Below, one piece after another: positions 1 through 64,000 of a DNA stretch of 64,000 nucleotides. The position numbers were made by a program, and so were the translations under genes. The notes beneath the pieces are model-generated. The model did no database searches and had not been told where the DNA came from. It was given only the letters and a program-made list of their open reading frames with translations. The stretch is taken from contig DASZXC010000003.1 of the NCBI GenBank assembly GCA_035546035.1, forward strand, positions 64,479-128,478. Direction: 5' to 3'. This stretch comes from Minisyncoccota bacterium. GTDB taxonomy: Bacteria > Patescibacteriota > Minisyncoccia > Phycocordibacterales > UBA6065. The stretch's first letter is position 1. Each line of letters begins with the position of its first letter.

Positions 1-10
1 GGTCACGTAC

Positions 11-1102
11 GTGCCTTCGAACGCCCTCTGGATATTGACCCTCGGCATGTCGGGCCTCTTCGTCGCGGCGCTCCGGGAAGACAAGGCTCTCGCGTCGAGC
101 CACTTCTCGATCATCGGCAGGCCGGCCGCATCCTTTGTATCAGTGCTCGTCTCGGTACTCGCCCTCATCGGCGCCGTGTCGTTCGGCTACTTCGTCGCCG
201 TCAAGAGCCTCTCGAGCGTTTATTACCAGAAGGGGGTCGTCGCCCTTAACGCCTCGGGCGACCTCGACAAAGGCGAGGCTGATATATTGAACGCGATCTC
301 GCTCTCTCCGGCGCCTCTTTATTACCAGTCCGTCTCCGAGATCTATCTTGCCCGGCTCAACAACCTCTTCAACGATACCAAGATAAGCCAGACCGAAGCG
401 CAGTCGAAATTCCAGAGCCTCCTCGGCACCGCTATCCAGGCGGCGCAGGCGGCGGTCGCGGCTGATCCTACGGATTATAGGAATTATATGACGCTCGGCC
501 GCGTATTCGAGGCGGTCGTACCGCTCAACATCGAAGGCGCGTACGACAATGCTAAAAAGGCATATGAGCAGGCGCTCGCTCTCAATCCGCAGAGTCCCGA
601 GGTGTATCTCGTTATGGCCCGCCTCGAAGTCGCTAAGAAAGACAACGACGCTGCAAAAGCGGATATCGACGAGGCGCTGAAGCTCAAGAACGACTACGCC
701 GACGCGATATACCTCCTCTCGCAGATCCAGATCTCGGAGAACGACGTGGACGAAGCGATCAAGTCCGTTTCAGCGGTCGCCACGCTCTCGCCGTCGGATC
801 CGGGCATATTCTTCCAGCTCGGCCTTCTCTACTACAGCAAGAGGGATTATCAGAACTCGACCCTCGCGCTCGAGCGCGCGGTGGCCTTGAATCCGCAGTA
901 CGCGAATGCGAAGTACTTCCTCGGTCTCTCTTACTATCTGACCGGCGCCAAAGACAAGTCGCTCCAAGAGTTCCAGGACCTCGCCGCATCGAATCCTGAC
1001 AGCCAGGAAGTGAAGAGCGCGATCGCCGCCCTTGAAGCGGGCAAGTCGCCGGTTCCTGCGTCGAACGCGGTCAATCAGCCGAATCTGCCGGTTAAGCAGT
1101 AG
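11..1102 (+). CDS. TPR-repeat membrane-anchored protein (probably 5'-partial, GTG at 11 with open frame to window start)
   Basis: N-terminal hydrophobic helices followed by repeated 34-aa-like A/L/Y-rich TPR motifs (AYEQALALNPQSPEVY, LALERAVALNPQYANAKYFLG). Confidence 0.55.
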   Translation: MPSNALWILTLGMSGLFVAALREDKALASSHFSIIGRPAASFVSVLVSVLALIGAVSFGYFVAVKSLSSVYYQKGVVALNASGDLDKGEADILNAISLSPAPLYYQSVSEIYLARLNNLFNDTKISQTEAQSKFQSLLGTAIQAAQAAVAADPTDYRNYMTLGRVFEAVVPLNIEGAYDNAKKAYEQALALNPQSPEVYLVMARLEVAKKDNDAAKADIDEALKLKNDYADAIYLLSQIQISENDVDEAIKSVSAVATLSPSDPGIFFQLGLLYYSKRDYQNSTLALERAVALNPQYANAKYFLGLSYYLTGAKDKSLQEFQDLAASNPDSQEVKSAIAALEAGKSPVPASNAVNQPNLPVKQ

Positions 1103-1118
1103 GGAATAATAGGCCGGT

Positions 1119-2810
1119 ATGGTCAAAAGGATACTTTCATTCGTCGGTCGCGAGATAAGCGGTCTCCATGAGGCCGCTTATCTGCTTGCCATATCGTCTG
1201 CCGCGTCCCTGGTATTCGCGCTCGTCCGCGACAGGCTCCTGGCACATATACTCGGCGCTTCGCCCGCGCTTGATGTGTACTATGCGGCGTTCCGCGTGCC
1301 GGATTTCATCTTCGTCGCCGTCGCCTCGCTCGTCTCGACGTCCATATTGGTGCCGTTCCTGATCGAAAGCAGGGAAAAGGAAGCGGGAGGCGCGGCAGGG
1401 GAATTGAAGACATCTATCCAGAGCCTTTTCTCGGCGTTCTTCGTCCTGATCTTTGCGGTATGTGCCGCGGCGTTCTTCCTGATGCCGTGGCTCGATCGGA
1501 TGCTTTTCCCGAAGCTCTTCGGCGAAGGGCTGGGGGATACGCTCGTGACGACGTCGAGGCTCTTGCTCCTCTCGCCCGTGCTCCTGGGCTTCTCCTCGTT
1601 CTTCGCGTCGATCACCCAGATGCAGAACAGGTTCATGGTCTATGCGGTCTCGTATCCGCTCTATAACATAGGCATCATCGCCGGCATCGTATTCTTTTTA
1701 CCGCATATGGGCGTCGCGGGGCTCGCATTGGGCGTCATCCTGGGCGCATTGTTCCTGTCTTTGACACAGATACCGCTTGTCATCAAAGACGGGCTTTTCC
1801 CGCGATTGTCGGTGCGATTCGACTGGTCCAAAGTCCGCCGCGTGGCCGCACTGTCCGTGCCGAGAACGATAACGCTCTCGTCCCAGCAGCTTACGAACCT
1901 CGGTTTAGTCTCGCTCGCGTCGTTTCTGGGAGCCGGTTCGATCTCTATCTTTAACCTGGCATTGAACCTGCAGTCGGTGCCTCTTTCCATCATCGGGGCG
2001 AGCTATTCATCCGCCGCATTCCCGGTATTGGCGAAACTAATGGCGCAGAAAGAGAGGGAGGCGTTCTTGGGCAAGATGATATCGGCGGCCAAGCACGTCA
2101 TATTCTGGTCCATGCCGATCACGGTATTGTTCGTCGTCCTGCGCGCGCAGATCGTCCGTGTGGTTCTTGGATCGGGCGAATTCAGTTGGTCGGATACGAG
2201 GCTCACCGCCGCAGCATTGGCATTGTTCGTCATATCATCGTTCGGGCAGAGCCTCATGCTCCTGTTCGTGAGGTCGTTCTATGCCGAAGGCAAGACCGCT
2301 AAGCCGCTTCTGATCAATATGATAGCGACTGCGGCGACCATAGGCATGGCATTCGGCTTGATAAAGCTGTATCATGCGGCGCCGTCGTTCGCGCTCTTCG
2401 TCCAAGCCCTCCTCCGTACCGACGGCGCCGCCGACTCCGCTGTCCTGATGCTTCCGCTCGCGTTCACGCTCGGCGCACTCCTCAATCTCTGGCTCCACTG
2501 GCGATCATTTGCGCGGGAATTCCCCGGCTTCACGCGGCCCGTCATGACGACCGCCTGGCATTCCGTCGGCGCGTCCGTCGTCGGCGGATATGCGGCATAC
2601 CTGTCGCTCGGTCTCTTTGACGATATATTCGGGCTCACCACGCTCTTCGGCGTATTCATGCAGGGTTTCTGCGCCGGGCTCATCGGCATCGTCGCTATCG
2701 TCATCGTCCTCAAAGCCATGAAGTCGCCCGAAATGAAAGACATCCACGAAGCGATCGCGCACAAAGTGTGGAAAGTAGACAAGGCGAGCCTGGATCAGTT
2801 GCCGTCATAG
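1119..2810 (+). CDS. murJ: Lipid II flippase MurJ/MviN
   Basis: 563-aa polytopic membrane protein. N-terminal pattern (LLAHILGAS..DVYYAAFRVPDFI) typical of MurJ. Confidence 0.8.
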   Translation: MVKRILSFVGREISGLHEAAYLLAISSAASLVFALVRDRLLAHILGASPALDVYYAAFRVPDFIFVAVASLVSTSILVPFLIESREKEAGGAAGELKTSIQSLFSAFFVLIFAVCAAAFFLMPWLDRMLFPKLFGEGLGDTLVTTSRLLLLSPVLLGFSSFFASITQMQNRFMVYAVSYPLYNIGIIAGIVFFLPHMGVAGLALGVILGALFLSLTQIPLVIKDGLFPRLSVRFDWSKVRRVAALSVPRTITLSSQQLTNLGLVSLASFLGAGSISIFNLALNLQSVPLSIIGASYSSAAFPVLAKLMAQKEREAFLGKMISAAKHVIFWSMPITVLFVVLRAQIVRVVLGSGEFSWSDTRLTAAALALFVISSFGQSLMLLFVRSFYAEGKTAKPLLINMIATAATIGMAFGLIKLYHAAPSFALFVQALLRTDGAADSAVLMLPLAFTLGALLNLWLHWRSFAREFPGFTRPVMTTAWHSVGASVVGGYAAYLSLGLFDDIFGLTTLFGVFMQGFCAGLIGIVAIVIVLKAMKSPEMKDIHEAIAHKVWKVDKASLDQLPS

Positions 2811-3346
2811 TATTCCACATACCTCGTCGGGGTCGCTGTCTGGCCCTGCTGGGCCAGCGCTCCCGCTCGGCCCGTCGGCCTGTGCGAGACCCCTCCAAGG
2901 CATGTGGAATACCATGAAGCCAAAAAAACCCGCAGAGCGCTTGCGCGATGCGGGTTTGGAGGGTCTCGGGACCTAAATGATCCCGTCTTTCTCTGCGCGA
3001 GCCTTATCCCTCGACGTGACTTTCACCATCGCGAGGTAGAAGGGGATCATCGCAAAGAGCGAGAGGCTGAACGAGAGGTTTTCAGGGAGGACAAGGCTTA
3101 GAAACGTGTGAGCCGCCATTGACGCACCGTAACCAGTAAGCATTGCCGTGAAAACCGCCATTGCCTGACGCTTGATGTAGATGTTCTTTTTGTAAGAGTT
3201 CATGAGTATCTGTCTATATTATACACCTAAAATAGCCATATTGTCAAGTCCAGGAACGGCCTCAAATAAGGATAAAATTGGTCAAAACCCGCGAACTATG
3301 ATATTTTGGCCTCACTGGGCCGCAGGCCTCTATCGACACTCTCGCT

Positions 3347-5191
<1,845 letters not shown>

Positions 5192-5249
5192 GTTTGACGG
5201 GTTTTCAAATAAGGGTAGTATCAGGTTCGAAACTAAACCTGTTCTTACT

Positions 5250-5765
5250 ATGGAAACTAATATGCACCACACGCTCGCGGCGCTCGAAGCGCGCCGGCAG
5301 TATCATGAAAAGCGCATCAACCTCATCAGTGCCGCGCTCTTGTTTTTGACGGAGCGGGGCTCGATCTCGCAGGACGGCAGGATCGTCTTTCAACTGTACC
5401 GTCAGCAGTCGAGCCCCGAAGGCGCGGCAAGGAGATGGGAAGGCAACGACTTCCTTGAGACGCTCAGGCGCGCTCTCGCCGAAGTGGAATCGGAGAGGCG
5501 GGGTCCGAGCAGAATCTTCCGCTTTGAGCTCTTCATCCAGGTCGACGACTTCCGGGTCGCCATCGATCCGAAAGACGCTCGGGCCCTTATTCGGGAGATC
5601 GCTCCGGAAATGCCCGTTGAGAAGCGGTTCGACTTCACTCTCGATTCCCGCATCTCCGACGAGGTCGGTCCGATGGTGTTCGGTCCCGGCGACCATCCGC
5701 CGTCGGTGTGGTACGACTGGGAAGAGATCCCTCATCCCGCGGCTGCCAGTCATTGGAAGAGCTGA
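5250..5765 (+). CDS. hypothetical protein
   Basis: 171-aa ORF with a perfect-palindrome terminator immediately downstream (5771-5800). Confidence 0.4.
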   Translation: METNMHHTLAALEARRQYHEKRINLISAALLFLTERGSISQDGRIVFQLYRQQSSPEGAARRWEGNDFLETLRRALAEVESERRGPSRIFRFELFIQVDDFRVAIDPKDARALIREIAPEMPVEKRFDFTLDSRISDEVGPMVFGPGDHPPSVWYDWEEIPHPAAASHWKS

Positions 5766-5942
5766 TCTAATAAATATGCCCCGCGCACGTACGTGCGCGG
5801 GGCATTTCATTCCTCGCTAACGGTATAGAGAAGGGATGTAGAGGAGGATCATCGATACGACGATGAGGACCGCGATGGCCCCCCAGACGATGTTCAGGAT
5901 CTTCCTATGCTTCGGGTTAAGTAACATGCTATAAAGTATACC

Positions 5943-6320
5943 ATGAGGGAATTCCAGGAACGCCGCCGGATAAAAAGGCTCCTCCATTCGCGCTATGCGA
6001 TCGCCGCTCTCGCGATCATGTGCCTCTTTCTGGGTCGAGGGGTCTGGAACGTGTATGCCAAATATGAAAAAAGTCGCGACATATCGGCGCGCATGGAGAC
6101 CGAGCTCTCGGCTCTCCAGACCCGCGAGGACAGCCTGAACGGCCAGATAGTCGCATTGGGCACTCCTGAAGGCAAAGAACGGGAGATACGCGACCGATTC
6201 GGCGTCGTGAGGGCGGGGGAAAAGATGGTCGTGCTCGTGGACGAGGCTTCGAATACGGATCAGACGGCGGCCGTGGCGGAGATAAGCTGGTGGGAGAAGC
6301 TCCTAAGCCTTTTCAGATAG
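5943..6320 (+). CDS. septum formation initiator (FtsB/DivIC-like) protein
   Basis: N-terminal TM helix, then coiled-coil segment, then conserved FGVVRAGEKMVVL-type tail. Confidence 0.5.
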   Translation: MREFQERRRIKRLLHSRYAIAALAIMCLFLGRGVWNVYAKYEKSRDISARMETELSALQTREDSLNGQIVALGTPEGKEREIRDRFGVVRAGEKMVVLVDEASNTDQTAAVAEISWWEKLLSLFR

Positions 6321-6333
6321 TTTTAATGGTATA

Positions 6334-6579
6334 ATGGGCATTATGAAAAAAGTAGAGATATATTCGACCCCGGTCTGCACGTACTGCGCCGCCGCAAAAG
6401 ATTTCTTCAAGAAGAACAACGTAGAGTATACGGAATATAACGTGGCATCCGACCAGGCCAAGAGGGCAGAGATGCTCGAAAAGTCAGGCCAGATGGGCGT
6501 GCCGGTCATCGACGTAGGCGGCGACATCGTCGTCGGATATGACGAGAAAGTGCTCAAAGAGCTTCTCTCGATAGCGTAA
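6334..6579 (+). CDS. glutaredoxin/NrdH-like redoxin
   Basis: 81 aa with CTYC active-site motif and glutaredoxin-like GVPVI motif. Hairpin plus T-run terminator at 6588-6620. Confidence 0.7.
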   Translation: MGIMKKVEIYSTPVCTYCAAAKDFFKKNNVEYTEYNVASDQAKRAEMLEKSGQMGVPVIDVGGDIVVGYDEKVLKELLSIA

Positions 6580-6640
6580 GACGGATCGGCCGCGCGACCT
6601 TTGGTCGCGCGGCTTTTCGTATGCTATAGTCATTTTTGCC

Positions 6641-6712
6641 GCCTTCGTAGTTCAATGGATAGAATAGCTCACTCCTAACGAGTAGATCCAGGTTCGATTC
6701 CTGGCGAGGGCA
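6641..6712 (+). tRNA. tRNA-Arg (anticodon CCT)
   Basis: Cloverleaf folded by hand: acceptor GCCTTCG/CGAGGGC, anticodon loop CTCCTAA, T-loop TTCGATT. Confidence 0.65.
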
Positions 6713-6754
6713 CAATAGCCTTGTTTTCGAGCCTTTTTTCAGTATACTAGTCCC

Positions 6755-7003
6755 ATGACCCCTGAAGAGCGAGACCTCCTCCAAAAGACCTACGAGCTTG
6801 CACGGGAGAGCTCCGAAATACTTCGAAAGATACAGCGTTCGCAGAGGACCGCCGCGATAGCCAAGTTCATGTACTGGGCGGCCATCATCGCATTGTCTTT
6901 CGGAGCGTATTACCTCATACAGCCGTATGTCGAGACGCTCAAGGGTTCATTGAACGATATCACGGGAAACAGCGAAGTCGTATCCAGTTTCGGTCAGTTC
7001 TAA
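6755..7003 (+). CDS. hypothetical small membrane protein
   Basis: 82-aa ORF with one predicted TM helix, lying between two tRNAs. Confidence 0.3.
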   Translation: MTPEERDLLQKTYELARESSEILRKIQRSQRTAAIAKFMYWAAIIALSFGAYYLIQPYVETLKGSLNDITGNSEVVSSFGQF

Positions 7004-7018
7004 AAGTCGGTCAAATAA

Positions 7019-7094
7019 GCTTGGATAGCTCAGTTGGTAGAGCACTTCCCTGAAGAGGAAGGGGTCCCCAGTTCGAACCTGGGTCCAAGCACCA
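7019..7094 (+). tRNA. tRNA-Phe (anticodon GAA), CCA encoded
   Basis: GCTTGGATAGCTCAGTTGGTAGAGC...CTGAAGA...TTCGAAC...TCCAAGCACCA. Confidence 0.8.
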
Positions 7095-7104
7095 AAAGCA
7101 CCCT

Positions 7105-7764
7105 ATGTTTATCGAGCGCAACATCTGCAATCCCGAAGCACGAACCGGATGGATCGAGGTCATCGCAGGCTGCATGTTCTCGGGAAAGACCGAAGAGCTC
7201 ATCAGGAGGCTCAATAGGAGCGCTATCGCTCGCCAGAAGGTGGCCATATTCAAGCCCAAGGTAGACAACAGATATCATGCGGACAACGTCGTATCCCACG
7301 ACAGGCGCGTCATCGAATCGGTTGCCGTCGCATCCGCCCGCGATATACCGCCGCTCGTCGAAGGCATCGAAGTCGTCGGCATAGACGAAGCGCAATTCTT
7401 CAACGAATCGATCATAGACGTCGCGAACGAGCTTGCCAATTCGGGGAAGCGCGTCGTCATCGCCGGTCTCGATATGGATTACACTGGCAAGCCGTTCGGC
7501 CCCATGCCGTATCTTCTCGCCATCGCCGAATTCGTGACCAAGGTGAACGCTATTTGCGCGAGGACGGGCGAGATCGCTTCGTATACGTTCCGCCATCCCG
7601 GCGAAGACACGGCCCAGGTGCTCTTAGGCGAGAAGGACGTATACGAAGCCCGCGGCCGCCGCGCCTTCTACGAAGGCATGGAGAGCAGAGACACATATGC
7701 CGCGGCTCCAAAAAAGAAAGCCGCGATCAAAGGCAAGAAGGCTGCCAAGGCGAAGAAAAGATAG
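7105..7764 (+). CDS. tdk: thymidine kinase with C-terminal Lys/Ala-rich tail
   Basis: P-loop MFSGKTEEL, VIGIDEAQFF, C-terminal zinc-ribbon region. Extra C-terminal tail APKKKAAIKGKKAAKAKKR. Confidence 0.8.
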   Translation: MFIERNICNPEARTGWIEVIAGCMFSGKTEELIRRLNRSAIARQKVAIFKPKVDNRYHADNVVSHDRRVIESVAVASARDIPPLVEGIEVVGIDEAQFFNESIIDVANELANSGKRVVIAGLDMDYTGKPFGPMPYLLAIAEFVTKVNAICARTGEIASYTFRHPGEDTAQVLLGEKDVYEARGRRAFYEGMESRDTYAAAPKKKAAIKGKKAAKAKKR

Positions 7765-7773
7765 GATAAAGAG

Positions 7774-7833
7774 CATAAATATATACAAAAATCACCCCGC
7801 CAGGCCTTGGGGTGATTTTTGTATATATTTATG
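7774..7833. terminator. long palindrome (25-bp perfect arms, 10-nt loop), bidirectional terminator between convergent tdk and hsp20
   Basis: cataaatatatacaaaaatcacccc / ggggtgatttttgtatatatttatg read directly from the sequence. Confidence 0.6.
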
Positions 7834-7837
7834 TTCG

Positions 7838-8287
7838 CTATACTGACTTCACTCGCAACTTATTCTGCTTCGATTTGTCTACTTTTGGTAACTTAATCGT
7901 GAGCAACCCGTGGCGCTCGATGGCTTCCGCTTCTTCCACCTCGATCTCCTCCGGAAGCATGATCGTTCGCGAGAAAGAGCCCCAATAGAGCTCTTTATGG
8001 AAATAGTCATGATCATGGACTTCCGCCGATTCCTCGCGCTTGCCTTTGATGGTAACCATATCGCGGGTGATGTTGATGTCGAGGTCTTCGGGGCGGACGC
8101 CCGCGACCATCGTCTTCAAAACGATCTCCTCGGGGGTTTGATACACGTCGACCGTGAGCTGGCCTTCTTCTTCGGACTCATCCAAAATGCCGCGGGCGTC
8201 GGCATCCGCTTCTTCAATAGCCTCGTCTTCCTCTAGTTTGACGGTGCCGGTGAGCCTTTCGAAGAACGATTTTTTTGATGGTTGCAT
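7838..8287 (-). CDS. Hsp20/alpha-crystallin family small heat-shock protein
   Basis: Alpha-crystallin domain pattern (DVYQTPEEIVLKTMVAGVRPEDLDINI ... GLLTIKLPK). Confidence 0.8.
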   Translation of the reverse strand: MQPSKKSFFERLTGTVKLEEDEAIEEADADARGILDESEEEGQLTVDVYQTPEEIVLKTMVAGVRPEDLDINITRDMVTIKGKREESAEVHDHDYFHKELYWGSFSRTIMLPEEIEVEEAEAIERHGLLTIKLPKVDKSKQNKLRVKSV

Positions 8288-8292
8288 GCTAT

Positions 8293-8988
8293 TTAATTAT
8301 GGAGCTTCTTCGCTTTTTCAAAGAGGAGGAGTATGCCGAGAGCGGCCGCCCATACGCATCCGAAAACGAAGAATGTCTTGCTTCCGTTGTCGTATATTAT
8401 AAACAGGTTGAAGACCGCGTGCAATCCGATGGCGAGCGCCAGGCCGAGCATCCGCCATATATTCTGCGCGGCGCGGCTCTTATAGAATTCGCGGGCCATG
8501 GAATAGCCCAGGATCGCCGAGCAGACGACGTGGAGGAGGCTCGCTCCCACAAAGCGCATATTGCCCGTGACGAGGCTGCGCATCGTATCGCCGTCCACGA
8601 GCGGATTCAGTATGAAGAGCGCGTTCTCGAGCGCCGCGAAGCCGAGCGCGACCGTGATCATGTATTCCAGCGCGTCTATCGGCTCGTCGAAATCGCGGGT
8701 GCGAAGGGCGAAAAGCCACGCTGCGGAGAGCTTGAGGCACTCTTCGACGACGGCCCAGAGGAAGAAGGTCTGCGGCGCGAAGCCGTAGTGTTCGGCGATA
8801 GCCTTTTCAGGGAAATAGGCGAAGGGAACCATGGCCATGCCGCCGAGGAAGGCCGTCAGGATGCGGCTTCGAGGCTCGGGGTGGAGCTTGTCTTCCTGGG
8901 CCCAGAACCACAGCCATACCAGAGCGGGCAATATGCCGCCCAAAGCGGCATACGAGAAGCTCGGCAATGTGTTCATTATATCGGCCAT
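8293..8988 (-). CDS. PrsW-family intramembrane protease
   Basis: Polytopic membrane protein with EECLK (EExxK) and FAALEN (FxxxEN) motifs and a conserved His in a TM segment. Confidence 0.6.
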   Translation of the reverse strand: MADIMNTLPSFSYAALGGILPALVWLWFWAQEDKLHPEPRSRILTAFLGGMAMVPFAYFPEKAIAEHYGFAPQTFFLWAVVEECLKLSAAWLFALRTRDFDEPIDALEYMITVALGFAALENALFILNPLVDGDTMRSLVTGNMRFVGASLLHVVCSAILGYSMAREFYKSRAAQNIWRMLGLALAIGLHAVFNLFIIYDNGSKTFFVFGCVWAAALGILLLFEKAKKLHN

Positions 8989-11159
8989 GTTTCGATGATG
9001 AGGGGCTTCTTGTTGGCGATCGGCATGTCGGACCAGATCTCTTCGGTCACGAACGGCGTGAACGGATGGAGCGCGCGGAGCGAGCCGGCGAGGATATGGA
9101 GCAAGAGCTGCTTGCGCGACGCCTTGTCCGCGTCCGAGCCTTCAGCGAGGATCTTCTTCGAAGTCTCGATGATTATGTCCGCGAATTCATGCCAGATATA
9201 GGCATAGAGCTTCTCTGCGACGAGATAGAATTTGAGCTCGTCCATCTCTTTCGTCGCTTCCTTCAATATCTCGCGGAACTCCTCGACGATCTTCTTGTCA
9301 TCGGCGCTCCACGCGGAGAATCCGGCGTCGAGCCTTTCGTCCCCGGTCGACGAGAGCACGAAGCGGGCGATATTCCAGAGCTTGTTGGCGAAGTTCTTGT
9401 AGGCGCGGATCTTGTCTTCGGACATCTTGGTATCGCTGCCCGGGCCGATGCCGACGATAAGCGACATGCGCACGGCGTCGGTGCCGTATTTTGCTCCCAT
9501 ATCGAGAGGGTCGATGATGTTGCCGAGGGATTTCGACATCTTCTGGCCCTTCGCATCGCGCACGAGGCCGTGAAGGTAGACGGTCTTGAACGGAATATCT
9601 CCCACGAGATATGTAGACATCAATATCATGCGCGCTACCCAGAAGAATATGATGTCGTAGCCGGTCTCGAGGACGTCGGTCGGATGGTATGCCTTCAGGT
9701 CAGGGGTGTTTTCAGGCCAGCCGAGGGCCGAGAAAGTCCACAGGCCCGACGAGAACCAGGTATCGAGCGTGTCCTCGTCCTGTTTCCAGCCTTCGCCCGG
9801 CGAAGCGAGCGATACCTGCATCGCGCCGTCCTTGTACCAGACGGGGATGCGGTGGCCGAACCATATCTGGCGCGATATGCACCAGTCGCGGAGATTCGAT
9901 ATCCAGTTCACGTATACTTTCTGGAATCGATCGGGGACAAAGGCGATATTCTTGTCAGCCTCGAGCATGAGCTCCTTGAGCGACTTGTTACCCCTGGCAG
10001 GGATCTTCTTGTTCACGTCGACGAACCATTGCAATTTCGGCAATGGCTCGATGATACCGCCCGTTCGTTCGGCGGTCGCCATATTCTGAGGGATCGTCTC
10101 CGTCTTTTCGAGCAAGCCTTGCGTCGCGAGCCATTCGACGACCGCCGCGCGGGCATCGAGGACTTTCTTGTCCTTCAAGAGCGCCGAATCGGCGGTCATC
10201 TTCGCGAATTCGTTTATGACCGGTATGACGGGGAGCTTGTGCCTCTGGGCGATCTCCCAGTCTATGTGGCTATGCGCAGGAGTGACGCCGACGGCGCCGG
10301 TACCGAATTGCGGATCGACCGCATCGTCGCCGACGATCTTGATATGGATCTTCGCTCCGGCGAATTCGGCGTCGTATTCCTTGCCTATGAACTGCTTGTA
10401 CCGCGCGTCTTCAGGATGGACGGCGACGCCCGTATCGCCGACCTTGGTCTCCGGGCGGGTCGTGGCGATGGAGATAGGGAAGTCTTTGGAGTATTTGAAC
10501 GTATAGAGCTGTCCGGCGCCTTCTTTGTAGTCGATCTCGTCGTCGGAGATCGTCGTCTGGCCCTTCGGATCCCAGTTCACGATGCGATAGCCCTGATATA
10601 TCAGGGCGTCTCCGTGCATGCGCTTGAACGCCTCAAAGACCGCCTCGCCGCGCTTTTCGTCGAGCGTGTATGCTTCGCGCGACCAGTCTACGGAAGCGCC
10701 CATCTTCTTGATCTGGTTCGTAATGGTGTCATGGCTTTCCTGCGCGAACTGATTTACGCGCTTGACAAGCTCTTCGCGGCCGAGGTCCTGGCGGCGCTTG
10801 CCTTCTTTTTTATATATCTCGGTCTCGACTTTGGATTGAGTGGCGATCGCTGCGTGGTCGGTGCCCGGAAGCCAGAGCGTCTTGAATCCCTTCATGCGCT
10901 TGTAGCGGACGAGGATGTCCTGTATGACGAGCATCTCGGCGTGGCCGATATGGAGCGTGCCGGTCACGTTCGGCGGCGGCAGGACGATGGAGAAAGGCGT
11001 CGCGTGGCGCGGAGGAAGCTTGTCGGGATTGAAGTAGCCTGAATCTACCCAGGCCTTGTATACGGCATCTTCCGTAGCTGCAGGGTTATAGGGCTTCAGG
11101 AATTTGGCCGGTATGTTCGCAGGAGGATAAGGCTGCGGGAAGGGCTGCTTTGGCTCCAT
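8976..11159 (-). CDS. valS: valyl-tRNA synthetase (short form)
   Basis: PPPNVTGTLHIGHA (HIGH) and KMSKSLGN (KMSKS) class I motifs with ValRS-like context. Confidence 0.85.
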   Translation of the reverse strand: MEPKQPFPQPYPPANIPAKFLKPYNPAATEDAVYKAWVDSGYFNPDKLPPRHATPFSIVLPPPNVTGTLHIGHAEMLVIQDILVRYKRMKGFKTLWLPGTDHAAIATQSKVETEIYKKEGKRRQDLGREELVKRVNQFAQESHDTITNQIKKMGASVDWSREAYTLDEKRGEAVFEAFKRMHGDALIYQGYRIVNWDPKGQTTISDDEIDYKEGAGQLYTFKYSKDFPISIATTRPETKVGDTGVAVHPEDARYKQFIGKEYDAEFAGAKIHIKIVGDDAVDPQFGTGAVGVTPAHSHIDWEIAQRHKLPVIPVINEFAKMTADSALLKDKKVLDARAAVVEWLATQGLLEKTETIPQNMATAERTGGIIEPLPKLQWFVDVNKKIPARGNKSLKELMLEADKNIAFVPDRFQKVYVNWISNLRDWCISRQIWFGHRIPVWYKDGAMQVSLASPGEGWKQDEDTLDTWFSSGLWTFSALGWPENTPDLKAYHPTDVLETGYDIIFFWVARMILMSTYLVGDIPFKTVYLHGLVRDAKGQKMSKSLGNIIDPLDMGAKYGTDAVRMSLIVGIGPGSDTKMSEDKIRAYKNFANKLWNIARFVLSSTGDERLDAGFSAWSADDKKIVEEFREILKEATKEMDELKFYLVAEKLYAYIWHEFADIIIETSKKILAEGSDADKASRKQLLLHILAGSLRALHPFTPFVTEEIWSDMPIANKKPLIIETWPI

Positions 11160-11218
11160 AAGTATAGAAAATCATAGCAAATAAGGCCTAAAATGAAAAT
11201 TGCCTGAGCGCGTTGCTT

Positions 11219-12415
11219 TTATATCCGCGGGCCGAGAGGGAGAGTGCCGACGGCTTTAAGAGGCACGCCGGCGTCTGTAGCTTTATTCCGATTGAAATAT
11301 CCTGCCAGGGCGATCATAAGGGCGTTGTCTGTCGAATGATCGATGCGGGGCAAGAGGAGCTTGATCGAGCATTCCTGCGCGAGCGTCTCGAGCGCCGTCC
11401 GGATATGCCCATTCGCTATGACGCCACCGCCGATGACGAGCGTGCCCGGCGCATAGCCTTCAATGGCTTTTCGCATCTTGGCTATGACGATGTCGGTAAC
11501 GGAGTCTTCGATCTCGCGGGCATATGCGCGGACGAGATCGGGGGTCAGCTCTTTTTCTTTCTTCGCTGCGTATAGAACGGCGGTCTTCAGTCCCGAGAAT
11601 GAGAAATCCAACGAATCGGAATCAAGCATCGGTCTGGGTAGGGGGGTCGCAAGCTTTATGCCTTGCGCGCGAGCCTCCGCGGCGAGCGCGCCGATTCTCG
11701 GTCCGCCCGGGTACGGCAGCTTCAGGACGCGCGCGGTCTTGTCGAAGCATTCGCCGATCGCGTCATCGAGCGTCTCGCCGATGATTTTGTACGAGCCGGC
11801 CTTCTCCATGAGAACTATCTGCGTGTGGCCGCCGGAGATAAGGAGCGAGAGGGCAGGATATGCGATATTTTCTCCGAGAAGCTTGAAATGCGCGCTCGCG
11901 TCGCCTGTATTCTCAATAAGAGCCGCGAGGATATGTCCCTCCATATGGTTGCAGGGCACGATCGGTACGTTCCACAGCATCGAAAGTGCCCGCGCGAAAT
12001 TGATGCCGACCCAAAGCGCGGGCTCAAGTCCAGGACCGATAGTCACCGCGATGCGGTCTATGTCAGGGCGGGCGATGGACGGCACGGATCTCTTGAACGC
12101 TTCGAGAAGCTCCGTCTCGCGCGACAATATTTCCCCGACCGCGGCGGGGATTTTCTGCTCTTTTGTCGTCGCTGCCGCGTTCGAAATCATTCCCGCCTGT
12201 TCGAGCGTCTTCATCAGAATAGGGATCAGGTTTATCTGATGCTCGCGCTTCGCGAGCGTAGGGAAGACGCCGCCATAGGCAGCATGGACGTCTATCTGCG
12301 AATGGACGGTGTTGCCCAGCACATGCGCCGTGCCTTTCGCTTCGTCGAAACGGACGACCGACACTGCCGTCTCGTCGCACGAAGTCTCGATGCCGAGTAC
12401 CGTCAGGGTTTTCAT
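11219..12415 (-). CDS. tsaD: tRNA N6-adenosine threonylcarbamoyltransferase TsaD
   Basis: LGIETSCDETAVS start and HMEGH metal motif. The track ORF extends to 12475 through the tRNA-Val, so the true start is taken at the internal Met (MKTLTVLGIETSCDET). Confidence 0.8.
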   Translation of the reverse strand: MKTLTVLGIETSCDETAVSVVRFDEAKGTAHVLGNTVHSQIDVHAAYGGVFPTLAKREHQINLIPILMKTLEQAGMISNAAATTKEQKIPAAVGEILSRETELLEAFKRSVPSIARPDIDRIAVTIGPGLEPALWVGINFARALSMLWNVPIVPCNHMEGHILAALIENTGDASAHFKLLGENIAYPALSLLISGGHTQIVLMEKAGSYKIIGETLDDAIGECFDKTARVLKLPYPGGPRIGALAAEARAQGIKLATPLPRPMLDSDSLDFSFSGLKTAVLYAAKKEKELTPDLVRAYAREIEDSVTDIVIAKMRKAIEGYAPGTLVIGGGVIANGHIRTALETLAQECSIKLLLPRIDHSTDNALMIALAGYFNRNKATDAGVPLKAVGTLPLGPRI

Positions 12416-12490
12416 GGTGCGCGGTATAGGACTTGAACCTATGACCCTCTCAACGTCAATGAGATGCTCTACCAACTGAGCTAACCGCGC
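12416..12490 (-). tRNA. tRNA-Val (anticodon GAC)
   Basis: Reverse complement folds as GCGCGGT..GCTCAGTTGGTAGAGC..TTGACGT..GGTTCAAGTCC..ACCGCGCACC. Confidence 0.75.
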
Positions 12491-12541
12491 TTATATTCAG
12501 GCTGTAAGGCCTACTTTACACGAAATCGAGGCTTTTTCAAC

Positions 12542-12877
12542 CTATTTTGCTGCAGGCGGGTCCTTCGGCCTGTCGAACAGGTCGGCGGCCTTCTTGATGA
12601 CGAAATAGACGACGAGAGCGAGGATAAGGAAATTGACCGCGAGCGATATGAAATTGCCGTATTTGATGACCGAGCCGTCTATCGTGACTGAAAGATTGGC
12701 GAGATCGCTGAATTGACCGAATATGAGGCCGATCGTCGGATTTATGATGTCGACGACGAGAGAATTGACCAGGTCGGACATCGCTTTACCCAAAATAAAA
12801 CCGACGGCGAAACCGATGACGCCCTGGGTCCTCACGAAATGTATGAAACCTCTGAATTGTTCGCGGATGATATTCAT
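12542..12877 (-). CDS. mscL: large-conductance mechanosensitive channel MscL
   Basis: Starts MNIIREQFRGFIHFVRTQGVIGFAVGFILG and has a C-terminal helix. Internal Met taken as the start. Confidence 0.75.
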   Translation of the reverse strand: MNIIREQFRGFIHFVRTQGVIGFAVGFILGKAMSDLVNSLVVDIINPTIGLIFGQFSDLANLSVTIDGSVIKYGNFISLAVNFLILALVVYFVIKKAADLFDRPKDPPAAK

Positions 12878-13595
12878 ATGTCGATGATATTGGCGGGCTA
12901 CTCGGGTATGGTACCCACACCTCGAGGCTTTGTAAGGGTATTTTAGCACGTTTGAGCCGACCCATTTGAGGTTTGTGGGTCGGGGTCTATATTTCCGAAG
13001 TTGGCACAATTTGGCACACGAAAAGGCACTGTTTCAAACAAGCGTTCCAAAGGCACTTTGGGGTATGCCCCGCTAGGAGCCATAAGGGTATTTTGAGGAT
13101 ATTGGAACAGCACACTGTTCCGAGGGACTGTGCCAATTTGATTTGAGAGAAAAAACATAGAATTGACACAGCGTATTGGACCGCTACAATTAGGATAACT
13201 TGAGCGATCAAGTGCCGTTCATTCCAAGACAAATACGTACTTGAGAGAATTCGATACGCTCTGCTTCTGTCTTGTCGGCGCATCAAGACCTCCGCACCCA
13301 ACGTTGCAACTGGGGTGGAAGCGGACGCACGATTTCTCTCGCCATCTTCTGATGGACAGGTACTTCTCTCATACCTTCGAAGCCGTTGCAGAATCCGCAC
13401 TGTCAAAATAGCGGAAGTTAAATAAACGAATAGGAGGGGTTGAAGATTTCACTGGGGTAACAAATGACTAACGCTTTTTTGCGCGTCTTTGTTATTCAAG
13501 TGAAGCACTCGACCCTTTGAATACCAAAAGACCAGCACTTTGCGTGCTGGTCTTTTGTTTTGGATGCGGATTATTAAGTTAATCAACACGCATCC

Positions 13596-14882
13596 ATGTC
13601 CAAACAGACACCACTGGTGTGGCGCACCGAAAAACGCCGAGTAAACGATCTTCTACCCTACGAGAAGAATCCGAGAAAGATAACGGATAAGCAGATGGAA
13701 GACCTCAAAGAGAGCTTGAAGAAGTTCAACCTTGCGGAGATTCCTGCGATTAACCTAGACGGCAAGATAGTCGCTGGCCATCAGCGCATCAAAGCCCTTC
13801 AGCTCCTTGGTCGAGGAGAGGAAGAAATAGAAATCAGAATCCCTAACAGAAAGCTCTCTGCTTCAGAATTCAAGGAATACCTTCTCACCTCAAATCGCTC
13901 GGGCGGATCATGGGATTGGGAAATCCTTGCGAGCGACTTCGATATCGACACCCTGCTCGCTTCGGGATTCGACTCGACCGACCTGACCAACATCTTTGAC
14001 GATTCACTCGAAGTGACCGACGACAACTTCGACGAAGAAAAAGAGTTGGAGAAAATCAAAGAAACCGATATCAAATTCGGCGACTACTTCGCTCTTGGTC
14101 GTCACCGATTGCTCTGTGGTAACTCGATGGATCAGAATATGGTCAAGTTCCTCATGAATGGCAACGAAGCGGACTTGATCAACACCGACCCTCCGTACAA
14201 CATCGGCCTCTCATATGACAAAGGTGTCGGCAACAAGGCGAAGTATGGCGGCACAACTGATGACAACAAATCCGATGCCGAGTACCGAACCTTCCTGAAG
14301 ACCCTTATCGAAAATGCCCTCGCCGTCTCAAAGAAGGACTGTCACGTCTTCTTCTGGAACGACGAGACGCACGTATACATCCTCCAAGAGCTGTACAAGG
14401 AGCTTGGCATCGACTCCAAGCGCCTTTGCCTGTGGATCAAAGACAACGCAAATCCGACACCTGGAATCGCCTTTAACAAAGTGACCGAGTACTGCGTGTA
14501 CGGCACTCGCGGCAAACCCTATCTCTCCGACAAGGTAAAGAACTTGAATGAGATCCTCAACAAGGAAACAACTAGTGGCAACCGACTGACCGAGGATATT
14601 CTCGACCTCCTGAATATCTGGCTTGTTAAGCGTTTGCCATCACAGGAATACGCTCACCCTACGCAGAAGCCTCCGACACTTCACGAAAAGGCATTGAGGC
14701 GATGCTCTCGCCCAGGAGACATAGTCCTCGATCTCACTGGCGGATCAGGAAGCATTCTCTCTGCCTGCGAACAGCTCAAACGAACGGCCTATGTTGTCGA
14801 GATGGAGCCGATCTTCTGCCAATTGATTATTAACAGATTTAAGCAAATAGCACCCCATGAAAAAGTCACCAAACTTAATTAA
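13596..14882 (+). CDS. ParB-like nuclease domain fused to a DNA (N6-adenine/N4-cytosine) methyltransferase
   Basis: N-terminal ParB/Srx motifs (NPR, GHQRIKA). C-terminal beta-class amino-MTase with motif IV DPPY (INTDPPYN) ahead of motif I (DLTGGSGS). Confidence 0.75.
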   Translation: MSKQTPLVWRTEKRRVNDLLPYEKNPRKITDKQMEDLKESLKKFNLAEIPAINLDGKIVAGHQRIKALQLLGRGEEEIEIRIPNRKLSASEFKEYLLTSNRSGGSWDWEILASDFDIDTLLASGFDSTDLTNIFDDSLEVTDDNFDEEKELEKIKETDIKFGDYFALGRHRLLCGNSMDQNMVKFLMNGNEADLINTDPPYNIGLSYDKGVGNKAKYGGTTDDNKSDAEYRTFLKTLIENALAVSKKDCHVFFWNDETHVYILQELYKELGIDSKRLCLWIKDNANPTPGIAFNKVTEYCVYGTRGKPYLSDKVKNLNEILNKETTSGNRLTEDILDLLNIWLVKRLPSQEYAHPTQKPPTLHEKALRRCSRPGDIVLDLTGGSGSILSACEQLKRTAYVVEMEPIFCQLIINRFKQIAPHEKVTKLN

Positions 14883-15615
14883 GGCTGGAGATATCTTTCG
14901 ACTTGGAGATCACGTTATCGCTTGTGGCGATTCGAGAGACAAGGAATTTGTAGCGAGAGTCATCGGCAAGCACAAAATCAAAGCCGTCATTTCCGATCCT
15001 CCATATGGAGTGGCAGTTGCCGAGAGCAAACAAAACTTCAAAGCATTGCTTAAAGACAAGAAGATCGAGAATGATCATCTGCAAAGCGACGAGGAATATA
15101 AAAAGTTCACTGAAGATTGGCTTGGTGCTGTGACTCCGCATCTCGAAAGGAAGAACGCCATCTACATCTTCAATTCAGACAAGATGATCTTTGCATTGCG
15201 TGACGGAATGAAATCAATCGGATGCAAATTCGCACAGCTCATCGTCTGGGTGAAGACTCAGGCGGTTGTCGGACGAATGGATTATGCACCGATGCATGAA
15301 CTCATCGCATATGGGTGGTACGGAACGCACGAATTTCTGAAGTCGAAAGACAAATCAGTCATCGTGCATCCTAAGCCAACTAAAAGCCCCCTTCATCCCA
15401 CGACAAAGCCTGTGCCGCTCATCAGGCATTTGATTCTCAACAGCACTCGCATTGGCGATGTTGTCTATGACTGTTTCCTCGGCTCGGGAACGTGCCTTCT
15501 TGCGTGCGAACAGACGAAAAGAATCTGCATTGGAATCGAGCTTGATGCCGAATATGTGCAGACAGCCATACATCGCTGGGAAAAATTATCAGGACTAACC
15601 GCAATAAAGATATGA
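14857..15615 (+). CDS. DNA methyltransferase (beta-class N6A/N4C)
   Basis: ISDPPYG motif IV, HPTTKP and DCFLGSGT motif I. Overlaps the upstream MTase gene by 26 nt. Confidence 0.7.
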   Translation: MKKSPNLIKAGDIFRLGDHVIACGDSRDKEFVARVIGKHKIKAVISDPPYGVAVAESKQNFKALLKDKKIENDHLQSDEEYKKFTEDWLGAVTPHLERKNAIYIFNSDKMIFALRDGMKSIGCKFAQLIVWVKTQAVVGRMDYAPMHELIAYGWYGTHEFLKSKDKSVIVHPKPTKSPLHPTTKPVPLIRHLILNSTRIGDVVYDCFLGSGTCLLACEQTKRICIGIELDAEYVQTAIHRWEKLSGLTAIKI

Positions 15616-16004
15616 AAAGAACATCAACCATTCGCAGAAATACTGCCGAGAAGAAAGTACTTCTCGAACAGCTTAGAAAAATACCTATCGTGCAAATTGC
15701 CTGCGAGCGAGCAGACATCGGGCGCACCACGTACTACCGATGGCGACGCGAGGATGAGAAGTTCAAGAAATTGGCAGACGAAGCGATGCAGGATGGCGAG
15801 GAGATGATCAACGACTTGAGCGAATCGCAACTGATTACCCTCATCAAGGAAAAGAACTTCTCTGCGATTCAGCTCTGGCTAAGGCAACACCATCCGAAGT
15901 ACCGGACAAAGGTCGAACTTACTGCAAAGATCGAGGACGAGTCTCTCACTCCCGAAGAAGAAAACCTCGTTAGAAAAGCCTTAGGAATAGACGACCATGC
16001 ATAA
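15612..16004 (+). CDS. phage terminase small subunit-like HTH protein
   Basis: 130 aa with N-terminal HTH (GRTTYYRWRRED), directly upstream of and overlapping the large terminase gene. Confidence 0.45.
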   Translation: MKRTSTIRRNTAEKKVLLEQLRKIPIVQIACERADIGRTTYYRWRREDEKFKKLADEAMQDGEEMINDLSESQLITLIKEKNFSAIQLWLRQHHPKYRTKVELTAKIEDESLTPEEENLVRKALGIDDHA

Positions 16005-18093
16005 TCACGACACAGAGGTTTCGCTTGAGAAGATCGATGAGATCGTACAAAACCGACAGATCAGGCGAGCGATCACCAGAGCCTGCCATCACTGGTTCTT
16101 CCACATCTACTTCTCGCATTACATCAAGTACAAGACCGCAAGATTTCATAAGGAACTGTTCGAGTTGACCGAAGATACGACTCACAAGACAACCGTCATC
16201 GAGGCGTTCCGAGGATCGGGCAAGACCACGATCATGGGAACTTCCTACGCCATCTGGTCTATTCTCGGATGCCAGCAGAAGAAATTCGTGCTCATCATCG
16301 CCAAGACCGAAAGTCAGGCAAGACAGTATTTGGCAAACATAAAGCTCGAACTTGAAAACAACCGATTGCTTCGGTTGGACTTGGGACCATTCGAAGAACC
16401 GAACGACGAATGGCGAGCAGTTTCTATCGTGATCCCAAAGTACGGTGCGAGAATCACAGTGGCCTCGATAGACAACTCGATTCGAGGTATCAAGCACGGA
16501 GCGCATCGTCCTGATCTCATCATCGCAGACGACCTTGAGGACTTGGATATCGTAAAGACCCAAGAAAGCCGTGACAAGATATTTAACTGGCTCATGGGTG
16601 ACATCATTCCTCTCGGAGACAAGGATACGAGGATGATCGTTATAGGTACTAAACTCCATAACGACTCCGTCATTGCACGATTGAAGAAAGCTATTATCGA
16701 AGGACGAATGGATGGCATCGCAAAGTCATTTCCGTTCCTCCAAGAAGATGGGACCGCAACATGGCATGAGAAGTATTCGACTCAGGCAGACATAGACACG
16801 CTTCGAAAGTCCGTGCCAAGCTCGCAGGCATGGGAGCGAGAGTATATGCTCCGCATCATCGTCGATGACGATCAAGTCATACGACCCGAGTGGATTCGTT
16901 ACTATGACTCGCTTCCGTCTGATGCATACCGATTCGCGGCGACTGGCATTGACCCCGCAATCAGCGAGAAAGAAACGGCGGATTACACCTCGATGGTTTC
17001 AGGAAAGATATATGGCAGGAAGAAAAACCTAAAGATTTATATTCTGCCGAATCCTGTGAACGAGCGGATGGATTTCCCGAAGACCATCGAGCGTATCAAG
17101 TCACTTTCTCGATTGCTTGGAAACGCACACGTATGGATTGAGAACGTGGGATACCAGAAGTCGATCATAGATCATCTACGTTCAGAGAACTTTCCTGCAA
17201 AGGAATATAAGTCTCATGGATCAGACAAAAGGGCGAGACTCTCATTGGTGTCCCATCTTGTGCAGTCAGGCACGGTACTCTTCCCGAGAGTCGGCGCAGA
17301 GAAACTGATATCCCAGCTCATAGGTTTTGGAACGGAAAAGCACGACGACCTTTCCGATGCTTTCTGTATCCTTGTTTCAAGCGTCATAGATCAGGAATCG
17401 AGCGTGCCGAAGGGATATCACCGACTGTTCAGCGAGGCGGTCATAGATGCAAGCTGTAGGGGCGATGCCGCATTTGCGGGAGAGAAGCGACTCGGTATTT
17501 CTATTGCCAATGCGTATCGGCCATATTCAGCCATAGTGTTGCGGAGCGATACTACAGCAAAGGTGCTTCATCACGGCTTTATTGATCCTGTCTCATTGGC
17601 AAAGAAAACGATAGAGCTTGCGAAGGCATACGAGATACCAATTTCTGATGAGAACATATTTGTTGATAAGACAGGAGAAGGACAGGAACTGTGCAGACTA
17701 CTCCGTCAATTCGCACAGGGACAGTTCGAGATTAGAAAATATGAGACAAGACAGAGATACGGCATTGAGATGAGCGAACCTCCGCAATTCGAGAATAATC
17801 TGTTTAGCGATAATTGGGCGCGGGCATATTCAAAGCTTGTGGGCTGGATCGAGAAAGGCGGCGCATTGCTTGGCAACCACGATTTCGACGATCTTCTTTA
17901 CATCTGCTACGCAGATCAGAGTGGAAAGAGAAAACTAATCGAACGAGAAGTGCTTGCAAGCGAAGGGATCGATACTTCGATACCCGATGCGCTTGCACTT
18001 ACGATTGCAAAAGACAAACGAGTGATTAGCAGGCCAAATGAAGATGATTACTGGGAGGAGGATTCACCGCAGTATCCAACGATCGGGATATAA
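15997..18093 (+). CDS. phage terminase large subunit
   Basis: Walker A RGSGKTT, Walker B DLIIADDLED, RNase-H-like nuclease motif TGIDPA..DYTS. Confidence 0.7.
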   Translation: MHNHDTEVSLEKIDEIVQNRQIRRAITRACHHWFFHIYFSHYIKYKTARFHKELFELTEDTTHKTTVIEAFRGSGKTTIMGTSYAIWSILGCQQKKFVLIIAKTESQARQYLANIKLELENNRLLRLDLGPFEEPNDEWRAVSIVIPKYGARITVASIDNSIRGIKHGAHRPDLIIADDLEDLDIVKTQESRDKIFNWLMGDIIPLGDKDTRMIVIGTKLHNDSVIARLKKAIIEGRMDGIAKSFPFLQEDGTATWHEKYSTQADIDTLRKSVPSSQAWEREYMLRIIVDDDQVIRPEWIRYYDSLPSDAYRFAATGIDPAISEKETADYTSMVSGKIYGRKKNLKIYILPNPVNERMDFPKTIERIKSLSRLLGNAHVWIENVGYQKSIIDHLRSENFPAKEYKSHGSDKRARLSLVSHLVQSGTVLFPRVGAEKLISQLIGFGTEKHDDLSDAFCILVSSVIDQESSVPKGYHRLFSEAVIDASCRGDAAFAGEKRLGISIANAYRPYSAIVLRSDTTAKVLHHGFIDPVSLAKKTIELAKAYEIPISDENIFVDKTGEGQELCRLLRQFAQGQFEIRKYETRQRYGIEMSEPPQFENNLFSDNWARAYSKLVGWIEKGGALLGNHDFDDLLYICYADQSGKRKLIEREVLASEGIDTSIPDALALTIAKDKRVISRPNEDDYWEEDSPQYPTIGI

Positions 18094-18115
18094 ATTTATA
18101 TTCTTAGGTGCTTAC

Positions 18116-18520
18116 CTAACTGAAATTGATCAAAAAGTTATACATTCCCATACCGCACACTCCCTGCAAAGGCTCTCCAGCTTTCGGAGTTCCAATGTCA
18201 ATCGTTTCTTCTCCTGTCTGCGGAAGAATCTTCTGGTAGCCAATTGAGCGAATCGCAAGTGAGGCCGAACAGTCATAGGTGCCGTTGGTCTTCACGATGA
18301 GCTTTGTCGGGATATTGGCTTTGGCCGTAGAGATTTTTGGAGAATAACCCGCCTTCGCATCAATCGTGATGTACTGAACACCATCTCGTATCTCAACGTT
18401 TTGGGCCGCTTGCGTAGAGGCAGTTGTATTAGCCTCCTTCGACTTTGATCCACCGAGAAAAACGATGCCGAGACCGACGACAAGGGCGAATGTGATAATG
18501 ATGGAAGCGGTTTTGTTCAT
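18116..18520 (-). CDS. small secreted protein, possibly metal-binding (Cys/Met motif GVCGMGMY)
   Basis: N-terminal signal/TM segment. Convergent with the terminase and co-directional with the copper module. Confidence 0.3.
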   Translation of the reverse strand: MNKTASIIITFALVVGLGIVFLGGSKSKEANTTASTQAAQNVEIRDGVQYITIDAKAGYSPKISTAKANIPTKLIVKTNGTYDCSASLAIRSIGYQKILPQTGEETIDIGTPKAGEPLQGVCGMGMYNFLINFS

Positions 18521-18539
18521 AAAGTAATTATATTAAAAA

Positions 18540-19571
18540 TTAGATGTTGAATAAAGGACGGATGATGCCCAATCCCGCAAGACCAGCGAGAAGTGCAAAG
18601 ATACCGAGACCAATCACGACGATGCCTGCTGACTTAAAGAACAGCGGTGCATGTTTCGAATGAGCGAAAGACACTGAGCCGAAGGAAAGGAGCGCAAGCA
18701 TCGGCAGGGTTCCAAGGGCGAACGACAGCATAATCAAAAGTCCCGACATAAACGATCCGCTAGAGAGCGCGGCGACCTGCATTGCTTGGGTGAATCCACA
18801 TGGCAGGAAGAATGTGCCGATGCCGATAAGGATAGGAGCGAAGGTCGAGTGCTCCACTTTCCTGAAGTAAGCAAATATACCAGTCGGCAATGAGACTTTA
18901 TTTTTCTTGATGATGCCTACAAGATTGAGTCCGAGCAATATCATCACGGTTGATGCGATGAGTCCGAGAATCGCTGAAAACGTAAAGCTCACTCCGATTG
19001 CCTGACCGACAAGACCGAGCACACCTCCGAGAATTGCGAATCCGAAAAGTCGTCCACCGTGGAAGAGAACAAATTGTTTCTTGCTTGTTTTGGTACTTTC
19101 GTCCTGTGCGACTTTCGCCGAAAGAGAAAGGATCAGACCACCGACCACGGCGAGGCAACTTGATATCGATGCGATGAGTCCGATGACGAAACTTGTAGCC
19201 GGAGTTGTTGTACCGCCGATGCCGAGATTCAAGATGCCTGATTTTTGCAGAATGAAAAACAAGATCAGAAATGCTAGTCCAATTGGTATCGCTTTCCAAA
19301 TCACATCGTCCTGTTTTTTCTCAGCTACCTTTTTCTCTACCGAGAGCATGTAGCCGTTCTTTTTGATCTTCTCTGTAAGCTCTTTTGCCATCAGTTCAGG
19401 GTTTTGATCGCTATCGGTCTCGATGGTGACTGTCTCTTTTTTGAGATCAACTACCGACTTCTTGATGAAATCCTCCTCGCCCAAAATATCCTCAATAAGA
19501 ATCTTGCATGAGGCGCAATGGGTACCGGAAACGTGGAATGTAAGTGTCTTCATAGAATTATAATTTTGCAT
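18540..19571 (-). CDS. HMA-domain fused to CcdA/DsbD-like thiol-disulfide transmembrane protein
   Basis: N-terminal heavy-metal-associated fold (HVSGTHCASC), then a polytopic membrane domain with conserved TM cysteines (ISSCLA, FLPCGF). Confidence 0.5.
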   Translation of the reverse strand: MQNYNSMKTLTFHVSGTHCASCKILIEDILGEEDFIKKSVVDLKKETVTIETDSDQNPELMAKELTEKIKKNGYMLSVEKKVAEKKQDDVIWKAIPIGLAFLILFFILQKSGILNLGIGGTTTPATSFVIGLIASISSCLAVVGGLILSLSAKVAQDESTKTSKKQFVLFHGGRLFGFAILGGVLGLVGQAIGVSFTFSAILGLIASTVMILLGLNLVGIIKKNKVSLPTGIFAYFRKVEHSTFAPILIGIGTFFLPCGFTQAMQVAALSSGSFMSGLLIMLSFALGTLPMLALLSFGSVSFAHSKHAPLFFKSAGIVVIGLGIFALLAGLAGLGIIRPLFNI

Positions 19572-21858
19572 TCTTAAGTCTTAGCGAGTTTGCCACGACC
19601 GTAACACTCTCAAACGCCATTATTGCTCCTGCGATCGCAGGACTCAGTGTCCATCCGTAAAACGGGAACAAGATACCTGCCGCGACCGGAATACCGACCG
19701 AATTGTAGCCGAACGACCAGATGAGATTCTGCCAGACTGTTCGGTTTGTTTTCTTTGCGAGGTTTACCGCCTCCGCGACCTTTCCGATATCCCCGTTGAG
19801 TAGCACAATGTCAGAGCTTTCAATTGCGATGTCCGATCCGTCGCTCATCGAAATTGCTACATCCGCCTGTGCGAGCGCAGGTGAATCGTTCACGCCATCG
19901 CCGATCATTGCCACCTTAAGGCCCTTGGCTTGCAGATCTTTAATAATCTTGAGCTTATCCTCGGGCTTTACCTCTGCGAACACTTCGTCGATACCAAGCT
20001 CTTTTGCAACCGATTCACCGGTCTTTTTATTGTCGCCGGTAGCCATAATGATTTTGAGACCAAGCGATTTTAACTTTGCAATCTCCTGTGCCGCCGTAGA
20101 CTTTATGGTGTCGTGAATTTTAATAAGCGAGAGTACGTTCTCTGAATCGGAAAGGTATAGCTCCCGTCCGTTCTTGAACCGATCCTCATGGAAGTCATCT
20201 CTGATTTTTTGCTCTGAACGTCCTATAATCTCCGAAATATATCCAATTGAACCCAAGTAATATGTATTGCCGTCAAATTCTGCGGTTACGCCTTTGCCAG
20301 GCACCTCTTGGATATTCTTCATTTCGACCTTTTTTGCCTTAGATTCTCCGAGCCACACCGCTACACTTTGTGATACCGGATGCCTCGATGATTTAGTCAT
20401 GGAGTACGCAATAGATTGTTTGAATCTCTTATCTTCTTCATCGCACACATGATTTTTATCCTGACAAAAAATCCCTTCGATCGACAGCTTGTTTTCCGTA
20501 AGTGTGCCAGTCTTGTCGAACACGATTGCTTGCACCTTTGCTAATTTTTCAAGACTCTCCGCATTCTTGATAAGAATACCTCGGCGAGCTCCTGTACCCA
20601 CACCAGTGATGATTGCTGTTGGCGTTGCAAGACCAAGTGAGCATGGACAAGCAATGACAAGGACCGCCATTGTCGAAGAGATCGCCAGTGCGAGCGCCTT
20701 GGCAAATCCGAACGTGCCAGGAGCGAATATGAGCCATGAGGCGAAGGTGATGACCGCGAGGACGATCACGACATACACGAATACACCCGAGATCTTATCC
20801 GCAATTCGCTCAATCGGAGCCTTGGAATTTTGTGCACCCTCAACAATCTGGATGATATGTGCGAGGGCGGTATCCTTGCTATCCTTCTCTACCTTAATTT
20901 TGATTATTCCTTGAAAGTTTTGCGTTCCAGCAAACACCATGTCGCCTGACATCTTATCGACAGGCACGGACTCTCCGGTCAGATTCGATTCATCAATACT
21001 AGTGTTTCCGCTTATAATCCGGCCGTCGATAGGCACTCGTTCATTGGGCTTGATAATAACGATATCGCCGATCTCGACTTTTTCAATCGGTACCTCAACT
21101 TCCTTGCCGTCACGTTCTACCAAAGCAGACTTGCTTGAAAGCTCCGCGAGTTTTTGGAGCGCCTCATTTGTCTTTCTTTTTGCCCGAGCTTCGAGGAACT
21201 GGCCGAGTGCGATAAGACCGATGACGATAATGACTACATCATAAAAGTTTGAACTTACATCTAAAAAAGCAGACAAAGGTTTTTCAAAAGCCGTGACAGC
21301 AAAGGAATATATAAAGGCAACAATGGTGGAAATCCCGACAAGAGTATCCATGCTTGCCACACCCGTCTTTAGGAAAATCCATGTGGCGCGGATATATCTA
21401 CGCCCGATGCCAAAGAGTACGAATGAGGCGAAGATCGGCATAAGGTGATGGAATCCTTCATAAATCGTTTCTGACATCTCCGGTACTACGCCATTCTTTG
21501 CAAGCACATCCCAAATCATCATTACGAACGAGAAGATGACCATTGGAATGATGAACTTCATTTCAAAAGCCATTTTCTTTTCATCACCGCCATGATTCAT
21601 GCGAGCATGATCCATAGGCGACATGTTCATTTCAGCTGCCGATTTTGTAGTATCTTCAAACGAATATCCAAATGGGGTAATTGCGGAGTTTAATTCATTA
21701 AGACCCACTTCTTTATCCTTAAAAACAACCTTGGCTTTCTCGCTAGAAAGTCCGACAGAGACTGATTCTACACCGGAAACTTTAGCCACTTTGCTTTGAA
21801 TGAGTGAGACACAGCTCGCGCAGTGCATTCCTTTTACTTTGTAAATATTTTCTGCCAT
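19558..21858 (-). CDS. copA: copper-translocating P1B-type ATPase CopA
   Basis: HMA GMHCASC, CPC motif (IACPCSLGLATP), DKTGTLT phosphorylation site, GDGVNDSPAL hinge. Start taken at MAENIYKV. Confidence 0.85.
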   Translation of the reverse strand: MAENIYKVKGMHCASCVSLIQSKVAKVSGVESVSVGLSSEKAKVVFKDKEVGLNELNSAITPFGYSFEDTTKSAAEMNMSPMDHARMNHGGDEKKMAFEMKFIIPMVIFSFVMMIWDVLAKNGVVPEMSETIYEGFHHLMPIFASFVLFGIGRRYIRATWIFLKTGVASMDTLVGISTIVAFIYSFAVTAFEKPLSAFLDVSSNFYDVVIIVIGLIALGQFLEARAKRKTNEALQKLAELSSKSALVERDGKEVEVPIEKVEIGDIVIIKPNERVPIDGRIISGNTSIDESNLTGESVPVDKMSGDMVFAGTQNFQGIIKIKVEKDSKDTALAHIIQIVEGAQNSKAPIERIADKISGVFVYVVIVLAVITFASWLIFAPGTFGFAKALALAISSTMAVLVIACPCSLGLATPTAIITGVGTGARRGILIKNAESLEKLAKVQAIVFDKTGTLTENKLSIEGIFCQDKNHVCDEEDKRFKQSIAYSMTKSSRHPVSQSVAVWLGESKAKKVEMKNIQEVPGKGVTAEFDGNTYYLGSIGYISEIIGRSEQKIRDDFHEDRFKNGRELYLSDSENVLSLIKIHDTIKSTAAQEIAKLKSLGLKIIMATGDNKKTGESVAKELGIDEVFAEVKPEDKLKIIKDLQAKGLKVAMIGDGVNDSPALAQADVAISMSDGSDIAIESSDIVLLNGDIGKVAEAVNLAKKTNRTVWQNLIWSFGYNSVGIPVAAGILFPFYGWTLSPAIAGAIMAFESVTVVANSLRLKNAKL

Positions 21859-21862
21859 ATAT

Positions 21863-22138
21863 TTATTTTCGTTTGAGCTTATATACCCTGATAATTTCTT
21901 CCTTTGCTTTTTTAGTCTGACCAGAGTGCATCTGATGATGTACACAGTGATCCAGATGGTTTTCGAGGAGCATGTCTTCGACGTTGGACAGACCCTGCTT
22001 GACTGCCGATGTTTGGGTAATCACATCAATACAGTAGGTATCGTTTTCAACCATTTTCTGAAGTCCTCTAACCTGACCTTCTAAAAGTTTGAGACGGCGG
22101 ACTACTTTCGCCTTATTTTTGTCATCCATGTATTTCAT
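21863..22138 (-). CDS. csoR: CsoR/RcnR-family metal-sensing transcriptional repressor
   Basis: 91 aa with the conserved Cys/His metal-site arrangement (YCIDV...H..C) in a helical bundle. Confidence 0.7.
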   Translation of the reverse strand: MKYMDDKNKAKVVRRLKLLEGQVRGLQKMVENDTYCIDVITQTSAVKQGLSNVEDMLLENHLDHCVHHQMHSGQTKKAKEEIIRVYKLKRK

Positions 22139-22227
22139 ACTGAAAGTATATACCCCCTAGGGGGTATTGTAAAGCGAAGTTACCAACAGTCTGGACTCAT
22201 TTAAGGATCAGCGTCATCCATTAGTGT

Positions 22228-22563
22228 GTGAAAGATGACGATATCGAAGCAATCATAGATGCGGCAAAGCATTTCAAGTACCACGAGCCGAGTGGCACTA
22301 CGCCCTTTAACCGCATCTCAAAGCTCCCTGAATCAAAGCGTCATATGAAAATGGCGATCAAAGAAAGGATCAGGCTATTGGTCGCTTCGTACATCTCTCT
22401 AGCTTCTTTCATCGACGATGACCTCGTCGATTTTCTTGAATACGGAGACACCAAGAATCACAAGAGAAAAGTGATTCGAATATATAACAAAGTTTTTAGA
22501 GAGTTTGAAAAGTTGAGAAAAGAGATCAGTCAGTTTGATCCTTTTGAGGTTCCGAAGGAGTAG
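22228..22563 (+). CDS. hypothetical protein
   Basis: 111-aa ORF in the low-GC island. Confidence 0.3.
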   Translation: MKDDDIEAIIDAAKHFKYHEPSGTTPFNRISKLPESKRHMKMAIKERIRLLVASYISLASFIDDDLVDFLEYGDTKNHKRKVIRIYNKVFREFEKLRKEISQFDPFEVPKE

Positions 22564-23896
22564 ATCGCTTCTTTCTTTTCGGACGATTCGCTTTCATCTG
22601 CTCTCGGCGCAAGCGTCTAGCCTCGTCCTTCTTCTTTTGCTCTTCTTCGCGTGCCTTCATTTCTTCTGGAGGAACGATACGCAAATGATTCATGATCTTG
22701 TAGCCCTTGAGATGCTCGAATGGATCGATAAATTTATACCACTCCTCCATGTGATAGTAATCTTTGCCATCTTTGCCTCTCGTCTTCACTGACTGTGATT
22801 TCAGCATATCTTTCGGTGGCAAGAAGTCTTTGTTGTCCTCAATGAGGAACAGTTCGGTATGTACTCCTTTGCCGTATTGGCTCACTGTGCGAGATTTCAC
22901 GATTCCTTCCTTGACCCATTTGCGGAGCGCAGGAGAGGTGACGTTGAAATAATGATCAAAATCGTATCTGGTGTACCAACTATCCTTTTCTTTTGCCAGC
23001 GATGCAGGAATTTCTCCGTCATCAATAGCTTTCTGACAAACAAGGCACTTGATACCGTATTCGTCATACCAATTATCGCCCTCTTTGGTGTGGTCTCCAC
23101 AAATGAAGCAACCGTAACCAACACCTTCGAGATGGAATCCTTTCGGGTTTTCTTTGAGCTTCTCGTCCCTGCGTTTCTGTTCCTCCTCAAACTCCTTGCC
23201 TAGCCGTGCTAGTTGCTCCATTCTGTATTTTTCATCGCTATATTCGGCACCTTCTTCGGCGCTCATACAGAAGCGGTCTCGGTCTTTGGCGAAGTCAGGA
23301 TCAAAGTCGTCGTCTTTCTTTGAATGCCATTCGTATTCTTCTTTTTCGACATAACCACACTTCGGACACGTGAGAGTAGTGACCAATTTCTTTCCATCGT
23401 CATCCATCTTCTTATCGAGTTCGGTACTGCAATGGAGACAAAAAGTTGGCTTCACTCTCCATTCCTCGCCATCGGAGAAAAAGGCGCGGCGAGGGAGGCA
23501 TTTGTTCGGACAATCAAACATGAAAAAGACTCGATCGCCTTTCTTGTCGTCCGATTGAAGATCCTTGAAGGTTACCGTCAGCCGATTACGACATGTGAGG
23601 CAACGAATGTCTTCGGGAGGCTGGGCGTTTTCCAAAAGCTCGTCTCGTTTCTTGTCCCGATCCATCCATTCGCGGATCGTCTCGCTTTTCTTAAGGTACC
23701 TTTCGCCCATAGTGCCACGCAGGTATAACTTCTTTGCCCAAGCCTCGACTCTTTGAGCCTCTTCCTTGTCGAGCTTGCTGTCCTCGGGAAGTGGTGTTGG
23801 CTTATCGCAGATCTTCTCTATGCGACGGCAATCCTCTACGGTGCCTCGGTCATAGAGGTCGATATAGTATTGATGACTTTTGAGATGTTTCGTCAT
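22526..23896 (-). CDS. hypothetical multi-zinc-ribbon protein with basic C-terminus
   Basis: At least six CxxC pairs (CLTCRN, CPNKC, CLHCS, CPKCG, CFICGDH, CLVCQK) and a Lys/Arg-rich tail. Confidence 0.4.
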   Translation of the reverse strand: MTKHLKSHQYYIDLYDRGTVEDCRRIEKICDKPTPLPEDSKLDKEEAQRVEAWAKKLYLRGTMGERYLKKSETIREWMDRDKKRDELLENAQPPEDIRCLTCRNRLTVTFKDLQSDDKKGDRVFFMFDCPNKCLPRRAFFSDGEEWRVKPTFCLHCSTELDKKMDDDGKKLVTTLTCPKCGYVEKEEYEWHSKKDDDFDPDFAKDRDRFCMSAEEGAEYSDEKYRMEQLARLGKEFEEEQKRRDEKLKENPKGFHLEGVGYGCFICGDHTKEGDNWYDEYGIKCLVCQKAIDDGEIPASLAKEKDSWYTRYDFDHYFNVTSPALRKWVKEGIVKSRTVSQYGKGVHTELFLIEDNKDFLPPKDMLKSQSVKTRGKDGKDYYHMEEWYKFIDPFEHLKGYKIMNHLRIVPPEEMKAREEEQKKKDEARRLRREQMKANRPKRKKRSTPSEPQKDQTD

Positions 23897-23954
23897 TTAT
23901 CCACATTTTATCAATTCTAATAATAGATTTCACTTTGTTTCTCTTTCTTTTGTA

Positions 23955-24177
23955 GGTTAATTTCGTTAACCACTTTCGGTTAACCTAGTTCACCAGTTTT
24001 GGTTAACTTTCTTTACTAGGTGGATAAGTTTTCCACAGGTTGCCCTAATACTAGGTTTCTCTTTGTTTCCTTTATTTTGTGTGTCTACGTAGTAGACCGA
24101 TATCGGTCTACTTTCTAGACCACTTTTGGTCTACTAGCTAGACTAGTCTGAAATTTAGACTACTTTTTCCACAGCCA
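23955..24177. repeat. iteron/palindrome-rich regulatory region upstream of the serine recombinase gene
   Basis: GGTTAAC x4 (23955-24007). 22-bp perfect palindrome agtagaccgatatcggtctact (24091-24112). Further GGTCTAC/TAGACC copies, an agactagtct palindrome, and two TTTCCACAG copies (about 24030 and 24168). Confidence 0.5.
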
Positions 24178-24247
24178 GTTACCAACTTCGAGGGAGTATG
24201 GGACGCTCTGGACTCCTAGGGCGAGTTGCGTCATTCCTTGTGTTTGT

Positions 24248-25579
24248 ATGACAAAAATACAAACATTAGAGCCATTAGGGACTGCGGCCAAAGTAGCAAG
24301 CCCCATAAGGGTGAAATACTGCCTTTATGCAAGAAAGTCGTCAGAGTCAGAGGAAAGACAGGTTTTGAGCATCGACAGCCAGATCAAGGAAATGCTCCAA
24401 CTGGCTGAAAGAGAGGGGCTTGAGATCGTGAACATGAAGCGTGAATCGCACTCGGCTAAGGAGACTGGGCAACGACCAGTCTTCAACGAAATCGTGGATG
24501 AGATCAAGCAAGGCAAGTTCAATGGGATTTTGACGTGGGCACCTGACCGTATCTCAAGAAACGCAGGCGACCTCGGAAAGATCGTGGACTTGATGGATGC
24601 GGGAAAGCTCCATGAGATACGCACTTTCGGGCAGAGCTTCCGTAACAATCCGAACGAGAAGTTTCTCCTGATGATTCTCGGGTCACAAGCGAAGCTCGAA
24701 AACGATAATCGAGGCATCAATGTGAAGCGAGGGTTGCGAACGCGAGTGGAGATGGGATTGTGGCCAGGAATGGCACCGCTCGGATATTTGAATCAAAAGT
24801 TGATGGACAAGAAATGTCGGATAGTAATTGATCCCGAACGCGCACCGATCGTAAAGCAGATGTTCGAGAAAGTGGCATTTGATCTCTGGTCTGGTCGCAA
24901 GGTATACAACTGGCTCCGATTCGAGCTTAATTTCCACACCAGAGGAAATAGACCACTAACACTCTCTGGTGTGTACCGAATGCTTCAAATGCCGATTTAT
25001 TACGGACCCTTTGAGTATCCGAAGAATAGCGGCAACTGGTATCAAGGAACGCATGAGCCATTGATCACCGAAGAATTATTCAAGAAAGTGCAGGAACAAC
25101 TGAAGCGAGACAAAATCGTGCGCGAGAACAGAGAGTTTGCCTTCACCAAACTCTTCACTTGCGGCATGTGCGGATCGGGCATCACGGCGCAGGAAAAGTA
25201 CAAGGAACTCAAGGACGGCACGAATGCGAAATACGTCTACTACTCCTGCTCGAAAGCGAGAGACAGGAACTGCAAGAACAAATACATTCGTGAGGAAGAA
25301 TTGATTGAGGAATTGTTTAAGATCATCGACAAGCTGAACATGAATGAACTCGGAATGCGGATGAAGCTCGAAGAAGAAATAAAGCGATTCAATCGATTGC
25401 AGAGACTTGCAACTAAGGGCAAACCAAAGATGCAGATCGATGAGGACGATATTGCCACGCGCGAGTATGCGAAATACGTCCTGCGCGAGGGTACGCCGTT
25501 AGAGAAGCGAGGGCTGATGGGGCACCTGAGATCGAGGCTTGTGCTAAATGACAAGAAAATTAGCCTGATTGAAGAATAA
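24248..25579 (+). CDS. large serine recombinase (integrase)
   Basis: N-terminal resolvase catalytic domain (YARKSSESEERQ...SIDSQ, RISRN), recombinase domain, C-terminal zinc ribbon (CGMCG...C..C). Confidence 0.8.
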   Translation: MTKIQTLEPLGTAAKVASPIRVKYCLYARKSSESEERQVLSIDSQIKEMLQLAEREGLEIVNMKRESHSAKETGQRPVFNEIVDEIKQGKFNGILTWAPDRISRNAGDLGKIVDLMDAGKLHEIRTFGQSFRNNPNEKFLLMILGSQAKLENDNRGINVKRGLRTRVEMGLWPGMAPLGYLNQKLMDKKCRIVIDPERAPIVKQMFEKVAFDLWSGRKVYNWLRFELNFHTRGNRPLTLSGVYRMLQMPIYYGPFEYPKNSGNWYQGTHEPLITEELFKKVQEQLKRDKIVRENREFAFTKLFTCGMCGSGITAQEKYKELKDGTNAKYVYYSCSKARDRNCKNKYIREEELIEELFKIIDKLNMNELGMRMKLEEEIKRFNRLQRLATKGKPKMQIDEDDIATREYAKYVLREGTPLEKRGLMGHLRSRLVLNDKKISLIEE

Positions 25580-25602
25580 AAATATAAAAAGAATGAGCCT
25601 CC

Positions 25603-25632
25603 GCAAAAAATTTCGCGGAGGCTCAAGTATTC
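25603..25632. terminator. bidirectional hairpin terminator between recombinase and DGR target gene
   Basis: gagcctccgcg / cgcggaggctc 11-bp stem with A/T-rich loop. Confidence 0.55.
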
Positions 25633-25662
25633 AAGAGGGACAAGCCCTCAAGGGATCAAGAA

Positions 25663-26469
25663 TCACTTCCTGGCAGCCGACAACCCGAGGTTGTCGTGGC
25701 GGTGGTCATCCCAGTAGTAGTTGACGAAGAGCCCGCCGGAATCGAAGAGGCCGACGTAGACACGGCTACCGCCCGAGCCGAGACTGGAAGTCCGAACGTA
25801 AACGCCTTCGAAGAGTCGGACACCACGGACCTCGAAATAGGTCGTGATGAACCAACACATCTCGGCGGCGTTCGGCACCTTCTCGAGCGCGGAGAGAAGC
25901 TTGTTCTGCTCGTTCCACGTCTTGCTGGTCGAGCTCGAAACAGGCGTCTTCTTGATCAGGAGCCAGCCGAAGGACGTCTTGTCCTCGCGGGCGAACTTCT
26001 GGTCGGCATACCACCCACCCGTCTTCAAGTGGAAGTGGGCAGGCTGAATCTCCCGAACGTTGAGCGTGGACATCGCAGTGGGCGGCGCAGGCATGACGGC
26101 GTAGCCGTTTTCCTTGCACCACGTGAGCACGTCCTCCGACGGCAGACTTTCGGCCAGTGCCGTGATCTGCTCGGCGGTGTAAACGATTGCTCTGCGAGCT
26201 TTCATGACTTCTTCCGGCGTGATGAAATCCGCGCCGAGGATGGATTGCGCCAAACCGTAGTCGGGCGCTTTTGCCGAGAAGCGACGGATTCCTTCAGCGA
26301 GATACTCGGCGAAGCCGGGATGCTCGTTCAGGATCTGTGCGCTTTCGTCCTTGAGTCCCGCCTTGTTGTATTGGGCGCGGAACGTTTCGGTAGCTCTCTG
26401 TCCTTTCGGACTGTCTGCGGTTACCAGTGCAGACGTGTTCAATGATTTTTTCATCGACATCATCTCCAT
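25663..26469 (-). CDS. DGR target (variable) protein with C-terminal C-type-lectin-like variable region
   Basis: C-terminus RVYVGLFDSGGLFVNYYWDDHRHDNLGLSAARK corresponds codon-for-codon to the TR-encoded DGNRVNVGNFDSDGLNVNNYWDDNRNDNIGLSAARQ. Differences fall only at TR adenines. Confidence 0.8.
   Translation of the reverse strand: MEMMSMKKSLNTSALVTADSPKGQRATETFRAQYNKAGLKDESAQILNEHPGFAEYLAEGIRRFSAKAPDYGLAQSILGADFITPEEVMKARRAIVYTAEQITALAESLPSEDVLTWCKENGYAVMPAPPTAMSTLNVREIQPAHFHLKTGGWYADQKFAREDKTSFGWLLIKKTPVSSSTSKTWNEQNKLLSALEKVPNAAEMCWFITTYFEVRGVRLFEGVYVRTSSLGSGGSRVYVGLFDSGGLFVNYYWDDHRHDNLGLSAARK
25669..25783 (-). repeat. DGR variable repeat (VR)
   Basis: 115-nt match to the TR with 13 mismatches, all at TR adenines. 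GC-rich IMH-like 3' end gtcggctgccagg. Confidence 0.85.
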
Positions 26470-26910
26470 TTTGCTGATTTACCGAGAACGCTCGGAACGA
26501 CTTGCCTCTGATTGAGACGAGTTTTCTAAGCCCTGAATTAAGGCTCAAAAAGCTCGTCTCAACAGTGATTCTCTATCAAAGAACTACCTAGCTAGTATAG
26601 CAAAGAAATGGCTATTTGTCAATGGTTTTGGCGATCTGTCAATCTCTGCGCTATACTATCAGCATCTTGCTAATGTAGCTTGGATTACGGTTCAAGCTCG
26701 CGAGATATCTCACCTTGAGATATCGCCAGAGTACCAGTGGTTTACGGATCACGGTAGAGCGCGATTAAGGATAGAGAGAACTTCTTGTTCGCTTCTAGAG
26801 GAGATACTTTGAAAGAAGTTGCTCCCGAATAAAATTCAGAGATGGGAGGATATAGACCTGCAAAGGTAGTAAACCTCGATTCTCGGTGACACAGATGGGA
26901 GCGGGCAATA

Positions 26911-27025
26911 TCTCGACTCGGACGGTAACCGTGTCAACGTCGGCAACTTCGATTCCGACGGGCTCAACGTCAACAACTACTGGGATGACAACCGCAACGA
27001 CAACATCGGGTTGTCGGCTGCCAGG
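26911..27025 (+). repeat. DGR template repeat (TR), AAC-codon rich
   Basis: 28 adenines. 13 of them are substituted in the VR and none of the 87 non-A positions differ. Boundaries set where non-A mismatches begin. Confidence 0.85.
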
Positions 27026-27075
27026 CAGTCATAGCTCTATCCAAGGAAACTTCCGCCAAAAAGCGGAAGTTTCTG

Positions 27076-27426
27076 TTAACGATCCTTCGTTGACTTTATC
27101 CACCCTCCGAGCATTCTCCCTATTTCGTCGAGATTGGCTTCGATGATGATATATTTCTTAGCATCAATCGCTTTGACGTCTTTCATCAGGCGAATGCAGA
27201 CTCGCAGGAAATTAAGTTTAACGCTCGTCTTCTCCAAAGTCGGTAACTTCTCGGACTTGGACTGCTGACTTGCGAAAATAATACCTTCCAGTACATCAAT
27301 AAGAAGGCTTTCGCACTTTTGCCAGAGCGTATAGCGGTCTTGCTTGGGTACAGTAAGACGAAGATTATAGAAATCTTTGTAGAGGTCATAACTTTTCTTG
27401 AAAATCGGTATGTCTAAGTCATTCAT
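27076..27426 (-). CDS. avd: DGR accessory variability determinant (Avd, four-helix-bundle protein)
   Basis: 116 aa. C-terminal IIIEANLDEIGRMLGGWIKSTKDR resembles the bAvd tail (LIAEVGRILGSWIARVNRK). Helix-bundle profile. Confidence 0.75.
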   Translation of the reverse strand: MNDLDIPIFKKSYDLYKDFYNLRLTVPKQDRYTLWQKCESLLIDVLEGIIFASQQSKSEKLPTLEKTSVKLNFLRVCIRLMKDVKAIDAKKYIIIEANLDEIGRMLGGWIKSTKDR

Positions 27427-27428
27427 AT

Positions 27429-28523
27429 ATGAAAATTTATAAGGATTTATATTGGTCGATAATTTCTCCCCAATCTCTATTCAGAGCTTGGGAAGTATTT
27501 AAGTCCGACAAAAGGAATAAACCTGACGTTTCCGAGTTTGAACTCCACATCGAGCAGAATATTTTTGATCTGTACCGCGATCTGAAGAATGAGACGTATC
27601 GACACGGGCCATATAAAGGATTCTGGATACACGATCCGAAGATCAGGCGCATACATAAGGCGGTTGTCCGAGATCGGGTGCTCCATCACGCGACCTTTTC
27701 GGTGCTGAACAAAATATTTGAGCCGACTTTTATCAATGACTCGTATTCGTGCCGTATCGGCAAAGGCACTCACAAAGGCGTGGAGAAAGTTGCTGATATG
27801 CTTCGTACAGCGAGCAAGAATAATACCCGCCAATGCTATGCACTCAAATGCGATGTGAGGAAATTCTTTGACTCTGTTGACCACCAAGTGTTGAAAGACA
27901 TCCTTGGTAGGAAAATCAAGGATCAAAAGACTATTTCTCTTCTGAAAGAGGTTATTGAGAGCTACGAGAAAAGCGGCACTTGCGAGAGAGAGAGAGAGAG
28001 AGAGAGTAAAACGCTGCCGCTTTTTACTACAAATACCAACAAAGGGGTGCCCATCGGCAACCTGACTTCGCAGATTTTCGCCAATATTTACATGAATGAG
28101 TTTGACCAGTTCGTTAAGCATGGGCTTCGGGTGAAAAATTACGCGCGTTACACCGACGATTTTATGATTATATCAGAGGACAAAGAATATCTCGAAAATT
28201 TACTGCCAAAATTGCAAGACTTTTTGAGAGAAAAACTGAAACTCGAACTGCATCCGAACAAGATATCTGTTCGTAAATTTCACGAAGGCATAGACTTCCT
28301 CGGGTATGTCATATTCCCGCATTATAAGCTCCTTAGAGCGAAAACCAAAAAGAGGGTTCTGAGAAATGTACGCAAGAAGATGGCTTGCTACCAAAAAGGA
28401 TTAATTCCTGAAAATCACTTACATCAAAGCATGCAGTCATATCTTGGCGTTTTGTCTCACGCGAATACCTACGAGCTGACGGAGAATTTGAAGAATCAGT
28501 ATTGGTTTTGGATGAAAGAGTAA
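27429..28523 (+). CDS. DGR reverse transcriptase
   Basis: RDRVLHHA and SYSCRIGKGTH N-terminal motifs, DGR-specific IGNLTSQ (in place of QGxxxSP), YTDD catalytic motif (RYTDDFMII). Confidence 0.9.
   Translation: MKIYKDLYWSIISPQSLFRAWEVFKSDKRNKPDVSEFELHIEQNIFDLYRDLKNETYRHGPYKGFWIHDPKIRRIHKAVVRDRVLHHATFSVLNKIFEPTFINDSYSCRIGKGTHKGVEKVADMLRTASKNNTRQCYALKCDVRKFFDSVDHQVLKDILGRKIKDQKTISLLKEVIESYEKSGTCERERERESKTLPLFTTNTNKGVPIGNLTSQIFANIYMNEFDQFVKHGLRVKNYARYTDDFMIISEDKEYLENLLPKLQDFLREKLKLELHPNKISVRKFHEGIDFLGYVIFPHYKLLRAKTKKRVLRNVRKKMACYQKGLIPENHLHQSMQSYLGVLSHANTYELTENLKNQYWFWMKE
27984..28006 (+). repeat. (GA)11 dinucleotide microsatellite inside the RT coding sequence (encodes ERERERES)
   Basis: gagagagagagagagagagagag read directly. 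In frame with the RT. Confidence 0.9.
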
Positions 28524-28530
28524 ACTACTT

Positions 28531-29319
28531 TTAGGCAAAGTGAGCTGTGAGCTTTGTCACATAATCTGCGTATTCTGAAAATATCTGAAGGTTCGCGTAC
28601 ACAACCTTTGCATCAAGTTTCTTTCCAGTAGGATGACCAGCGTCGTTTCGGTTGAGACGGATGAAATTGAAAATACCATCAAGATAAGTTTCCCAATTAT
28701 CCTGAAGTTCTTTGGGTAGAGATCGAACATCGTTTACAAACTCCTTTTTGAATTCCTTGTACTGGGTTGAAATGAATTTTTCCTTGGTGTTCTTTTCCAA
28801 TCTAGCTTTTCTCGTGGCGTCTGTGATCGAATCTATATATGCCTCAATAAGGGAGAGCATGAGATTCTCAGATGCCACACCAAGAGTGATAGTTGCAGAG
28901 AGAAGGTGGCGACGATGATATGCGGCGATCGCCTCGCCAATGTAGGCTAACGTGACATCATCAAGGGTAGGAACCTTTGTCTTTAATGCTTTAACGTATC
29001 CTTCAGGATCATACGGTAGCCAATTTTCCTCTTTGAATGCATGTTTGCCTAATTCAGTGACAGTAAGCCAAGGATATCCGCTATTAAAGTCGCCAGCTGT
29101 GCCAGGATAGATGTATCCGACATTTATCAACTCCTGAACTATCTCTCGGGCGACTGAGTGAATCTTGGCAACTTCCCAATGAGGACCATTGCCGTGAGGG
29201 AACAAAGCATACACTTGTCCCATCTGATGCTGTTGCATCTGATTAGGATTTGTTTCAGCCCAAACAACCTGACTCTTGAAATGCTCAAATATTTTATTTT
29301 TGATTTCTTCTCGAGTCAT
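28531..29319 (-). CDS. hypothetical protein
   Basis: 262-aa low-GC ORF between the DGR RT and tRNA-Ser. Confidence 0.4.
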   Translation of the reverse strand: MTREEIKNKIFEHFKSQVVWAETNPNQMQQHQMGQVYALFPHGNGPHWEVAKIHSVAREIVQELINVGYIYPGTAGDFNSGYPWLTVTELGKHAFKEENWLPYDPEGYVKALKTKVPTLDDVTLAYIGEAIAAYHRRHLLSATITLGVASENLMLSLIEAYIDSITDATRKARLEKNTKEKFISTQYKEFKKEFVNDVRSLPKELQDNWETYLDGIFNFIRLNRNDAGHPTGKKLDAKVVYANLQIFSEYADYVTKLTAHFA

Positions 29320-29407
29320 TTATTGTGAAAGTATAGCAACCTACTAGCTTTGTGGGTCACAGCTCAAACCAGAGCATGTGGGTCATCAAAACTAACAGGT
29401 TGTCAAT

Positions 29408-29495
29408 GCGGAGAGGGGGAGATTCGAACTCCCGATGAGGTTTCCCCCATACCGCATTTCGAGTGCGGCGCATTCGACCACTCTGCCACCTCTCC
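29408..29495 (-). tRNA. tRNA-Ser (anticodon CGA), long variable arm
   Basis: Reverse complement GGAGAGGTGGCAGAGTGGTCGAATGCGCCGCACTCGAAATGCGG...GGGAGTTCGAATCTCCCCCTCTCCG. Confidence 0.75.
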
Positions 29496-29570
29496 GTGGT
29501 CTCCGAAGCCTCGATATCCTAGCATTTTTTGCCAAAATAGCAAAAAAAAGCTATATTTGAAGCCTACCGC

Positions 29571-29642
29571 GGCCCTATCGTCTAATGGTTAGGACAGGAG
29601 CTTTTCAAGCTCTAAATCGGGGTTCGATTCCCCGTAGGGTCA
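29571..29642 (+). tRNA. tRNA-Glu (anticodon TTC)
   Basis: GGCCCTATCGTCTAATGGTTAGGACAGGAGCTTTTCAAGCTCT...GGTTCGATTCCCCGTAGGGTCA. Confidence 0.7.
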
Positions 29643-29669
29643 CAACGTTCCGCAGGTTATAATAGATGC

Positions 29670-30644
29670 ATGAGAAAATTTAGCTTTTTCATGCTCTTTA
29701 CGACGAGTCTGTTTTTTGGCGTTTCCGTCATTCCTGTCCAGGCGACTACATGCCTCGACCTCCCGTACGACCTTGCCCAGGGCGACAGAGATGCCGCGAC
29801 GGGCGGCCGCGTGACGCTTTTGCAGAATTATCTGTATTCCGTCGGATATCTTTCAGCGACGCCGAACGGTAACTTCGGCCCGGCGACGTATGCCGCGGTC
29901 AAGCAATTCCAGTCTGTCTCAGGCATATCGATGACGGGCAACGTCGGACCCCTGACCCGCGTGGCGCTCAAGATTAAGACTTGTGCCTCTGCGCCGACGG
30001 CCCCTGCGACGCCGAGCGTTCCGACCTCGCCATCCGCTCCGTCTCAAACTCAACCTAATATCAGCGTAACCCTGCCGGCGTCAGGCGAGACTTTGAAGCT
30101 CGGCGCGCAATATACGATCAGGTTCGCGGCGCAGACGTCAGGTCCCTATAACTTGATCCTCGAAGACGCGACGGGTACGCGCTTCGGCTATATCGTTCCG
30201 GGAACGTATAGCAAGGAATATGTCTGGACCGTCGGAAGCGTCATAGACGCGTCGCAGCCTTCAGGTCGGACGATCGTCCCGCCGGGCACGTACCGCGTTC
30301 ATGCCGAAGGCCCGTCCGGTTCAGAGGCTTCCGACAGATTGAGCGGCGTCTTCACTATTTCCACCGACCTTATCGTCACTGATTTCATGCCGAGAACGGC
30401 GACGATCGGCTCCGGCGCGTCCATCGCCGTATTCGGAGCAGGGTTCACATCCGCTTCCGCGGTGTCGCTCTACGGATACGGCACCATACCAGCGCTCTAT
30501 GTCTCTCCTGACGGCAAGATACTCATATTCGAAGCGCCTTCGGCGACGTATCCGGGTTCGCGGCTCATCTCTGTCGTGAATAGCTACGGCTCGTCGAATA
30601 CATCGGTCGAAAGCAACCAGCTCTCGATGACGCTTATGCGCTAG
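29670..30644 (+). CDS. secreted protein with peptidoglycan-binding (PG_binding_1-like) domain
   Basis: Signal peptide, then LQNYLYSVGYL...GNFGPATYAAVKQFQ, a Pro/Ser/Thr linker, and a beta-rich C-terminal domain. Confidence 0.5.
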   Translation: MRKFSFFMLFTTSLFFGVSVIPVQATTCLDLPYDLAQGDRDAATGGRVTLLQNYLYSVGYLSATPNGNFGPATYAAVKQFQSVSGISMTGNVGPLTRVALKIKTCASAPTAPATPSVPTSPSAPSQTQPNISVTLPASGETLKLGAQYTIRFAAQTSGPYNLILEDATGTRFGYIVPGTYSKEYVWTVGSVIDASQPSGRTIVPPGTYRVHAEGPSGSEASDRLSGVFTISTDLIVTDFMPRTATIGSGASIAVFGAGFTSASAVSLYGYGTIPALYVSPDGKILIFEAPSATYPGSRLISVVNSYGSSNTSVESNQLSMTLMR

Positions 30645-30664
30645 CGGAAGCGTATAATAAGTGC

Positions 30665-31525
30665 GTGAGGACTTTTCTTTCAAAAGCGCTCAAAGGAGCG
30701 GTCATAGCCGGTTCATTCGCCATAGCTTTGCCTGTATGGGCATACGCGGCGAATATCGTCGTCCTTCCTGAAGCTCCCATCCAGGGCGACCCGATCATGG
30801 TATATGTCGAAGGCACGACCACGCTTAAATCCATGGCATTCACCGGTTCGGCGCTTAAACCTTTTATATATAAGAACAGGCCGACGGCGATATATGGATT
30901 CGATATAAATAAGAAGGCGGGGGTGTACAAAGTCTCGGCGACCCTGTCCGATGGCACGGTTTTGGAGAAAAATATCCTCGTAGACGAAAGGAAAAAGCCT
31001 GTCTTGACCTTCACCATCCCCGCGAAGCTCGGCGGTACGACGACGGCGAGCCAAAAGACGCTCGTAAGCGCGCTGGCGATCGAGAACGCGAGCCTTGTCG
31101 GTCTCAAAACCGGCACCAAGGCATACTGGACCGACTCTTTTCAACATCCCGTGCCGAATCCGATCGTGACCGACGGATACGGATATGATCGCGATACGGG
31201 CGAAGCGACCGTAACGCACAAAGGCACCGACTTCCGCGCGGCCGAAGGCACGCCCGTCGAAGCGATCAACCGAGGCGTGGTCCGCCGCGTTCAGGAGACT
31301 CGCGATTACGGCAAGACCGTCATCGTCGATCATGGGCTCGGCCTCATGAGCTTCTATATGCATCTCTCGAAGATATGGGTGAACGAAGGCGAATTGGTCC
31401 AACGCGGCCAGTATGTCGGCCTCTCCGGCCAGACGGGATACGCTCTCGCTCCGCACCTGCATCTGACCATCCGCCAGGACGATATATCCATCGATCCGGC
31501 GGTATTCCTGAAGCTATTCGAATAA
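30665..31525 (+). CDS. M23/LytM-family peptidase
   Basis: Signal peptide. HKGTDF and DHGLGLMSFYMHLS ... PHLHLTI zinc-binding motifs. Confidence 0.75.
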   Translation: MRTFLSKALKGAVIAGSFAIALPVWAYAANIVVLPEAPIQGDPIMVYVEGTTTLKSMAFTGSALKPFIYKNRPTAIYGFDINKKAGVYKVSATLSDGTVLEKNILVDERKKPVLTFTIPAKLGGTTTASQKTLVSALAIENASLVGLKTGTKAYWTDSFQHPVPNPIVTDGYGYDRDTGEATVTHKGTDFRAAEGTPVEAINRGVVRRVQETRDYGKTVIVDHGLGLMSFYMHLSKIWVNEGELVQRGQYVGLSGQTGYALAPHLHLTIRQDDISIDPAVFLKLFE

Positions 31526-31574
31526 CCCATGGAAAAGCCCGCGACGTGTCGCGGGCTTTTCCAGCTGTTCCAGG

Positions 31575-31976
31575 CTAGTTCGTATTGCCTTTGTTGACGA
31601 TCCACCACGTGTCGTTCGCGCTGTCCGCGACGAAGGTGAGGAAAGGATTCATACCGGCATTCTGGTTATATATCTCTTGGAACGATTTCGTTCCCATGTC
31701 TATCGTATCGCCGGAAGCGGCGTGGATGACCACGGTGTTGCCGTTGGCGGCTCCATACATCTTGTACGTATACGTCTGACCGTTGCGGAGCGTGGTAGAC
31801 GGTAGGTAATAATCCATGGTCTCATCCTGCTCGGCAGGATCGATGATGACGAGATGCTCTGCGGCGAGCGACAGGCTCAGATCCGACAGGATCGGGAACT
31901 GCGCGCGGGCGACATTCGCTCCGAGGACGAGCAACGCAAAAACCGACAGGCCCCAGATGAGGGCTTTCTTTTTCAT
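31575..31976 (-). CDS. hypothetical secreted small protein
   Basis: Start taken at the internal Met giving signal peptide MKKKALIWGLSVFALLVLGANVARA. The longer track ORF has an implausible Arg/His-rich N-terminus. Confidence 0.35.
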   Translation of the reverse strand: MKKKALIWGLSVFALLVLGANVARAQFPILSDLSLSLAAEHLVIIDPAEQDETMDYYLPSTTLRNGQTYTYKMYGAANGNTVVIHAASGDTIDMGTKSFQEIYNQNAGMNPFLTFVADSANDTWWIVNKGNTN

Positions 31977-32155
31977 ATCTATGCTTTTTAAAGTGCTTTT
32001 AATAACGAGAGAAGCACCAAGTGAGGCTTTAATCATACGCCAACCGCTATCTCGCGTCGTCGAACGTCTGTTAATAAAATCGGGGAAAAGCTCAGGATAG
32101 CTTTGGGATAAGTCGGGGAAAAAGCGTGTATAAACAGGGGACTGGCTGTGGAAAC

Positions 32156-32572
32156 CTATGCCAACTGGCGCTTTTTGCTCATATCCGCGAATACCATGGC
32201 CGCGACGGCGATGATGAGGACGTTTTTGATGATGTATTGGCCTTCTATCGTCGGAACGAACATGCTTTGCCACGTCATGCCTTTCAGAAGGAAGAGGGGA
32301 AGCGTCGTCACGATGACGTGGGGAACGAGCAGTATGAACGCGTATCTTTCCTTGCGCGGGATGAGGAACAGAAGGCCGATGAGCACTTCGTATGCGCCTA
32401 ATATCAGATTGAACGTATGGAACGTGATGAACGGCATCGTCTGATGAAGGAGCGCGTCCACCAGAGGATTGGCAGGGGAGTAGCCGAACAATTTCACCGC
32501 GCCGAACCATACATAGACGATGAAGAGCGCGATGTGGGCGAAGACGAATGCGCGGTATTCGGTGCTTTTCAT
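32156..32572 (-). CDS. DoxX-like membrane protein
   Basis: 138 aa with four predicted TM helices. Confidence 0.35.
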   Translation of the reverse strand: MKSTEYRAFVFAHIALFIVYVWFGAVKLFGYSPANPLVDALLHQTMPFITFHTFNLILGAYEVLIGLLFLIPRKERYAFILLVPHVIVTTLPLFLLKGMTWQSMFVPTIEGQYIIKNVLIIAVAAMVFADMSKKRQLA

Positions 32573-32590
32573 ATGTATATTGTACCGCGA

Positions 32591-33514
32591 TTACTTGGCG
32601 TGGATGTACACGTAGATATCCTCGAGCGCCTTTATGGCGTCCCCTGCGGCGATATTGTTCTGATGATAGAGGCCGTCGGTCGAGTCTCCGGCAGCCCAGA
32701 CGCCTTCGACGGAGGTCGCCTGCGTCTTTGGATCGACGGCGATGCGTCCGAACGCGTCTATGGCGACGAGGCTCTTCGCGAAATCGGTCGCGGGGATCGA
32801 GCCGATCTCGACGAATATGCCGGTGACGGCGAGCTCTTTCTGTTCATTCGAATCCTTGTCTTTGTAGGCGAGGGCCGATACGAATTTATTGCCCTTCACT
32901 TCCGAAGGGATCGCGCCCGTAAGCGCGTGCATCTTCGGGTTAGAGAGCACTTTCTTGACCGTCACGGGATCGGCCTTGAATTCGTCGCTTCGGTTGAGGA
33001 GCGTCACCGATCTGCAATAGGCGAGGAGCTGCGCGGCGCTTTCGAATGCGGCATTGCCGCCGCCGATGACCGCGACGTCTTGATCCGCGAATATCGGCCC
33101 GTCGCAGGATGCGCAATAGGTGATGCCTTTGTGCTCGAACTGGGCCGCGCCGGGGACGTCGAGCTTCCTGCGGGCGCTTCCAGTTGCTATGAGCACCGTC
33201 TTAGCTTTGTACGAAGCCGTATCGGTCGTCACCGTGAACGTTCCATCGGCGGTTTTTTCGATGTTCTTGCACGTTTCGCCCGCTTTTATGTCGACGACGT
33301 CTGCCGCGTATGCGCGCAGGTGGCCTTCAAGCGCCTTGGCGAAGTCGAGCCCCGATATCTTGACCGTGCCGATCCAATTTTCGATGCCCTCGGACACCGT
33401 GGACTGGCTGTTCCAGTCTTTCGTTATGAAAACGGTCTTCAGGCGCTTGCGCGAAGCATACACTCCGGCCGCAACGCCCGCCGGGCCGCCTCCTATAATC
33501 ACGAGATCGTACAT
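32591..33514 (-). CDS. trxB: thioredoxin reductase
   Basis: FAD motif DLVIIGGGPAG, redox-active CASCDG, NADPH motif VIGGGNAAFESA. Confidence 0.85.
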   Translation of the reverse strand: MYDLVIIGGGPAGVAAGVYASRKRLKTVFITKDWNSQSTVSEGIENWIGTVKISGLDFAKALEGHLRAYAADVVDIKAGETCKNIEKTADGTFTVTTDTASYKAKTVLIATGSARRKLDVPGAAQFEHKGITYCASCDGPIFADQDVAVIGGGNAAFESAAQLLAYCRSVTLLNRSDEFKADPVTVKKVLSNPKMHALTGAIPSEVKGNKFVSALAYKDKDSNEQKELAVTGIFVEIGSIPATDFAKSLVAIDAFGRIAVDPKTQATSVEGVWAAGDSTDGLYHQNNIAAGDAIKALEDIYVYIHAK

Positions 33515-33535
33515 AGTGGAGATATTATAGCAGAC

Positions 33536-33697
33536 CTATTTCGCTTTCTTGCTCTTGAAATCTTTCAGAATCGCTTTGTAACACGATATGCAAAGGTGAT
33601 ATTTACGGACCATATCTTTTTTTGGAGGGGAGAACAGAATACCGCCGAATTCCATGAGTTCCCGACCGCATTCATCGCATTTCGGCTGTATCGCCAT
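33536..33697 (-). CDS. small zinc-ribbon protein
   Basis: 53 aa with two CxxC pairs (CDECG, CISCYK). Confidence 0.35.
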   Translation of the reverse strand: MAIQPKCDECGRELMEFGGILFSPPKKDMVRKYHLCISCYKAILKDFKSKKAK

Positions 33698-33713
33698 AGA
33701 AAGATTATATAGC

Positions 33714-33774
33714 ACATATTCTGCATACAAAAAGTACCCCAGGGCCTGGGGTACTTTTTGTATGCAGAATATGT
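33714..33774. repeat. 61-bp palindrome with 30-bp perfect arms, downstream of ftsZ
   Basis: acatattctgcatacaaaaagtaccccagg g cctggggtactttttgtatgcagaatatgt read directly. Confidence 0.85.
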
Positions 33775-33779
33775 CCTGC

Positions 33780-34940
33780 TTACTTCTTCCTGCGCAAGAA
33801 AGCCGGAACCGCGCCCCAATCGTCGTCATCGTGGCTAATGGTAGGGATAGCCTTATCTTCTTTTTTTGGCTCCTCTTCCTTCTTTGCCGGAGCGATCACG
33901 TTATGTATCTGCTTCTTGGCCTCTTCCTTCGCTTCGGCAGGACCGGAAAAGAGGGACTTCGCCTTGATGCCCGGGTGGACAGGGAGCTCGCCGAAGCCGG
34001 TAGCGATGACGGTGACTTTGACTTCGCCTTTCTTGATCTTCTCGTCGCGGACGGTACCGAAGATGACCTTGGCGTTCGGGTCTATAGATTCGGTGATGAC
34101 CTTCGCGGCGTCCTGGATCTCGAACATGGTGAGGTCGTCGCCGCCGGCGATAGAGAAGAGTACGCCTTTCGCACCCGCGATAGAGATGTCGAGGAGAGGG
34201 GATGAGATCGCCATCTTAGCGGCGTCCTCGGCGCGCTTGTCGCCCGCTGCCACGCCGATGCCCATGAGAGCCGAACCGGTGTTCTCCATAACGGATCGGA
34301 CGTCGGCGAAGTCTATATTTATAATGCCGGGGGTGGTGATGAGGTCGGAAATACCTTCTACGGCCTGCTTCAGGACCTCGTCGCACATAGCGAAGGCGTT
34401 CTTCGCGGTCGTGTTCTTGTCTACCGTCGCCAAAAGCCTGTCGTTCGGTATGATGATGATGGCGTCGACCTCTTTCTTGAGGTTCTCGAGAGCCGCTTCG
34501 GCGACCTTCATGCGCTGGGTGCCTTCGAAGAAGAACGGCTTGGTGACCACGCCGACTGTGAGGGAGCCGAGTTCTTTTGCGGTCTTGGCGACGACGGGAG
34601 CCGCGCCTGATCCGGTTCCGCCTCCCATGCCGCAGGCGACGAATACCATGTCCGCGCCTTTCAAGGATTCCTGAAGCTCTTCCTTCGTCTCTTCCACTGC
34701 GCGGCGTCCGAGCTCCGGATTCATGCCCGTGCCGAGGCCCTTGGTGAGGTTTTTGCCGATGTGGATCTTCTTTTTCGCGAGAGAGTGATGAAGGTCCTGC
34801 GCGTCCGTGTTCACGGCGATGAACTCGACTCCGCGGACCTTGGAGTTGATCATATGGTTGATGGCGTTCTTGCCGGAACCGCCTACGCCGAGGACCTTGA
34901 TGCGGGCGAACGTCTCTACTTCAGGAACGATGTTGGGCAT
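33780..34940 (-). CDS. ftsZ: cell division GTPase FtsZ
   Basis: GVGGSGKNAINHM and GGGTGSGAAPVVA tubulin-signature motifs. Confidence 0.9.
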   Translation of the reverse strand: MPNIVPEVETFARIKVLGVGGSGKNAINHMINSKVRGVEFIAVNTDAQDLHHSLAKKKIHIGKNLTKGLGTGMNPELGRRAVEETKEELQESLKGADMVFVACGMGGGTGSGAAPVVAKTAKELGSLTVGVVTKPFFFEGTQRMKVAEAALENLKKEVDAIIIIPNDRLLATVDKNTTAKNAFAMCDEVLKQAVEGISDLITTPGIINIDFADVRSVMENTGSALMGIGVAAGDKRAEDAAKMAISSPLLDISIAGAKGVLFSIAGGDDLTMFEIQDAAKVITESIDPNAKVIFGTVRDEKIKKGEVKVTVIATGFGELPVHPGIKAKSLFSGPAEAKEEAKKQIHNVIAPAKKEEEPKKEDKAIPTISHDDDDWGAVPAFLRRKK

Positions 34941-35079
34941 GGGAATGGTGATGATCTGGCTAAGGTGCGTACATCATATACAAAGGAAAATCAAAATACA
35001 ACAAAAATCTGTTGCGTAACATGGGGACGATATGGGGAAAGCAAAATGTCAAAAAAGCCTTGCGATACAAGGCTTTTTC

Positions 35080-36255
35080 CTAAGGAAGGAATTGGGCGAA
35101 CCAGCCTTTCAACGCCCGCGCGAACGACGCGCCGCCTTTGACGAGCCCCTGGTCCGCGCCCTCGTCGCTTCCGATCCCGAGGATGGTGAGCCCGTATGCG
35201 ACCGACCATGACGAATCCTTGATCCCGTTCCTTCCGTCTATGCCCAGTTTGGCGATGCGCGACGGGAGCTTGAGGGAAGCTTTGGCCAGGTCTTCGATCG
35301 TCGATATCCCGGAGCCCCCTCCGGTGATGATGATGCCCGCGGGAAGGAGCCCATTTCTGTCGATCTTCTTCAGATGCGCTTCAATGAGGTCGAAGATGTC
35401 CGAGAGCCGCGCGCCGACGATCTCGTCGAGCTTCTTCTTCGATATCTGAACGTTCGAAAGGGATCCGCGCTTGAGGCTTTCGGCGTCTTCGATCGGAAGC
35501 TTCAGGCCGAGCGCGATATCGTTCGTGATATCGTTCGAGCCTATAGGGAAGACCTCGAGAGAGATCGGCAGATTGTTCTCGTAGACGACGATCGAGACGG
35601 TCTCGGCGCCGATATTGGCGAGCAAGCAGCCCGCGACTTTCTGGTTCTTGGTCAGGGTGACGAGAGCGCCTGCGATAGGCGATGCGACGACGTCGAGGAC
35701 CTCGATCCCAGCATCCGTTATGGCGTCTATGAGGTCGTCGAGATGCTGGGAGAGGCAGGTCACGAAAAGCACTTTGGCCTCCAGCTTGCTGCCCTTCATG
35801 CCCATAGGGCGGCCGAATACCGGCTTGCCGTCGATCTTATAGGAAAGGGGAACGGTGTGGATGATGCGGCGGTTGACCGTCTGCGATGCGGGTATGTTCC
35901 GCTCCGCGGCAGACGAAGCCTTGTCTATGTCTACCTGCGATACCTCGGCGTCGCCCCTGGAGATGGCGACCGATCCTACGGATGCGACGCTTTGGAGGCT
36001 GATGCCGCCGATCGAAATGAACGCTTTTTTGATGCGCACGCCGGCTGCCTTTTCCGCCTGGGCGACGGCATGGAGGACCGACTTGGTGACGTCGCGCGAA
36101 TTGACGATATAGCCGTGGCGGAGGCCTTTCGATTCGGCGAATCCGGTACCGACGATGCGCGGCAGCTTGTCGCCCTCGTCCGGATCGGATTCGGAGACGA
36201 CCACCTTGACCTGATAGGTGCCTATATCTATGCCTGCGGCGATGTGTTTGCGCAT
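35080..36255 (-). CDS. ftsA: cell division protein FtsA
   Basis: Actin-like ATPase start AAGIDIGTYQVKVVV, SHS2 insertion, and conserved genomic position next to ftsZ. Confidence 0.85.
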   Translation of the reverse strand: MRKHIAAGIDIGTYQVKVVVSESDPDEGDKLPRIVGTGFAESKGLRHGYIVNSRDVTKSVLHAVAQAEKAAGVRIKKAFISIGGISLQSVASVGSVAISRGDAEVSQVDIDKASSAAERNIPASQTVNRRIIHTVPLSYKIDGKPVFGRPMGMKGSKLEAKVLFVTCLSQHLDDLIDAITDAGIEVLDVVASPIAGALVTLTKNQKVAGCLLANIGAETVSIVVYENNLPISLEVFPIGSNDITNDIALGLKLPIEDAESLKRGSLSNVQISKKKLDEIVGARLSDIFDLIEAHLKKIDRNGLLPAGIIITGGGSGISTIEDLAKASLKLPSRIAKLGIDGRNGIKDSSWSVAYGLTILGIGSDEGADQGLVKGGASFARALKGWFAQFLP

Positions 36256-36291
36256 GAGTAGAGACGTATGCGCGACCGGCAGTTGCCGGGG

Positions 36292-36675
36292 CTAGACCCC
36301 GAATTCCTTTCGAAATCGCGCTTCCGTTCTCTCCATTGTAGCGCCATGGTCCAATCCTTTCAAATGGCAGAGTGCGTGGATAAAGAGATAGGCGATCATA
36401 TTAGACGGCTCCCGGTCGAATTGCGGCGCCTGGCGTCCGGCCTCGAGGGGGTTGATGAATACCTCGCCCGAATCAGGGCCAAGCTCGAATGACAGCACGT
36501 TCGGTATATAGTCTTTGTTCTTGGTCCTGATGCTGATCTGGCGTGATTCCTCGTCGCCGACGAAGGCGAGGGAGAGGTCATAGTCAGGGCCCAATACGGC
36601 GTCTTTCATATCGGCAAAAGGCACGCGGGGGAGCGTGCCTTTCGTCTTGTTTATGATGGAGAGCTTTGATGCCAT
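36292..36675 (-). CDS. ybeY: rRNA maturation endoribonuclease YbeY
   Basis: HALCHLKGLDH zinc motif. Start at the internal Met MASKLSII. The track ORF 36292-36969 merges this gene with rpsU. Confidence 0.7.
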   Translation of the reverse strand: MASKLSIINKTKGTLPRVPFADMKDAVLGPDYDLSLAFVGDEESRQISIRTKNKDYIPNVLSFELGPDSGEVFINPLEAGRQAPQFDREPSNMIAYLFIHALCHLKGLDHGATMERTEARFRKEFGV

Positions 36676-36677
36676 CT

Positions 36678-36950
36678 CTATCGCTTGCCCTTGCCTCGAG
36701 GAAGGTCGGGATTGATCTTGCCGAGCTTGATCTGCTCCGCGCGGTCTTCGCGGCGCTTGATGCCTTCGAGGGTCTTCATCTTTCGCTTGTACGATGAGAG
36801 GGTGCGCTCGTGATAGCGGATGCCGCGGACGCGAGGGAGGACGCCCGAACCCTGGACGCGCTTCGTGAAGCGCCTCAAGAGGCCCAATGGGTTCTCTGTG
36901 CCGTTCCTTACGATTTCTACGTTGGTTGCCATAGACGGATAGCCTATCAC
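36678..36950 (-). CDS. rpsU: 30S ribosomal protein S21
   Basis: Basic 80-90-aa protein, VEIVRNGTENPLGLLRRFTKRVQGSGVLPRVR, similar to the S21 N-terminus. Start at 36950 or 36932. Confidence 0.55.
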   Translation of the reverse strand: MIGYPSMATNVEIVRNGTENPLGLLRRFTKRVQGSGVLPRVRGIRYHERTLSSYKRKMKTLEGIKRREDRAEQIKLGKINPDLPRGKGKR

Positions 36951-36987
36951 AGGGCCCTAAAAAGCTCAAGTTTAGGGCCTCTGAGGC

Positions 36988-38247
36988 CTATACCTTGTAT
37001 TTTTTGAGCTTCGCCGGGGCATCTCCGATGAGGACGGTGTCCTGCGAGCGGGTGGCCGAATCGCGGACGATGACGCTGCCTTCCATAGCTTCCTTTTTGC
37101 CCATGATGACGACGGCAGGGGCCTGGGTCTTTTCGGCGATGCCGACCTGGCCGGCCATCTTGTCCTTGGCGAGGGACTGGATGACGGGGATGCCCGCTTG
37201 GCGGAGCGTTTCGATCAGGCGGAGGCTCTTCAGTTTCGCTTCGAAGCCTAGCTGCATGAAGCAGATCTGCGGAGCGAGCAGTTTCGCTATCTTCGACGGC
37301 TTCAATATCTCGCCCTTCGCCGGCTTGCCGACGAAGGCCAGGGAAACGCCGACGGCAGGAAGGTCTTTCTTGTGGCCGAGCCGCTTGGCGAGCGTGTCAT
37401 AGCGGATGCCGATGGCGAGGGGGTGCGCCTTCGGGTCGCTCTTGCGGATCTCGAACACCGTTTCGCTGCAGAAATCGCGATTGGCGACCAGGGCATTCGT
37501 GATAGCGTAGGGGATCTCGAGCGTTTCGAGGTATTCCAAGACTTCCTTGAAATGTTGACGTGAGCGCTCCGAGAGGAAATTGATGGATTTAGGGCAGTCT
37601 TCGGTCAGGCGGCGGCAGGCCTCGTGATCGCAGCCGAGGAGGCTGAATACGTCCTTTTTCATCACGTCGCGGCATTTCTGCGGCAGGTTCGCCATGTTCT
37701 TGCGATAGTATGCGGTGATCTCGCGGGTGAATCGGGCGAGCGATTCCTTGTCGCCGATAGAGTTTATCTCGACGTGAAGGTCGGTTTCGCCGCGCTCCTT
37801 GAATGCGGCGAGCGCCGCCTGAATCAAGAGCGCCTCGGCGATCGATTTATTCGCGCCGACGATCTCAAGGCCGTAATGAGACTCCTTCGGATTGGCCTTG
37901 CGACGGTCGCCTACGAACGGTTTTTTATAGAAGAACATGACCGGCTGGGGCAGGGTCCACATCTTCTCCCGCTCATAGAGCCTGATGAGGGCGATCTTCT
38001 CCTCGAGGCGCACCGCCGCGCCTTCTTCGTGGTTGTCGTGGTCTACGACGATCTCGGCCTCGCTGATCTTCTTGGCCTCGGCGCTGTCTTCGGGATTGAT
38101 ATGAGGCAGGGCGAGGGGGGTGAAGCCGTAAAAGAGGGCGACTTCGCCGATCTTATCTATACCCTCATACGAGACGTATTTCGGATGGGACAATGCGGGG
38201 CGCTTGGTCTTGCGCGCAGGCTTCTTAGGGGTCGAAACGGTGCTCAT
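36988..38247 (-). CDS. hisS: histidyl-tRNA synthetase
   Basis: Class II core with GIRYDTLAKRLG and LPAVGVSLAFV motifs, and a C-terminal anticodon-binding domain. Confidence 0.7.
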   Translation of the reverse strand: MSTVSTPKKPARKTKRPALSHPKYVSYEGIDKIGEVALFYGFTPLALPHINPEDSAEAKKISEAEIVVDHDNHEEGAAVRLEEKIALIRLYEREKMWTLPQPVMFFYKKPFVGDRRKANPKESHYGLEIVGANKSIAEALLIQAALAAFKERGETDLHVEINSIGDKESLARFTREITAYYRKNMANLPQKCRDVMKKDVFSLLGCDHEACRRLTEDCPKSINFLSERSRQHFKEVLEYLETLEIPYAITNALVANRDFCSETVFEIRKSDPKAHPLAIGIRYDTLAKRLGHKKDLPAVGVSLAFVGKPAKGEILKPSKIAKLLAPQICFMQLGFEAKLKSLRLIETLRQAGIPVIQSLAKDKMAGQVGIAEKTQAPAVVIMGKKEAMEGSVIVRDSATRSQDTVLIGDAPAKLKKYKV

Positions 38248-38278
38248 ACGGGTATGATTTGAATATTAATACGGACGG

Positions 38279-38887
38279 CTACTCCTGCGCCTTCTCGAGC
38301 GTGTCGAACATGGTCGAGCTCGCCGCCTCGCCCGGCCACAGGCCGATCTTCGAGAACGGGAGCAGCCTCACGAACGGCCTGCCGATGAGGTCGCTCTTCG
38401 GCAGAGGACCCCATACGCGGGAGTCCGAGCTGACGAGTCTGTTGTCGCCCATGACGAAATACTCGTCGGGACCGAGGGTCTCCGTCAGATTGCCGAACGT
38501 GCGCGAATGTATATACGGCTCGTTCAATCGCACACCCTGCGGATTTTCCTTGTTCATGACCGTGACGGAGTCGCTTTTGACGACGATGGTTTCCCCCGGG
38601 AGGCCGATGAGCCTCTTTATGAAATATTTGGACGGATCCTGCGGATAGCGGAATATGAGGACGTCGCCGCGCGAAGGCTCGTGGAAGTGGTAGGATATCT
38701 CGTCCACGATCAGATATTCGCCGTTCGCGAACGTAGCGTCCATCGAGTCTCCGTTCACGACGAACGGCTGAGCGACCCACATGCGGACCGGGACGACGAT
38801 GACGAGGGCGAAGAGGGCGTAATAGAGGAGCTCTTTCCAAAACGAGCCTTGCTTTTGAGGTCGGGCTTGCTCGTTTTCAGGTTGCAT
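38279..38887 (-). CDS. lepB: signal peptidase I
   Basis: TM anchor, catalytic Ser box GDSMDATF, VMGDNRLVSSDSRVWG box E. Confidence 0.8.
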   Translation of the reverse strand: MQPENEQARPQKQGSFWKELLYYALFALVIVVPVRMWVAQPFVVNGDSMDATFANGEYLIVDEISYHFHEPSRGDVLIFRYPQDPSKYFIKRLIGLPGETIVVKSDSVTVMNKENPQGVRLNEPYIHSRTFGNLTETLGPDEYFVMGDNRLVSSDSRVWGPLPKSDLIGRPFVRLLPFSKIGLWPGEAASSTMFDTLEKAQE

Positions 38888-38983
38888 CGAGAGAGAAGAT
38901 TAATTGGGTTGATGTAGTTTAGTACGAAGACGGCTATGGACACAATGGCATATCGCATGTTGTGGACATGACCGCGGCCTTCC

Positions 38984-39646
38984 GTGGCATATAATGGGCG
39001 CATGATAATCATCGGACTCGGAAATCCCGGCGCTGAATACGAAGGCACGCGGCACAATGCAGGCCGCGAGGCGGTCATGGCATTCGCCAAGAAGACGGGC
39101 ATGGGCGAATTCGAAATGGACAAGAAAGCCCAGGCTCTGGTCCTGACGGGCAGCGTGGACGGCAAGGCGGGCAAGGGCAAGGCGACGCTCGTCCTCCCGG
39201 AGACCTTCATGAACAAATCCGGCGCATCAGCCGGCAGATTCGCCAAGGGCGCGAAGAAAATGAAGGACTCGCAGGGCAAGGCGATCAAGGCTTTCCCTGA
39301 AATGATCATCGTTCACGACGATCTCGACATTCCTTTAGGCAAAGCGAAGATGTCCTGGGACAAAAGCGCCGGCGGCCACAAGGGCGTCGCGTCCGTCCTG
39401 AAAGCGCTCGGCACCGAAGCCGTGTTCCGCATCAGGATCGGCATCACTCCCGCCAAAGCGTCGGGCGCATTGAAGAAGCCCGATCATGAGACGATCATAG
39501 ACAATTTCATCGTCGCCGGATTCAAAGAGAAGGAAGCGGGCGAACTGAAGAAGGTCATAAAGAAAGTCGTCGACTGTCTCGAGCTCGCCGTCACGGATTC
39601 TCCGGAGCGGGCCATGAGCGAATATAACGCCGAGTTCAATAGATAG
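38984..39646 (+). CDS. pth: peptidyl-tRNA hydrolase with Lys-rich insertion
   Basis: MIIIGLGNPGAEYEGTRHNAG catalytic motif. Hairpin plus T-run terminator at 39674-39708. Confidence 0.8.
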   Translation: MAYNGRMIIIGLGNPGAEYEGTRHNAGREAVMAFAKKTGMGEFEMDKKAQALVLTGSVDGKAGKGKATLVLPETFMNKSGASAGRFAKGAKKMKDSQGKAIKAFPEMIIVHDDLDIPLGKAKMSWDKSAGGHKGVASVLKALGTEAVFRIRIGITPAKASGALKKPDHETIIDNFIVAGFKEKEAGELKKVIKKVVDCLELAVTDSPERAMSEYNAEFNR

Positions 39647-39872
39647 CCGAAGGCGTTCCCTCCAAATAAAATGGCGTCTGTCCTTGCTAGACAGACGCCG
39701 GTTTTGGTGTCAGGTGCTTAGGGGTGTCGCACCAGGCAACAGGGCTCAGTTCGGGGGTAAAAAAGAGCCTTATTTCAGCTTTCCTTCTAATCATACACCT
39801 TAATGATCTATAAGTCAAGTAAGATGCAGACCCCGTACTTTTAATACGCCGGAGATAGAGATTTACATTCAG

Positions 39873-39933
39873 GCCAGCAAGAGCATATAAAAACACCCCA
39901 GACCCCGGGGTGTTTTTATATGCTCTTGCTGGC
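39873..39933. repeat. 61-bp palindrome with 27-bp perfect arms between convergent pth and rpsA; same family as 33714-33774
   Basis: gccagcaagagcatataaaaacacccc agacccc ggggtgtttttatatgctcttgctggc read directly. Confidence 0.85.
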
Positions 39934-39941
39934 TAAGCCCT

Positions 39942-41075
39942 CTACTTCTTCTCTCCGGCGTACGAGAGCGTCATCTTCTGATTCGCCGCGTCGAACAAGG
40001 TTATCTTGAACGGATATACCTTGCCGAGCTCGAGGTTGGCGCGGAGCTTCTCCTCGGATTCGAATTCAGAGACATGGACGAGGCCCGCAACGCCTTCTTC
40101 GATCGAAGCGAGCGCGCCGTGGCGGTTGAACTTGATCACGATGCCTTTGACGACCATATCCTTCTTGTACTTCTTGCCGGCCTCTGCCCATGGGTTCGGC
40201 TTGAGGGCCTTGATCGAGAGCGACACTTTGCCGTCCTTGACCTCGATGACCTTCACGCGGACCTTGTCGCCGACCTTGAAGCGAGTCTTCGGATCTTCGA
40301 CGAGAGCCCAGTCGATCTCCGAGATGTGGACGAGGCCTTCGAGCCCTTCGTCGATCTTGACGAAGACGCCGAAGTCGACCATGCCGGTGACCTTGCCTTC
40401 GATCTCGTCGCCGACCTTGAATTTAGCGACCGCTACCGCCTTGTCCTTGCCTTCGACGGAGTTCTTCTCCGAGAAGATGAGCTTGCCCTCCTTAGGGAAT
40501 GCGCCGATGATCGAAACGGCGATCTTAGTGCCGACGAGCTTCTTCAATTCCTCGAGAATGCGGTCCTTGTCGCCGTCCTGTACGCGAGGATAGTGCTCGG
40601 GCTTGAGCTGGGACGCAGGGAGGAAGCCCTGGATGCCCTGCCATTCGATGATGAGGCCGCCCTTGTTCGCTTCCTTGATAGGGAGCTCGAGGATGGTCTT
40701 CGCAACGATGGCCTGCTCCGCCTCGGTCCAGATCAAAGCCTGGCGAGCCTCCTTGAGGGAGAGCTCGACGTAGCCTTCCTTGTTCGAAGCGTCGACGACT
40801 TTGGCCGATACCTTGTCGCCGATGTTGATCTTCTTGATGACGTCGCGCGCGAGGATGTATTCGCGGCCGTAGATAATACCGGTACCGAACGGAGGGAGGT
40901 CTACGAAGACGCCCTTCTTGTCGATAGCGATGACGGAACCCTCCACGAGGTCTCCGACGTTAGGAGGAGTAGCCGAAGCGGCGAGCATCTTGCCCATTGC
41001 CGTCTCCGACTTCTTCTTTGCCTCGGCCTCTGCTGCGAGAACGGCCTCGGTCTTTTTGGTTGTTTCTTTTGCCAT
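39942..41075 (-). CDS. rpsA: 30S ribosomal protein S1 (four S1 domains)
   Basis: Repeated S1 OB-fold motifs (GDLVEGSV, GDKVSAKV, GDEIEGKV, GDKVRVKV). Confidence 0.8.
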   Translation of the reverse strand: MAKETTKKTEAVLAAEAEAKKKSETAMGKMLAASATPPNVGDLVEGSVIAIDKKGVFVDLPPFGTGIIYGREYILARDVIKKINIGDKVSAKVVDASNKEGYVELSLKEARQALIWTEAEQAIVAKTILELPIKEANKGGLIIEWQGIQGFLPASQLKPEHYPRVQDGDKDRILEELKKLVGTKIAVSIIGAFPKEGKLIFSEKNSVEGKDKAVAVAKFKVGDEIEGKVTGMVDFGVFVKIDEGLEGLVHISEIDWALVEDPKTRFKVGDKVRVKVIEVKDGKVSLSIKALKPNPWAEAGKKYKKDMVVKGIVIKFNRHGALASIEEGVAGLVHVSEFESEEKLRANLELGKVYPFKITLFDAANQKMTLSYAGEKK

Positions 41076-41286
41076 GAATGAAAAAGGCCTGAAATGTCTC
41101 TCCGCGCAGTTACTCGTAGCTTTGCCCTGACGGGCGCCTGCGGAAAGGGTTAATTTCGAGGTATTTTCTTGTAAATACTGATCGAAACGTAGGTTTCGGC
41201 CAGCTCGGACATACTATCAAAAGACGGAATAAAGTAAAGAAACGCGCGCCCTAGAAACAAATCGCGAAATACTCTATACTCTCCGC

Positions 41287-41919
41287 ATGGTAATAACGTA
41301 TCAAGGCGGCGCGTCCGTAAAGGTCCAGTTCGGCGATATCACGCTCGCGGTCAATCCCGTATCCAAGGACTCGAAGAAGCTCAAGCCGTCCAAATTCGGC
41401 TCTGACATCGCCCTCGTCTCCATAAACGACGTCGACTGGAACGGCGTCGACACGGTCTCGTTCGGCGAAAAGAAAGCGTTCGCCATCAGCGGTCCGGGCG
41501 AATATGAAATAAAGGGCGTATTCATCAAGGGCTTCAAGTCCGATTCGAAATACGGCGGGGAAGACAGGATCAACGCTATATATACGGTCAACCTCGAGAA
41601 TATGAATCTCTGCTTCCTCGGCGCCCACGGGGGCAAAGATCTTCCGGATGAAGCGTCGGAGGCTCTCGACGACGTTGATATCCTCTTCGTCGCCCTCGGC
41701 GCCGACGGCGTCATGTCGCCGGCCGACGCGTATAAGCTCGCGGTGAACATCGGTCCGAAGCTCATCATTCCACTCTCATTCGGCAACAGCGCGGCGCTCA
41801 AGACTTTCCTCAAAGAAGCGGGCGAAGAATCCGTTAAGCCGCAGGATAAGCTCACGCTCAAGAAAAAAGATCTCGAAGGAAAGGAAGCCGACGTCGTCCT
41901 CCTCGAACCGGCGGCATAG
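41287..41919 (+). CDS. hypothetical metallo-hydrolase-like protein
   Basis: 210 aa with beta-rich pattern. Weak resemblance to MBL-fold proteins. Confidence 0.3.
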   Translation: MVITYQGGASVKVQFGDITLAVNPVSKDSKKLKPSKFGSDIALVSINDVDWNGVDTVSFGEKKAFAISGPGEYEIKGVFIKGFKSDSKYGGEDRINAIYTVNLENMNLCFLGAHGGKDLPDEASEALDDVDILFVALGADGVMSPADAYKLAVNIGPKLIIPLSFGNSAALKTFLKEAGEESVKPQDKLTLKKKDLEGKEADVVLLEPAA

Positions 41920-41952
41920 TCAGCGTGAAAATAATAGGGCGGCGCAACGCAC

Positions 41953-42237
41953 ATGTTCGAATATTTCGAAAATCTCCGAAAGAAGCCTGAAGCCGAGAGG
42001 CGCAAGGCCGTCGTTCTCATATCGCTGGCCATCACGCTCGCGATCGGCCTTATATGGGGCGCCTTTCTCTATATGCGCATCAGCGTCACGGATTTCTCGT
42101 TCCCGAGCGACCAGGCGGCGAAAGGCATGCCGGGCTTCGGCCGAATCTTCTCTGATTTCATGAAGAATGCGGGCGTCATTTTCGGCGCCTCGGACGACGC
42201 TCAGGCGACCGATACGGGGGTGGCAGAGACGCAGTAA
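41953..42237 (+). CDS. hypothetical small membrane protein
   Basis: 94 aa with one TM helix. Confidence 0.3.
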   Translation: MFEYFENLRKKPEAERRKAVVLISLAITLAIGLIWGAFLYMRISVTDFSFPSDQAAKGMPGFGRIFSDFMKNAGVIFGASDDAQATDTGVAETQ

Positions 42238-42315
42238 AAATGCTATAATAGACGTAATAAAATCTTGCAGAAGCGCCTTTTATTTTCGCCTTAACCTAAC
42301 GCTTTAATAACCTTT

Positions 42316-44787
42316 ATGGCCGCAAAAAATCCCGCTGCTACGCCTGATCCGAAACTTCCGCTCGTCGAAAAGGGCATCGTCGGCCGCTCGATCGTGACGG
42401 AGATGCGCGAGTCGTACCTCGACTATGCGATGTCCGTCATTACGAGCCGCGCGCTTCCTGACGTGCGCGACGGCCTCAAGCCCGTCCATCGCCGCATCCT
42501 CTATGCGATGAACGAGATCGGTCTCACCGCATCCGCCAAGACGCGAAAGTCCGCGACCGTGGTCGGCGAAGTGCTCGGTAAATACCACCCGCACGGCGAC
42601 GCGGCGGTATACGAATCGATGGTCAAGATGGCGCAGGACTTCTCGATGCGCTATCCCCTCATCATCGGCCAGGGCAACTTCGGCTCGATAGACGGCGACG
42701 GCGCTGCGGCGATGCGCTATACCGAGGCGAAGATGTCGCGCATGGCGGCAGAGCTCCTTAAGGACCTCGAAAAGGAGACCGTCGAATTCCGTCCGAACTA
42801 TGACAACACTAAAAAAGAGCCTGCGGTCCTTCCGGCGGCCGTCCCTAATCTCTTATTGAATGGTACGCTTGGCATCGCCGTCGGCATGGCGACGAATATC
42901 CCTCCGCATAATCTGGGCGAAGTGATCGACGCGACCACGCACCTCATCGAGAACAAAGACGCGACGACCGAAGACCTGCTTAATTTCATAAAAGGCCCCG
43001 ACTTCCCGACGGGCGGCAACATTTTCAGCGAAAAAGACATCCAGCACGCCTATGCCACCGGCAAGGGCGGCATCCTGGCGCGCGGCGACGCCGAGATCGT
43101 CGAGAACAAGGCTGGCCAGTTCCAGATCGTCATCACGTCCATCCCATACCGCGTCGTCAAAGCCGATCTCATCATGGCGATCGCAGACCTGGTTCGCGAC
43201 AAGAAGATCGAGGGCATCAAGGGCCTCCGCGACGAATCGGCGAAGGATATCCGCGTCGTCATAGACCTCAAGCAGGGGGCTCACCCGCAGAAGGTCCTCA
43301 ACTTCCTCTATAAGCACACCCAGCTCGAGGATACGTTCCATCTGAACATCGTCGCGCTCGTGAAGGGCCGCCCGGAGACGCTCGGCCTCAAATCGATCCT
43401 CGAGAATTTCATCGAGCATCGCATAGAGGTCGTGAAGCGCCGCACGGCATACGACCTCCGCATCGCGGAAGCGCGCGAGCATATCCTGCTTGGCCTTAAG
43501 AAAGCGCTCGACCATATAGACGAGATCATCAAGCTCATCAGGAAGTCCAAGGACGTCGAAGAAGCCAAGGCGGGCCTCATGAAGACGTTCAAGTTCAGCG
43601 ACCTCCAGGCGCAGGCCATCCTCGACATGCGCCTCCAGAAGCTCGCCGGCCTCGAGCGCAAGAAGGTCGAGGACGAATTGACCGCCGTCCAGGCTCTCAT
43701 AAAAGAATTGAAGGACCTCTTGGCTTCGCCGAAGAAGATCCTCGCTGTCATCAAGAAAGAGCTTACCGATATCAAGGAAAAGTACGGCGACGAGCGCCGC
43801 ACCAAGGTCGTGAAGCACGGAGCGAAGGTCATCTCCGACGAGGATCTCATTCCGGACGTCGAGAACGTCCTCGTCCTGACCCAGGGCGGATACGTGAAGC
43901 GCACGATCCCTGACGAATATCGCAAACAGAAGCGCGGCGGCGTCGGCGTCATAGACCTCGATACCAAAGAAGAGGACTTCGTGACGAACCTCGTCACGGC
44001 CAATACGCATGCCGATATCCTGTTCTTTACCGATAAAGGCAAGGCGTATCAGATAAAGATGTACGAGCTCCCGGAGGGAAGGCGCGCTACGAAGGGCAAG
44101 GCTCTCGTGAACTTCCTTTCGCTTGCCGACAACGAGAAGGTCACGTCCATACTGCCGATGCCGAAAGAATCCAAGCAGGGCGGCCTGTCGCTCATGATGG
44201 TCACTAAGGACGGCACGGCGAAGAAGGTAAAAGCAGAAAGCTTCCACGACGTGCGCCGATCGGGCCTCATCGCTATCACGCTCGAATCGGGTGACGCCCT
44301 TATGTCCGTATCGTTCGTATCCAAGGGCGACGAGATGTCCATCGTCACCGCCGAAGGCCAGTCCATCAGGTTCAGGGAATCCGACATCCGCGAAATGGGA
44401 CGATCCGCGATGGGCGTGCGCGGCATATCGTTGGGTAAAGGAGACGCCGTCATCAGCGCCGACGTCATAAAGTCGGGCGCGAAATCCACCCGCCTCATGG
44501 TTATCTCGAAGAACGGCTACGGCAAGACGACCGAAGCGTCCGAATACAAGACCCAGAAGCGCGGCGGCTCCGGCATCCTTACTATGAACGTCACCGACAA
44601 GACCGGTCCCGTCATATCCGCCAAGGTCATCACCGAAGAGGACAGCGAGCTCGTCGCTATGTCAAAGAAATCGCAGGTCGTTCGCGTGTCGCTCGCCGAG
44701 ATACCCGTCCTCGGCCGTTCTACGCAGGGCGTGCGTGTTATGAAATTGCGCGAAGGGGATAGCCTTGCTTCGGTAGTGTGCCTATAA
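42316..44787 (+). CDS. gyrA: DNA gyrase subunit A
   Basis: [28 protein letters not shown] with the active-site Tyr region, and C-terminal beta-pinwheel repeats. Confidence 0.9.
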
Positions 44788-44794
44788 TAGGTGC

Positions 44795-45325
44795 ATGTTC
44801 TCCGACCCTCGGCACAATATCGAACAATTAGGCCTTTCTGACGGCGCGATCGTCGCCGATTTCGGCGCGGGCTCCGGCTTCTATGCGGTAGAAGCCGGGA
44901 AAGCCGTCGCTCCGAGCGGCACGGTATACGCCGTCGATATACAAAGAGAGCTTCTCGAGCGCCTGAAAAAAGAAGCGCAACGTCTCGGCGCTAAAAACAT
45001 AGAGATCATCGCAGGCAATATCGAAAAACTGGGCGGCTCTAAAATAAGGGAGGGAACGTGCGACGCTGTCATCGCTTCGAACGTGCTTTTCATGGTCGAG
45101 AACCGCAAGAACCTGATTCTCGAAGCGAAGCGAGTCCTCAAGCCGAACGGCAGGCTCCTCGTCATAGATTGGGCCGCCTCTTTTTCCCAGATGGGCCCGC
45201 ACGGCGATCATGTCATATATAAAGATGATGCCATGAATCTCGGCTTGTCCGCAGGCCTCGAATTCGAGCGCGAGATCCGCGCCGGAGCGCACCACTATGG
45301 TATAATTTTCCGCAAAAGGCAATGA
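44795..45325 (+). CDS. class I SAM-dependent methyltransferase
   Basis: Motif I VADFGAGSGFYAV and acidic motif II. Confidence 0.6.
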   Translation: MFSDPRHNIEQLGLSDGAIVADFGAGSGFYAVEAGKAVAPSGTVYAVDIQRELLERLKKEAQRLGAKNIEIIAGNIEKLGGSKIREGTCDAVIASNVLFMVENRKNLILEAKRVLKPNGRLLVIDWAASFSQMGPHGDHVIYKDDAMNLGLSAGLEFEREIRAGAHHYGIIFRKRQ

Positions 45326-46617
45326 GATCAATGTCCCGATTTCAGCTGATTTTCACCGGCATCCTCGTCATCCTCGGTATTGGCGGCGTGGTTGCTTTTG
45401 CCGTATCTAAAAACAACTCTTCGCAGGGTCCGGCAGCCGTCGTCATGTGGGGATCGCTCGGCCAGGATGCCGTCCAAGCGTTCTTGAACAAGGTTGCTCC
45501 CGACCATCAGGACACGCTTAACGTCAGCTATGTATACAAGAGCCCCGCGACGTTCGAGTCGGATCTCGTGGCCGCTCTTGCCCGCGGCGCCGGTCCCGAC
45601 ATGGTGCTCCTTCCGCAGGACCTGATACTGAAGCAGAACGATAAATTCTATGTCATCCCGTTCGACAGCTATTCCGAGCGCACCTTTAAGGATTCGTTCA
45701 TCCAGGAAGGCGAGCTCTTCCTGAACAAAGACGGCATCGTCGGCCTTCCGTTCTCGATAGACCCTCTCGTCATGTATTGGAACCGCGACATGTTCTCCGA
45801 TGCCGGCGTGTCCCAGCCGCCAGTGTCGTGGGCGCAGTTCTTCGACCTCGCGCCGAAGCTCACGACCAAGGCGTCGAACGGCGTCATAACCCAATCTGCC
45901 ATCGCCTTCGGCGAGGCGAGGAACGTCACTCATTTCAAGGACGTGCTCTCGCTCCTTTCCATCCAGGCGGGAACGCCGATCGTCGCGTATGACGCGCAAG
46001 GGAATCTGGCGAGCGTCTTCAATAGCCGCGGCAAGGGATTGGTCCCTGCCGAGGAAGCGCTTTCCTACTACACCGAATTCTCGAACCCGCTCAAGTCGTC
46101 TTATTCGTGGAACCGGTCGCTCGCCAATGACCGCACGTCGTTCATCGCCGGAACGCTCGCCGTATATTTCGGCTCCGCGAGCGAGCTCCGCGGCCTCCGT
46201 TCCGCCAATCCTAACCTCAATTTCGACGTCGCCATGGTCCCGCAGACCGAAGGCAAGAAGGCGACGTTCGGGGCGATGAATGCCATCGCCATTTTGAAGT
46301 CGTCCAAGAACATCGCCGCTTCGTTCGTCGCCGCGGCGACGCTCACGAGCCAGGCTTTAGATACCGAATGGGCGGCCGCGTCGGGATATCCGCCGGTGCA
46401 TCGCGCGCTTCTTTCGAAGACGCCGGGCGATGCCTACAACGCCGTCTTCTATCAGAGCGCGCTTGTTTCGAGCGGTTGGCTCGATCCGAACAGGGAAGCG
46501 ACGACGGAGATCTTCGGTCAATTGATAGAGAACGTCACGTCGGGCAAGCTCCGCGTATCCGAATCGGTCAATCAAGCGACCCAGGAGATAGGGACGCTTC
46601 TGCGCGCGAATCAATGA
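45322..46617 (+). CDS. signal-anchored extracellular solute-binding-like protein
   Basis: N-terminal TM anchor, then a 400-aa periplasmic-binding-protein-like domain. Confidence 0.45.
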   Translation: MRSMSRFQLIFTGILVILGIGGVVAFAVSKNNSSQGPAAVVMWGSLGQDAVQAFLNKVAPDHQDTLNVSYVYKSPATFESDLVAALARGAGPDMVLLPQDLILKQNDKFYVIPFDSYSERTFKDSFIQEGELFLNKDGIVGLPFSIDPLVMYWNRDMFSDAGVSQPPVSWAQFFDLAPKLTTKASNGVITQSAIAFGEARNVTHFKDVLSLLSIQAGTPIVAYDAQGNLASVFNSRGKGLVPAEEALSYYTEFSNPLKSSYSWNRSLANDRTSFIAGTLAVYFGSASELRGLRSANPNLNFDVAMVPQTEGKKATFGAMNAIAILKSSKNIAASFVAAATLTSQALDTEWAAASGYPPVHRALLSKTPGDAYNAVFYQSALVSSGWLDPNREATTEIFGQLIENVTSGKLRVSESVNQATQEIGTLLRANQ

Positions 46618-46618
46618 T

Positions 46619-47101
46619 ATGAAATCCCTGAACAAAATAGTGCGGGTCATGTCGGCCGCGGCGGCATCGTTCGCTCTCGCTTTCATTTTTACCGCTTCCG
46701 CTGCCCATGCCCAGGGAGTCCAGGGCAAAGTCGGCACCGACGACCCGACCAAGAGCGAATTCCAGGTCGTCTCCTGCAATCCGACCTATAACCCTGCGAC
46801 GGGGAAGCTCGATAACGACTGCGATTTCCAGCAGCTCGTCGCCACGGCGTATCGCATCGTCAAATACATGCTGTTCCTCATCATCCCGGTCGTCGCCCTC
46901 ATGATCCTCTGGACCGGCTTCAAATACATGACCGCGGGTGGCGACGCCAATGCCGTCGCCGACGCCAAGCGCATGCTGAAGCCGATCGCCGTCGGCGTAT
47001 TCCTCATATTCGCGGCATGGCTCATCGTCTATACGATACTCGACAAGTTCCTCGCTCCGGCCGTCGGCGATATCCAGAAGTCGAGCATCATAGGAAAATA
47101 A
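46619..47101 (+). CDS. pilin-like small protein paralog 1 (VirB2/TrbC-like two-helix fold, putative)
   Basis: Signal peptide, Cys-containing extracellular segment, hydrophobic helix, short charged loop AGGDANAVADAK, second hydrophobic helix. Confidence 0.4.
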   Translation: MKSLNKIVRVMSAAAASFALAFIFTASAAHAQGVQGKVGTDDPTKSEFQVVSCNPTYNPATGKLDNDCDFQQLVATAYRIVKYMLFLIIPVVALMILWTGFKYMTAGGDANAVADAKRMLKPIAVGVFLIFAAWLIVYTILDKFLAPAVGDIQKSSIIGK

Positions 47102-47110
47102 TAGAATCAC

Positions 47111-47575
47111 ATGAAAAAGATCATTTACGCGCTCGCTCTCGTTTCGGTCCTCGTTCCGGCATTGGCGCATGCCCAGCAGCTTCAGCCGGTCGGACAGACG
47201 CCGACGCAGACTCTCGGCAATGGATCTGCCGGAGTCGGCCCTGGTTCGCAGAGCGCAGGAAATAATTCTCAATCGCTGGGGGGAAGCGACGCTCCTTCCG
47301 GCTTGGCCGCTCTTCCGAATCCTCTTTCCGGGGTGAACAGCATTTCAGACCTCATATACAAAGTGATACAGGTCGTTGTAGACATAAGCTATGTCGTCGT
47401 CGCGTTCTTCCTTCTCCTTTCGGGCTTCAAATTCATCACCGCGCAGGGAAGCGACAAGAAGCTCGACGAAGCAAAAAGCACTTTCTTCTATACTATCATC
47501 GGCGCAGCGCTCGTCATCGGCGCGCAGGTCATCGTGAGCATCCTCCAGGGCATATTCAACGGATTAAATTCATAG
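47111..47575 (+). CDS. pilin-like small protein paralog 2
   Basis: Signal peptide, Gly/Ser/Gln-rich segment, helix, loop AQGSDKKLDEAK, second helix. Hairpin terminator at 47582-47610. Confidence 0.4.
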   Translation: MKKIIYALALVSVLVPALAHAQQLQPVGQTPTQTLGNGSAGVGPGSQSAGNNSQSLGGSDAPSGLAALPNPLSGVNSISDLIYKVIQVVVDISYVVVAFFLLLSGFKFITAQGSDKKLDEAKSTFFYTIIGAALVIGAQVIVSILQGIFNGLNS

Positions 47576-47620
47576 ATAAAAAGGCCGGACAGATGATGTC
47601 CGGCCTTGAGTTCCATCGAG

Positions 47621-48535
47621 CTATTTTTTGACCCGGATGGAAAAGCTGTCATTTCTCGAATAGAACGAGACTCCCGTCGCATCGGTCGGCAGCATGAAGC
47701 CTCCGCTCACGGGCACTTCGACGTCGATCGTCCTCCAGCCGGTCAGATTAAGACGGGCATAGAGGCCGTATTTCGCTGAAACGCTCACGCGTCCGGCGCG
47801 CACCTCGCGCGCCGAGAATTCGCGCGAGAGCTGTCCCGGGGCGAGCTCGTACATGACGTATTCGCTGCCTCTGGACGAAGCCGATCCGACGGCGACGGGC
47901 CGCAAGCCGTCTTCGTCATAGAGCGACGAGACCTGCGGGACCTGTTGCGCCGGAGGCCGCGCTTCGACGGCGACCTGGCGCTCTGCGCCATTCGCGACGC
48001 TCGCATTCGGAGGCGGAATGCCGGTCGTCCCTGCCGGAGCGGGTGATTCGACGCGGGAGCGGACTTCGGCGAGCCGTTTAGACAGATCATCGAGCGACTG
48101 GTTCAGGGCGGCCCGATTGCTGTCATTCGCGGCCGCAGCGTCTTGGAATCTCTTTCCTTGATCGATGACGGATTGGCGCGTCTTTTCGCCGTCGGTGACG
48201 ACGATGCCCGCGAGGCTGGTCACCGAATCGGTCAGAGCCTTGAGCTCTTTCTGCGATGTGAGCGCCGCGAGCGCCTGGCGCGTCTTTTCGCCGTCTTCGG
48301 CGATTTCCTTTTTCATCTCCGCCGCCGCTCCCGCCCCGTCGGCCTTGTTCGGCCGAAGGCCGAGAAGGGCGATGAGCGTGACGATGAGGAGGACGAGGGT
48401 CGCGGCTGAAACGCCGAGAACCGCGATCGCGATCGCCGGGGAGCCCCTGGTCTGGGGCTCGTCCGGATCGGTGGGGAGCCCGTCTCCCGATCTGGACCCT
48501 TCTTCAGGGGTTTCCGAGGAATGTGATGGTTTCAT
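47621..48535 (-). CDS. hypothetical membrane-anchored coiled-coil protein
   Basis: Acidic N-terminus, one TM helix, Ala/Glu-rich coiled-coil, beta-rich C-terminus. Confidence 0.35.
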   Translation of the reverse strand: MKPSHSSETPEEGSRSGDGLPTDPDEPQTRGSPAIAIAVLGVSAATLVLLIVTLIALLGLRPNKADGAGAAAEMKKEIAEDGEKTRQALAALTSQKELKALTDSVTSLAGIVVTDGEKTRQSVIDQGKRFQDAAAANDSNRAALNQSLDDLSKRLAEVRSRVESPAPAGTTGIPPPNASVANGAERQVAVEARPPAQQVPQVSSLYDEDGLRPVAVGSASSRGSEYVMYELAPGQLSREFSAREVRAGRVSVSAKYGLYARLNLTGWRTIDVEVPVSGGFMLPTDATGVSFYSRNDSFSIRVKK

Positions 48536-48613
48536 AAGAGTGTGCTTGTTCCGACTTTACTACGTACGGCTGTGGTATAATGTATCCACCTATTAGGAAG
48601 GAATAAAAGCACT

Positions 48614-49000
48614 ATGAAGAAAGCATTTTTGAAGCCGTCGTTGGTCCTGGGCGCGGCCCTTTCAGTCTTCGGCGCCAATGCCGCTCTTGCCGCCGACGCC
48701 TCGATATCGAGCTCGTGCAGCAACCTCGCCTCGTCGGGACTAGGCGGTCTCGTGGGCTGTATCATCGGTATCCTCGACAATATAACGGTCATCATCATCG
48801 CCGCGTCGGTCGTCTACATCATCTGGGGCGCTTTCAATATGATCAAAAGCGAGGAAAAGAGGGAATCGGGCCGCCAGACCGTCGTCTACGGCATCATCGG
48901 CCTTTTCGCTATGATCTCGATCTGGGGCTTCGTGAATATCCTCAACAATACCTTCAACCTCAAGCAGGACTACATCCAGCCTCCTAAATTCCATCCGTAA
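48614..49000 (+). CDS. pilin-like small protein paralog 3
   Basis: Signal peptide, two Cys, helix, loop KSEEKRESGRQ, second helix (IWGFVNILNNTF). Confidence 0.4.
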   Translation: MKKAFLKPSLVLGAALSVFGANAALAADASISSSCSNLASSGLGGLVGCIIGILDNITVIIIAASVVYIIWGAFNMIKSEEKRESGRQTVVYGIIGLFAMISIWGFVNILNNTFNLKQDYIQPPKFHP

Positions 49001-49099
49001 TATCCGTAGGGCGGATTATCCCCATATATCGTGTAGAGCCTTCTTTTTCCTGCTACAATAAAGGAGCAAAGCTCTTATCCGAGCGGCATTAATAGTTTT

Positions 49100-49477
49100 T
49101 TGATCACTATGAAAAAATTCAGTTACATGGCGGCTCTTTCGGCGGCGCTCCCGTTCTCGGCGGCGGCCGCTCCGATAACCGACATTTGGAGCATATTCCG
49201 TTTTGTTCAGAGCCTCCTCAACACGATCCTGCCCCTCATTATCGCAGCGGCGGTCGTATGGTTCGTATGGAGCATGTTCCAGCTCTTCCTCGCGGGCGAT
49301 GCGGAAGAGAAGAAGGAGAAGGCGAAGACCAACATCATCTACGGCGTCGTCGCTATCTTCGTGATGGTCTCCATCTGGGGCCTCGTCAACATCCTCGTCA
49401 ACACGTTCGGCTTGAGCAACCAGTCTCCGACGACGAACGGCACCAACCAGCTCCCGAACATTCCGATCAACGGCTAA
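49100..49477 (+). CDS. pilin-like small protein paralog 4
   Basis: Signal peptide, helix, loop AGDAEEKKEKAK, second helix (IWGLVNILVNTF, near-identical to paralog 3). Confidence 0.4.
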   Translation: MITMKKFSYMAALSAALPFSAAAAPITDIWSIFRFVQSLLNTILPLIIAAAVVWFVWSMFQLFLAGDAEEKKEKAKTNIIYGVVAIFVMVSIWGLVNILVNTFGLSNQSPTTNGTNQLPNIPING

Positions 49478-49493
49478 CTAGCACGAGCGGATC

Positions 49494-49742
49494 ATGGATA
49501 CGCTGAACCAGCCGATAGTCCAAAAGCTCTTCTCGCTGGTCGTCGATCCCTTGATCCAGCTCATCTTCGCCGCGGCCGTAGTCTATTTCCTCTGGGGAGT
49601 ATTCAAATACATCCAGGCGGCGGATGATCCGGACGAAAGGATACAAGGCGGCAAGCACATCATCTGGAGCGTCATAGGGCTCTTCATCATGATCTCGGTC
49701 TGGGGAATCATAGCGGTGATCAAACGGACGATAGGGGTATAG
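49494..49742 (+). CDS. pilin-like small protein paralog 5 (no signal peptide)
   Basis: Helix, loop AADDPDERIQGGK, second helix (VWGIIAVIKRTIG). Hairpin terminator at 49753-49783. Confidence 0.35.
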   Translation: MDTLNQPIVQKLFSLVVDPLIQLIFAAAVVYFLWGVFKYIQAADDPDERIQGGKHIIWSVIGLFIMISVWGIIAVIKRTIGV

Positions 49743-49794
49743 AGCAATAAAAAAGGGGCGAAGCTTACGGCTTCGCCCCTTTGAATTATCCGAA

Positions 49795-50340
49795 CTAATA
49801 GTTCGAATCGACGGTGAACGTCACATCTCCATCGGGAATGAACCTCGCATAGACCGCTTTGCGCCAGACGCGACCGGTTTGGTCGTCCAGGCGCACGAGC
49901 TTTCCGTCAGCGGAGACCTCGTAAAAGGTCTCGCTCTCGTTCCGGAACTTCCGTTTCACCCCGTTAGAGTCTTGCAACTCGTAGGTGACCTTTTCGTCCG
50001 CGGGAACGATGTGGATCCATTTTCCGACGATGCTTATCCAGGGCGACGTCGCCCCTGCCTGCACCTGGTACGGCTTGCCGATCATGAGATCGGGCATGCC
50101 GCCGACCGGGACGGGCTGGGGGATGAGGGCCGCCGGGCTTGCGCTCGTCGTCCGTTTTTCTCGCGTATCAGACATTTGTGTGTCGCCGCGCGAGCCGTGA
50201 CCTGATATTGCTACGACGCAGAACCCACCCCATAGGATAAGAAGGAAGCCTAGGAGACCGAGTGTGATCCGGTTCTTGGTCGACTTATTGCCTGAAGGAG
50301 TAGACGCCGTTTTCTGTGCGGGGCTTACTGTTGCAGCCAT
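49795..50340 (-). CDS. hypothetical membrane-anchored protein
   Basis: 181 aa with an N-terminal TM anchor. Confidence 0.3.
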   Translation of the reverse strand: MAATVSPAQKTASTPSGNKSTKNRITLGLLGFLLILWGGFCVVAISGHGSRGDTQMSDTREKRTTSASPAALIPQPVPVGGMPDLMIGKPYQVQAGATSPWISIVGKWIHIVPADEKVTYELQDSNGVKRKFRNESETFYEVSADGKLVRLDDQTGRVWRKAVYARFIPDGDVTFTVDSNY

Positions 50341-50342
50341 GT

Positions 50343-51515
50343 TTAACGGTTCCTTTTCTTTCTGTCGTTACGGTTTCCATTTCCCTGGCCTCCGCCTTGT
50401 CCGCCGCCGGCGCCGATGAAGGCGCCGGCGCCAAGAGCGACGGTTCTTGCGTGTTCCAGTCCCACGAAATGATGGACATTTTCCTGTCGGACCAACTCCA
50501 TCGCGCCGCTTATCGCCATCGCTCCTTGAAACGACAGATTAGGATCAACGCCGAGTTCTTTATATCTCCGCGTGTTCTCCTCGACAAGCTCGCCTTGAGG
50601 CTTGGCCCTTATCACTTCTTTCGCCGCGGGATCGTTACAGAGGATGCTTCGAAGCCTGGGCGAAATAACGCTTACGCCGAGCCTGTGCTCAAACTCCGTC
50701 ACCTCTCCGTCACTCTTGAAGAGTTTCCGGACCCATTGACTGACGTCCCCGGCGTGTGTGAGAAGCGTCTGGAGCTTGTACTTGCCGCCGATGATGCTCA
50801 GTCTGCTGTTCATTACCGCACGTATACGGCTTTCGCGGACTTCGGGCTTGTAGCGAAGGAAATTCCTGATCCCCTCCGCGTCTTCAAGCGGTCTCGCCAG
50901 CAATTCCCATTCCAGATCGCATTGATATGGATCGTTCGTAGAAATCCTGAGCGAAGACGTCTTTTTCTCATCCTGATCGTACATAGCAGATATCTTGATT
51001 TCGTCGTTACGGAAATCGATCGTTTGTTGGAGGCTCATCCATGGAGCGATCACGTAGAACCCGAGCTTGTAGGCAAAGAGTTCGCCCGTGAACTCGTCCA
51101 TGTAGACCTCTGCCTTCATCATGTCGACTCCGATGAGGAATCGATGGATGGTGAAGTGCATAACGATGACCGTGAGGACGAGCGTCGCCATTACGGAATG
51201 CAGAAAAACAAGTCCATAAAGGTAGCGCAAGATGCCGAACGGCACGAAGAGCACGAGCGAGACATAGATCAGGGCGATCAGAATATGATTCGTATCACCC
51301 CAACCTTTTTCGATCACCGTAACATGGACATTGTCGCCATCGGGGTCGGTTCCGGCCTTGCGGCCTTCGTCTTCCTCGATCTGGTCATAATCCGGCAGAT
51401 CGATCGCTTCTTGCGGCGTTTCCGCCGCGGGCACTATCGCTGACGTCGCTGGAGCGGCGGTCGGGGCCGCTTTCGGTTCCGTCGGTTGTTCTGGCGTTTC
51501 ATCTGGCATTTTCAA
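50343..51515 (-). CDS. SPFH/band-7 (stomatin/flotillin-like) domain protein with Gly-rich basic tail
   Basis: Acidic N-terminus, TM hairpin, SPFH-like core, C-terminal GAGGGQGGGQGNGNRNDRKKRNR. Confidence 0.45.
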   Translation of the reverse strand: MKMPDETPEQPTEPKAAPTAAPATSAIVPAAETPQEAIDLPDYDQIEEDEGRKAGTDPDGDNVHVTVIEKGWGDTNHILIALIYVSLVLFVPFGILRYLYGLVFLHSVMATLVLTVIVMHFTIHRFLIGVDMMKAEVYMDEFTGELFAYKLGFYVIAPWMSLQQTIDFRNDEIKISAMYDQDEKKTSSLRISTNDPYQCDLEWELLARPLEDAEGIRNFLRYKPEVRESRIRAVMNSRLSIIGGKYKLQTLLTHAGDVSQWVRKLFKSDGEVTEFEHRLGVSVISPRLRSILCNDPAAKEVIRAKPQGELVEENTRRYKELGVDPNLSFQGAMAISGAMELVRQENVHHFVGLEHARTVALGAGAFIGAGGGQGGGQGNGNRNDRKKRNR

Positions 51516-51689
51516 TCCTTTCGTTGAGTTTCAGTGTTGAAGATGTGGTTTCTTGTCAAAAGAGCAGGGAGGGAGACCCTCCAAACTCGAACTGGTTCGG
51601 GTATAATTATATACTATTTATTGGCAAAAGTCAAATAGTATCGAGCGCCTAGCCAGGCCGCATCCAAGCCCTATTTCGGCCTTGTTTTG

Positions 51690-51771
51690 TGGGCACGGAG
51701 AGACTCGAACTCTCAATCCGTGAGGAACCGGTTCCTAAGACCGGCGCGTATACCAATTCCGCCACGTGCCC
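51690..51771 (-). tRNA. tRNA-Leu (anticodon TAG)
   Basis: Reverse complement GGGCACGTGGCGGAATTGGTA...CTTAGGA...long variable arm...GAGTTCGAGTCTCTCCGTGCCCA. Confidence 0.75.
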
Positions 51772-52130
51772 ATGAGAAAGAGCTTAGCACACTGATTGAC
51801 GTATGCCGACGCCTGTGTAATCTGGGGTCAAACGCTCCTTATATGCATCAAAGACCACGCTGGGGAAATTGTCTTCTCATGGCACTTCTCGCATTCGCGA
51901 AGGATCCTTTCTCTTGCAGTATCTATAGGTCCGTCGACAAGAAGGGCAGATCCCATTTCTTCTGGAGAACCGGAAAAGGATTCTTCGGATTCTGCCCTCT
52001 GCGCGAGCTGCCCGATACCAAGCTCGCCAGATATTGGTATCGGGGGGAGGGAGAGGCAGATAATCGCCTTCGTCTCTCTGGCGGAATCCTCCGCGGTACA
52101 GAAGTCCTTAGAAGGACTAATGAAGGATTT

Positions 52131-52170
52131 CAACCGACACGCAGCTTGAGAGCGTGCCGGTTTTTTTTAT
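52131..52170 (+). terminator. rho-independent terminator (plus strand) ending an unassigned 390-bp segment
   Basis: ccgacacgc agcttgaga gcgtgccgg followed by tttttttt. Confidence 0.55.
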
Positions 52171-52172
52171 TG

Positions 52173-52245
52173 TCCGCCCTGTAGGGATCGAACCTACGAC
52201 CTTATCCTTAAGAGGGATCTGCTCTACCAACTGAGCTAAGGGCGG
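52173..52245 (-). tRNA. tRNA-Lys (anticodon CTT)
   Basis: Reverse complement CCGCCCTTAGCTCAGTTGGTAGAGC..CTCTTAA..GGTTCGATCCCTACAGGGCGGA. One mismatch at the top of the anticodon stem. Confidence 0.6.
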
Positions 52246-52306
52246 ATATCTGCATTCGGCGCCTGAAAAATGTAACAGAAAAAGCGCCGCATGGCAATTT
52301 TCCGGG

Positions 52307-52393
52307 TGCCTGGGGTGGGCATCGAACCCACATGCCTTGTTTAAGGGCGAGGGATTTTAAGTCCCTTGCGTATACCAATTCCGCCACCCAGGC
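52307..52393 (-). tRNA. tRNA-Leu (anticodon TAA)
   Basis: Reverse complement GCCTGGGTGGCGGAATTGGTATACGC AAGGGACTTAAAATCCCT, long variable arm, GTGGGTTCGATGCCCAC CCCAGGCA. Confidence 0.75.
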
Positions 52394-52397
52394 AGTG

Positions 52398-52469
52398 AGG
52401 CCACGGCGGGAATCGAACCCGCGCATAGCGGTTTTGCAGACCGCCGAATTACCACTTTTCTACGTGGCC
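52398..52469 (-). tRNA. tRNA-Cys (anticodon GCA)
   Basis: Reverse complement GGCCACGTAGAAAAGTGGTAATTCGGCGGTCTGCAAAACCGC..GCGGGTTCGATTCCCGCCGTGGCCT. Confidence 0.7.
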
Positions 52470-52499
52470 TGTATGAAAGCCAGTATAGGATAAAGTGGC

Positions 52500-52823
52500 C
52501 TATTTCGCTAACCCTTCGTCTATGCGCTGGCGCGCTTTTTCGCCGAAATCTATCTCGAAATCGAAGAACGGAATGCGCATGAGGCGCGCCTTCTCTTTGA
52601 CATAGTCGCGGAATTCGGAGCGATTCCGTTTCAGGAAGTCGAGCGCGGCTTCTTCCTTGTCCAAAGGCATGACGGTGAAGAATATGGTGACGCGGTTCGA
52701 GCGCTCTGCGGCTTCGACGCGGGTAACAGTGATGAGCGAGGTGCGGTTCGAATTGGCCGAGAGGAACTCTGCGGCAAGGTGGCGGACGATCTCTTCGAAA
52801 CGTTCTTTTTTGAGGTCGGGCAT
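52500..52823 (-). CDS. rbfA: ribosome-binding factor A
   Basis: 107-aa KH-like protein (RVTIFFTVMPLDKEEAAL) directly downstream of infB. Confidence 0.75.
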   Translation of the reverse strand: MPDLKKERFEEIVRHLAAEFLSANSNRTSLITVTRVEAAERSNRVTIFFTVMPLDKEEAALDFLKRNRSEFRDYVKEKARLMRIPFFDFEIDFGEKARQRIDEGLAK

Positions 52824-52838
52824 ATCTTTAATGCGGCG

Positions 52839-54392
52839 TTATTTTTCCACGACGGTGAAATCCTCGATGACGTCGCCGGGGGCGATCTCCATCTTCGCTT
52901 CGATCATGGCCCCGAATTCGAAGCCTTGCTGGACGGATGAGGTCTTCACTTTTGCCTGCTGGAGCTCGCGGATGAGGCCGTCGCCGATGACGGTCTCGCG
53001 GCGGATGATCTTTACGCGGTGGCCGAGCGCGATCTCGCGATCGATGACCTTGCCGCCGACGATCTGCTTGTCTTTGGTGCGGCTGAAGAATTTGAGGATC
53101 TTGGCGGAGCCCATAGTCTCCTCGACCTGGACCTTCGGCGCACGCTCTTTGACGCGCTCTTCGAGCCATTCGCGGAGGTCGTAGATGATGTCGAACGTCG
53201 CCTGGGCGATGCCGAGGCGCTCGATCATGGCCGCGGCCTGGCTGTCGGTTTTGACGTTGAAGCCGACGACGAGGGCCTGGCTGTTCGCGCCTGCGCCTTT
53301 GATGTCGGATTCGGTGATGTCGCCGATGGACGCGAGCACGGTCTTGAGGCTGACGCGCTCGCTCTGTATCTTGGCGATTTCGTGCTCGATCGCTTCGACC
53401 GAGCCCTGCACGTCGGCTTTGATGATGAGGGGGAGGATGAGCTTTTCGGCTTTCTCTTCGGCGGGCGCCATGCCGGGAACGGGTTTCGGCCTCTTTTCCG
53501 CCTCTGCCGCCATCTCTACGTATTCTTCGAACTCTCTTTTATTCGAGAACGATAGGAACGAAGAGCCGACCTGCGGAGCCTTGTTCCAACCGACCAATCG
53601 GATCGGTGCGGAGAACGTCGCTTCGGTTATTTTCTTGCCTGAGTGGTTCTCGAGGATACGGGTAGGGGAGAAAGCCGAGCCTGCCGCGACGAACATGCCG
53701 GGGCCGATGGAGCCGTCCTTGATGACGAGCGTCGCCGATATGCCTTTCTTCGGGTCGCGATGCGCTTCGATGACCGCGCCTTCAGCCGGTTTAGACGCGT
53801 CGCCTTTGAGGTCCGCGACATCGGCCGACAATATGATGAGGTCGAGCAGTTCGTCTACGCCCTGGCCGGTCTTTGCCGATATCGGAACGAACGATATGTC
53901 GCCGCCGTATCCTTCGACGTATATTCCCGCTTCGGCGAGAGAGACTTTGGTGCGGTCTACGTTGGCTGCGGGCTTGTCTATCTTGTTTATAGCGACGATA
54001 AAGGGAACTTTGGCTTTCTTGATCTCGTTATATGCGTCTATCGTCTGCGGCTTTACGCCGTCTTCTGCCGATACGACGAGGATAGCGACGTCTGCGGTCG
54101 TCGCGCCGCGCTCGCGCATGCCTGAAAACGCTTCGTGGCCGGGGGTGTCTATGAACGTGATCTTTTGCGCGCCGTCTTTGGTCTGACGCTCGACTTCATA
54201 TGCCGAAATGCGCTGGGTGATGCCGCCCGCTTCGTTTTCGACGATGTTCGTCTTCCTTATATAGTCGAGGAGGGTCGACTTGCCGTGGTCGATATGGCCG
54301 AGGATAGCGACGACAGGAGGGCGCTTGGAAAGAACGCCTGCAGAAGCGCCGGAAGTACCGCCTTTATTCTGCTGTGTTTTCTTTCCTGCCAT
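52839..54392 (-). CDS. infB: translation initiation factor IF-2 (short form lacking the N-terminal extension)
   Basis: G-domain AILGHIDHGKSTLLD, DTPGHEAF, NKIDK, followed by IF-2 beta-barrel domains. Confidence 0.85.
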   Translation of the reverse strand: MAGKKTQQNKGGTSGASAGVLSKRPPVVAILGHIDHGKSTLLDYIRKTNIVENEAGGITQRISAYEVERQTKDGAQKITFIDTPGHEAFSGMRERGATTADVAILVVSAEDGVKPQTIDAYNEIKKAKVPFIVAINKIDKPAANVDRTKVSLAEAGIYVEGYGGDISFVPISAKTGQGVDELLDLIILSADVADLKGDASKPAEGAVIEAHRDPKKGISATLVIKDGSIGPGMFVAAGSAFSPTRILENHSGKKITEATFSAPIRLVGWNKAPQVGSSFLSFSNKREFEEYVEMAAEAEKRPKPVPGMAPAEEKAEKLILPLIIKADVQGSVEAIEHEIAKIQSERVSLKTVLASIGDITESDIKGAGANSQALVVGFNVKTDSQAAAMIERLGIAQATFDIIYDLREWLEERVKERAPKVQVEETMGSAKILKFFSRTKDKQIVGGKVIDREIALGHRVKIIRRETVIGDGLIRELQQAKVKTSSVQQGFEFGAMIEAKMEIAPGDVIEDFTVVEK

Positions 54393-54423
54393 AGTGGTGA
54401 AAAATGATACGCCGTCATCGAAG

Positions 54424-54912
54424 TTAGGTTCGAGTGGTGAGCCTGGTTCTCGCTAACGAGACCGCGCGTCGCTCTTCTTCCGTGAGGGTATTGTCTGAAT
54501 CGAATTTCGCGAGGGGCTTCGAATACACCGATACGCGCTCGCGGGTGAATATGCTCGAGAGCACCGCGCCGTCGCCGTCCTCGTTCAGGAACGCCGTCGC
54601 GAAGCTCTGTCCGCCGCCCGTCGTGCCGCCGAGACCGTCGCCGCGGAACGCGTTGAAGCGCACGGTCTCGGTCGCCTGGGTCGATCGGCGGAGGCGCCTT
54701 TCGACGTTCTTCATGTATTCTTCGATGTCCTTTCTGAACTTCTCGAGGCCGTCTATGTCCTTGTTCAGCGTCGCGATGGCCTGGCCGAGGTCGCCGCAAT
54801 CCTTGTTCTTGAACACCTTGCGGAGCGTCCATCGGAGATGGAATATGTCCGCGACGAGGCAGAGGCTGCAAACGGCAAGGACGCCTATAAGGATGTTCGA
54901 GTCGAGAATCAT
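54424..54912 (-). CDS. hypothetical membrane-anchored protein
   Basis: 162 aa with an N-terminal TM helix and coiled-coil. Confidence 0.35.
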   Translation of the reverse strand: MILDSNILIGVLAVCSLCLVADIFHLRWTLRKVFKNKDCGDLGQAIATLNKDIDGLEKFRKDIEEYMKNVERRLRRSTQATETVRFNAFRGDGLGGTTGGGQSFATAFLNEDGDGAVLSSIFTRERVSVYSKPLAKFDSDNTLTEEERRAVSLARTRLTTRT

Positions 54913-54965
54913 GGCTCTATATTAGCCTATTTGCGGTGAATCTTCAAATGGAGTAGGTTTGAGGC

Positions 54966-56192
54966 ATGGGATTTTTCTCTAAAATATCCTCACAGAGGAT
55001 ATACGCCGACTGGGCCGCTACGACCCCTCTGCACCCGCGCGTCATACGGGCTATGGAGCGTGCTCGCGTCGCATGGGCGAATCCGAGTGCTATTCATAGT
55101 GAGGGCGTGAAGGCAAAGCACGCGCTCGAAGCTTCGCGCGTATCCCTCGCGCGCATTTTGGGCACGAAGCCCGAGGAAGTATATTTCACGTCCGGCGGTA
55201 CCGAAGCGAATGCGACGATCATTCAGGGCACGCTTCGTGCCAAGCTTGAAAAGGGCGTCAAAGACGTTCATGTCGTCACGACGGCGATCGAGCATTCGTC
55301 GGTCTTGGAAGTCGTTAAGCTTTTCGGCCAGCATGGAGTGAAGGTAACGTATGTCGCGCCGGGTGCGGACGGCGTCGTGCGCGCCGAAGACGTTTTAGCG
55401 GCTATTACGCCTGATACGGTGCTCGTCACGTGCATGTATGCGAACAATGAGATCGGTACCATACAGCCGGTTTCGAAAATAGGTGCAGGGGTGCGCAAGA
55501 TCCGCGCGGAAAGGATGGGGAAAGGGGAAGATTCGAACTTTCCGGTCTTCCATGTGGATGCTTCGCAAGCGCCATTGTGGCTTTCATGCGAGATCGAGGG
55601 CCTGCGCGCCGACGCTCTGACGCTCGACGCGCATAAAATGCAGGGTCCGAAGGGCGTCGGCGCGCTGGTCGTAAGGCGGCACGTTCATTGGGAGCCTCTT
55701 ATGGCCGGCGGCGGGCAGGAGCGTGGCAAGCGCCCGACGACGGAGTCGGTCGAGCTCATCGCCGGATTCGCCGAAGCCCTCGCCCTCGCTCATGAAGGCC
55801 GCGAAGAGCGTTCGAAAACCGCTGCCGCGGTCCGATCGTATTTTTTTGACCGCATCGCTGCTGAACTGCCGGACGCCGTTATAAACGGCTCGGTTAAAAA
55901 CCGGTTGCCGAATAACGTGAACGTCTCTATTCCCGACCTAGCTGATCCGGAATTCGCCCTACTATTCTTGGATAAAGAGGGCGTCGCGTGCTCGACCAAG
56001 AGCTCGTGCCTGAAAGGCGAAGAAGAGTCATATGTAGTGAAAGCGCTTGTCGAGGCAGGGAAGGACGCCGCGTCGAACATGTGGCGCGCCCGCAACACGC
56101 TCCGCTTCACCTTTGCACCAAACGCCGCGCGTCGGGACGTATCCTATATAGCGGAGCGACTCAAAAAACTCCCAAAAAACACCCGAAATTGA
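54966..56192 (+). CDS. cysteine desulfurase (class V aminotransferase, IscS/NifS-like)
   Basis: PLP-lysine motif LDAHKMQGPKG and the conserved C-terminal active-site Cys region (STKSSC). Confidence 0.75.
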   Translation: MGFFSKISSQRIYADWAATTPLHPRVIRAMERARVAWANPSAIHSEGVKAKHALEASRVSLARILGTKPEEVYFTSGGTEANATIIQGTLRAKLEKGVKDVHVVTTAIEHSSVLEVVKLFGQHGVKVTYVAPGADGVVRAEDVLAAITPDTVLVTCMYANNEIGTIQPVSKIGAGVRKIRAERMGKGEDSNFPVFHVDASQAPLWLSCEIEGLRADALTLDAHKMQGPKGVGALVVRRHVHWEPLMAGGGQERGKRPTTESVELIAGFAEALALAHEGREERSKTAAAVRSYFFDRIAAELPDAVINGSVKNRLPNNVNVSIPDLADPEFALLFLDKEGVACSTKSSCLKGEEESYVVKALVEAGKDAASNMWRARNTLRFTFAPNAARRDVSYIAERLKKLPKNTRN

Positions 56193-56204
56193 TACACTAA
56201 CCCT

Positions 56205-58889
56205 ATGCCACCACTTAACCATTTCACCACCAAGGCTAAAGAAGCCATCCGCCGCGCGCACGAGCTCGCGATCGAGCGCGGACAGAATCATGTAAACCCG
56301 CTTCATCTCCTTTCCGCCCTTATTTTGCAGGAGGAAAGCATGGTCCTCGCCATTCTCGAAAAGCTCGAGGTTGACGTCATCCTGCTTTCGGACTCGCTCG
56401 CCGAATCGCTCGAAGGCGCCCAGGCGGGAGCGACGCTTTCCCAGTCATATCAGATATATCTGACGCCTGAATTGGCGCAGGCTCTCGAAAACTCTGCCAA
56501 AGTCGCTGCGGGGCTCAAAGACGAATTCATCTCGACCGAGCACCTCTTCATCGCCCTTCTCGAGATCCCTGGACCTGCCGCAGAGATACTTTCGAAATTC
56601 AAGATCACCAAAGCCGGCGTCGTCCGCGTGCTCGAAGAGCTCAAAACCGCGAAGTCCGAGCCTTCGGCGCCAAAGAAACCGCGCGCGCTCGCGAAATATA
56701 CGAAGAGCCTGACCAAACTCGCCGCCGAGAACAAGCTCGACCCGGTCATCGGCCGCGACCAGGAGATCAGCCGTATCATCCAGATACTGTCCCGCCGCAC
56801 CAAGAACAACCCGATCCTTATCGGCGAAGCGGGCGTGGGCAAGACCGCCATCGTCGAAGGCCTCGCTTTGCGCATGGCACAGGGGGACGTGCCTGAATCC
56901 CTCAAGGATAAGGAACTCGTGCTCCTCGATCTCGGCCTCCTCGTCGCCGGTACGAAGTATCGCGGCGAATTCGAAGAGCGCCTCAAGAACATCATGAAAG
57001 AGATCGAGCGTTCAGACGGCAAGACGATCCTCTTCATAGACGAGATCCATACTATTGTAGGAGCCGGCGCCGCCGAAGGTTCTATGGACGCGTCGAATAT
57101 GCTCAAGCCGGCCCTTGCGCGCGGCGAGCTTCGCGCCATCGGCGCCACGACGCTGAAGGAATACCAGAAATACATCGAAAAGGACCCGGCTCTCACGCGT
57201 CGCTTCCAGCCTGTGTATGTATCCGAGCCTTCGCTCGAAGACGCGATCGCTATTTTGCGCGGCCTCAAGGAGAAGTACGAGCTCTTCCACGGCGTCCGCA
57301 TCACCGACGACGCCATCGTCGCCGCGGTGAACCTTTCGTCCCGATACATCAGCGACCGATTCCTGCCGGACAAGACCGTCGACCTCATAGACGAGGCCGC
57401 TTCTTCCCTGAAGATCTCGCTCGAATCCAAGCCGCCGCTCCTCGAAGAGACGCATCGCAAGATCATGCGCCTCGAGATAGAGAAGGAGGCATTGAAGAAA
57501 GAGGAATCCAAAGAATCAAAGGCCCGCTCCAAGGCAATCGAAAAGGAGATCGCCGATCTCAGGGAGGAGACGCAGGAGCTCGAGCTCAAATGGAAGAGCG
57601 AGAAGGAGCTCCTCACGTCCGTTAAGGCGATAAAGAAAGACCTCGAAAAATTGCGCCTCGAAGCGGAGACCGCCGAATTGCGCGCCGACCTGTCGAAGGC
57701 CGCGGAGATCCGATACGGCAAAATCCCGGCTCTCGAAAAGGACCTCGATACTAAGATGAAGAAGTTCAAGAAGATACAGTCTTCGCGCCGCGTCCTGAAA
57801 GAAGAAATCACCGAACAGGACATCGCCGATGTCGTCTCGAAATGGACGGGCATTCCGGTGACCCGCATGCTCGAAGAAGAGGCCCATAAATTGATGCGCA
57901 TGGAAGGCGAGCTCGGCAAGCGCGTCGTCGGCCAGTCCGAAGCGGTCAAAAAGATATCCGATACCATCCGCCGCGCCCGCGCGGGCATCGCTGACCCGAA
58001 CAGGCCGATCGGCTCGTTCCTATTCCTTGGTCCGACTGGCGTGGGTAAGACGGAGCTGACGAAGGCTCTCGCCGAATTCATGTTCAACGACGACAAGGCT
58101 TTGATCCGCGTAGACATGTCCGAATTCATGGAAAAGCATTCGACATCCAAACTGATCGGCGCGCCGCCGGGATATGTCGGATACGAAGAAGGCGGCTCGC
58201 TCACCGAAATGGTGCGCCATCGCCCGTATTCCGTCATCTTGTTCGACGAGATCGAGAAAGCGCACCCGGAAGTGTTCAACATATTGCTCCAGGTGCTCGA
58301 TAACGGCCGATTGACCGACACCAAGGGCCGTACGGTGAACTTCAAGAACACCGTCATCATCCTGACGTCGAATATCGGCGCGCAGTACATAGACAAGATG
58401 GAGAAGATCGGCTTCGCCGCCGATTCGTCGGAGAAGCGCAAGTATGACGACGTGAAGGACAAGGTCATGGAGAGTCTCAAAGACTACTTTAGGCCTGAAT
58501 TCCTGAATCGGCTCGATTCGATCATATTGTTCGACGTGCTTTCGCACGAAGCGATCAAGGATATCGTCAAGATCCAGGTCGGCGAGATCGTGAAGCGCCT
58601 TGCGGAGAAGGAGATCGCTCTCAATATATCGGCGCCTGTGTACGATTATCTCGCCAAGGAAGGGTACGATCCGAAATTCGGCGCGCGGCCGCTGAAGCGC
58701 CTCATTCAGGAGAAGATACTGACGCCGGTCGCCGGATTCATGATCTCGCAGGGCGTCGGCAAGGGCGGCGCCATCGCCGTTTCGATGAAGGGAAGCGAAT
58801 TCACGTTCGAGGTGAAGAAGGGCAAGAGGCCGATACCGCTCAAATCCCTGACTGACGAGATGGTCGAGGCTGAAAAAGTAGCGCAGTAA
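56205..58889 (+). CDS. clpB: ATP-dependent chaperone ClpB
   Basis: Clp N-domain, two AAA+ modules ([18 protein letters not shown]) and the long middle coiled-coil characteristic of ClpB. Terminator at 58895-58930. Confidence 0.9.
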
Positions 58890-58980
58890 AGACGGAAGGA
58901 AGCCGCGCCGGACCTTGTGTCCGGCGCGGCTTTTTCTTGAGAAAACGGCGAAATCTGGTAGAGTGTTGAGGTTCTTTCAT

Positions 58981-59064
58981 GCGTAGGTGGTAGAGTGGTC
59001 AATTACAACAGACTGTAAATCTGTCGCCCATTGGGCTACACAGGTTCGAATCCTGTCCTACGCA
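58981..59064 (+). tRNA. tRNA-Tyr (anticodon GTA), long variable arm
   Basis: GCGTAGGTGGTAGAGTGG...ACAGACTGTAAATCTGT...ACAGGTTCGAATCCTGTCCTACGCA. Confidence 0.7.
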
Positions 59065-59097
59065 CAAAATCCCCAAGCGCTCTGGTATACTGGGTCC

Positions 59098-60153
59098 ATG
59101 TCCCACGAAGTGCTCTACAGAAAATACCGTCCGCAGTCTTTTGACGAAGTCGTCGGCCAGGATTCCGTCGTAAAGGCTCTCCAGGGCGCTATTAAAAATT
59201 CCGCCGTTGCCCACGCATATCTGTTCGCCGGGTCGCGCGGCATCGGCAAGACGTCCATCGCTCGTATATTCGCGCGCGAGATCGGCACGACGCCAAATGA
59301 CATATATGAGATAGATGCCGCATCGAACCGCGGCATAGATGACATCCGCGCTCTCCGCGACGCGGTCGCGGTATTGCCGTTCGAATCGAAATTCAAGGTC
59401 TATATCATAGACGAGGTGCATATGCTCACGAAGGAAGCGTTCAACGCGCTCCTGAAGACGCTCGAAGAGCCGCCGAGGCACGTCGTATTTATCCTGGCGA
59501 CGACTGAAGTCTATAAATTACCCGAAACGATCGTGTCGCGCTGCCAGGTATTCGAATTCAAGCGCCCCACGGTGGATATACTGAAGGATACGGTCATGTC
59601 CGTCGCCAAAAAGGAGGGCTATTTGTTGGAGCCTTCTGCCGCAGAGCTCGTCGCGCTGGTCGGCGACGGATCGTTCCGCGATTCGCACGGCATTTTAGAG
59701 CGCGTCATCGCCGGGCTCGGTGCCCAGAAAGGCAAAGGCGCGGCGAAGATCATCCGCGACGACGTCGAAGAGGCGACCGGCTCGCCAAAAGCGGAATTGG
59801 TCCGAGAATTCATCGGCGCATTGGCTTCGAAAGACGCAAAATCCGCATTCGGCTCTATCGCTAAGGTAAAAGAAAAATCGTTCGATCCGAAATTGTTCCT
59901 CGAATTGTCGCTTTCGCTTGCGCGGCTCGCCCTGCTCCAAAAGATAGCGGGGGAGGAGGCGACTCAAGGCGCGTCGGACGAAGATAAAAAATTCATAGCG
60001 AAGGCGCTTGCCGAAGGCTTGGCACTCGATTCAAAATTGCTCCGCGGTCTCCTCGGCGCTTTCGATTACATAGGCTCGTCGCCGATACGCGAATTGCCGC
60101 TGGAGCTCGCTGTTTTGGATATCGTAGGAGAAGAAAAAGGCCTGTTTGTATAA
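59098..60153 (+). CDS. dnaX: DNA polymerase III subunit gamma/tau (short form)
   Basis: RPQSFDEVVGQ, GSRGIGKTS Walker A, DEVHML. The track ORF starts inside the tRNA-Tyr, so the start is taken at the internal Met MSHEVLYRKY. Confidence 0.8.
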   Translation: MSHEVLYRKYRPQSFDEVVGQDSVVKALQGAIKNSAVAHAYLFAGSRGIGKTSIARIFAREIGTTPNDIYEIDAASNRGIDDIRALRDAVAVLPFESKFKVYIIDEVHMLTKEAFNALLKTLEEPPRHVVFILATTEVYKLPETIVSRCQVFEFKRPTVDILKDTVMSVAKKEGYLLEPSAAELVALVGDGSFRDSHGILERVIAGLGAQKGKGAAKIIRDDVEEATGSPKAELVREFIGALASKDAKSAFGSIAKVKEKSFDPKLFLELSLSLARLALLQKIAGEEATQGASDEDKKFIAKALAEGLALDSKLLRGLLGAFDYIGSSPIRELPLELAVLDIVGEEKGLFV

Positions 60154-60193
60154 AAAAGAGCCTCGCACGCGCGAGGCTCTCGGAATAAGAGAT

Positions 60194-60592
60194 TTAGGCG
60201 ACGACCGCGCGGTAGCGGTTCACGAAGCGTTTAGGGATGCAGGTGCCGCCGCCGAACTGATTGACGATCGCATCCATGCCGTCCACGACATGGCCCAAGA
60301 CCACCATGCCAGGCAGGTCCTTGTGCGGCGTGCAGACGAACCAGGTGCCGATGGGGCAGGCGTAGAGGTCAACGTCTTTGCCCTTCGGGACGGCCGCCAG
60401 CTCTTCAGCTGTCAGCTTGCGTCCTGGGAAACCGGCGATCTGCTCGCGCAATTCCTGAAGGGCTTTCTGTCGCCGGCATGCGAATCCTTCGAGCCGAAGC
60501 CCGCGTTTTTCTCGCGCCTCTTTCAGGCGACGCTTGCCGAAAAGCGCCCGACCGACGAGTCGCATAATGGTTCTGATTCTCATAAAGAACAA
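60194..60592 (-). CDS. hypothetical protein
   Basis: 132-aa ORF. The C-terminal 40 aa resemble a cyclophilin C-terminus only weakly. Confidence 0.25.
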   Translation of the reverse strand: MFFMRIRTIMRLVGRALFGKRRLKEAREKRGLRLEGFACRRQKALQELREQIAGFPGRKLTAEELAAVPKGKDVDLYACPIGTWFVCTPHKDLPGMVVLGHVVDGMDAIVNQFGGGTCIPKRFVNRYRAVVA

Positions 60593-60710
60593 GGTATTGA
60601 GGGGTTATGAAGAGGTCAGTTTCGGGCAGACTATACGATTTCCTGATGACGCCGTCAATCGTTTCTTGTACAACCGAGAGCCGCACGCTACTATGTCCAA
60701 ATCGGTATAT

Positions 60711-60781
60711 TGCCGGATCGTCTAATGGTAGGACATGGGCCTTTGGAGCCTAGAATCTTGGTTCGATTCCAAGTCCGGCAA
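60711..60781 (+). tRNA. tRNA-Gln (anticodon TTG), U1-A72 pair
   Basis: TGCCGGATCGTCTAATGGTAGGACATGGGCCTTTGGAGCCTAGAATCTTGGTTCGATTCCAAGTCCGGCAA. Confidence 0.65.
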
Positions 60782-60785
60782 CACG

Positions 60786-61055
60786 ATGCGCATGTTTCGT
60801 AGTAAAATATTAGATATGTATTTCAAATCAAAAAAGGTATCGCTTCTGATCTTGGCTATAACGGCTCTCGTGTTTTCCCGAACGATGTTCGTCTTCTTCA
60901 ATGATGCCGAAGGCCCGAATCTGCTCGTGGTCGTCGTGACGGCGGCAGTCATATATTTTCCGGCTCTGGCGGTATATTTGCGCAAGCCGCGTCTTCTAGC
61001 GGCGGCCCTCGCCCAGATATTAATCGCCGCGGTTCTTTATCTTTTTCTGAAGTAG
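60786..61055 (+). CDS. hypothetical small membrane protein
   Basis: Two predicted TM helices. Start moved to the internal Met, downstream of tRNA-Gln. Confidence 0.3.
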   Translation: MRMFRSKILDMYFKSKKVSLLILAITALVFSRTMFVFFNDAEGPNLLVVVVTAAVIYFPALAVYLRKPRLLAAALAQILIAAVLYLFLK

Positions 61056-61064
61056 GCTCTGCGC

Positions 61065-61418
61065 ATGCTCAAAGAAAACCTCTACGCGACGAGCTTCTCG
61101 AAAGTCTATCCGTACTATATCGCCAAGTCGAAGAGAAAAGGCCGCACGAAGGAAGAGGTGGACGAGCTCATCCGCTGGCTGACTGGCTATACCCAAAGGC
61201 AATTCGAAGCCCAGATGGAAAAAGGAACGGATTTTAAGACTTTCTATATGAAAGCGCCCAAACCGAATCCGAAAAGGCGCTTGATAAAGGGCGTCATCTG
61301 CGGCGTTCGAATAGAGGAGATAGACGATAGGGTCATGCGGGAGATCCGCTATCTGGACAAGCTGATAGACGAGCTGGCCAAGGGCAAGCCTGTGGAGAAG
61401 ATCAAGCTCCGTGGTTAA
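61065..61418 (+). CDS. DUF2200-family protein
   Basis: [32 protein letters not shown]...[31 protein letters not shown] matches my memory of the DUF2200 consensus. Confidence 0.5.
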
Positions 61419-61426
61419 ATAGAGGC

Positions 61427-61891
61427 ATGATACAGACCACGCTCAATTTTCTCATAGAGGGCGACAAGGTCCTCCTAGCCATGAAGAAGAGGGGGTTCGG
61501 TGCGGGGAAATGGAATGGCGTCGGAGGAAAATTGCGGGCAGGCGAGAATCCGACTCAGGCGATCATCCGCGAGTCGGCCGAAGAGATCGGCGTTACGATC
61601 TCGCCGAAAGATATTGTTTCCGTCGGCGTGATGGATTTTCATTTCACCGATAGACCCGATTGGGACCAGCGGTGCCATGTATTCGTCACGCGCGCATGGC
61701 AGGGCGAGCCTGCCGAGAGCGAAGAGATGCGGCCGCAGTGGTACGGATTCGCGGACGTGCCGTATGATTCGATGTGGATAGACGACAAGCACTGGCTGCC
61801 GTTCGTGCTCCAGGGCAAAAACGTCAAAGCGACCTTCCATTTCTCGAACGGCGGGGCCGATATGGTCAGTCACGACGTAAAGACAGCCTAA
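61427..61891 (+). CDS. NUDIX hydrolase (MutT-like)
   Basis: Nudix box GGKLRAGENPTQAIIRESAEEIGV. Confidence 0.75.
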   Translation: MIQTTLNFLIEGDKVLLAMKKRGFGAGKWNGVGGKLRAGENPTQAIIRESAEEIGVTISPKDIVSVGVMDFHFTDRPDWDQRCHVFVTRAWQGEPAESEEMRPQWYGFADVPYDSMWIDDKHWLPFVLQGKNVKATFHFSNGGADMVSHDVKTA

Positions 61892-61892
61892 A

Positions 61893-62405
61893 TCAGGCTT
61901 TTCTTACGGATTTGGGCGCTTTCGGAAGCTTGAGAGGCTTCGGCGTGATCGGTTTCGCCCGATCGATATCGAGGAAAAGGATAGGTCTGCCGATGGCGCC
62001 GAGCACGAGCCGCGCGCATCCTTGGACCTTTGTCTTCACCCCTTCTTTTTTTATCTCGACGAGGCTGAATATGACGGCGCGGCCGGGCTTGCTTTCCAAT
62101 TTTTTCCAGAGATTCTGATATATGGCAGGGGTTATATCCGTGACGTCGCTCACGTTCTTCCTCCGAAGCTCGTCTCGCGCGTATCCGAGTATCGTCCGCG
62201 CCGATTCGGACGCGGCGGTCACCATTCCATCCTCTTCGAGCGACATCGCATATCTGTCCGGCGCCGAGATCTGGTCGCCGATGCCTTTGATCGTCGTGAG
62301 CCGCTTGCAGAAGCGGCATTTGAGCTCGATCTCTCCGGTCATGATGAAGCCGCGGGCAAGCAGTTTGCCGCACTCGCACCTGTAGGCATCGAGGATGTCT
62401 TTCAT
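61893..62405 (-). CDS. hypothetical protein with N-terminal Com-like zinc ribbon
   Basis: CECGKLL...CRFCKR zinc ribbon, then a 120-aa alpha/beta domain. Confidence 0.35.
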   Translation of the reverse strand: MKDILDAYRCECGKLLARGFIMTGEIELKCRFCKRLTTIKGIGDQISAPDRYAMSLEEDGMVTAASESARTILGYARDELRRKNVSDVTDITPAIYQNLWKKLESKPGRAVIFSLVEIKKEGVKTKVQGCARLVLGAIGRPILFLDIDRAKPITPKPLKLPKAPKSVRKA

Positions 62406-62533
62406 GATTTCGAAAGATTATGCCACGTTCCCTTTCTCAATACTATGGGAACGGGTTGGGGATAGGAAAGCCATTGAAAGTGCTATAATTTTCAACATAG
62501 AGAAGCTCTCGAAGCTCAAGTCGGAGGTTGCTT

Positions 62534-64000
62534 TTGAGTTTCGTGACCAATCCCTTGTCATCACGGCGTTTTCGCCCTATATTCCTGTCCTTAACCATAG
62601 GATTGACGGCGCTTTGTGCTGTATCATATCCGACCGCCGCTCTTGCGGCTGGCGTGCCTTCGACCCTTTCATACCAAGGCCGTCTCACTGACGGATCCGG
62701 AAACCTTCTCGGGGGTACGGGAACGACCTACTATTTTAAATTCTCTCTCTGGAACAATGCGACGGTCGGAAACGGCTCGCGATTGTGGCCTGCGGTCGCT
62801 CCGTCCACGTTCTCGACGACGGTCAGGCAGGGCGTTTTCAATGTGAATATCGGCGATACGCCTGCGGGGTACCCTGATGCGCTCAATTTCGATTTCAGGA
62901 CGTCTGACATATACCTTCAGGTCGAGGTTTCAGCGAACGGATCGGCGTTCGAGACGCTTTCTCCGCGCCAGCCGATCTCTTCGGCTGCATTCGCGCAGAT
63001 AGCGGGCGCGATTTCGGGCGCGGGGCAGTCGGCGATCGGCACGACGACGCCCGCGACCGACGCGGTTGCGACGATCGAGGCCACGACATCGTCCGCGGTC
63101 GCATTGGCGGTGCGCGGAACGGCGGGACAGACGGCCAAACTGCTCGATGTGAGGAATGTCCTCGGCTCATCGCTCTTTTCCGTCAATTCTGACGGCCAGA
63201 TAAACGCCGCGGCGCTCGCTACTTTGGCCGGAGGCATCATTTCCAACGCCTCTTCGACCATTTCCGGCCTGACTACGCTCAATGCGACTTCCACGAATGC
63301 CACCACGACGAGCCTGTTCGCGGGCATCATCCGCGGCGCGGGGCTCACGTCTTGCTCCGGCTCGTCCGACAAGCTTATCTGGAACTCGGCAACCGGACAA
63401 TTCGGTTGCGGAGTGGACGCCGGCGGATCGGGAAGCGGCATCTCGGGTATCGCCGCCCAGTATTCGCCTTTTCAGACGGGAGCATCGCAGACGCTCGCGA
63501 CCACGTCCGATGCAAATATCCTTTTGACAATCACGTCGTCGGGCGATACGCATACCTTCTCGCCATCATGGACCGGCACGCTATCGGCCGCTCGTGGCGG
63601 TACGGGGCTGTCTTCGATCGCGGACGGATCGCTTCTCGTCGGCGGACCGGGGAATACCATCGCACAGATCTCAACCTCGTCTCTCGGTCTGAATACGGCG
63701 AATATCGTTGAAGGAAGCAATCTGTATTACACCGACCAGCGCGCCGACGCGCGTGTGAATGCGATCATAGGTGCGACGACGTCTATCGCGTCGCTCACCG
63801 ACCTGCCGCATATCGCTCGATCTACAACGACGAGCGCTACGACTACGAACTTGGCGCTCACGTCGGTCGCGGGATCGCTATTGAAGACGAATCCTTTGGG
63901 AGGAGTGGTCGCCGCGGTACCGGGCGTTGATTATTTGGCCGCGGGGAACGGCTGGTCCACCACATCGTCGGATTATTACGCGTCAGTGAACGATTTCTTC
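62534..64000 (+). CDS. large secreted Gly/Thr/Ser/Ala-rich repetitive surface protein (3'-partial; runs off the window)
   Basis: Open frame from a TTG (62534) or GTG (62543) start, 6 nt after GGAGG, to the window end. Signal peptide RRFRPIFLSLTIGLTALCAVSYPTAALAAG. Not in the ORF track because no stop is reached. Confidence 0.55.
   Translation, partial: MSFVTNPLSSRRFRPIFLSLTIGLTALCAVSYPTAALAAGVPSTLSYQGRLTDGSGNLLGGTGTTYYFKFSLWNNATVGNGSRLWPAVAPSTFSTTVRQGVFNVNIGDTPAGYPDALNFDFRTSDIYLQVEVSANGSAFETLSPRQPISSAAFAQIAGAISGAGQSAIGTTTPATDAVATIEATTSSAVALAVRGTAGQTAKLLDVRNVLGSSLFSVNSDGQINAAALATLAGGIISNASSTISGLTTLNATSTNATTTSLFAGIIRGAGLTSCSGSSDKLIWNSATGQFGCGVDAGGSGSGISGIAAQYSPFQTGASQTLATTSDANILLTITSSGDTHTFSPSWTGTLSAARGGTGLSSIADGSLLVGGPGNTIAQISTSSLGLNTANIVEGSNLYYTDQRADARVNAIIGATTSIASLTDLPHIARSTTTSATTTNLALTSVAGSLLKTNPLGGVVAAVPGVDYLAAGNGWSTTSSDYYASVNDFF

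Follow-up and report, generated by a model that had tools for sequence, protein, structure and literature searches.

The low-GC stretch at about 12,891 to 29,407 of the window, the whole 64,000-nucleotide stretch of DNA that was analysed, is best explained as a single mobile island, intact and integrative, from a recurrent Paceibacterota (CPR/Patescibacteria) family that uses a large serine recombinase (LSR) for integration; we put the probability of this reading at roughly 0.8. Transfer between cells would most likely be as a phage satellite. The island has mscL on one side and the 3' end of tRNA-Ser(CGA) on the other, and it combines a conserved backbone and conserved termini with two interchangeable cargo slots.

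Composition sets the island apart from its surroundings, as the original prediction had held. Recomputed with refined coordinates (12,891 to 29,407), its GC content is 46.6% (0.466) versus 56.4% (0.564) on either flank. Rather than being uniform, which had been named as evidence against an island, the windowed GC profile falls from 0.56-0.59 to 0.41-0.49 over about 12.5 to 29.5 kb, and the sole hump within the island (0.58, at 25.5 to 26.5 kb) is the target gene of a DGR. Moreover, the dinucleotide signature is clearly foreign: the island-host distance is 0.106, while host pieces of the same size average 0.028 and reach at most 0.044. The flanking host features are as follows.

12415-12490, minus strand: tRNA-Val (tRNA search)
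12542-12877, minus strand: mscL, the host gene at the left junction (Pfam MscL, 1.5e-21)
29408-29495, minus strand: intact tRNA-Ser(CGA), 3' end toward the island (ARAGORN; Rfam tRNA, 60.5 bits)
29571-29643, plus strand: tRNA-Glu (tRNA search)

Comparison with related genomes, which the original prediction had proposed as a check, revealed the empty site. In relatives of this Paceibacterota (CPR) genome, tRNA-Ser(CGA) lies directly beside mscL. For instance, L081 has the order tRNA-Glu, tRNA-Ser(CGA), mscL, tRNA-Val, TsaD, with 31-52 nt from tRNA-Ser to mscL; 100-200 nt separate the two genes in L006 and L004, and in L001 just a TPM gene lies between them. Because TsaD identity between the window and its nearest host relatives is only ~71%, the empty site is read from synteny rather than from an isogenic strain. 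The window's mscL is 83% identical to that of L001 and has the same start; 13 nt separate its ATG from the end of the island. Atypical composition, adjacency to a tRNA 3' end, and absence from relatives are the marks of a tRNA-linked genomic island, and they support horizontal acquisition of a segment without counterpart in L081, L006, L004, and L001.

The tRNA genes on both sides had been proposed as boundaries and as candidate integration targets, and on both counts only the right side holds. Because mscL separates tRNA-Val from the left junction, which precedes the mscL start codon by 13 nt, the tRNA boundary is on the right alone; the integration target is tRNA-Ser only, and tRNA-Val is incidental. 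LSR relatives with at least 70% identity likewise adjoin tRNA-Ser genes. Both junctions could be placed to within ~3 nt, and the ends are organized as follows.

12878-12921, no strand: left junction (attL), with host sequence up to ~12890, the candidate crossover TG at 12891-12892, and an element arm at 12893-12921 containing ACCCACA
12891-13144, no strand: conserved left terminal block (82% identity to sister element L119, 78% to sister element L117)
29346-29407, no strand: right terminal block (P arm), with two TGTGGGTC motifs flanking a hairpin and the end ...GGTTGTCAA flush with the tRNA

Homology to both sister elements starts at 12890-12893, and the flanks are unlike. The 29-nt left arm is 100% identical to positions 7019-7047 of L119. 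On the other side, the right terminal block is 96.6% identical to L119 20141-20229, rising to 100% over the 31 nt at 29376-29406, and a GGGTCA motif 26-27 nt from the tRNA is also present in L085, L089, L092, and L117. The left terminal block holds a leftward extended -10-like element, TGCTAAAAT, at 12940-12948 on the minus strand, as well as a TTGGCACAATTTGGCACACG block and a palindrome at 12957-12984; sequence blocks from this region are found again in L117, L119, L087, and L099. The palindrome had been offered as a candidate recombinase core site. It does exist, but a role as core site is not supported: it lies 65-90 bp within the element and is kept in the sister elements, and the junction is at ~12,891.

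When the island ends were compared, direct repeats of >10 nt were absent, in line with the earlier failure to identify unambiguous att sites; this absence is expected because the integrase is an LSR. A TG/GCGG core is common to both junctions in the window, L119, and L117. In the reconstructed attP, TGTGGGT lies 24 nt to the left and ACCCACA 20 nt to the right of the TG, and because this inverted symmetry is imperfect, the TG is only a candidate crossover dinucleotide. A search for an excised circle or attP junction found none, and there was no circular contig.

Between these ends, the genes and elements outside the cargo slots are the following.

13196-13566, plus strand: candidate structured non-coding RNA (promoter TTGACA-16-TACAAT at 13163-13190; terminator at 13525-13557)
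13596-14882, plus strand: ParB-like nuclease/N6_N4 MTase fusion, backbone (Pfam N6_N4_Mtase, 1e-26; phrog_498, 2e-83; ParB phrog_620, 6e-23)
14857-15615, plus strand: second N6_N4 DNA methyltransferase, backbone (Pfam, 1e-32)
15612-16004, plus strand: TerS-like HTH protein, backbone (HTH_Tnp_1_2, 1.5e-7; phrog_4044 TerS, 3e-10)
15997-18093, plus strand: TerL, long form of 698 aa, backbone (phrog_38, 2e-77; PDB TerL matches)
22228-22563, plus strand: 111-aa ORF, backbone (same position in L117 and L119, 80-82% nucleotide identity)
22526-23896, minus strand: 456-aa multi-zinc-ribbon protein, backbone and family hallmark gene (homologue search, context, AF2 model)
23917-24247, no strand: divergent control region (repeat block at 23917-24176, then the LSR leader; conserved in L119 and L117)
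24248-25579, plus strand: LSR, integrase (Resolvase PF00239, 3e-19; Recombinase PF07508, 3e-14; Zn_ribbon_recom PF13408, 1e-9; phrog_95, 1e-65)

The gene content listed in the original prediction is correct, as evidenced by Pfam and PHROGs, and the searches of terminase and recombinase against phage databases that it called for returned TerL (phrog_38, 2e-77) and a phage-type integrase (phrog_95, 1e-65). These data support a phage-derived island with genuine TerS and TerL. The ParB-MTase fusion (428 aa) has the same length in both sister elements, as does the second methyltransferase (252 aa), and the TerS-like protein has 27 homologues over family loci. TerL comprises an ATPase and a nuclease, followed at the C-terminus by a further nuclease-like domain (~464-698), whose model (pLDDT 86.9) resembles the TerL nuclease domains 8dkr and 4iee (TM 0.65-0.69). 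Homologues of ~700 aa over their full length fall into more than 70 clusters, and on these sequence comparisons the 698-aa form represents a conserved subfamily rather than an artefact of gene fusion. Over 40 homologues, the Walker and acidic residues of the ATPase and first nuclease domain are invariant, and the extra domain has no conserved acidic residues. Upstream of the methyltransferases, the candidate RNA region folds at -133 kcal/mol (z = -6.45), contains no ORF of >56 aa, matches no Rfam family, and differs among sister elements.

The LSR contains all three domains, complete, and is 86%, 75%, and 70% identical to the recombinases of L119, L117, and L126, respectively; its assignment as the integrase of the island is supported. 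Ahead of it, the control region consists of two paralogous ~128-bp units in which short palindromes cluster (GGTTAAC; GTCTAC/GTAGAC), with a conserved ~70-nt leader after them. This leader (24177-24250) is common to L091 (93%) and also to L084, L087, L088, L092, L095, and L100. The zinc-ribbon protein has 311 homologues, none with a name, and the L119 copy is 96% identical; in the homologue neighbourhoods L121 and L123, ParB-MTase, TerS, and LSR are again present. Structural matches to its AF2 model were just local Zn-ribbons, with no match to a primase-like fold. We speculate that the 111-aa ORF might be a directionality factor.

The two cargo slots hold a copper module and a DGR, both of which had been reported in the earlier reading and are upheld by Pfam and by the adenine pattern of the TR/VR pair.

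18094-22205, minus strand: cargo slot 1, copper module (convergent genes at 18116-22129; Pfam; gene calls on the near-identical contig L120)
18116-18520, minus strand: cupredoxin (Cupredoxin_1)
18540-19571, minus strand: HMA-DsbD_2 protein (Pfam HMA-DsbD_2)
19558-21858, minus strand: CopA (E1-E2_ATPase, 3e-58, plus Hydrolase and HMA)
21863-22129, minus strand: CsoR (PF02583, 7e-25)
25580-29345, no strand: cargo slot 2, DGR plus ORF (bAvd, 6e-17; RVT_1, 3e-24)
25663-26469, minus strand: DGR target gene (VR at 25662-25783)
26911-27032, plus strand: DGR TR (TR/VR inverted repeat, 88% complementary)
27076-27426, minus strand: Avd (bAvd, 6e-17)
27429-28523, plus strand: DGR RT (RVT_1, 3e-24)
28531-29319, minus strand: last ORF of slot 2 (ORF list)

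Slot 1 has the composition of a CsoR-regulated copper efflux operon, namely, the CsoR repressor, a P1B-type ATPase with HMA, and accessory metal-binding proteins. CopA homologues at 73-91% identity are numerous, and the few with a source name are from Paceibacterota/CPR. Likewise, slot 2 contains the RT, Avd, an adenine-biased TR/VR pair (13 of the 15 mismatches fall at TR adenines), and a VR at the 3' end of the target gene, as expected of a DGR. Neither L119 nor L117 has anything corresponding to the copper stretch, and other genes occupy the slot there; L126 carries the same module in the same slot. In place of the DGR, L119 and L117 have 176-aa and Ymh-like 280-aa ORFs. Cargo in relatives includes type I, IIG, and III RM systems, a ThsB-like protein, genes for an aminoglycoside phosphotransferase (APH) and an acetyltransferase (GNAT), CD-NTase/Cap15 (CBASS-type) genes in L126, and an SduA_C (Shedu-type) domain protein.

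Backbone gene order and gene lengths in L119 and L117 are identical to those of the window element: left terminal block, ParB-MTase, MTase, TerS, TerL, 111-aa ORF, 456-aa zinc-ribbon ORF, LSR, and right block. In both, the arms are 74-82% identical to the window, only the two cargo slots differ, and the right block abuts a tRNA-Ser 3' end (tRNA-Ser(GGA) in L119). The backbone was seen in all eight related genome contexts fetched (including L121, L123, L126, L127, and L128), and none of the eight contains capsid, portal, or tail genes. In IMG/VR, ~28 of 33 LSR relatives have the MTase/TerS/TerL module upstream, a co-occurrence inflated because IMG/VR is enriched for terminase-bearing sequences. 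The family is widespread and phage derived, with a fixed backbone and swappable cargo, and has seemingly not been described before.

The recurrence of this layout bears directly on whether the island is instead the residue of a full temperate phage that lost its portal, capsid, tail, and lysis genes and acquired copper genes in their place. Genuine TerS/TerL and phage-type ParB-MTase genes without structural genes are what such decay would leave, and no island ORF matches portal, major capsid, tail, or lysis genes in Pfam or PHROGs; moreover, the unassigned ORFs are too few for a virion. Nevertheless, we consider a decaying remnant very unlikely: layout, gene lengths, and ends recur at unrelated sites and in unrelated hosts, every backbone ORF is intact, the terminal arms match those of L119 at 100%, and the long TerL belongs to a conserved subfamily. 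The original description of a truncated prophage or mosaic, with a terminase joined to resistance genes, is not supported for the same reason, as TerL-cargo-LSR without portal or capsid is the standard family layout (L119, L117, L126-L128, and the ~28 IMG/VR loci). Side-by-side independent elements, e.g., terminase plus copper genes (12.9-24.1 kb) next to LSR plus DGR (24.2-29.4 kb), are less credible still. That division would fit an LSR whose distances to the two ends are 4 and 11 kb, the repeat-rich region ahead of it, and the tandem arrays of family members in L096, L092/L093, L101/L103, and L126. However, both arms are colinear in L119 and L117 with one pair of termini, TerL followed directly by LSR is the commonest family layout in IMG/VR loci, the repeat region belongs to the conserved backbone and separates two of its genes, which diverge from it, and a search within the island gave neither an att-like end nor a tRNA fragment.

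A more serious question, on which we lean toward no, is whether the backbone is mobilized by the LSR while the terminase does not package, being either vestigial or exapted for phage-packaging interference, defence, or element replication or resolution, with transfer by transformation or another route. None of the contexts examined showed a helper phage or a phage with this TerL clade, capsid genes are missing from the eight genome contexts, the cargo of relatives is mostly anti-phage defence, and the extra TerL domain lacks conserved acidic residues. Against this stand the invariant ATPase and first-nuclease residues and the TerS/TerL order, co-conserved with phage-type methyltransferases as in packaging modules.

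For the intact mobile island, we envisage that the LSR recombines an attP formed by the two terminal arms (TGTGGGT ... TTGTCAA-TG-GCGGGC ... ACCCACA) with an attB made up of the last few tRNA-Ser bases and the sequence downstream, which would leave the tRNA intact and create no target duplication. Cargo modules would be swapped among family members via recombination in the conserved arms, and mscL may be driven by the promoter-like element that points leftward from the island end, ~60 nt upstream of the gene. Judging by gene content alone, the most likely route between cells would be that of a phage satellite relying on its own terminase: small (16.5 kb), with an LSR, TerS, and TerL and without structural genes, the island has a PICI-like makeup. 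After excision, its TerS/TerL would package the ~16.5-kb DNA into helper-phage capsids, and the two methyltransferases would protect that DNA. It is possible, if somewhat short of probable, that these are the first recognised CPR/Patescibacteria satellites, very abundant (thousands of TerL homologues), hijacking helper capsids with their own TerS/TerL (a subfamily with a duplicated, probably inactive nuclease domain), integrating by LSR at tRNA 3' ends, and serving as a main vehicle that carries DGRs, defence systems, and resistance operons from one of these reduced genomes to another.

CPR genomes are tiny, and how they acquire adaptive genes and spread their unusually frequent DGRs is poorly understood. 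The island is a concrete vehicle, with a compact LSR and terminase backbone, tRNA 3' end targeting, and two slots that across genomes hold defence systems, antibiotic or metal-resistance genes, and DGRs. A groundwater study reported that 20% of Patescibacteria MAGs contain proviruses (PMC12960796). Elements of this kind, which lack a capsid, may make up the bulk of the provirus counts in CPR MAGs, and if the satellite reading is true, many reported 'proviruses' would be these elements. The family also offers naturally occurring LSR/att pairs whose ends are well defined, along with an odd TerL with two nuclease-type domains.

Among known systems, the island shares with classical tRNA-linked genomic islands an atypical GC content, tRNA 3' end adjacency, an integrase, and absence from relatives, but the direct repeat of a tRNA 3' segment that flanks those islands is absent here. 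Targeting of tRNA 3' ends is more usual among tyrosine integrases. Its three-domain LSR, lack of target duplication, and short identical core at attL and attR resemble those of LSR prophages and islands (phiC31, Bxb1, TP901-1, A118, SPbeta, skin; SCCmec with Ccr), although SCCmec lacks a terminase and the prophages come with their full virion modules. Phage satellites (PICI, cf-PICI, PICMI, P4-like) are also similar in size (10-17 kb), in having a site-specific integrase, no full virion set, and their own packaging-specificity gene(s), and in accessory or defence cargo in variable hotspots. However, they use a tyrosine recombinase rather than an LSR; PICIs have TerS only and cf-PICIs a full capsid set, whereas the island has TerS and TerL without capsid genes. 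In further contrast, the host is a CPR bacterium, and no Stl-like repressor or primase/replication module was recognised (no primase/helicase or origin domain in any island ORF by Pfam or PHROGs). Of the tycheposon and cryptic elements of Prochlorococcus, 910 of 937 use tyrosine recombinases and many have replication genes, and the PICI-like forms carry MCP or TerS but never cargo (bioRxiv 10.1101/2020.12.28.424599). The island differs in having a terminase module alongside its cargo and no replication genes found. Nevertheless, both are tRNA-targeting elements of streamlined genomes with a modular backbone and niche-adaptive cargo, in which integrase type tracks the targeted tRNA and tandem arrays form at tRNA hotspots.

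On the evidence of its sequence, the island (window 12,891-29,407) appears to be a tRNA-targeted, phage-derived integrative island from a family of which literature searches found no description. Windowed GC falls from 0.56-0.59 to 0.41-0.49 within about 12.5-29.5 kb. With refined coordinates, the island has a GC of 0.466 between flanks of 0.564 each, and its dinucleotide signature differs from that of the host by 0.106, against a mean of 0.028 and a maximum of 0.044 for equal-sized host pieces. Both measures confirm the predicted compositional island. Searches with Pfam and PHROGs recovered every gene that the original prediction had named, and the three surrounding tRNA genes were all found.

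Features of the island and its borders (window positions)
12415-12490, minus strand: tRNA-Val
12542-12877, minus strand: mscL
Within the island: ParB-like/N6_N4 methyltransferase (MTase) fusion and a second MTase
Within the island: TerS-like helix-turn-helix (HTH) protein
Within the island: TerL (phrog_38, 2e-77)
Within the island: convergent cupredoxin / HMA-DsbD_2 / CopA / CsoR module
22526-23896, minus strand: 456-aa zinc-ribbon protein
Within the island: two ORFs without assigned function, one of them that of the 456-aa zinc-ribbon protein above, and a further such ORF, last in the island
Within the island: large serine recombinase (LSR) with three domains
25662-25783 and 26911-27032: VR and TR of the diversity-generating retroelement (DGR)
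29408-29495, minus strand: tRNA-Ser(CGA)
29571-29643, plus strand: tRNA-Glu

The flanking genes (class I aaRS, TsaD, mscL, a PG-binding protein, and an M23 peptidase) place the window, by homology, in Paceibacterota (CPR); the best match to TsaD in a one-genome-per-species GTDB set is 71% identical. Gene order in relatives that lack the island identifies it as an insertion. In L081, an empty-site contig recovered by a metagenome scan with mscL that yielded no same-species contig, the order is tRNA-Glu(-), tRNA-Ser(CGA)(+), mscL, tRNA-Val, and TsaD, with a gap of just 31-52 nt between tRNA-Ser and mscL. The gap is 100-200 nt in L006 and L004, and the closest relative, L001, has one TPM-domain gene there, while in another species (L005) a different family member (DGR, ParB-MTase, and TerS-like) adjoins mscL. 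No exact-protein matches to mscL or the right-flank PG-binding protein were found, and species-level relatives are too diverged in their intergenic alignment for junction mapping. The tRNA-Ser/tRNA-Glu pair is flipped as a unit in L004 (9158-9400) relative to L001 (7797-8064), L006, L010, L081, and the window. Across window 1-64000, eleven tRNA genes are scattered, alone or a few together, between short genes that share an orientation; tRNA-Ser, mscL, tRNA-Val, TsaD, and aaRS, all minus-strand, follow one another at intervals of a few tens of nucleotides, which suggests tRNA-mRNA co-transcription in a compact host genome.

Homologues of the long-form TerL led to two close sister elements, L119 (JGI, 390-kb contig) and L117 (NCBI GCA_030680695.1, 649-kb contig). 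Both share the window's gene order and nearly its lengths (ParB-MTase, 428 aa; MTase, 252; TerS, 133; TerL, 698), followed by minus-strand cargo, a 111-aa ORF that might, speculatively, encode a directionality factor, an LSR of 442-445 aa, and more genes; in L119, the 456-aa ORF lies between the 111-aa ORF and the LSR. Conserved and variable parts were set by blastn of the window against L119.

Conserved and variable parts of the element (window positions)
12,890-13,144 and 13,596-18,092: Arm 1, 74-82% identity to L119
13,145-13,595: RNA region; candidate structured RNA in the window, different sequence in L119 and L117
18,094-22,205: slot 1; copper operon in the window, five small ORFs in L119, APH, methyltransferase, and GNAT in L117
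22,206-25,562: Arm 2, 79.5% identity to L119
25,580-29,345: slot 2; DGR and orf28531 in the window, 176-aa and Ymh-like 280-aa ORFs in L119 and L117
29,346-29,434: right terminal block, 96.6% identity to L119

In the sister elements, GC is 45-46% for the backbone arms and 48-52% for the hosts, which fits a recent arrival in the window's 56% GC host. Searching IMG/VR with the LSR gave 33 relatives at 46-84% identity, and about 28 of the 33 have a same-strand ParB-MTase/(MTase)/TerS/TerL module upstream. The LSR often starts 40-250 bp past TerL; at other loci, the two are separated by 7-8 kb of other genes. The corresponding IMG/VR pattern scan with TerL gave no matches, where that with the LSR succeeded. 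TerL homologues numbered 2,611 at E <= 1e-20 among the 8,000 candidates scored. The backbone is also present in four genome loci, L121 and L123 (found via the zinc-ribbon ORF) and L127 and L128 (via short-form TerLs), and no capsid, portal, or tail Pfam families occur in their neighborhoods. The island, its phage origin, its cargo, and its tRNA-Ser target stand as predicted, but its description as a truncated prophage does not, given sister elements and an architecture that recurs across a family. Several IMG/VR contigs carry two family members in tandem (L092/L093, L101/L103, and L096), and L084 has two convergent LSR genes. L096 was considered as a circular contig and rejected: its ends are two distinct TerS copies, 93% identical, and it is therefore a tandem array.

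Cargo varies widely. In IMG/VR relatives, PADLOC identified, between or beside TerL and the LSR, a type I RM system with a ThsB-like TIR protein, a type III RM system, and a type IIG RM system with an SNF2 helicase. L127 carries a Shedu-domain protein, type I RM, and an S24/LexA-like repressor; L128, type III RM and an S24/LexA-like repressor; and L121 and L123, SNF2-type helicases. The more distant L126 has a ParB-MTase, TerS, a 489-aa TerL, opposite-strand cargo (cupredoxin, DsbD_2, a CopA 83% identical to that of the window, and a CDF transporter), and then the LSR, and from this position the copper module recurs in the same slot. In L125, the copper module has an ordinary chromosomal setting. 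The TR and VR of the window's DGR are mutually inverted, and 13/15 of their mismatches fall at TR adenines. It has an unusual layout (25663-27426), in which the minus strand carries the target gene and Avd and the plus strand TR and RT, leaving VR inverted relative to TR. The DGR of L087 is arranged in the same way, and that of L005 has VR and TR as direct repeats, yet Avd opposite to RT.

Alignment with the sister elements located the junctions. On the left, in a three-way alignment, homology to L119 and L117 begins at window 12,890-12,893 (window, TTGGCGGGCTACTCGGG; L119, TTTGCGGGCTACTCGGG; L117, GTAGCGGGCATCGTGGG), and the left flanks are unrelated; the junction is upstream of mscL, 13 nt from its ATG (12,877), leaving tRNA-Val, also proposed as a target, uninvolved. 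On the right, the element end ...GGTTGTCAA abuts the 3' end of tRNA-Ser (TGCGGAGAGG..., 29,408), and L119 has the identical end against a different isoacceptor, tRNA-Ser(GGA). Over the left 29 nt (12,893-12,921) and right 31 nt (29,376-29,406), the window matches L119 with 100% identity, by contrast with 74-82% for the arms and 86% for the LSRs, as recombinase-bound att arms would be expected to look. TG/GCGG is the sole sequence common to both junctions, and no longer direct repeat was found between the island ends; so short a shared core fits a serine recombinase with crossover at the extreme 3' tip of the tRNA. We propose TG (12,891-12,892 and 29,408-29,409) as the candidate crossover dinucleotide. 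The candidate attB would consist of the 3' end of tRNA-Ser followed by ...ATATCATCGACATATG, and the candidate attP of 29,346-29,408 joined to 12,892-12,990, with TGTGGGT 24 nt to the left of the candidate TG and ACCCACA 20 nt to the right. The reconstructed attP junction had 0 matches in viral contigs. The palindrome put forward as a core site (12,957-12,984) has conserved counterparts in the sister elements, but its position, 65-90 bp in from the left end, means that it is not the crossover site. The 10-mer TGTGGGTC, present at both ends (12972-12981 and 29349-29358), was rejected as an att direct repeat because both copies are inside conserved element sequence. The sequence adjoining the right end of L117 matched no Rfam family.

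LSRs at least 70% identical to that of the window adjoin tRNA-Ser (L085, L088, L089, L092, L119, and L126), and more distant ones adjoin tRNA-Glu (L104 and L027), tRNA-Asn (L108), or tRNA-Gln (L109 and L112); in every family case with an adjoining tRNA, the tRNA is oriented with its 3' end toward the LSR side of the element. At the LSR-proximal end of L126, a 24-nt tRNA-Ser 3' fragment is followed by a small insertion, beyond which comes the complete tRNA; this suggests that an attB may need only about 24 nt of tRNA and the flank downstream of it. Fragments of tRNA-Ser 3' ends lie beside or near element ends in L126 (1-1800; 24 nt) and L119 (~6800-7015; 18 nt), with small extra insertions near them, that in L126 being an APH gene. 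These fragments indicate that tRNA-Ser is a putative integration hotspot, used repeatedly or in tandem.

The 698-aa TerL is not a fusion artifact, since more than 70 protein clusters of similar size (about 700 aa) match it from end to end at 42-77% identity, and its ATPase and nuclease residues are invariant among homologues. Its C-terminal extension (residues ~464-698; window 17386-18093) is predicted to form a second RNase-H-like, TerL-type nuclease domain (pLDDT, 86.9; TM, 0.65-0.69 against the E217 and Sf6 nuclease domains), probably a pseudo-nuclease, because 40 homologues share 0 invariant acidic residues. The 456-aa protein, with several CxxC zinc ribbons, is highly conserved, having 311 homologues at 56-96% identity, all unnamed; PDB comparisons by sequence and by fold gave nothing informative beyond the zinc ribbons. 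It accompanies ParB-MTase/TerS/LSR elements, with its gene divergent from the LSR gene in the window and from ParB-MTase in L123. Between the divergent zinc-ribbon and LSR genes (23917-24176) are two paralogous units of ~128 bp, conserved in L119 and L117, each with a 34-nt leader and then a short-palindrome cluster (GGTTAAC, four copies; GTCTAC/GTAGAC, six), which resemble operator arrays in a region of divergent promoters. At the left end (13163-13566, plus strand), a near-consensus promoter (TTGACA-16-TACAAT) and a strong terminator enclose no ORF; the predicted 371-nt RNA has a much more stable fold than shuffled sequences (z = -6.45) and matches no Rfam family, and the sister elements have a different sequence at this position.

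The comparisons establish, at the level of sequence, site-specific insertion at the tRNA-Ser 3' end, with a conserved backbone and termini and interchangeable cargo in two slots. The LSR would integrate and excise the element, and cargo would be swapped via recombination within the conserved arms. Insertion would have separated mscL (12542-12877) from its former upstream region and placed before it an element-borne, leftward extended -10-like sequence, TGCTAAAAT (12,940-12,948, minus strand), which is conserved in L117, L119, L087, and L099 and is now, of the promoter-like signals preceding mscL, the one closest to it.

For transfer between cells, a satellite-like life cycle would be the most economical reading, because the element, at 13-17 kb, keeps TerS, a TerL with invariant residues, and two phage-type MTases and has no virion genes. 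That the terminase was exapted or is vestigial, instead of packaging element DNA, nevertheless keeps substantial weight, since no helper phage with the window's TerL clade was seen among the contexts examined, no replication module was recognized in the island, and neither the attP search of viral contigs nor the circular-contig test found a circular form.

A groundwater study reported proviruses in 20.4% of Patescibacteria MAGs (PMC12960796), and hallmark-gene tools would presumably score elements of this kind as proviruses. The nearest analogues in the literature are tycheposons and PICIs. Most tycheposons rely on tyrosine recombinases and have replication genes, and cargo is never present in their PICI-like forms (bioRxiv 10.1101/2020.12.28.424599). 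No replication module of the kind expected in a PICI was recognized in the island, and it differs in its integrase class and in combining TerL and cargo without capsid genes. By analogy, it would function like a PICI- or tycheposon-type cargo island.

Follow-up and report, generated by a model that had tools for sequence, protein, structure and literature searches.

A complete diversity-generating retroelement of a Candidatus Paceibacterota bacterium and its likely phase-variable reverse transcriptase

Described retroelements and the layout of the locus

Diversity-generating retroelements (DGRs) are known in thousands, and their template repeats (TRs) are rich in AAC codons with adenines at codon positions 1 or 2, which allows recoding without new stop codons. 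The reverse transcriptases (RTs) of the DGR clade have the motif I/LGxxxSQ in place of QGxxxSP, together with a catalytic YxDD. The prototype, the element of Bordetella phage BPP-1, has the order mtd-avd-TR-brt and lies in a phage tail-fibre locus. According to Wu et al. (2018; PMC5758913), 90% of the DGRs of CPR bacteria have the B3 architecture, whose core order is TR-(avd)-RT and in which avd is read from the reverse strand; DGRs of this kind form DGR clade 2 (Roux et al., 2021; PMC8144416).

The window, by which we mean the whole stretch of 64,000 nucleotides that was analysed, contains a complete and intact DGR, which belongs to a Candidatus Paceibacterota (CPR) host and rewrites the tip of one lectin-fold protein. 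An earlier note on this DNA had proposed a DGR, and the type of the RT, the Avd protein and the adenine-only divergence between the TR and the variable repeat (VR) all support that proposal. The core has exactly the B3 order, with the TR at 26911-27025 (plus strand), avd at 27076-27426 (minus strand) and the RT gene at 27429-28523 (plus strand); the element type is well known and the core is an ordinary member of the known CPR clade. Leaving aside a (GA)n tract in the RT gene and a structured RNA domain upstream of the TR, the DGR as a whole is an ordinary, rightly recognised member of that clade. It shares with the surveyed CPR DGRs the host phylum, the antisense avd between TR and RT, a cellular and not viral setting, and a short target with a C-terminal VR and without a membrane segment or known domain. 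It differs from them in that its target is inverted, in that the (GA)n tract is not mentioned in those surveys, and in that its TR-upstream RNA lies outside Rfam. With the BPP-1 element it has in common the adenine-specific mutagenesis, the AAC-rich TR codons and the GC-rich 3' end common to TR and VR; in contrast to BPP-1, its avd follows the TR in antisense orientation, its target is on the opposite strand, and the element is borne by the chromosome or an island.

Homologues of the RT (47-92% identity) occur in hundreds of MAGs from Paceibacterota, Nomurabacteria, Berkelbacteria and similar lineages. Of 84 related loci, 57 have a TR/VR pair in which adenines account for 85% or more of the mismatches, and in all of these except L063 the TR lies on the RT strand, ~400-540 nt upstream of the RT. 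The inversion of the target module relative to the TR is found in 12 of the 57 as well.

The position given for avd in the earlier note was right, its strand having been left unstated. The product (116 aa, HVU06349.1) matches Pfam bAvd (PF22296, 5.9e-17) and bears the NCBI name 'diversity-generating retroelement protein Avd'. The gene runs antisense to TR and RT, with its start codon 2 nt apart from that of the RT; wherever an avd was detected among the related loci (82 of them), its site and strand are identical, and it abuts the RT in 82 of 83 relatives. The RT itself (364 aa, HVU06350.1) is encoded by an intact ORF, and re-translation returned every motif that had been reported: IGNLTSQ at residues 209-215 (28053-28073), YTDD at 241-244 (28149-28160) and, in the N-terminal block, RDRVLHHA at 81-88 and SYSCRIGKGTH at 105-115. 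Profile searches matched it to Pfam RVT_1 (3e-24) and, as the best solved relative, to Bordetella phage bRT (8ub7, E = 5e-44); the next PDB match, a group II intron RT (4e-19), is 25 orders of magnitude behind. The alignment with bRT extends along the whole length of the protein bar one loop, which consists of 27 extra residues (177-203) with an ER repeat.

The VR (25669-25783, minus strand) makes up the last ~38 codons of the target. Re-alignment of the 115-nt TR with the reverse complement of the VR needed no gaps and gave the 13 mismatches counted in the earlier note; all 13 fall on the 28 adenines of the TR (hypergeometric p = 7.7e-10) and none of the 87 other positions differs. From TR to VR the substitutions are A>T (five), A>G (four) and A>C (four). 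The adenines of the TR stand at codon position 1 in 11 cases, at position 2 in 17 and at position 3 in none, and nine codons are AAC. In full, the codon changes are D>G three times, N>Y and N>H twice each, and N>S, N>L, N>F and I>L once each; the changes of N to Y, L, F or H and of D to G had been named before, and N>S and I>L are a minor addition. In an independent repeat search no inverted repeat of the region was longer than the TR/VR pair (122 nt, decaying after 27025, with homology faded by 27032), and the adenine-masked TR pattern occurs in the 64-kb window in these two copies only, with 0 expected by chance. The repeats finish in 20 identical, GC-rich nucleotides, TCGGGTTGTCGGCTGCCAGG (27006-27025, plus strand), beyond which the flanks diverge immediately; by its sequence this IMH/IMH*-like end is a plausible IMH element. 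In DGRs the VR ends in an IMH and the TR in an IMH*, and RNA elements in the flanks steer cis-primed reverse transcription. Neither the adenine-masked pattern nor the IMH-like 20-mer revealed a second VR or remote target in the window, and tblastn of target, RT and Avd across the same 64 kb found a single cassette only.

The target gene (25663-26469, minus strand) is an ORF of 268 aa with the VR at its C-terminal end, as had been claimed; the NCBI protein, HVU06348.1, starts from Met6 and has 263 aa. An N-terminal helical region is followed by a domain (residues ~65-268) whose model has a C-type-lectin/FGE fold as in TvpA and Mtd. A relation of the C-terminus to such domains, anticipated in the earlier note, is borne out by the predicted fold and not by profile searches of Pfam and PDB, which came back empty. 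Over residues ~65-268 the predicted fold resembles the DGR variable proteins TvpA (2y3c), Mtd (1yu0) and TaqVP (5vf4) and also the FGE-like enzymes pFGE (1y4j), EgtB and SenA, whereas sequence similarity to any of them is undetectable. By comparison with solved C-type-lectin-fold proteins, the VR lies in the strands and loops that come last in the domain; it thus sits at the 3' end of a protein-coding gene and within a predicted C-type-lectin fold, as is characteristic of DGRs, whose VRs lie in folds that tolerate variation and are usually of the C-type-lectin kind. The target carries no detectable signal peptide, membrane segment or known N-terminal domain.

The (GA)n tract in the reverse transcriptase gene

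The SSR contingency loci of Haemophilus, Neisseria and Campylobacter, among them phasevarion methyltransferases, have a perfect short-unit repeat inside the ORF, which is polymorphic in length among near-identical strains and toggles the reading frame of an otherwise conserved gene. The same traits are found in the RT gene described here. It contains a perfect (GA)11G tract (27984-28006, plus strand), which is in frame in this genome (ON), encodes ERERERE within the loop that is absent from bRT, and is the only long simple repeat of the 64-kb window. In close relatives the tract is 13, 15, 17, 25 or 29 nt long and most alleles are frameshifted exactly there; across relatives the range is 9 to 39 nt, and tracts of 13, 15 and 25 nt were found in a single lineage. 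An unbiased scan of the DNA placed the change of frame exactly at the tract in 8 of 8 copies. The 90% cluster of the RT (74 members) includes in-frame forms of 362, 363 and 364 aa along with several truncated forms, and of the 15 members listed 3 have full length and 10 are fragments of the N- or C-terminal part. Every out-of-frame allele that was checked is restored to an ORF of 362-367 aa by one or two GA units, and the out-of-frame alleles of at least six lineages have no other stop or frameshift; many of the out-of-frame copies come from few sample series and are not independent. We consider the element likely to be a phase-variable, that is repeat-gated, DGR.

It could be argued that the DGR is genuine and that the tract is a low-complexity insertion tolerated in a surface loop, so that the frameshifted copies would be recent pseudogenes or assembly errors and there would be no switch. 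As the loop is absent from bRT, length changes in multiples of three would be harmless. CPR genomes are prone to decay, and L065, possibly also L073, has lesions other than tract length: a frameshift from an extra T beside the tract in the former, perhaps a second lesion at the start codon in the latter. However, tracts of 13 and 15 nt pose no difficulty to assembly, and they turn up again in independent samples and studies; the same short lengths in independent assemblies, with flanks otherwise identical, led us to reject a chance origin or an assembly artefact for the variation. Pseudogenes as dead ends agree poorly with alleles that are otherwise free of lesions and only one or two units from in-frame. 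Both halves of the RT have a dN/dS of 0.03-0.11, and downstream of the frameshift, in comparisons between out-of-frame lineages, purifying selection is still visible (dN/dS 0.04-0.11 at dS ~1). Nor would a tolerated insertion predict perfect GA tracts at the same site in RTs with only 49-64% identity to that of the window, together with other repeats at the N- and C-termini of RTs; the related loci, 918 kb in all, contain 31 dinucleotide repeats, of which 30 are in or beside RT genes, at several positions.

The behaviour of the VR in out-of-frame copies bears on both readings. The L092-L094 lineage is out of frame and its VR is identical in three samples, which fits a silent OFF state and fits a dead element too; L092-L095, which are the closest relatives out of frame, have a VR that exceeds the TR in length owing to an internal duplication, and ungapped counts of adenine sites are therefore not meaningful there. 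The metagenome copies L084 and L085, on the other hand, are identical over 3133 nt except for 7 adenine sites of the VR and one GA unit, and thus the VR changed between them although both consensus alleles are out of frame. It is possible that the RT is supplied in trans from another cassette, as could happen in the two-cassette locus L089. On balance we regard the tolerated insertion as the rather unlikely reading, and the switch, taken as a layer of its own, as the reading that we favour with reservation. Slightly more guarded still is our view that in a large CPR DGR subclade, to which this element belongs, the RT is a contingency gene whose (GA)n tract toggles hypermutation stochastically and that the independent repeats in RTs of other CPR DGRs, whether N-terminal, C-terminal or mid-gene, are convergent answers to one problem.

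In the repeat-gated DGR as we picture it, the supply of RT would be gated by the (GA)n tract, which is hypermutable and lies in a loop that the RT can dispense with, and slippage by one unit would move the gene between in frame and out of frame, the tract of the window with n = 11 being in frame; such a switch would presumably be reversible. It would differ from the known SSR contingency loci in that the gated gene is a hypermutation polymerase and not a surface structure or methyltransferase, so one stochastic switch would control another diversity generator. The repeat unit is also a dinucleotide in the middle of the gene, and the host is an uncultivated CPR bacterium. A literature search on repeat-gated or phase-variable DGR RTs and on phase variation in CPR returned nothing relevant.

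If this is true, DGR activity would be under a simple control, heritable and reversible, by way of a repeat that switches the RT on and off, and natural ON and OFF alleles would be directly readable from metagenomes. Hence the costs and benefits of targeted hypermutation would become testable, by relating the phase of the tract to VR diversity across samples and time. Most cells would keep a silent, stable VR and a minority would diversify, which amounts to a second-order switch of evolvability. Surveys that count only DGRs with an unbroken RT ORF will overlook or mis-score the majority of copies of the subclade, because the representative of the cluster of the window's RT is a fragment of 198 aa.

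Diversification in relatives and presumed activity of the element

The differences between VR and TR prove at least one past retrohoming event, not current activity; that the DGR is active in this genome at present is what we infer. At the population level the VR was checked in sequences of relatives. The locus L088 has a TR identical to that of the window over 121 nt, and all 14 mismatches of its own VR are at adenine sites. Among 164 homologues of the target, variability peaks at the positions that derive from AAC and GAC codons of the TR. Judged by their sequences, L084/L085 and L088 point to recent DGR activity in relatives, which we count in favour of a working DGR, and we hold with high confidence that the element is of the functional type and works as described.

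The element could instead be an intact but silent relic in this genome, with the 13 differences left by an old retrohoming event. This would agree with the single VR sequence at hand for the genome and with an island that resembles a degraded mobile element, having a weak terminase-like match only; some DGRs are classed as 'inactive' by SNV enrichment (Roux et al., 2021; PMC8144416). Still, every part is intact and in frame, and decay would have added mismatches at other bases, of which TR and VR have none. Moreover, among close relatives whose TR is the same or almost the same the VR alleles differ at adenine sites, and purifying or structural constraint acts on RT, Avd and RNA. Thus it is improbable that the element is a relic. 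A reading without any DGR, in which the RT would be that of a group II intron, retron or defence system and a chance or recombinational duplication would account for the inverted repeat, may call on the 'retron-type reverse transcriptase' label given to homologues by JGI pipelines and on the group II intron and retron-type RTs that are next best in PDB, but we consider it refuted with near certainty by the adenine-only mismatches (p = 8e-10), the IGxxxSQ motif and Avd, the position of bRT, whose E-value is 25 orders of magnitude better than that of any other structural relative, the lack of any Rfam intron or retron RNA and the same TR/VR logic in 57 related loci.

The template RNA and the surroundings of the cassette

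Two promoter-like elements, which are consensus matches only, stand back to back at 26594-26657: TTGACA-17-TATACT on the minus strand (11 of 12 matches), facing the target, and TTGGCG-18-TATACT on the plus strand, facing the TR RNA. In all aligned relatives a -10-like hexamer precedes the conserved start of the RNA by ~7 nt. Between this start and the TR lies a structured 5' domain (26664-26910, plus strand) of 245 nt and eight helices, which nhmmer located immediately before the TR at 47 further sites as well. Compensatory changes support 54 of its 64 predicted pairs, 94.5% of cells are paired compared with 38-49% in slid controls, and its score was reached by none of 500 shuffles. No Rfam family matched the RNA flanking the TR at gathering or E-value thresholds; the RT-1 to RT-19 motifs, said to go back to Weinberg in 2017 and assumed to be contained in Rfam, would then not match it either. 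The 5' domain would be an undescribed RNA family.

A single-stranded block of this domain, AGGATAGAGAGAACTT (26768-26783, plus strand), includes the positions 26769-26776 that are complementary to CTCTATCC (27035-27042) in the 3' flank of the TR (27026-27074, plus strand), and this long-range duplex is kept via compensatory changes in several lineages. The flank also contains a 12-bp stem-loop (27045-27074, plus strand; z = -3.6) that abuts the avd stop codon, and in most related loci a hairpin of 10-17 bp and unrelated sequence stands in the same place. In other DGRs a cPRT-stop duplex and an Avd-binding stem-loop have been described, which the features of this flank match; by this analogy the hairpin is read as a stem-loop of the Avd-binding type, and it may act in termination as well. 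A plain bidirectional terminator was not supported by the terminator scan, since there is no clear T run, and for the same reason the 3' end of the TR RNA is uncertain. The Bordetella DGR likewise has its TR between mutually pairing RNA segments followed by a stem-loop, although there the upstream RNA is the 3' end of avd and the downstream spacer is ~140 nt, whereas here the upstream RNA is a dedicated non-coding domain and the spacer is ~50 nt. The 5' domain appears to take the scaffold role that the 3' end of avd and the spacer have in the Bordetella element.

The promoter at ~26630-26657 would give rise to a non-coding RNA of ~410 nt, made up of the structured 5' domain, the TR, the 3' flank pairing back to the 5' domain, and the stem-loop. 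Avd and RT would bind this RNA, and the RT would copy the TR into cDNA with misincorporation opposite adenines. The cDNA would then replace the VR, that is the 3' end of the target on the opposite strand, and could recode up to 19 adenine-containing codons (nine of them AAC) on what would be the ligand-binding face of the C-type-lectin-fold domain. In this scheme we infer the start and end of transcription, the RNA-protein contacts and the mechanism of priming. The 5' domain and the duplex that it forms with the 3' flank of the TR add a second case, from a phylogenetically distant lineage, to the RNA-guided priming model that was solved for the Bordetella phage DGR, and they define the minimal RNA for reconstitution of CPR DGRs in protein engineering.

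The DGR is carried by an island of lower GC content (0.47 against 0.57 in the flanks), whose mobility gene is probably the large serine recombinase at 24248-25579 (plus strand; Pfam Resolvase, Recombinase and Zn_ribbon_recom), convergent with the target. No att-type repeat emerged from a search for common words of at least 12 nt among tRNA-Val, tRNA-Ser and the recombinase flanks. In at least 18 related loci a homologue of the recombinase is found no more than 6 kb from the RT. The target gene ends in an intrinsic terminator (25594-25625, minus strand) with a 14-bp stem and a T run (MFE -38.7 kcal/mol, z = -6.5), and a small GC hairpin (25635-25649) stands between it and the VR. In the loci L006, L007 and L026, where the target has direct orientation, it is followed by the same terminator flank.

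The retroelement and its clade

The earlier note had described a diversity-generating retroelement (DGR) in which the two repeats diverge only at adenines, and our realignment reproduces this. The template repeat (TR, 26911-27025, plus strand) and the reverse complement of 25669-25783, the variable repeat (VR) at the C-terminal end of the 268-aa target protein (25663-26469, minus strand), align over 115 nt without gaps and with 13 mismatches. All 13 fall on the 28 adenines of the plus-strand copy and none of the 87 other positions is changed; the probability that 13 random mismatches would all hit adenines is 7.7e-10. Read in the target's frame, all 28 TR adenines fall on codon position 1 or 2, and nine of the codons are AAC. 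The TR/VR pair is the longest inverted repeat of the region according to an independent repeat search, and the TR pattern with masked adenines has just two matches within the 64-kb window, namely the TR and the VR.

The ORFs and motifs quoted in the note were all found, and the DGR interpretation is supported. The avd ORF (27076-27426) is likewise present; what had been left unstated is that it lies on the minus strand, antisense to the TR and to the reverse transcriptase (RT) gene. The RT (27429-28523, plus strand) matches the Pfam profile RVT_1, and its closest solved relative by a wide margin is bRT, the DGR enzyme of the Bordetella phage (8ub7, E = 5e-44), followed by a group II intron RT (4e-19). 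The alignment with bRT spans the whole protein apart from residues 177-203, which form an insertion relative to bRT. Avd matches Pfam bAvd at 5.9e-17. The three proteins are deposited at NCBI as HVU06348.1 (target), HVU06349.1 (Avd, which already carries a DGR protein name) and HVU06350.1 (RT). The start codons of avd and the RT gene are two bases apart on opposite strands, so each gene must be transcribed from within the coding region of the other. Promoter-like matches inside these coding regions, at 27128-27155 (plus strand) and 27820-27847 (minus strand), would result in overlapping antisense avd and RT transcripts.

For comparison we used 83 related loci from genome assemblies together with the contigs bearing the closest RT; these loci and contigs, from other CPR (Patescibacteria) genomes or metagenomes, carry L numbers below. 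In all 82 related loci with a detectable avd, this gene is antisense and lies between TR and RT. A TR/VR pair was detectable in 57 loci, with at least 85% of the mismatches at adenines, and in 56 of them the TR is on the RT strand, 400-540 nt upstream of the RT, L063 being the sole exception. This architecture is the B3 type, 'TR-(avd)-RT', reported for 90% of CPR DGRs (Wu et al., 2018, PMC5758913), and the clade corresponds to 'clade 2', which is restricted to Patescibacteria, cellular, and characterized by targets without recognizable domains (Roux et al., 2021, PMC8144416). The window belongs to a minority, 12 of the 57 loci, whose target module has the opposite orientation to the TR; the 3' flank and terminator of its target are the same as in direct-orientation relatives. 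As a DGR, it is a new member of a well-described clade.

A covarying RNA around the template repeat

Two features lift the finding above routine: a repeat in the RT gene, treated in the next section, and the RNA flanking the TR, which is strongly covarying and absent from Rfam, a search of which returned no matching family. A structured 5' domain of 245 nt with eight helices (26664-26910, plus strand) directly precedes the TR and starts about 7 nt past a -10-like TATACT. The RNA is predicted to start near 26664 and to end near 27075. The related loci hold 47 further conserved copies of the domain, each directly before the TR. The consensus from an alignment of 35 sequences has 64 base pairs across the eight helices, and 54 of these pairs show compensatory double changes. 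In this alignment 94.5% of the cells are paired, compared to 38-49% when partners are shifted by one to three columns; the covariation score of 0.64, versus 0.11-0.15, is reached by none of 500 shuffles.

The segment CTCTATCC (27035-27042), which lies just 3' of the TR, is complementary to an unpaired conserved block of the 5' domain, AGGATAGAG (26768-26776). This long-range duplex is preserved by compensatory changes in several lineages: the partners are GGATGGAG/CTCCATCC in L012 and AGATAGAG/CTCTATCT in L047, and in L050, L057, L018 and L019 the pairing is kept with unrelated sequences. The duplex segment is followed by a 12-bp stem-loop (27045-27074, plus strand) that abuts the avd stop codon, and most related loci have a hairpin of 10-17 bp, unrelated in sequence, in its place.

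In the Bordetella DGR the TR has to be flanked by pairing upstream and downstream RNA (the 'cPRT stop' duplex), after which comes an Avd-binding stem-loop, and such elements were predicted in 207 of 278 Avd-containing DGRs, CPR members included (Handa et al.). The window RNA similarly places its TR between pairing flanks with a stem-loop after them, and by this analogy its duplex and stem-loop appear to match the RNA logic solved for Bordetella. The window RNA differs in that a large, dedicated non-coding domain serves as its upstream element, and in that avd, in antisense, leaves room for a downstream spacer of just about 50 nt.

Ahead of this RNA, promoter-like elements facing the target and the TR are laid out symmetrically (26594-26657). 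Duplicated TGTCAA motifs lie between their -10 boxes, which together make up an inverted repeat (AGTATAGC ... GCTATACT), and this symmetry could represent an operator for coordinated control.

A GA tract in the reverse transcriptase gene

The only long simple repeat within the window, (GA)11G (27984-28006, plus strand), lies inside the RT ORF and encodes ERERERE in a loop that is absent from bRT. Relatives with the same flanks differ in the length of this tract, which is 13 nt in L064, L073, L084, L087 and L091, 15 nt in L085 and L088, 25 nt in L090 and 29 nt in L065. Between these flanks, tracts of 11, 17, 23 and 29 nt keep the gene in frame, and in all of the listed alleles the RT frame breaks exactly at the tract; in L065 the frameshift is due to an extra T directly upstream of the tract and not to tract length. 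Eight metagenome copies were retrieved with a DNA pattern taken solely from the right flank, a search that does not favor broken genes, and all eight are out of frame.

The 90%-identity protein cluster of the window RT has 74 members and is represented by a 198-aa N-terminal fragment that occurs on many contigs. The 15 cluster members listed comprise three full-length proteins (364, 362 and 363 aa) that differ in the number of ER repeats, five N-terminal fragments that enter the tract and finish in another reading frame, five C-terminal fragments, a 92-aa N-terminal piece and a TR-RT chimera, P0576.

Adding one or two GA units to each allele examined restores an ORF of 362-367 aa, and no other lesions were found in these alleles except for the extra T of L065 and, in L073, a possible problem at the start codon. 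There the RT start region (5998-6010) reads ATGAAATTT where ATGAAAATTT is expected, which places the canonical ATG out of frame with the RT body, in addition to the out-of-frame 13-nt tract; the alteration may be a second lesion or mark an alternative start. Both halves of the RT have a dN/dS of 0.03-0.11, and the low ratio holds downstream of the frameshift between out-of-frame alleles of different lineages with dS of about 1. Judged from these substitutions, the pattern is unlike that of long-dead genes.

Repeats of this kind also recur. Perfect GA tracts occupy the same site in RTs that are just 49-64% identical to that of the window (L017, L021, L026, L056, L059), and across 918 kb of related loci there are 31 dinucleotide repeats of at least six units, all but one of which (30) are situated in or beside RT genes. 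Some of them occupy other positions, namely (GA)11 in the RT C-terminal tail of L023 (7049-7070), (GA)9 about 40 nt beyond the RT stop codon of L027 (7082-7099), and (GA)9 or (GT)9 in the RT N-terminal extensions of L069 (2192-2209) and L076 (997-1014).

The tract polymorphism, the frame behaviour, the selective signature and the recurrence, taken together, lead us to favor, with some reserve, a phase-variable hypermutation system as the most likely reading, in which the GA tract, in frame in the window, would switch the RT on and off in the manner of a contingency (phase-variation) locus. Literature searches for DGR RTs gated by a repeat, and for phase variation in CPR bacteria, yielded no paper.

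Evidence of DGR activity is drawn from relatives of the window. L088 has the window's TR, with no difference over 121 nt; between this TR and the L088 VR there are 14 differing sites, all of them adenines. L084 and L085 come from separate metagenome samples of a single series (Ga0163149-55), and over 3133 nt covering target, TR, avd and RT they differ only by seven VR substitutions, all at TR-adenine positions, and by one GA unit in the RT. Across 164 target homologues, column entropy is highest at the positions of TR AAC and GAC codons. The VR differs between L084 and L085 although both consensus RT alleles are out of frame. This fits intermittent periods in which the RT is in frame, as the phase-variable reading would have it; it is also possible that an RT supplied in trans accounts for the change.

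Possible mobility and module reassortment

The cassette lies within a low-GC stretch (about 13.0-29.4 kb; GC 0.47 versus 0.57) flanked by tRNA-Val (12415-12490) and tRNA-Ser/Glu (29408-29643) genes. The stretch encodes two N6/N4 DNA methyltransferases, a weak terminase-like ORF, a copper-type P-ATPase with a CsoR-like repressor and, adjoining the target, a large serine recombinase (24248-25579). At least 18 related CPR loci have a homologue of the recombinase no more than 6 kb from the RT, which suggests that these DGRs travel on integrative elements; attachment repeats for the low-GC island were looked for and none were found.

The cassette itself is a mosaic in composition, with host-like GC in the target (0.584) and TR (0.574) versus 0.416 in avd and 0.420 in the RT. 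L084 has an RT 85% identical to that of the window and a target only 40% identical, while L088, L073 and L089 retain the window's target type at 85-88%. From these identities, the RT/avd and target modules appear to reassort among relatives.

L089 (Ga0302319_10109813) is a 3.9-kb contig on which two convergent DGR cassettes flank one target gene. Its RT1 is of the GA-tract type and frameshifted, and all 11 differences between TR1 and the VR are at A sites; RT2 has 67% identity with the RT of the window across the 175 residues present on the contig, and TR2 differs from the VR by 28 mismatches, only 16 of which are at A. The chimera P0576 (219 aa, on 942-nt ENA contigs) joins a spurious TR-spanning ORF (MTQ..GNISTRTVTVSTSATSIP..TSGCR) directly to the RT from 'RESKTLPLFTTNTNK' on, so that the junction with the 3' end of the TR lies at the GA tract, and neither avd nor the first RT half is included; a deletion, template switching or misassembly could explain it. 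The closest out-of-frame relatives, L092-L095 from the GROS21 metagenomes, have a tract of 17 nt and a VR that is longer than the TR owing to an internal duplication (for example L092 2355-2518), the same in three samples and different in the fourth. L093 carries two identical 281-aa target copies, and an IS200/IS605-type Y1 transposase gene adjoins the target region in L092 and lies at the edge of L093.

Follow-up and report, generated by a model that had tools for sequence, protein, structure and literature searches.

A conserved non-coding leader upstream of the TR in a Minisyncoccota DGR and its candidate role in priming

Gene content and layout of the locus

The window analysed, a stretch of 64,000 nucleotides from a Minisyncoccota bacterium, contains an intact DGR, with a reverse transcriptase (RT) of the DGR clade, an adenine-specific TR/VR pair and a VR at the C-terminus of its target gene (Table 1). 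The TR and VR form a 122-nt inverted repeat that is 88% complementary, with the TR on the plus and the VR on the minus strand as originally predicted. Within 26911-27025 there are 13 TR/VR mismatches, all of them at plus-strand adenines and none at other bases, an outcome for which the chance probability is about 0.24^13, or 1e-8, given 32 A per 132 TR bases; the A-bearing strand of the TR is the plus strand, which is also that of the RT. Read in the target frame, codon positions 1 and 2 of AAC, GAC and ATC are altered in the VR, with the residue changes N to S, Y, L, F or H, D to G, and I to L. These are fixed differences between the TR and the VR. An identical GC-rich 18-mer, GGGTTGTCGGCTGCCAGG, is found in both repeats, after which the bases diverge in the manner of an IMH-like end, and the 3' end of the VR coincides with the stop codon (25663-25665) of the target ORF, the variable C-terminus of which ends in NYYWDDHRHDNLGLSAARK. 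Adenine-specific TR/VR differences are likewise found in 56 related loci. No additional VR and no second DGR were found within the window.

Between the TR and the RT lies a minus-strand ORF that matches the bAvd family, and its start codon stands 2 bp from that of the RT, the intervening sequence reading catatATG. On the plus strand the order is thus target, TR, antisense avd and RT, with every element where the original prediction had placed it. The closest solved relative of the RT is the bRT of a Bordetella phage (8ub7_A, E 5e-44), with retron-type RTs (E ~1e-18 to 1e-19) and group II intron RTs far behind, and its translation has the DGR hallmark IGNLTSQ as well as YTDD. The Avd protein had no usable match among PDB sequences.

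This layout had been described as non-canonical. The description is apt relative to phage BPP-1, in which avd is co-oriented with and upstream of the TR (element order after the Handa et al. preprint, 10.1101/2023.10.23.563531), but it does not hold among the CPR, where TR-(avd)-RT constitutes architecture B3, reported for 90% of CPR DGRs, and where the placement of DGR components on different strands has been explicitly recorded (Wu et al. 2018, NAR, PMC5758913). The DGRs of the CPR/Patescibacteria belong to DGR clade 2 (Roux et al. 2021, PMC8144416). At the locus described here TR, reversed avd and RT follow in order with no other accessory gene, and core order, strands, host group, single target and C-terminal VR are those of the CPR B3 DGRs, from which it shows no difference in layout. 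The comparison set comprised 80 related loci, all from Patescibacteria MAGs; avd is antisense to the RT and adjoins it back to back in 79 of the 80, and in 56 the TR shares the strand of the RT and lies directly before the avd stop codon. Of the 56 loci with a mappable TR/VR pair, 45 have a co-oriented VR and 11 an inverted one, which makes the inverted target a recurrent sub-variant. Comparison with the DGR catalogues, as originally suggested, returns a known type: the gene layout is an arrangement already catalogued in the CPR and is not new.

The target here is a separate, inverted transcription unit. Its promoter-like site is kept in the related loci L001 and L070, its translation may in fact begin at the ATG at 26454, downstream of GGAG, and the GC-rich hairpin beyond the VR is its predicted terminator. 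This hairpin corresponds to the inverted repeat downstream of the IMH in BPP-1, and in co-oriented relatives the VR is trailed by the same GC-rich hairpin. The target protein had no Pfam match and no usable PDB sequence match; in some 30 relatives a homologue, encoded on one or the other strand, adjoins the DGR. Short inverted repeats at 25654-25667 and 26564-26577 were considered as inversion sites and rejected, as family-wide they measure 7.7 nt versus 6.8 nt in shuffled sequences; moreover, the target promoter and terminator lie outside them, and hence these repeats cannot explain the inverted orientation. No att-like repeat of at least 13 nt was found for the neighbouring tRNA-Ser.

Table 1. 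Features of the DGR locus, with positions in the window
Feature	Position	Strand	Basis
GC-rich hairpin with T run, ~30 nt downstream of VR	25594..25625	-	terminator scan, inverted repeat I5
VR, including IMH-like 3' end	25662..25783	-	repeat comparison
Target gene, 268 aa	25663..26469	-	ORF list
Hairpin of ~20 bp, target 5' UTR	26512..26562	-	compensatory changes, kept in relatives
Predicted target promoter (TTGACA, 17 nt, TG-TATACT; 11/12 matches)	26594..26622	-	promoter scan
Predicted TR RNA promoter (TTGGCG, 18 nt, TATACT)	26628..26657	+	promoter scan
Structured non-coding leader of the TR RNA, 247 nt	26664..26910	+	alignment, nhmmer, RNAalifold
Leader helices	26668-26702, 26725-26762, 26800-26825, 26839-26884	+	RNAalifold
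Candidate primer strand, GGATAGAG(AGA)ACT	26769..26782	+	single-sequence MFE, duplex tables, shuffles
5' strand of 11-bp long-range helix	26786..26796	+	helix 5: 9/11 pairs compensatory, 98.5% paired
A-rich single strand, CGAATAAAATTCAG	26826..26839	+	near-invariant columns; present in distant clade too
3' strand of long-range helix, ending 3 nt before TR	26897..26907	+	RNAalifold, pair counts
TR, A-bearing strand (RT strand)	26911..27032	+	repeat comparison
CTCTATCC, complement of leader 26769-26776	27035..27042	+	directly 3' of TR/VR homology
12-bp stem-loop between TR and avd stop codon	27045..27074	.	inverted repeats, covariation
avd, bAvd family	27076..27426	-	Pfam PF22296, E 5.9e-17
Start codons CAT-at-ATG, 2 bp between	27424..27431	.	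sequence
DGR reverse transcriptase, 364 aa	27429..28523	+	RVT_1, E 3e-24

A conserved structured leader and its long-range helices

Directly upstream of the TR lies a conserved and covarying non-coding leader. A search with nhmmer recovered it in 57 loci, always abutting the TR, and in every relative with an RT identity of at least 49% and enough upstream sequence. RNAalifold placed 48 pairs in the leader, 37 of them compensatory, and pair counts gave 35 compensatory pairs out of 45. The proportion of leader cells that are paired is 96.6%, versus 74.7% after shuffling and 37-50% when the alignment is slid, and the covariation score is 0.716, versus 0.28 and 0.11-0.17, respectively, with the reservation that the related sequences share ancestry and the shuffle-based significance is therefore inflated. 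The leader has an MFE z-score of -4.8, and the fold of the single sequence reproduces both of the long-range helices described below. Rfam models gave nothing at the gathering score and only noise at E values up to 10; a weak Thr_leader match (E 0.25) was discarded, as it reflects no more than the terminator-like hairpin. The promoter-like sites of the TR RNA and of the target are divergent and 5 bp apart, and in most of 36/37 relatives the conserved GCTAATG is preceded, at a distance of 11-15 nt, by a -10 box with at least four of six matches.

The first of the two long-range helices, that of 11 bp, closes just short of the TR, and in 32 of 37 loci the TR/VR homology begins 1-6 nt past it. 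The second is the putative priming duplex at the opposite edge. Its leader strand is followed by the near-invariant ACTTCTTG, and its partner CTCTATCC is absent on the VR side. The sequences that form the duplex differ across six subclades and are complementary in all of them; the duplex has a mean z-score of -2.2 against shuffles, the value being negative in 37/37, and in 34 of 37 loci the template strand starts -4 to +7 nt from the end of the TR/VR homology. Taken over 37 sequences, the cognate duplexes differ from non-cognate ones by only about 2 kcal/mol (-14.2 vs -12.0 kcal/mol), a weak discrimination attributable to the promiscuous pairing of purine-rich with pyrimidine-rich strands. The clade-level matrix and the positional tests are more informative than these energies, and in the matrix the cognate combination is clearly best in five of six rows and ties in the sixth.

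These observations bear on whether the leader, real as it is, might serve some other end, such as a binding platform for Avd or the RT, a stability element or a sensor of TR-RNA levels, with the primer supplied from outside it, for instance by the 3' end of the terminated RNA or by nicked RNA. Such a role draws on the fact that the leader is certain as a structure and putative in its function, on the 5' hairpins (26668-26762), which have no counterpart in BPP-1, and on the moderate statistics of the priming duplex. It is nevertheless considered unlikely, since in more than 85% of loci each boundary of the TR/VR homology is marked exactly by one of the long-range helices, and the primer and stop strands are spaced by 3 nt, much like the 2 nt observed by cryo-EM in BPP-1.

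The TR-avd interval and the avd-RT junction

Only 43 nt separate the TR from avd, and they hold a single stem-loop. Among 45 loci this element has a median length of 12 bp and 40 distinct arm sequences, and of 44 loci, 37 have a T-rich tail on the plus strand and 27 have one on the minus strand. In a distant clade canonical terminators occupy the same position. By its sequence the stem-loop looks like a bidirectional intrinsic terminator; the terminator scan of the window did not call it because the T run lies partly inside the stem. By analogy with BPP-1, it may also be a candidate Avd-binding hairpin.

The original prediction envisaged, as an alternative, a single plus-strand transcript that would run from the TR through antisense avd into the RT, with the spacer and self-priming functions residing in the antisense-avd segment. 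This arrangement has precedent in BPP-1, where the TR precedes the spacer and is co-transcribed with brt, and it would account for an RT gene with neither a detectable promoter nor a ribosome-binding site. The folding check proposed for the antisense-avd RNA came out in its favour in one respect, in that the RNA folds better than shuffled sequences (z-score -3.3), but this value includes the terminal stem-loop and the frequency of the MFE structure is close to 0. The comparative data point the other way. Codons 100-116 of avd show no drop in synonymous variation (observed/expected 1.03-1.19), so that this part of avd appears unconstrained; the covarying, T-tailed stem-loop separates the TR from avd, which argues against a TR RNA that continues through it; and the strong covariation sits upstream of the TR, where the helices of the leader match the edges of the TR/VR homology. 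Moreover, in one related locus (L060) the leader-TR unit is on the strand opposite the RT, in keeping with an autonomous unit. Transcription through antisense avd as the source of the spacer is accordingly held to be improbable, and the priming role assigned to antisense avd is probably taken over by the leader, as judged from sequence comparison.

The proposal that the expression signals of avd and the RT overlap the opposite gene is reasonable. The spacing of the two start codons is between -2 and +16 nt in 55 of 57 relatives, no alternative start codon was found near either start, and both genes show low synonymous variation over their initial ~8-10 codons (observed/expected 0.63-0.9). On the minus strand, codons 2-8 of the RT contain TATAAA(T) boxes 6-15 nt ahead of the avd ATG, from which a leaderless or near-leaderless avd mRNA is probably started. 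For the RT, no acceptable -10 box was found before the ATG on the plus strand, nor a recognisable Shine-Dalgarno sequence, and some read-through from the TR RNA may thus be needed; leaky read-through past the TR, feeding RT translation, is possible. The sequence TG-TATATT at 27148-27155, within the avd codons for KKY-I, was examined as an RT promoter and rejected, being kept in only ~40% of relatives.

A more symmetrical account of this junction would have avd and the RT expressed from face-to-face, overlapping promoters in each other's first codons, both as leaderless mRNAs, which would render their transcription mutually exclusive at any moment. The narrow gaps, which in most loci are too short to hold a 5' UTR or a Shine-Dalgarno sequence, the boxes ahead of the avd ATG and the reduced synonymous variation at both 5' ends all agree with this account. 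It remains tentative, as the RT side has neither a -10 box at its ATG nor a conserved internal one (the candidate at 27150-27155 being that rejected above), and low synonymous change at gene starts is common and has translational causes.

Within the RT there is a (GA)n tract at 27984-28006, and the RT is out of frame at this tract in three close relatives. The RT may be switched on and off by (GA)n slippage in part of the clade, which hints at on/off control of hypermutation.

A proposed permuted DGR RNA and its implications

The best explanation for these data, given a probability of roughly 60%, is that the locus is a standard CPR TR-(avd)-RT DGR with a separate TR RNA, the upstream leader of which supplies the spacer functions. 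The TR would be made as its own non-coding RNA of ~410 nt, which is predicted to start near 26664 from the promoter upstream of the leader and to extend through leader and TR to the stem-loop, which would act as terminator for this RNA and for the convergent avd mRNA alike. The leader would provide what the downstream spacer provides in phage BPP-1. Specifically, pairing of leader 26769-26782 with 27027-27042, at the TR 3' edge, would offer a leader nucleotide as primer, with the consequence that cDNA synthesis would start at the 3' boundary of the TR. Three bases further on, leader 26786-26796 would pair with 26897-26907 just before the TR, closing a domain of two hairpins and the A-rich single strand and marking the point at which cDNA synthesis stops. 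The resulting order of strands would be a circular permutation of the BPP-1 DGR RNA that resembles a retron, and with all RNA functions placed upstream, a reversed avd directly after the TR and a target in either direction would be allowed.

The BPP-1 DGR RNA consists of the avd 3' end, the TR and a 140-nt spacer (Handa et al. 2018, PMC6182149; Handa et al. 2024, 10.1101/2023.10.23.563531). The two systems have homologous RTs and an Avd of the same family, and in both mutagenesis is A-specific at AAC codons. In each, a stem-loop of ~11-12 bp immediately follows the TR, a primer:template duplex (putative in the present case) lies at the TR 3' edge, and, 2-3 nt later, there is a second duplex with its partner just 5' of the TR, followed by a short hairpin, an A-rich single strand and a longer hairpin. 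The 11-bp helix is a candidate counterpart of the 'cPRT stop' duplex. They differ in that the RNA elements are all 3' of the TR in BPP-1 and 5' of it here, in three extra 5' hairpins of the present leader, and in what lies downstream of the TR, which here is the terminator-like stem-loop and then unconstrained antisense avd; a conserved structured RNA of ~140 nt 3' of the TR, which in BPP-1 bears the primer, stop, thumb-ring and RT-binding elements, is absent. The likeness is one of topology only, and not of sequence or structural homology.

In the msr-msd RNA of retrons the priming nucleotide is located 5' of the template within the same RNA, the start point of the cDNA is fixed by pairing of a 5' segment with bases immediately 3' of the template, and the RNA forms a self-contained unit beside the RT gene. 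By analogy, the proposed leader-TR RNA would be alike in its 5' priming nucleotide, its duplex at the 3' edge and its self-contained nature. It differs in having an RT of the DGR clade, in that DGRs need Avd, and in that the DGR product is meant to replace the VR and not to persist as msDNA. The wider proposition is that the RNA of CPR B3 DGRs is an autonomous promoter-to-terminator module with a ~250-nt 5' leader as its spacer, permuted relative to BPP-1 and retron-like, in which the leader primes at the 3' edge and sets the 5' stop, and to which (GA)n switching of the RT may add in part of the clade; this is put at about even odds. A limited search of the literature on DGRs found no mention of an RNA leader upstream of the TR. 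The published survey of DGR RNA elements went no further than 40 nt on the upstream and 100 nt on the downstream side of the TR and, if the present reading is true, would have missed the relevant region in this large group.

The inverted layout by itself changes nothing, as it is a catalogued CPR arrangement. As to where the spacer and priming functions reside, the comparative data give a testable answer, namely the helices of a 5' leader that bracket the TR within a few bases. A permuted RNA module, if true, explains why avd is reversible and why targets can face either way. If confirmed, it would extend the cryo-EM-based mechanism of BPP-1 to the most DGR-rich bacterial group and would indicate that the DGR RNA scaffold tolerates permutation, and 26664-27078 would be the minimal RNA with which to reconstitute or engineer a CPR DGR.

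The DGR and its architecture among relatives

The diversity-generating retroelement (DGR) is built around a 122-nt inverted repeat whose arms, the variable repeat (VR) and the template repeat (TR), show 88% complementarity. Within the mutagenised part (26911-27025) the 13 differences between TR and VR all fall at plus-strand adenines, a pattern expected by chance at about 1e-8 with a TR of 24% A, and in the frame of the target gene, the minus-strand ORF carrying the VR, they change AAC, GAC and ATC codons at the first two positions, as is usual for DGRs. The translation of the reverse transcriptase (RT) contains the IGNLTSQ and YTDD motifs. Alternative start codons were found neither for the RT ORF nor for that of the accessory gene avd, and within the window there is one VR and one DGR, with no further copy of either. 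The repeat pair, the Pfam match and the ORFs bear out the layout of the original prediction, with a TR inverted relative to the VR, an antisense avd, and start codons 2 bp apart.

Features of the DGR locus in the window
Feature	Position	Strand	Remark
Serine recombinase	24248-25579	+	Resolvase, Recombinase and Zn-ribbon domains
Target-flanking repeat	25654-25667 / 26564-26577		14 nt, imperfect, inverted; AGTGATTC core
VR	25662-25783		pairs with TR
Target ORF	25663-26469	-	stop codon is the end of the VR
Target 5'-UTR hairpin	26512-26562	-	~20 bp; flanks 26470-26593; outer stem TTGAGACGAGC/GCTCGTCTCAA
Target promoter-like site	26622-26594	-	TTGACA-17-TATACT
Predicted -10 box of TR RNA	26652-26657	+	TATACT
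Leader	26664-26910	+	non-coding, 247 nt
First helix	26769-26776 (GGATAGAG) + ACT 26780-26782		with 27035-27042 (CTCTATCC) + AGT 27027-27029
Second helix	26786-26796 with 26897-26907		11 bp, 9 compensatory
Short hairpin	26800-26825		enclosed by second helix
A-rich single strand	26826-26839		enclosed by second helix; near-invariant
Longer hairpin	26839-26884		enclosed by second helix
TR	26911-27032	+	
avd	27076-27426	-	bAvd family, Pfam PF22296, E 5.9e-17
avd/RT start codons	CAT(27424-27426)-at-ATG(27429-27431)		back to back
RT	27429-28523	+	closest solved relative bRT of Bordetella phage, 8ub7_A, E 5e-44
(GA)11G tract	27984-28006		in frame inside RT ORF
tRNA-Ser, tRNA-Glu	29408-29643		just past ORF downstream of RT

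This layout had also been called non-canonical. An RT-based scan of one genome per species yielded 80 loci, all from Patescibacteria/CPR MAGs, and in 79 of these avd is antisense to the RT and adjoins its start, the 80th being cut by a contig end. Of the 57 loci with clear starts, 55 have the two start codons between -2 nt (an overlap, CATG) and +16 nt apart, and the +2 nt of the window is among the commonest values. A TR-VR pair was assigned in 56 loci. All of them have the TR on the RT strand, right before the avd stop; the VR shares this orientation in 45 and is inverted in 11, among which are the window and L001 and L070, the relatives closest to it (L numbers denote related Patescibacteria loci found with the window's RT). 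Exactly this core order has been catalogued as architecture B3, 'TR-(avd)-RT', which makes up 90% of the set from CPR (Wu et al. 2018, PMC5758913), and CPR DGRs form a clade of their own (Roux et al. 2021, PMC8144416). In view of the 79/80 loci and the B3 entry, 'non-canonical' is true only by comparison with the Bordetella phage BPP-1; the layout is the norm of its family.

The serine recombinase converges on the target gene. A search of the window for att-like repeats of the tRNA-Ser, as a sign that the DGR might sit on an integrated element, gave none of 13 nt or longer. The hairpin in the target 5' UTR is followed by GAGGCAAGTCG, a small hairpin and then the ribosome-binding site; relatives with inverted and with co-oriented targets alike have a counterpart of the ~20-bp hairpin, with compensatory changes, ahead of the target gene. 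Of the two arms of the target-flanking repeat, one lies at the IMH-like VR end and the other beside the 5'-UTR hairpin. About 14/48 relatives have repeats in this position that match over 9-11 nt and differ in sequence; family-wide the signal is barely above shuffled controls.

The (GA)11G tract of the RT encodes ERERERES just before GVPIGNLTSQ, and (GA)n stretches of 8-39 nt occupy this site in 14/80 relatives from several subclades (L061, L062, L070, L002, L014, L018, L023, L053, L056 and L078 among them). Three close relatives, L061, L062 and L070, have tracts of 13, 29 and 13 nt; in each the RT is interrupted by the tract alone, its two halves being intact but out of frame with one another. 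The picture resembles slipped-strand switching of the DGR on and off, or else an assembly that has collapsed a heterogeneous population. L070, the closest relative with an inverted target, also has an A run after the RT start codon (~4996-5010) that is 1 nt shorter (ATGAAATTT, as against ATGAAAATTT in the window), a second frameshift that suggests its RT may be decaying.

A conserved structured leader upstream of the TR

The non-coding leader directly 5' of the TR is conserved throughout the family. Matches to nhmmer profiles are always on the TR strand, adjoining the TR, and were obtained in every locus with RT identity of at least ~49% and enough upstream sequence; a clade at 47-48% RT identity carries a diverged leader that shares motifs with it. 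No Rfam family matches the leader. A -10 box (TATAAT, TATACT or TACAAT, in many cases preceded by a TG) is present in 36/37 loci, in most of them 11-15 nt 5' of a conserved GCTAATG.

The leader is a structured RNA. RNAalifold applied to 37 leader sequences returned 48 pairs, of which 37 show compensatory changes, and in an independent count 96.6% of cells were paired, compared with 74.7% when partners were shuffled and 37-50% when they were slid. Double changes occur in 35/45 pairs, and the covariation score is 0.716, against 0.28 for shuffled and 0.11-0.17 for slid controls. The window RNA 26664-27078 has a folding z-score of -4.8, and this fold reproduces the helices.

The first of two long-range helices has its 3' strand just 3' of the TR, and its strands vary by subclade with complementarity kept (GGATGGAG/CTCCATCC, AGAGATGGAAA/TTTCCATCT, GAAGGAA/TTCCTTC, GTTG-GGAGA/TCTCC-CAAC, AAGGAG/CTCCTT). 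Its duplex energy is better than that of shuffles in 37/37 sequences (mean z-score -2.2), the cognate clade is clearly best in five of the six rows of a clade matrix and tied in the sixth, and its template strand starts -4 to +7 nt from the end of TR/VR homology in 34/37 loci. The 5' strand of the second helix lies three bases past the leader strand of the first, and TR/VR homology starts 1-6 nt past this second helix in 32/37 loci (3 nt in the window).

Transcription of the TR RNA, avd and RT

It had been proposed that TR and RT share a transcript in which antisense avd serves as spacer and site of priming. In 45 loci a stem-loop (median 12 bp) separates the TR from the avd stop; its arms have 40 distinct sequences, which indicates that it is kept by covariation. 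A T-rich run occurs at its 3' side on the plus strand in 37/44 loci and on the minus strand in 27/44, and the version in the most distant clade, a GC stem with a T run, is of textbook form and overlaps the avd stop. Taken together, the covarying stem, its T-rich flanks and the distant-clade form look like a terminator of the TR RNA, often a bidirectional one. The same stem-loop may also be the Avd-binding one found just downstream of the TR in many DGRs (Handa et al.). Moreover, synonymous differences, profiled pairwise over 58 avd genes, are not reduced in codons 100-116, at the TR end of the gene (observed/expected 1.03-1.19); some constraint is seen in the first codons of avd and of RT (0.63-0.9). 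With a stem-loop before avd, unconstrained avd codons at the TR end and a conserved leader upstream of the TR, the proposed antisense-avd spacer is not supported.

Judged from sequence, leader, TR and hairpin look like an autonomous unit, equipped with a promoter-like site and a terminator-like end of its own. In relatives with a co-oriented target, the terminator of the target precedes this unit; in the window the unit diverges from the target promoter-like site, which is 5 bp from its plus-strand -35 box. In L060 a natural rearrangement has the whole unit (4068-4440, minus strand) inverted: it lies on the avd strand, downstream of avd, the RT is divergent and the target is beyond the RT, so that TR and RT cannot share a transcript there; leader motifs, primer complementarity and terminator are retained. 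Such autonomy would leave the orientation of the target free and make co-transcription of TR and RT unnecessary. DGR components on different strands need separate transcription units (Wu et al. 2018, PMC5758913).

The minus strand of RT codons 2-8 (AAA ATT TAT AAG GAT TTA TAT) contains TATAAA(T) boxes at a distance of 6-15 nt upstream from the avd ATG, which would fit a leaderless or short-leader avd mRNA. For the RT no convincing -10 box or Shine-Dalgarno sequence was found, and an internal box (27150-27155) considered as its promoter is not conserved in relatives; RT expression may thus depend on leaky read-through, a weak promoter or processing.

Likeness to the BPP-1 RNA and to retrons

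In the cryo-EM structure of BPP-1 the spacer runs from an Avd-binding hairpin directly after the TR to a primer strand pairing with the TR 3' end and, two bases further, a strand pairing just 5' of the TR (the 'cPRT stop'), followed by a short hairpin and adenosines, a single-stranded 'thumb ring' and a long RT-binding hairpin (10.1101/2023.10.23.563531). In the CPR leader the elements follow one another as in BPP-1 around these two duplexes, although the chain is connected otherwise, all but the post-TR hairpin lying 5' of the TR. By this correspondence, which is one of topology only, the CPR DGR RNA would be a circular permutation of the BPP-1 arrangement. The connectivity of leader and TR is also that of retron RNAs.

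The published survey of DGR RNA elements covered 40 nt on the upstream and 100 nt on the downstream side of the TR (Handa et al., 10.1101/2023.10.23.563531), and no account of such an upstream element was found in the DGR literature searched. That the conserved leader takes the part of the BPP-1 spacer, priming included, we rate at slightly better than even odds (roughly 0.5-0.6). The locus belongs to an already known architecture, and what is added to it is the upstream leader and its likely role.
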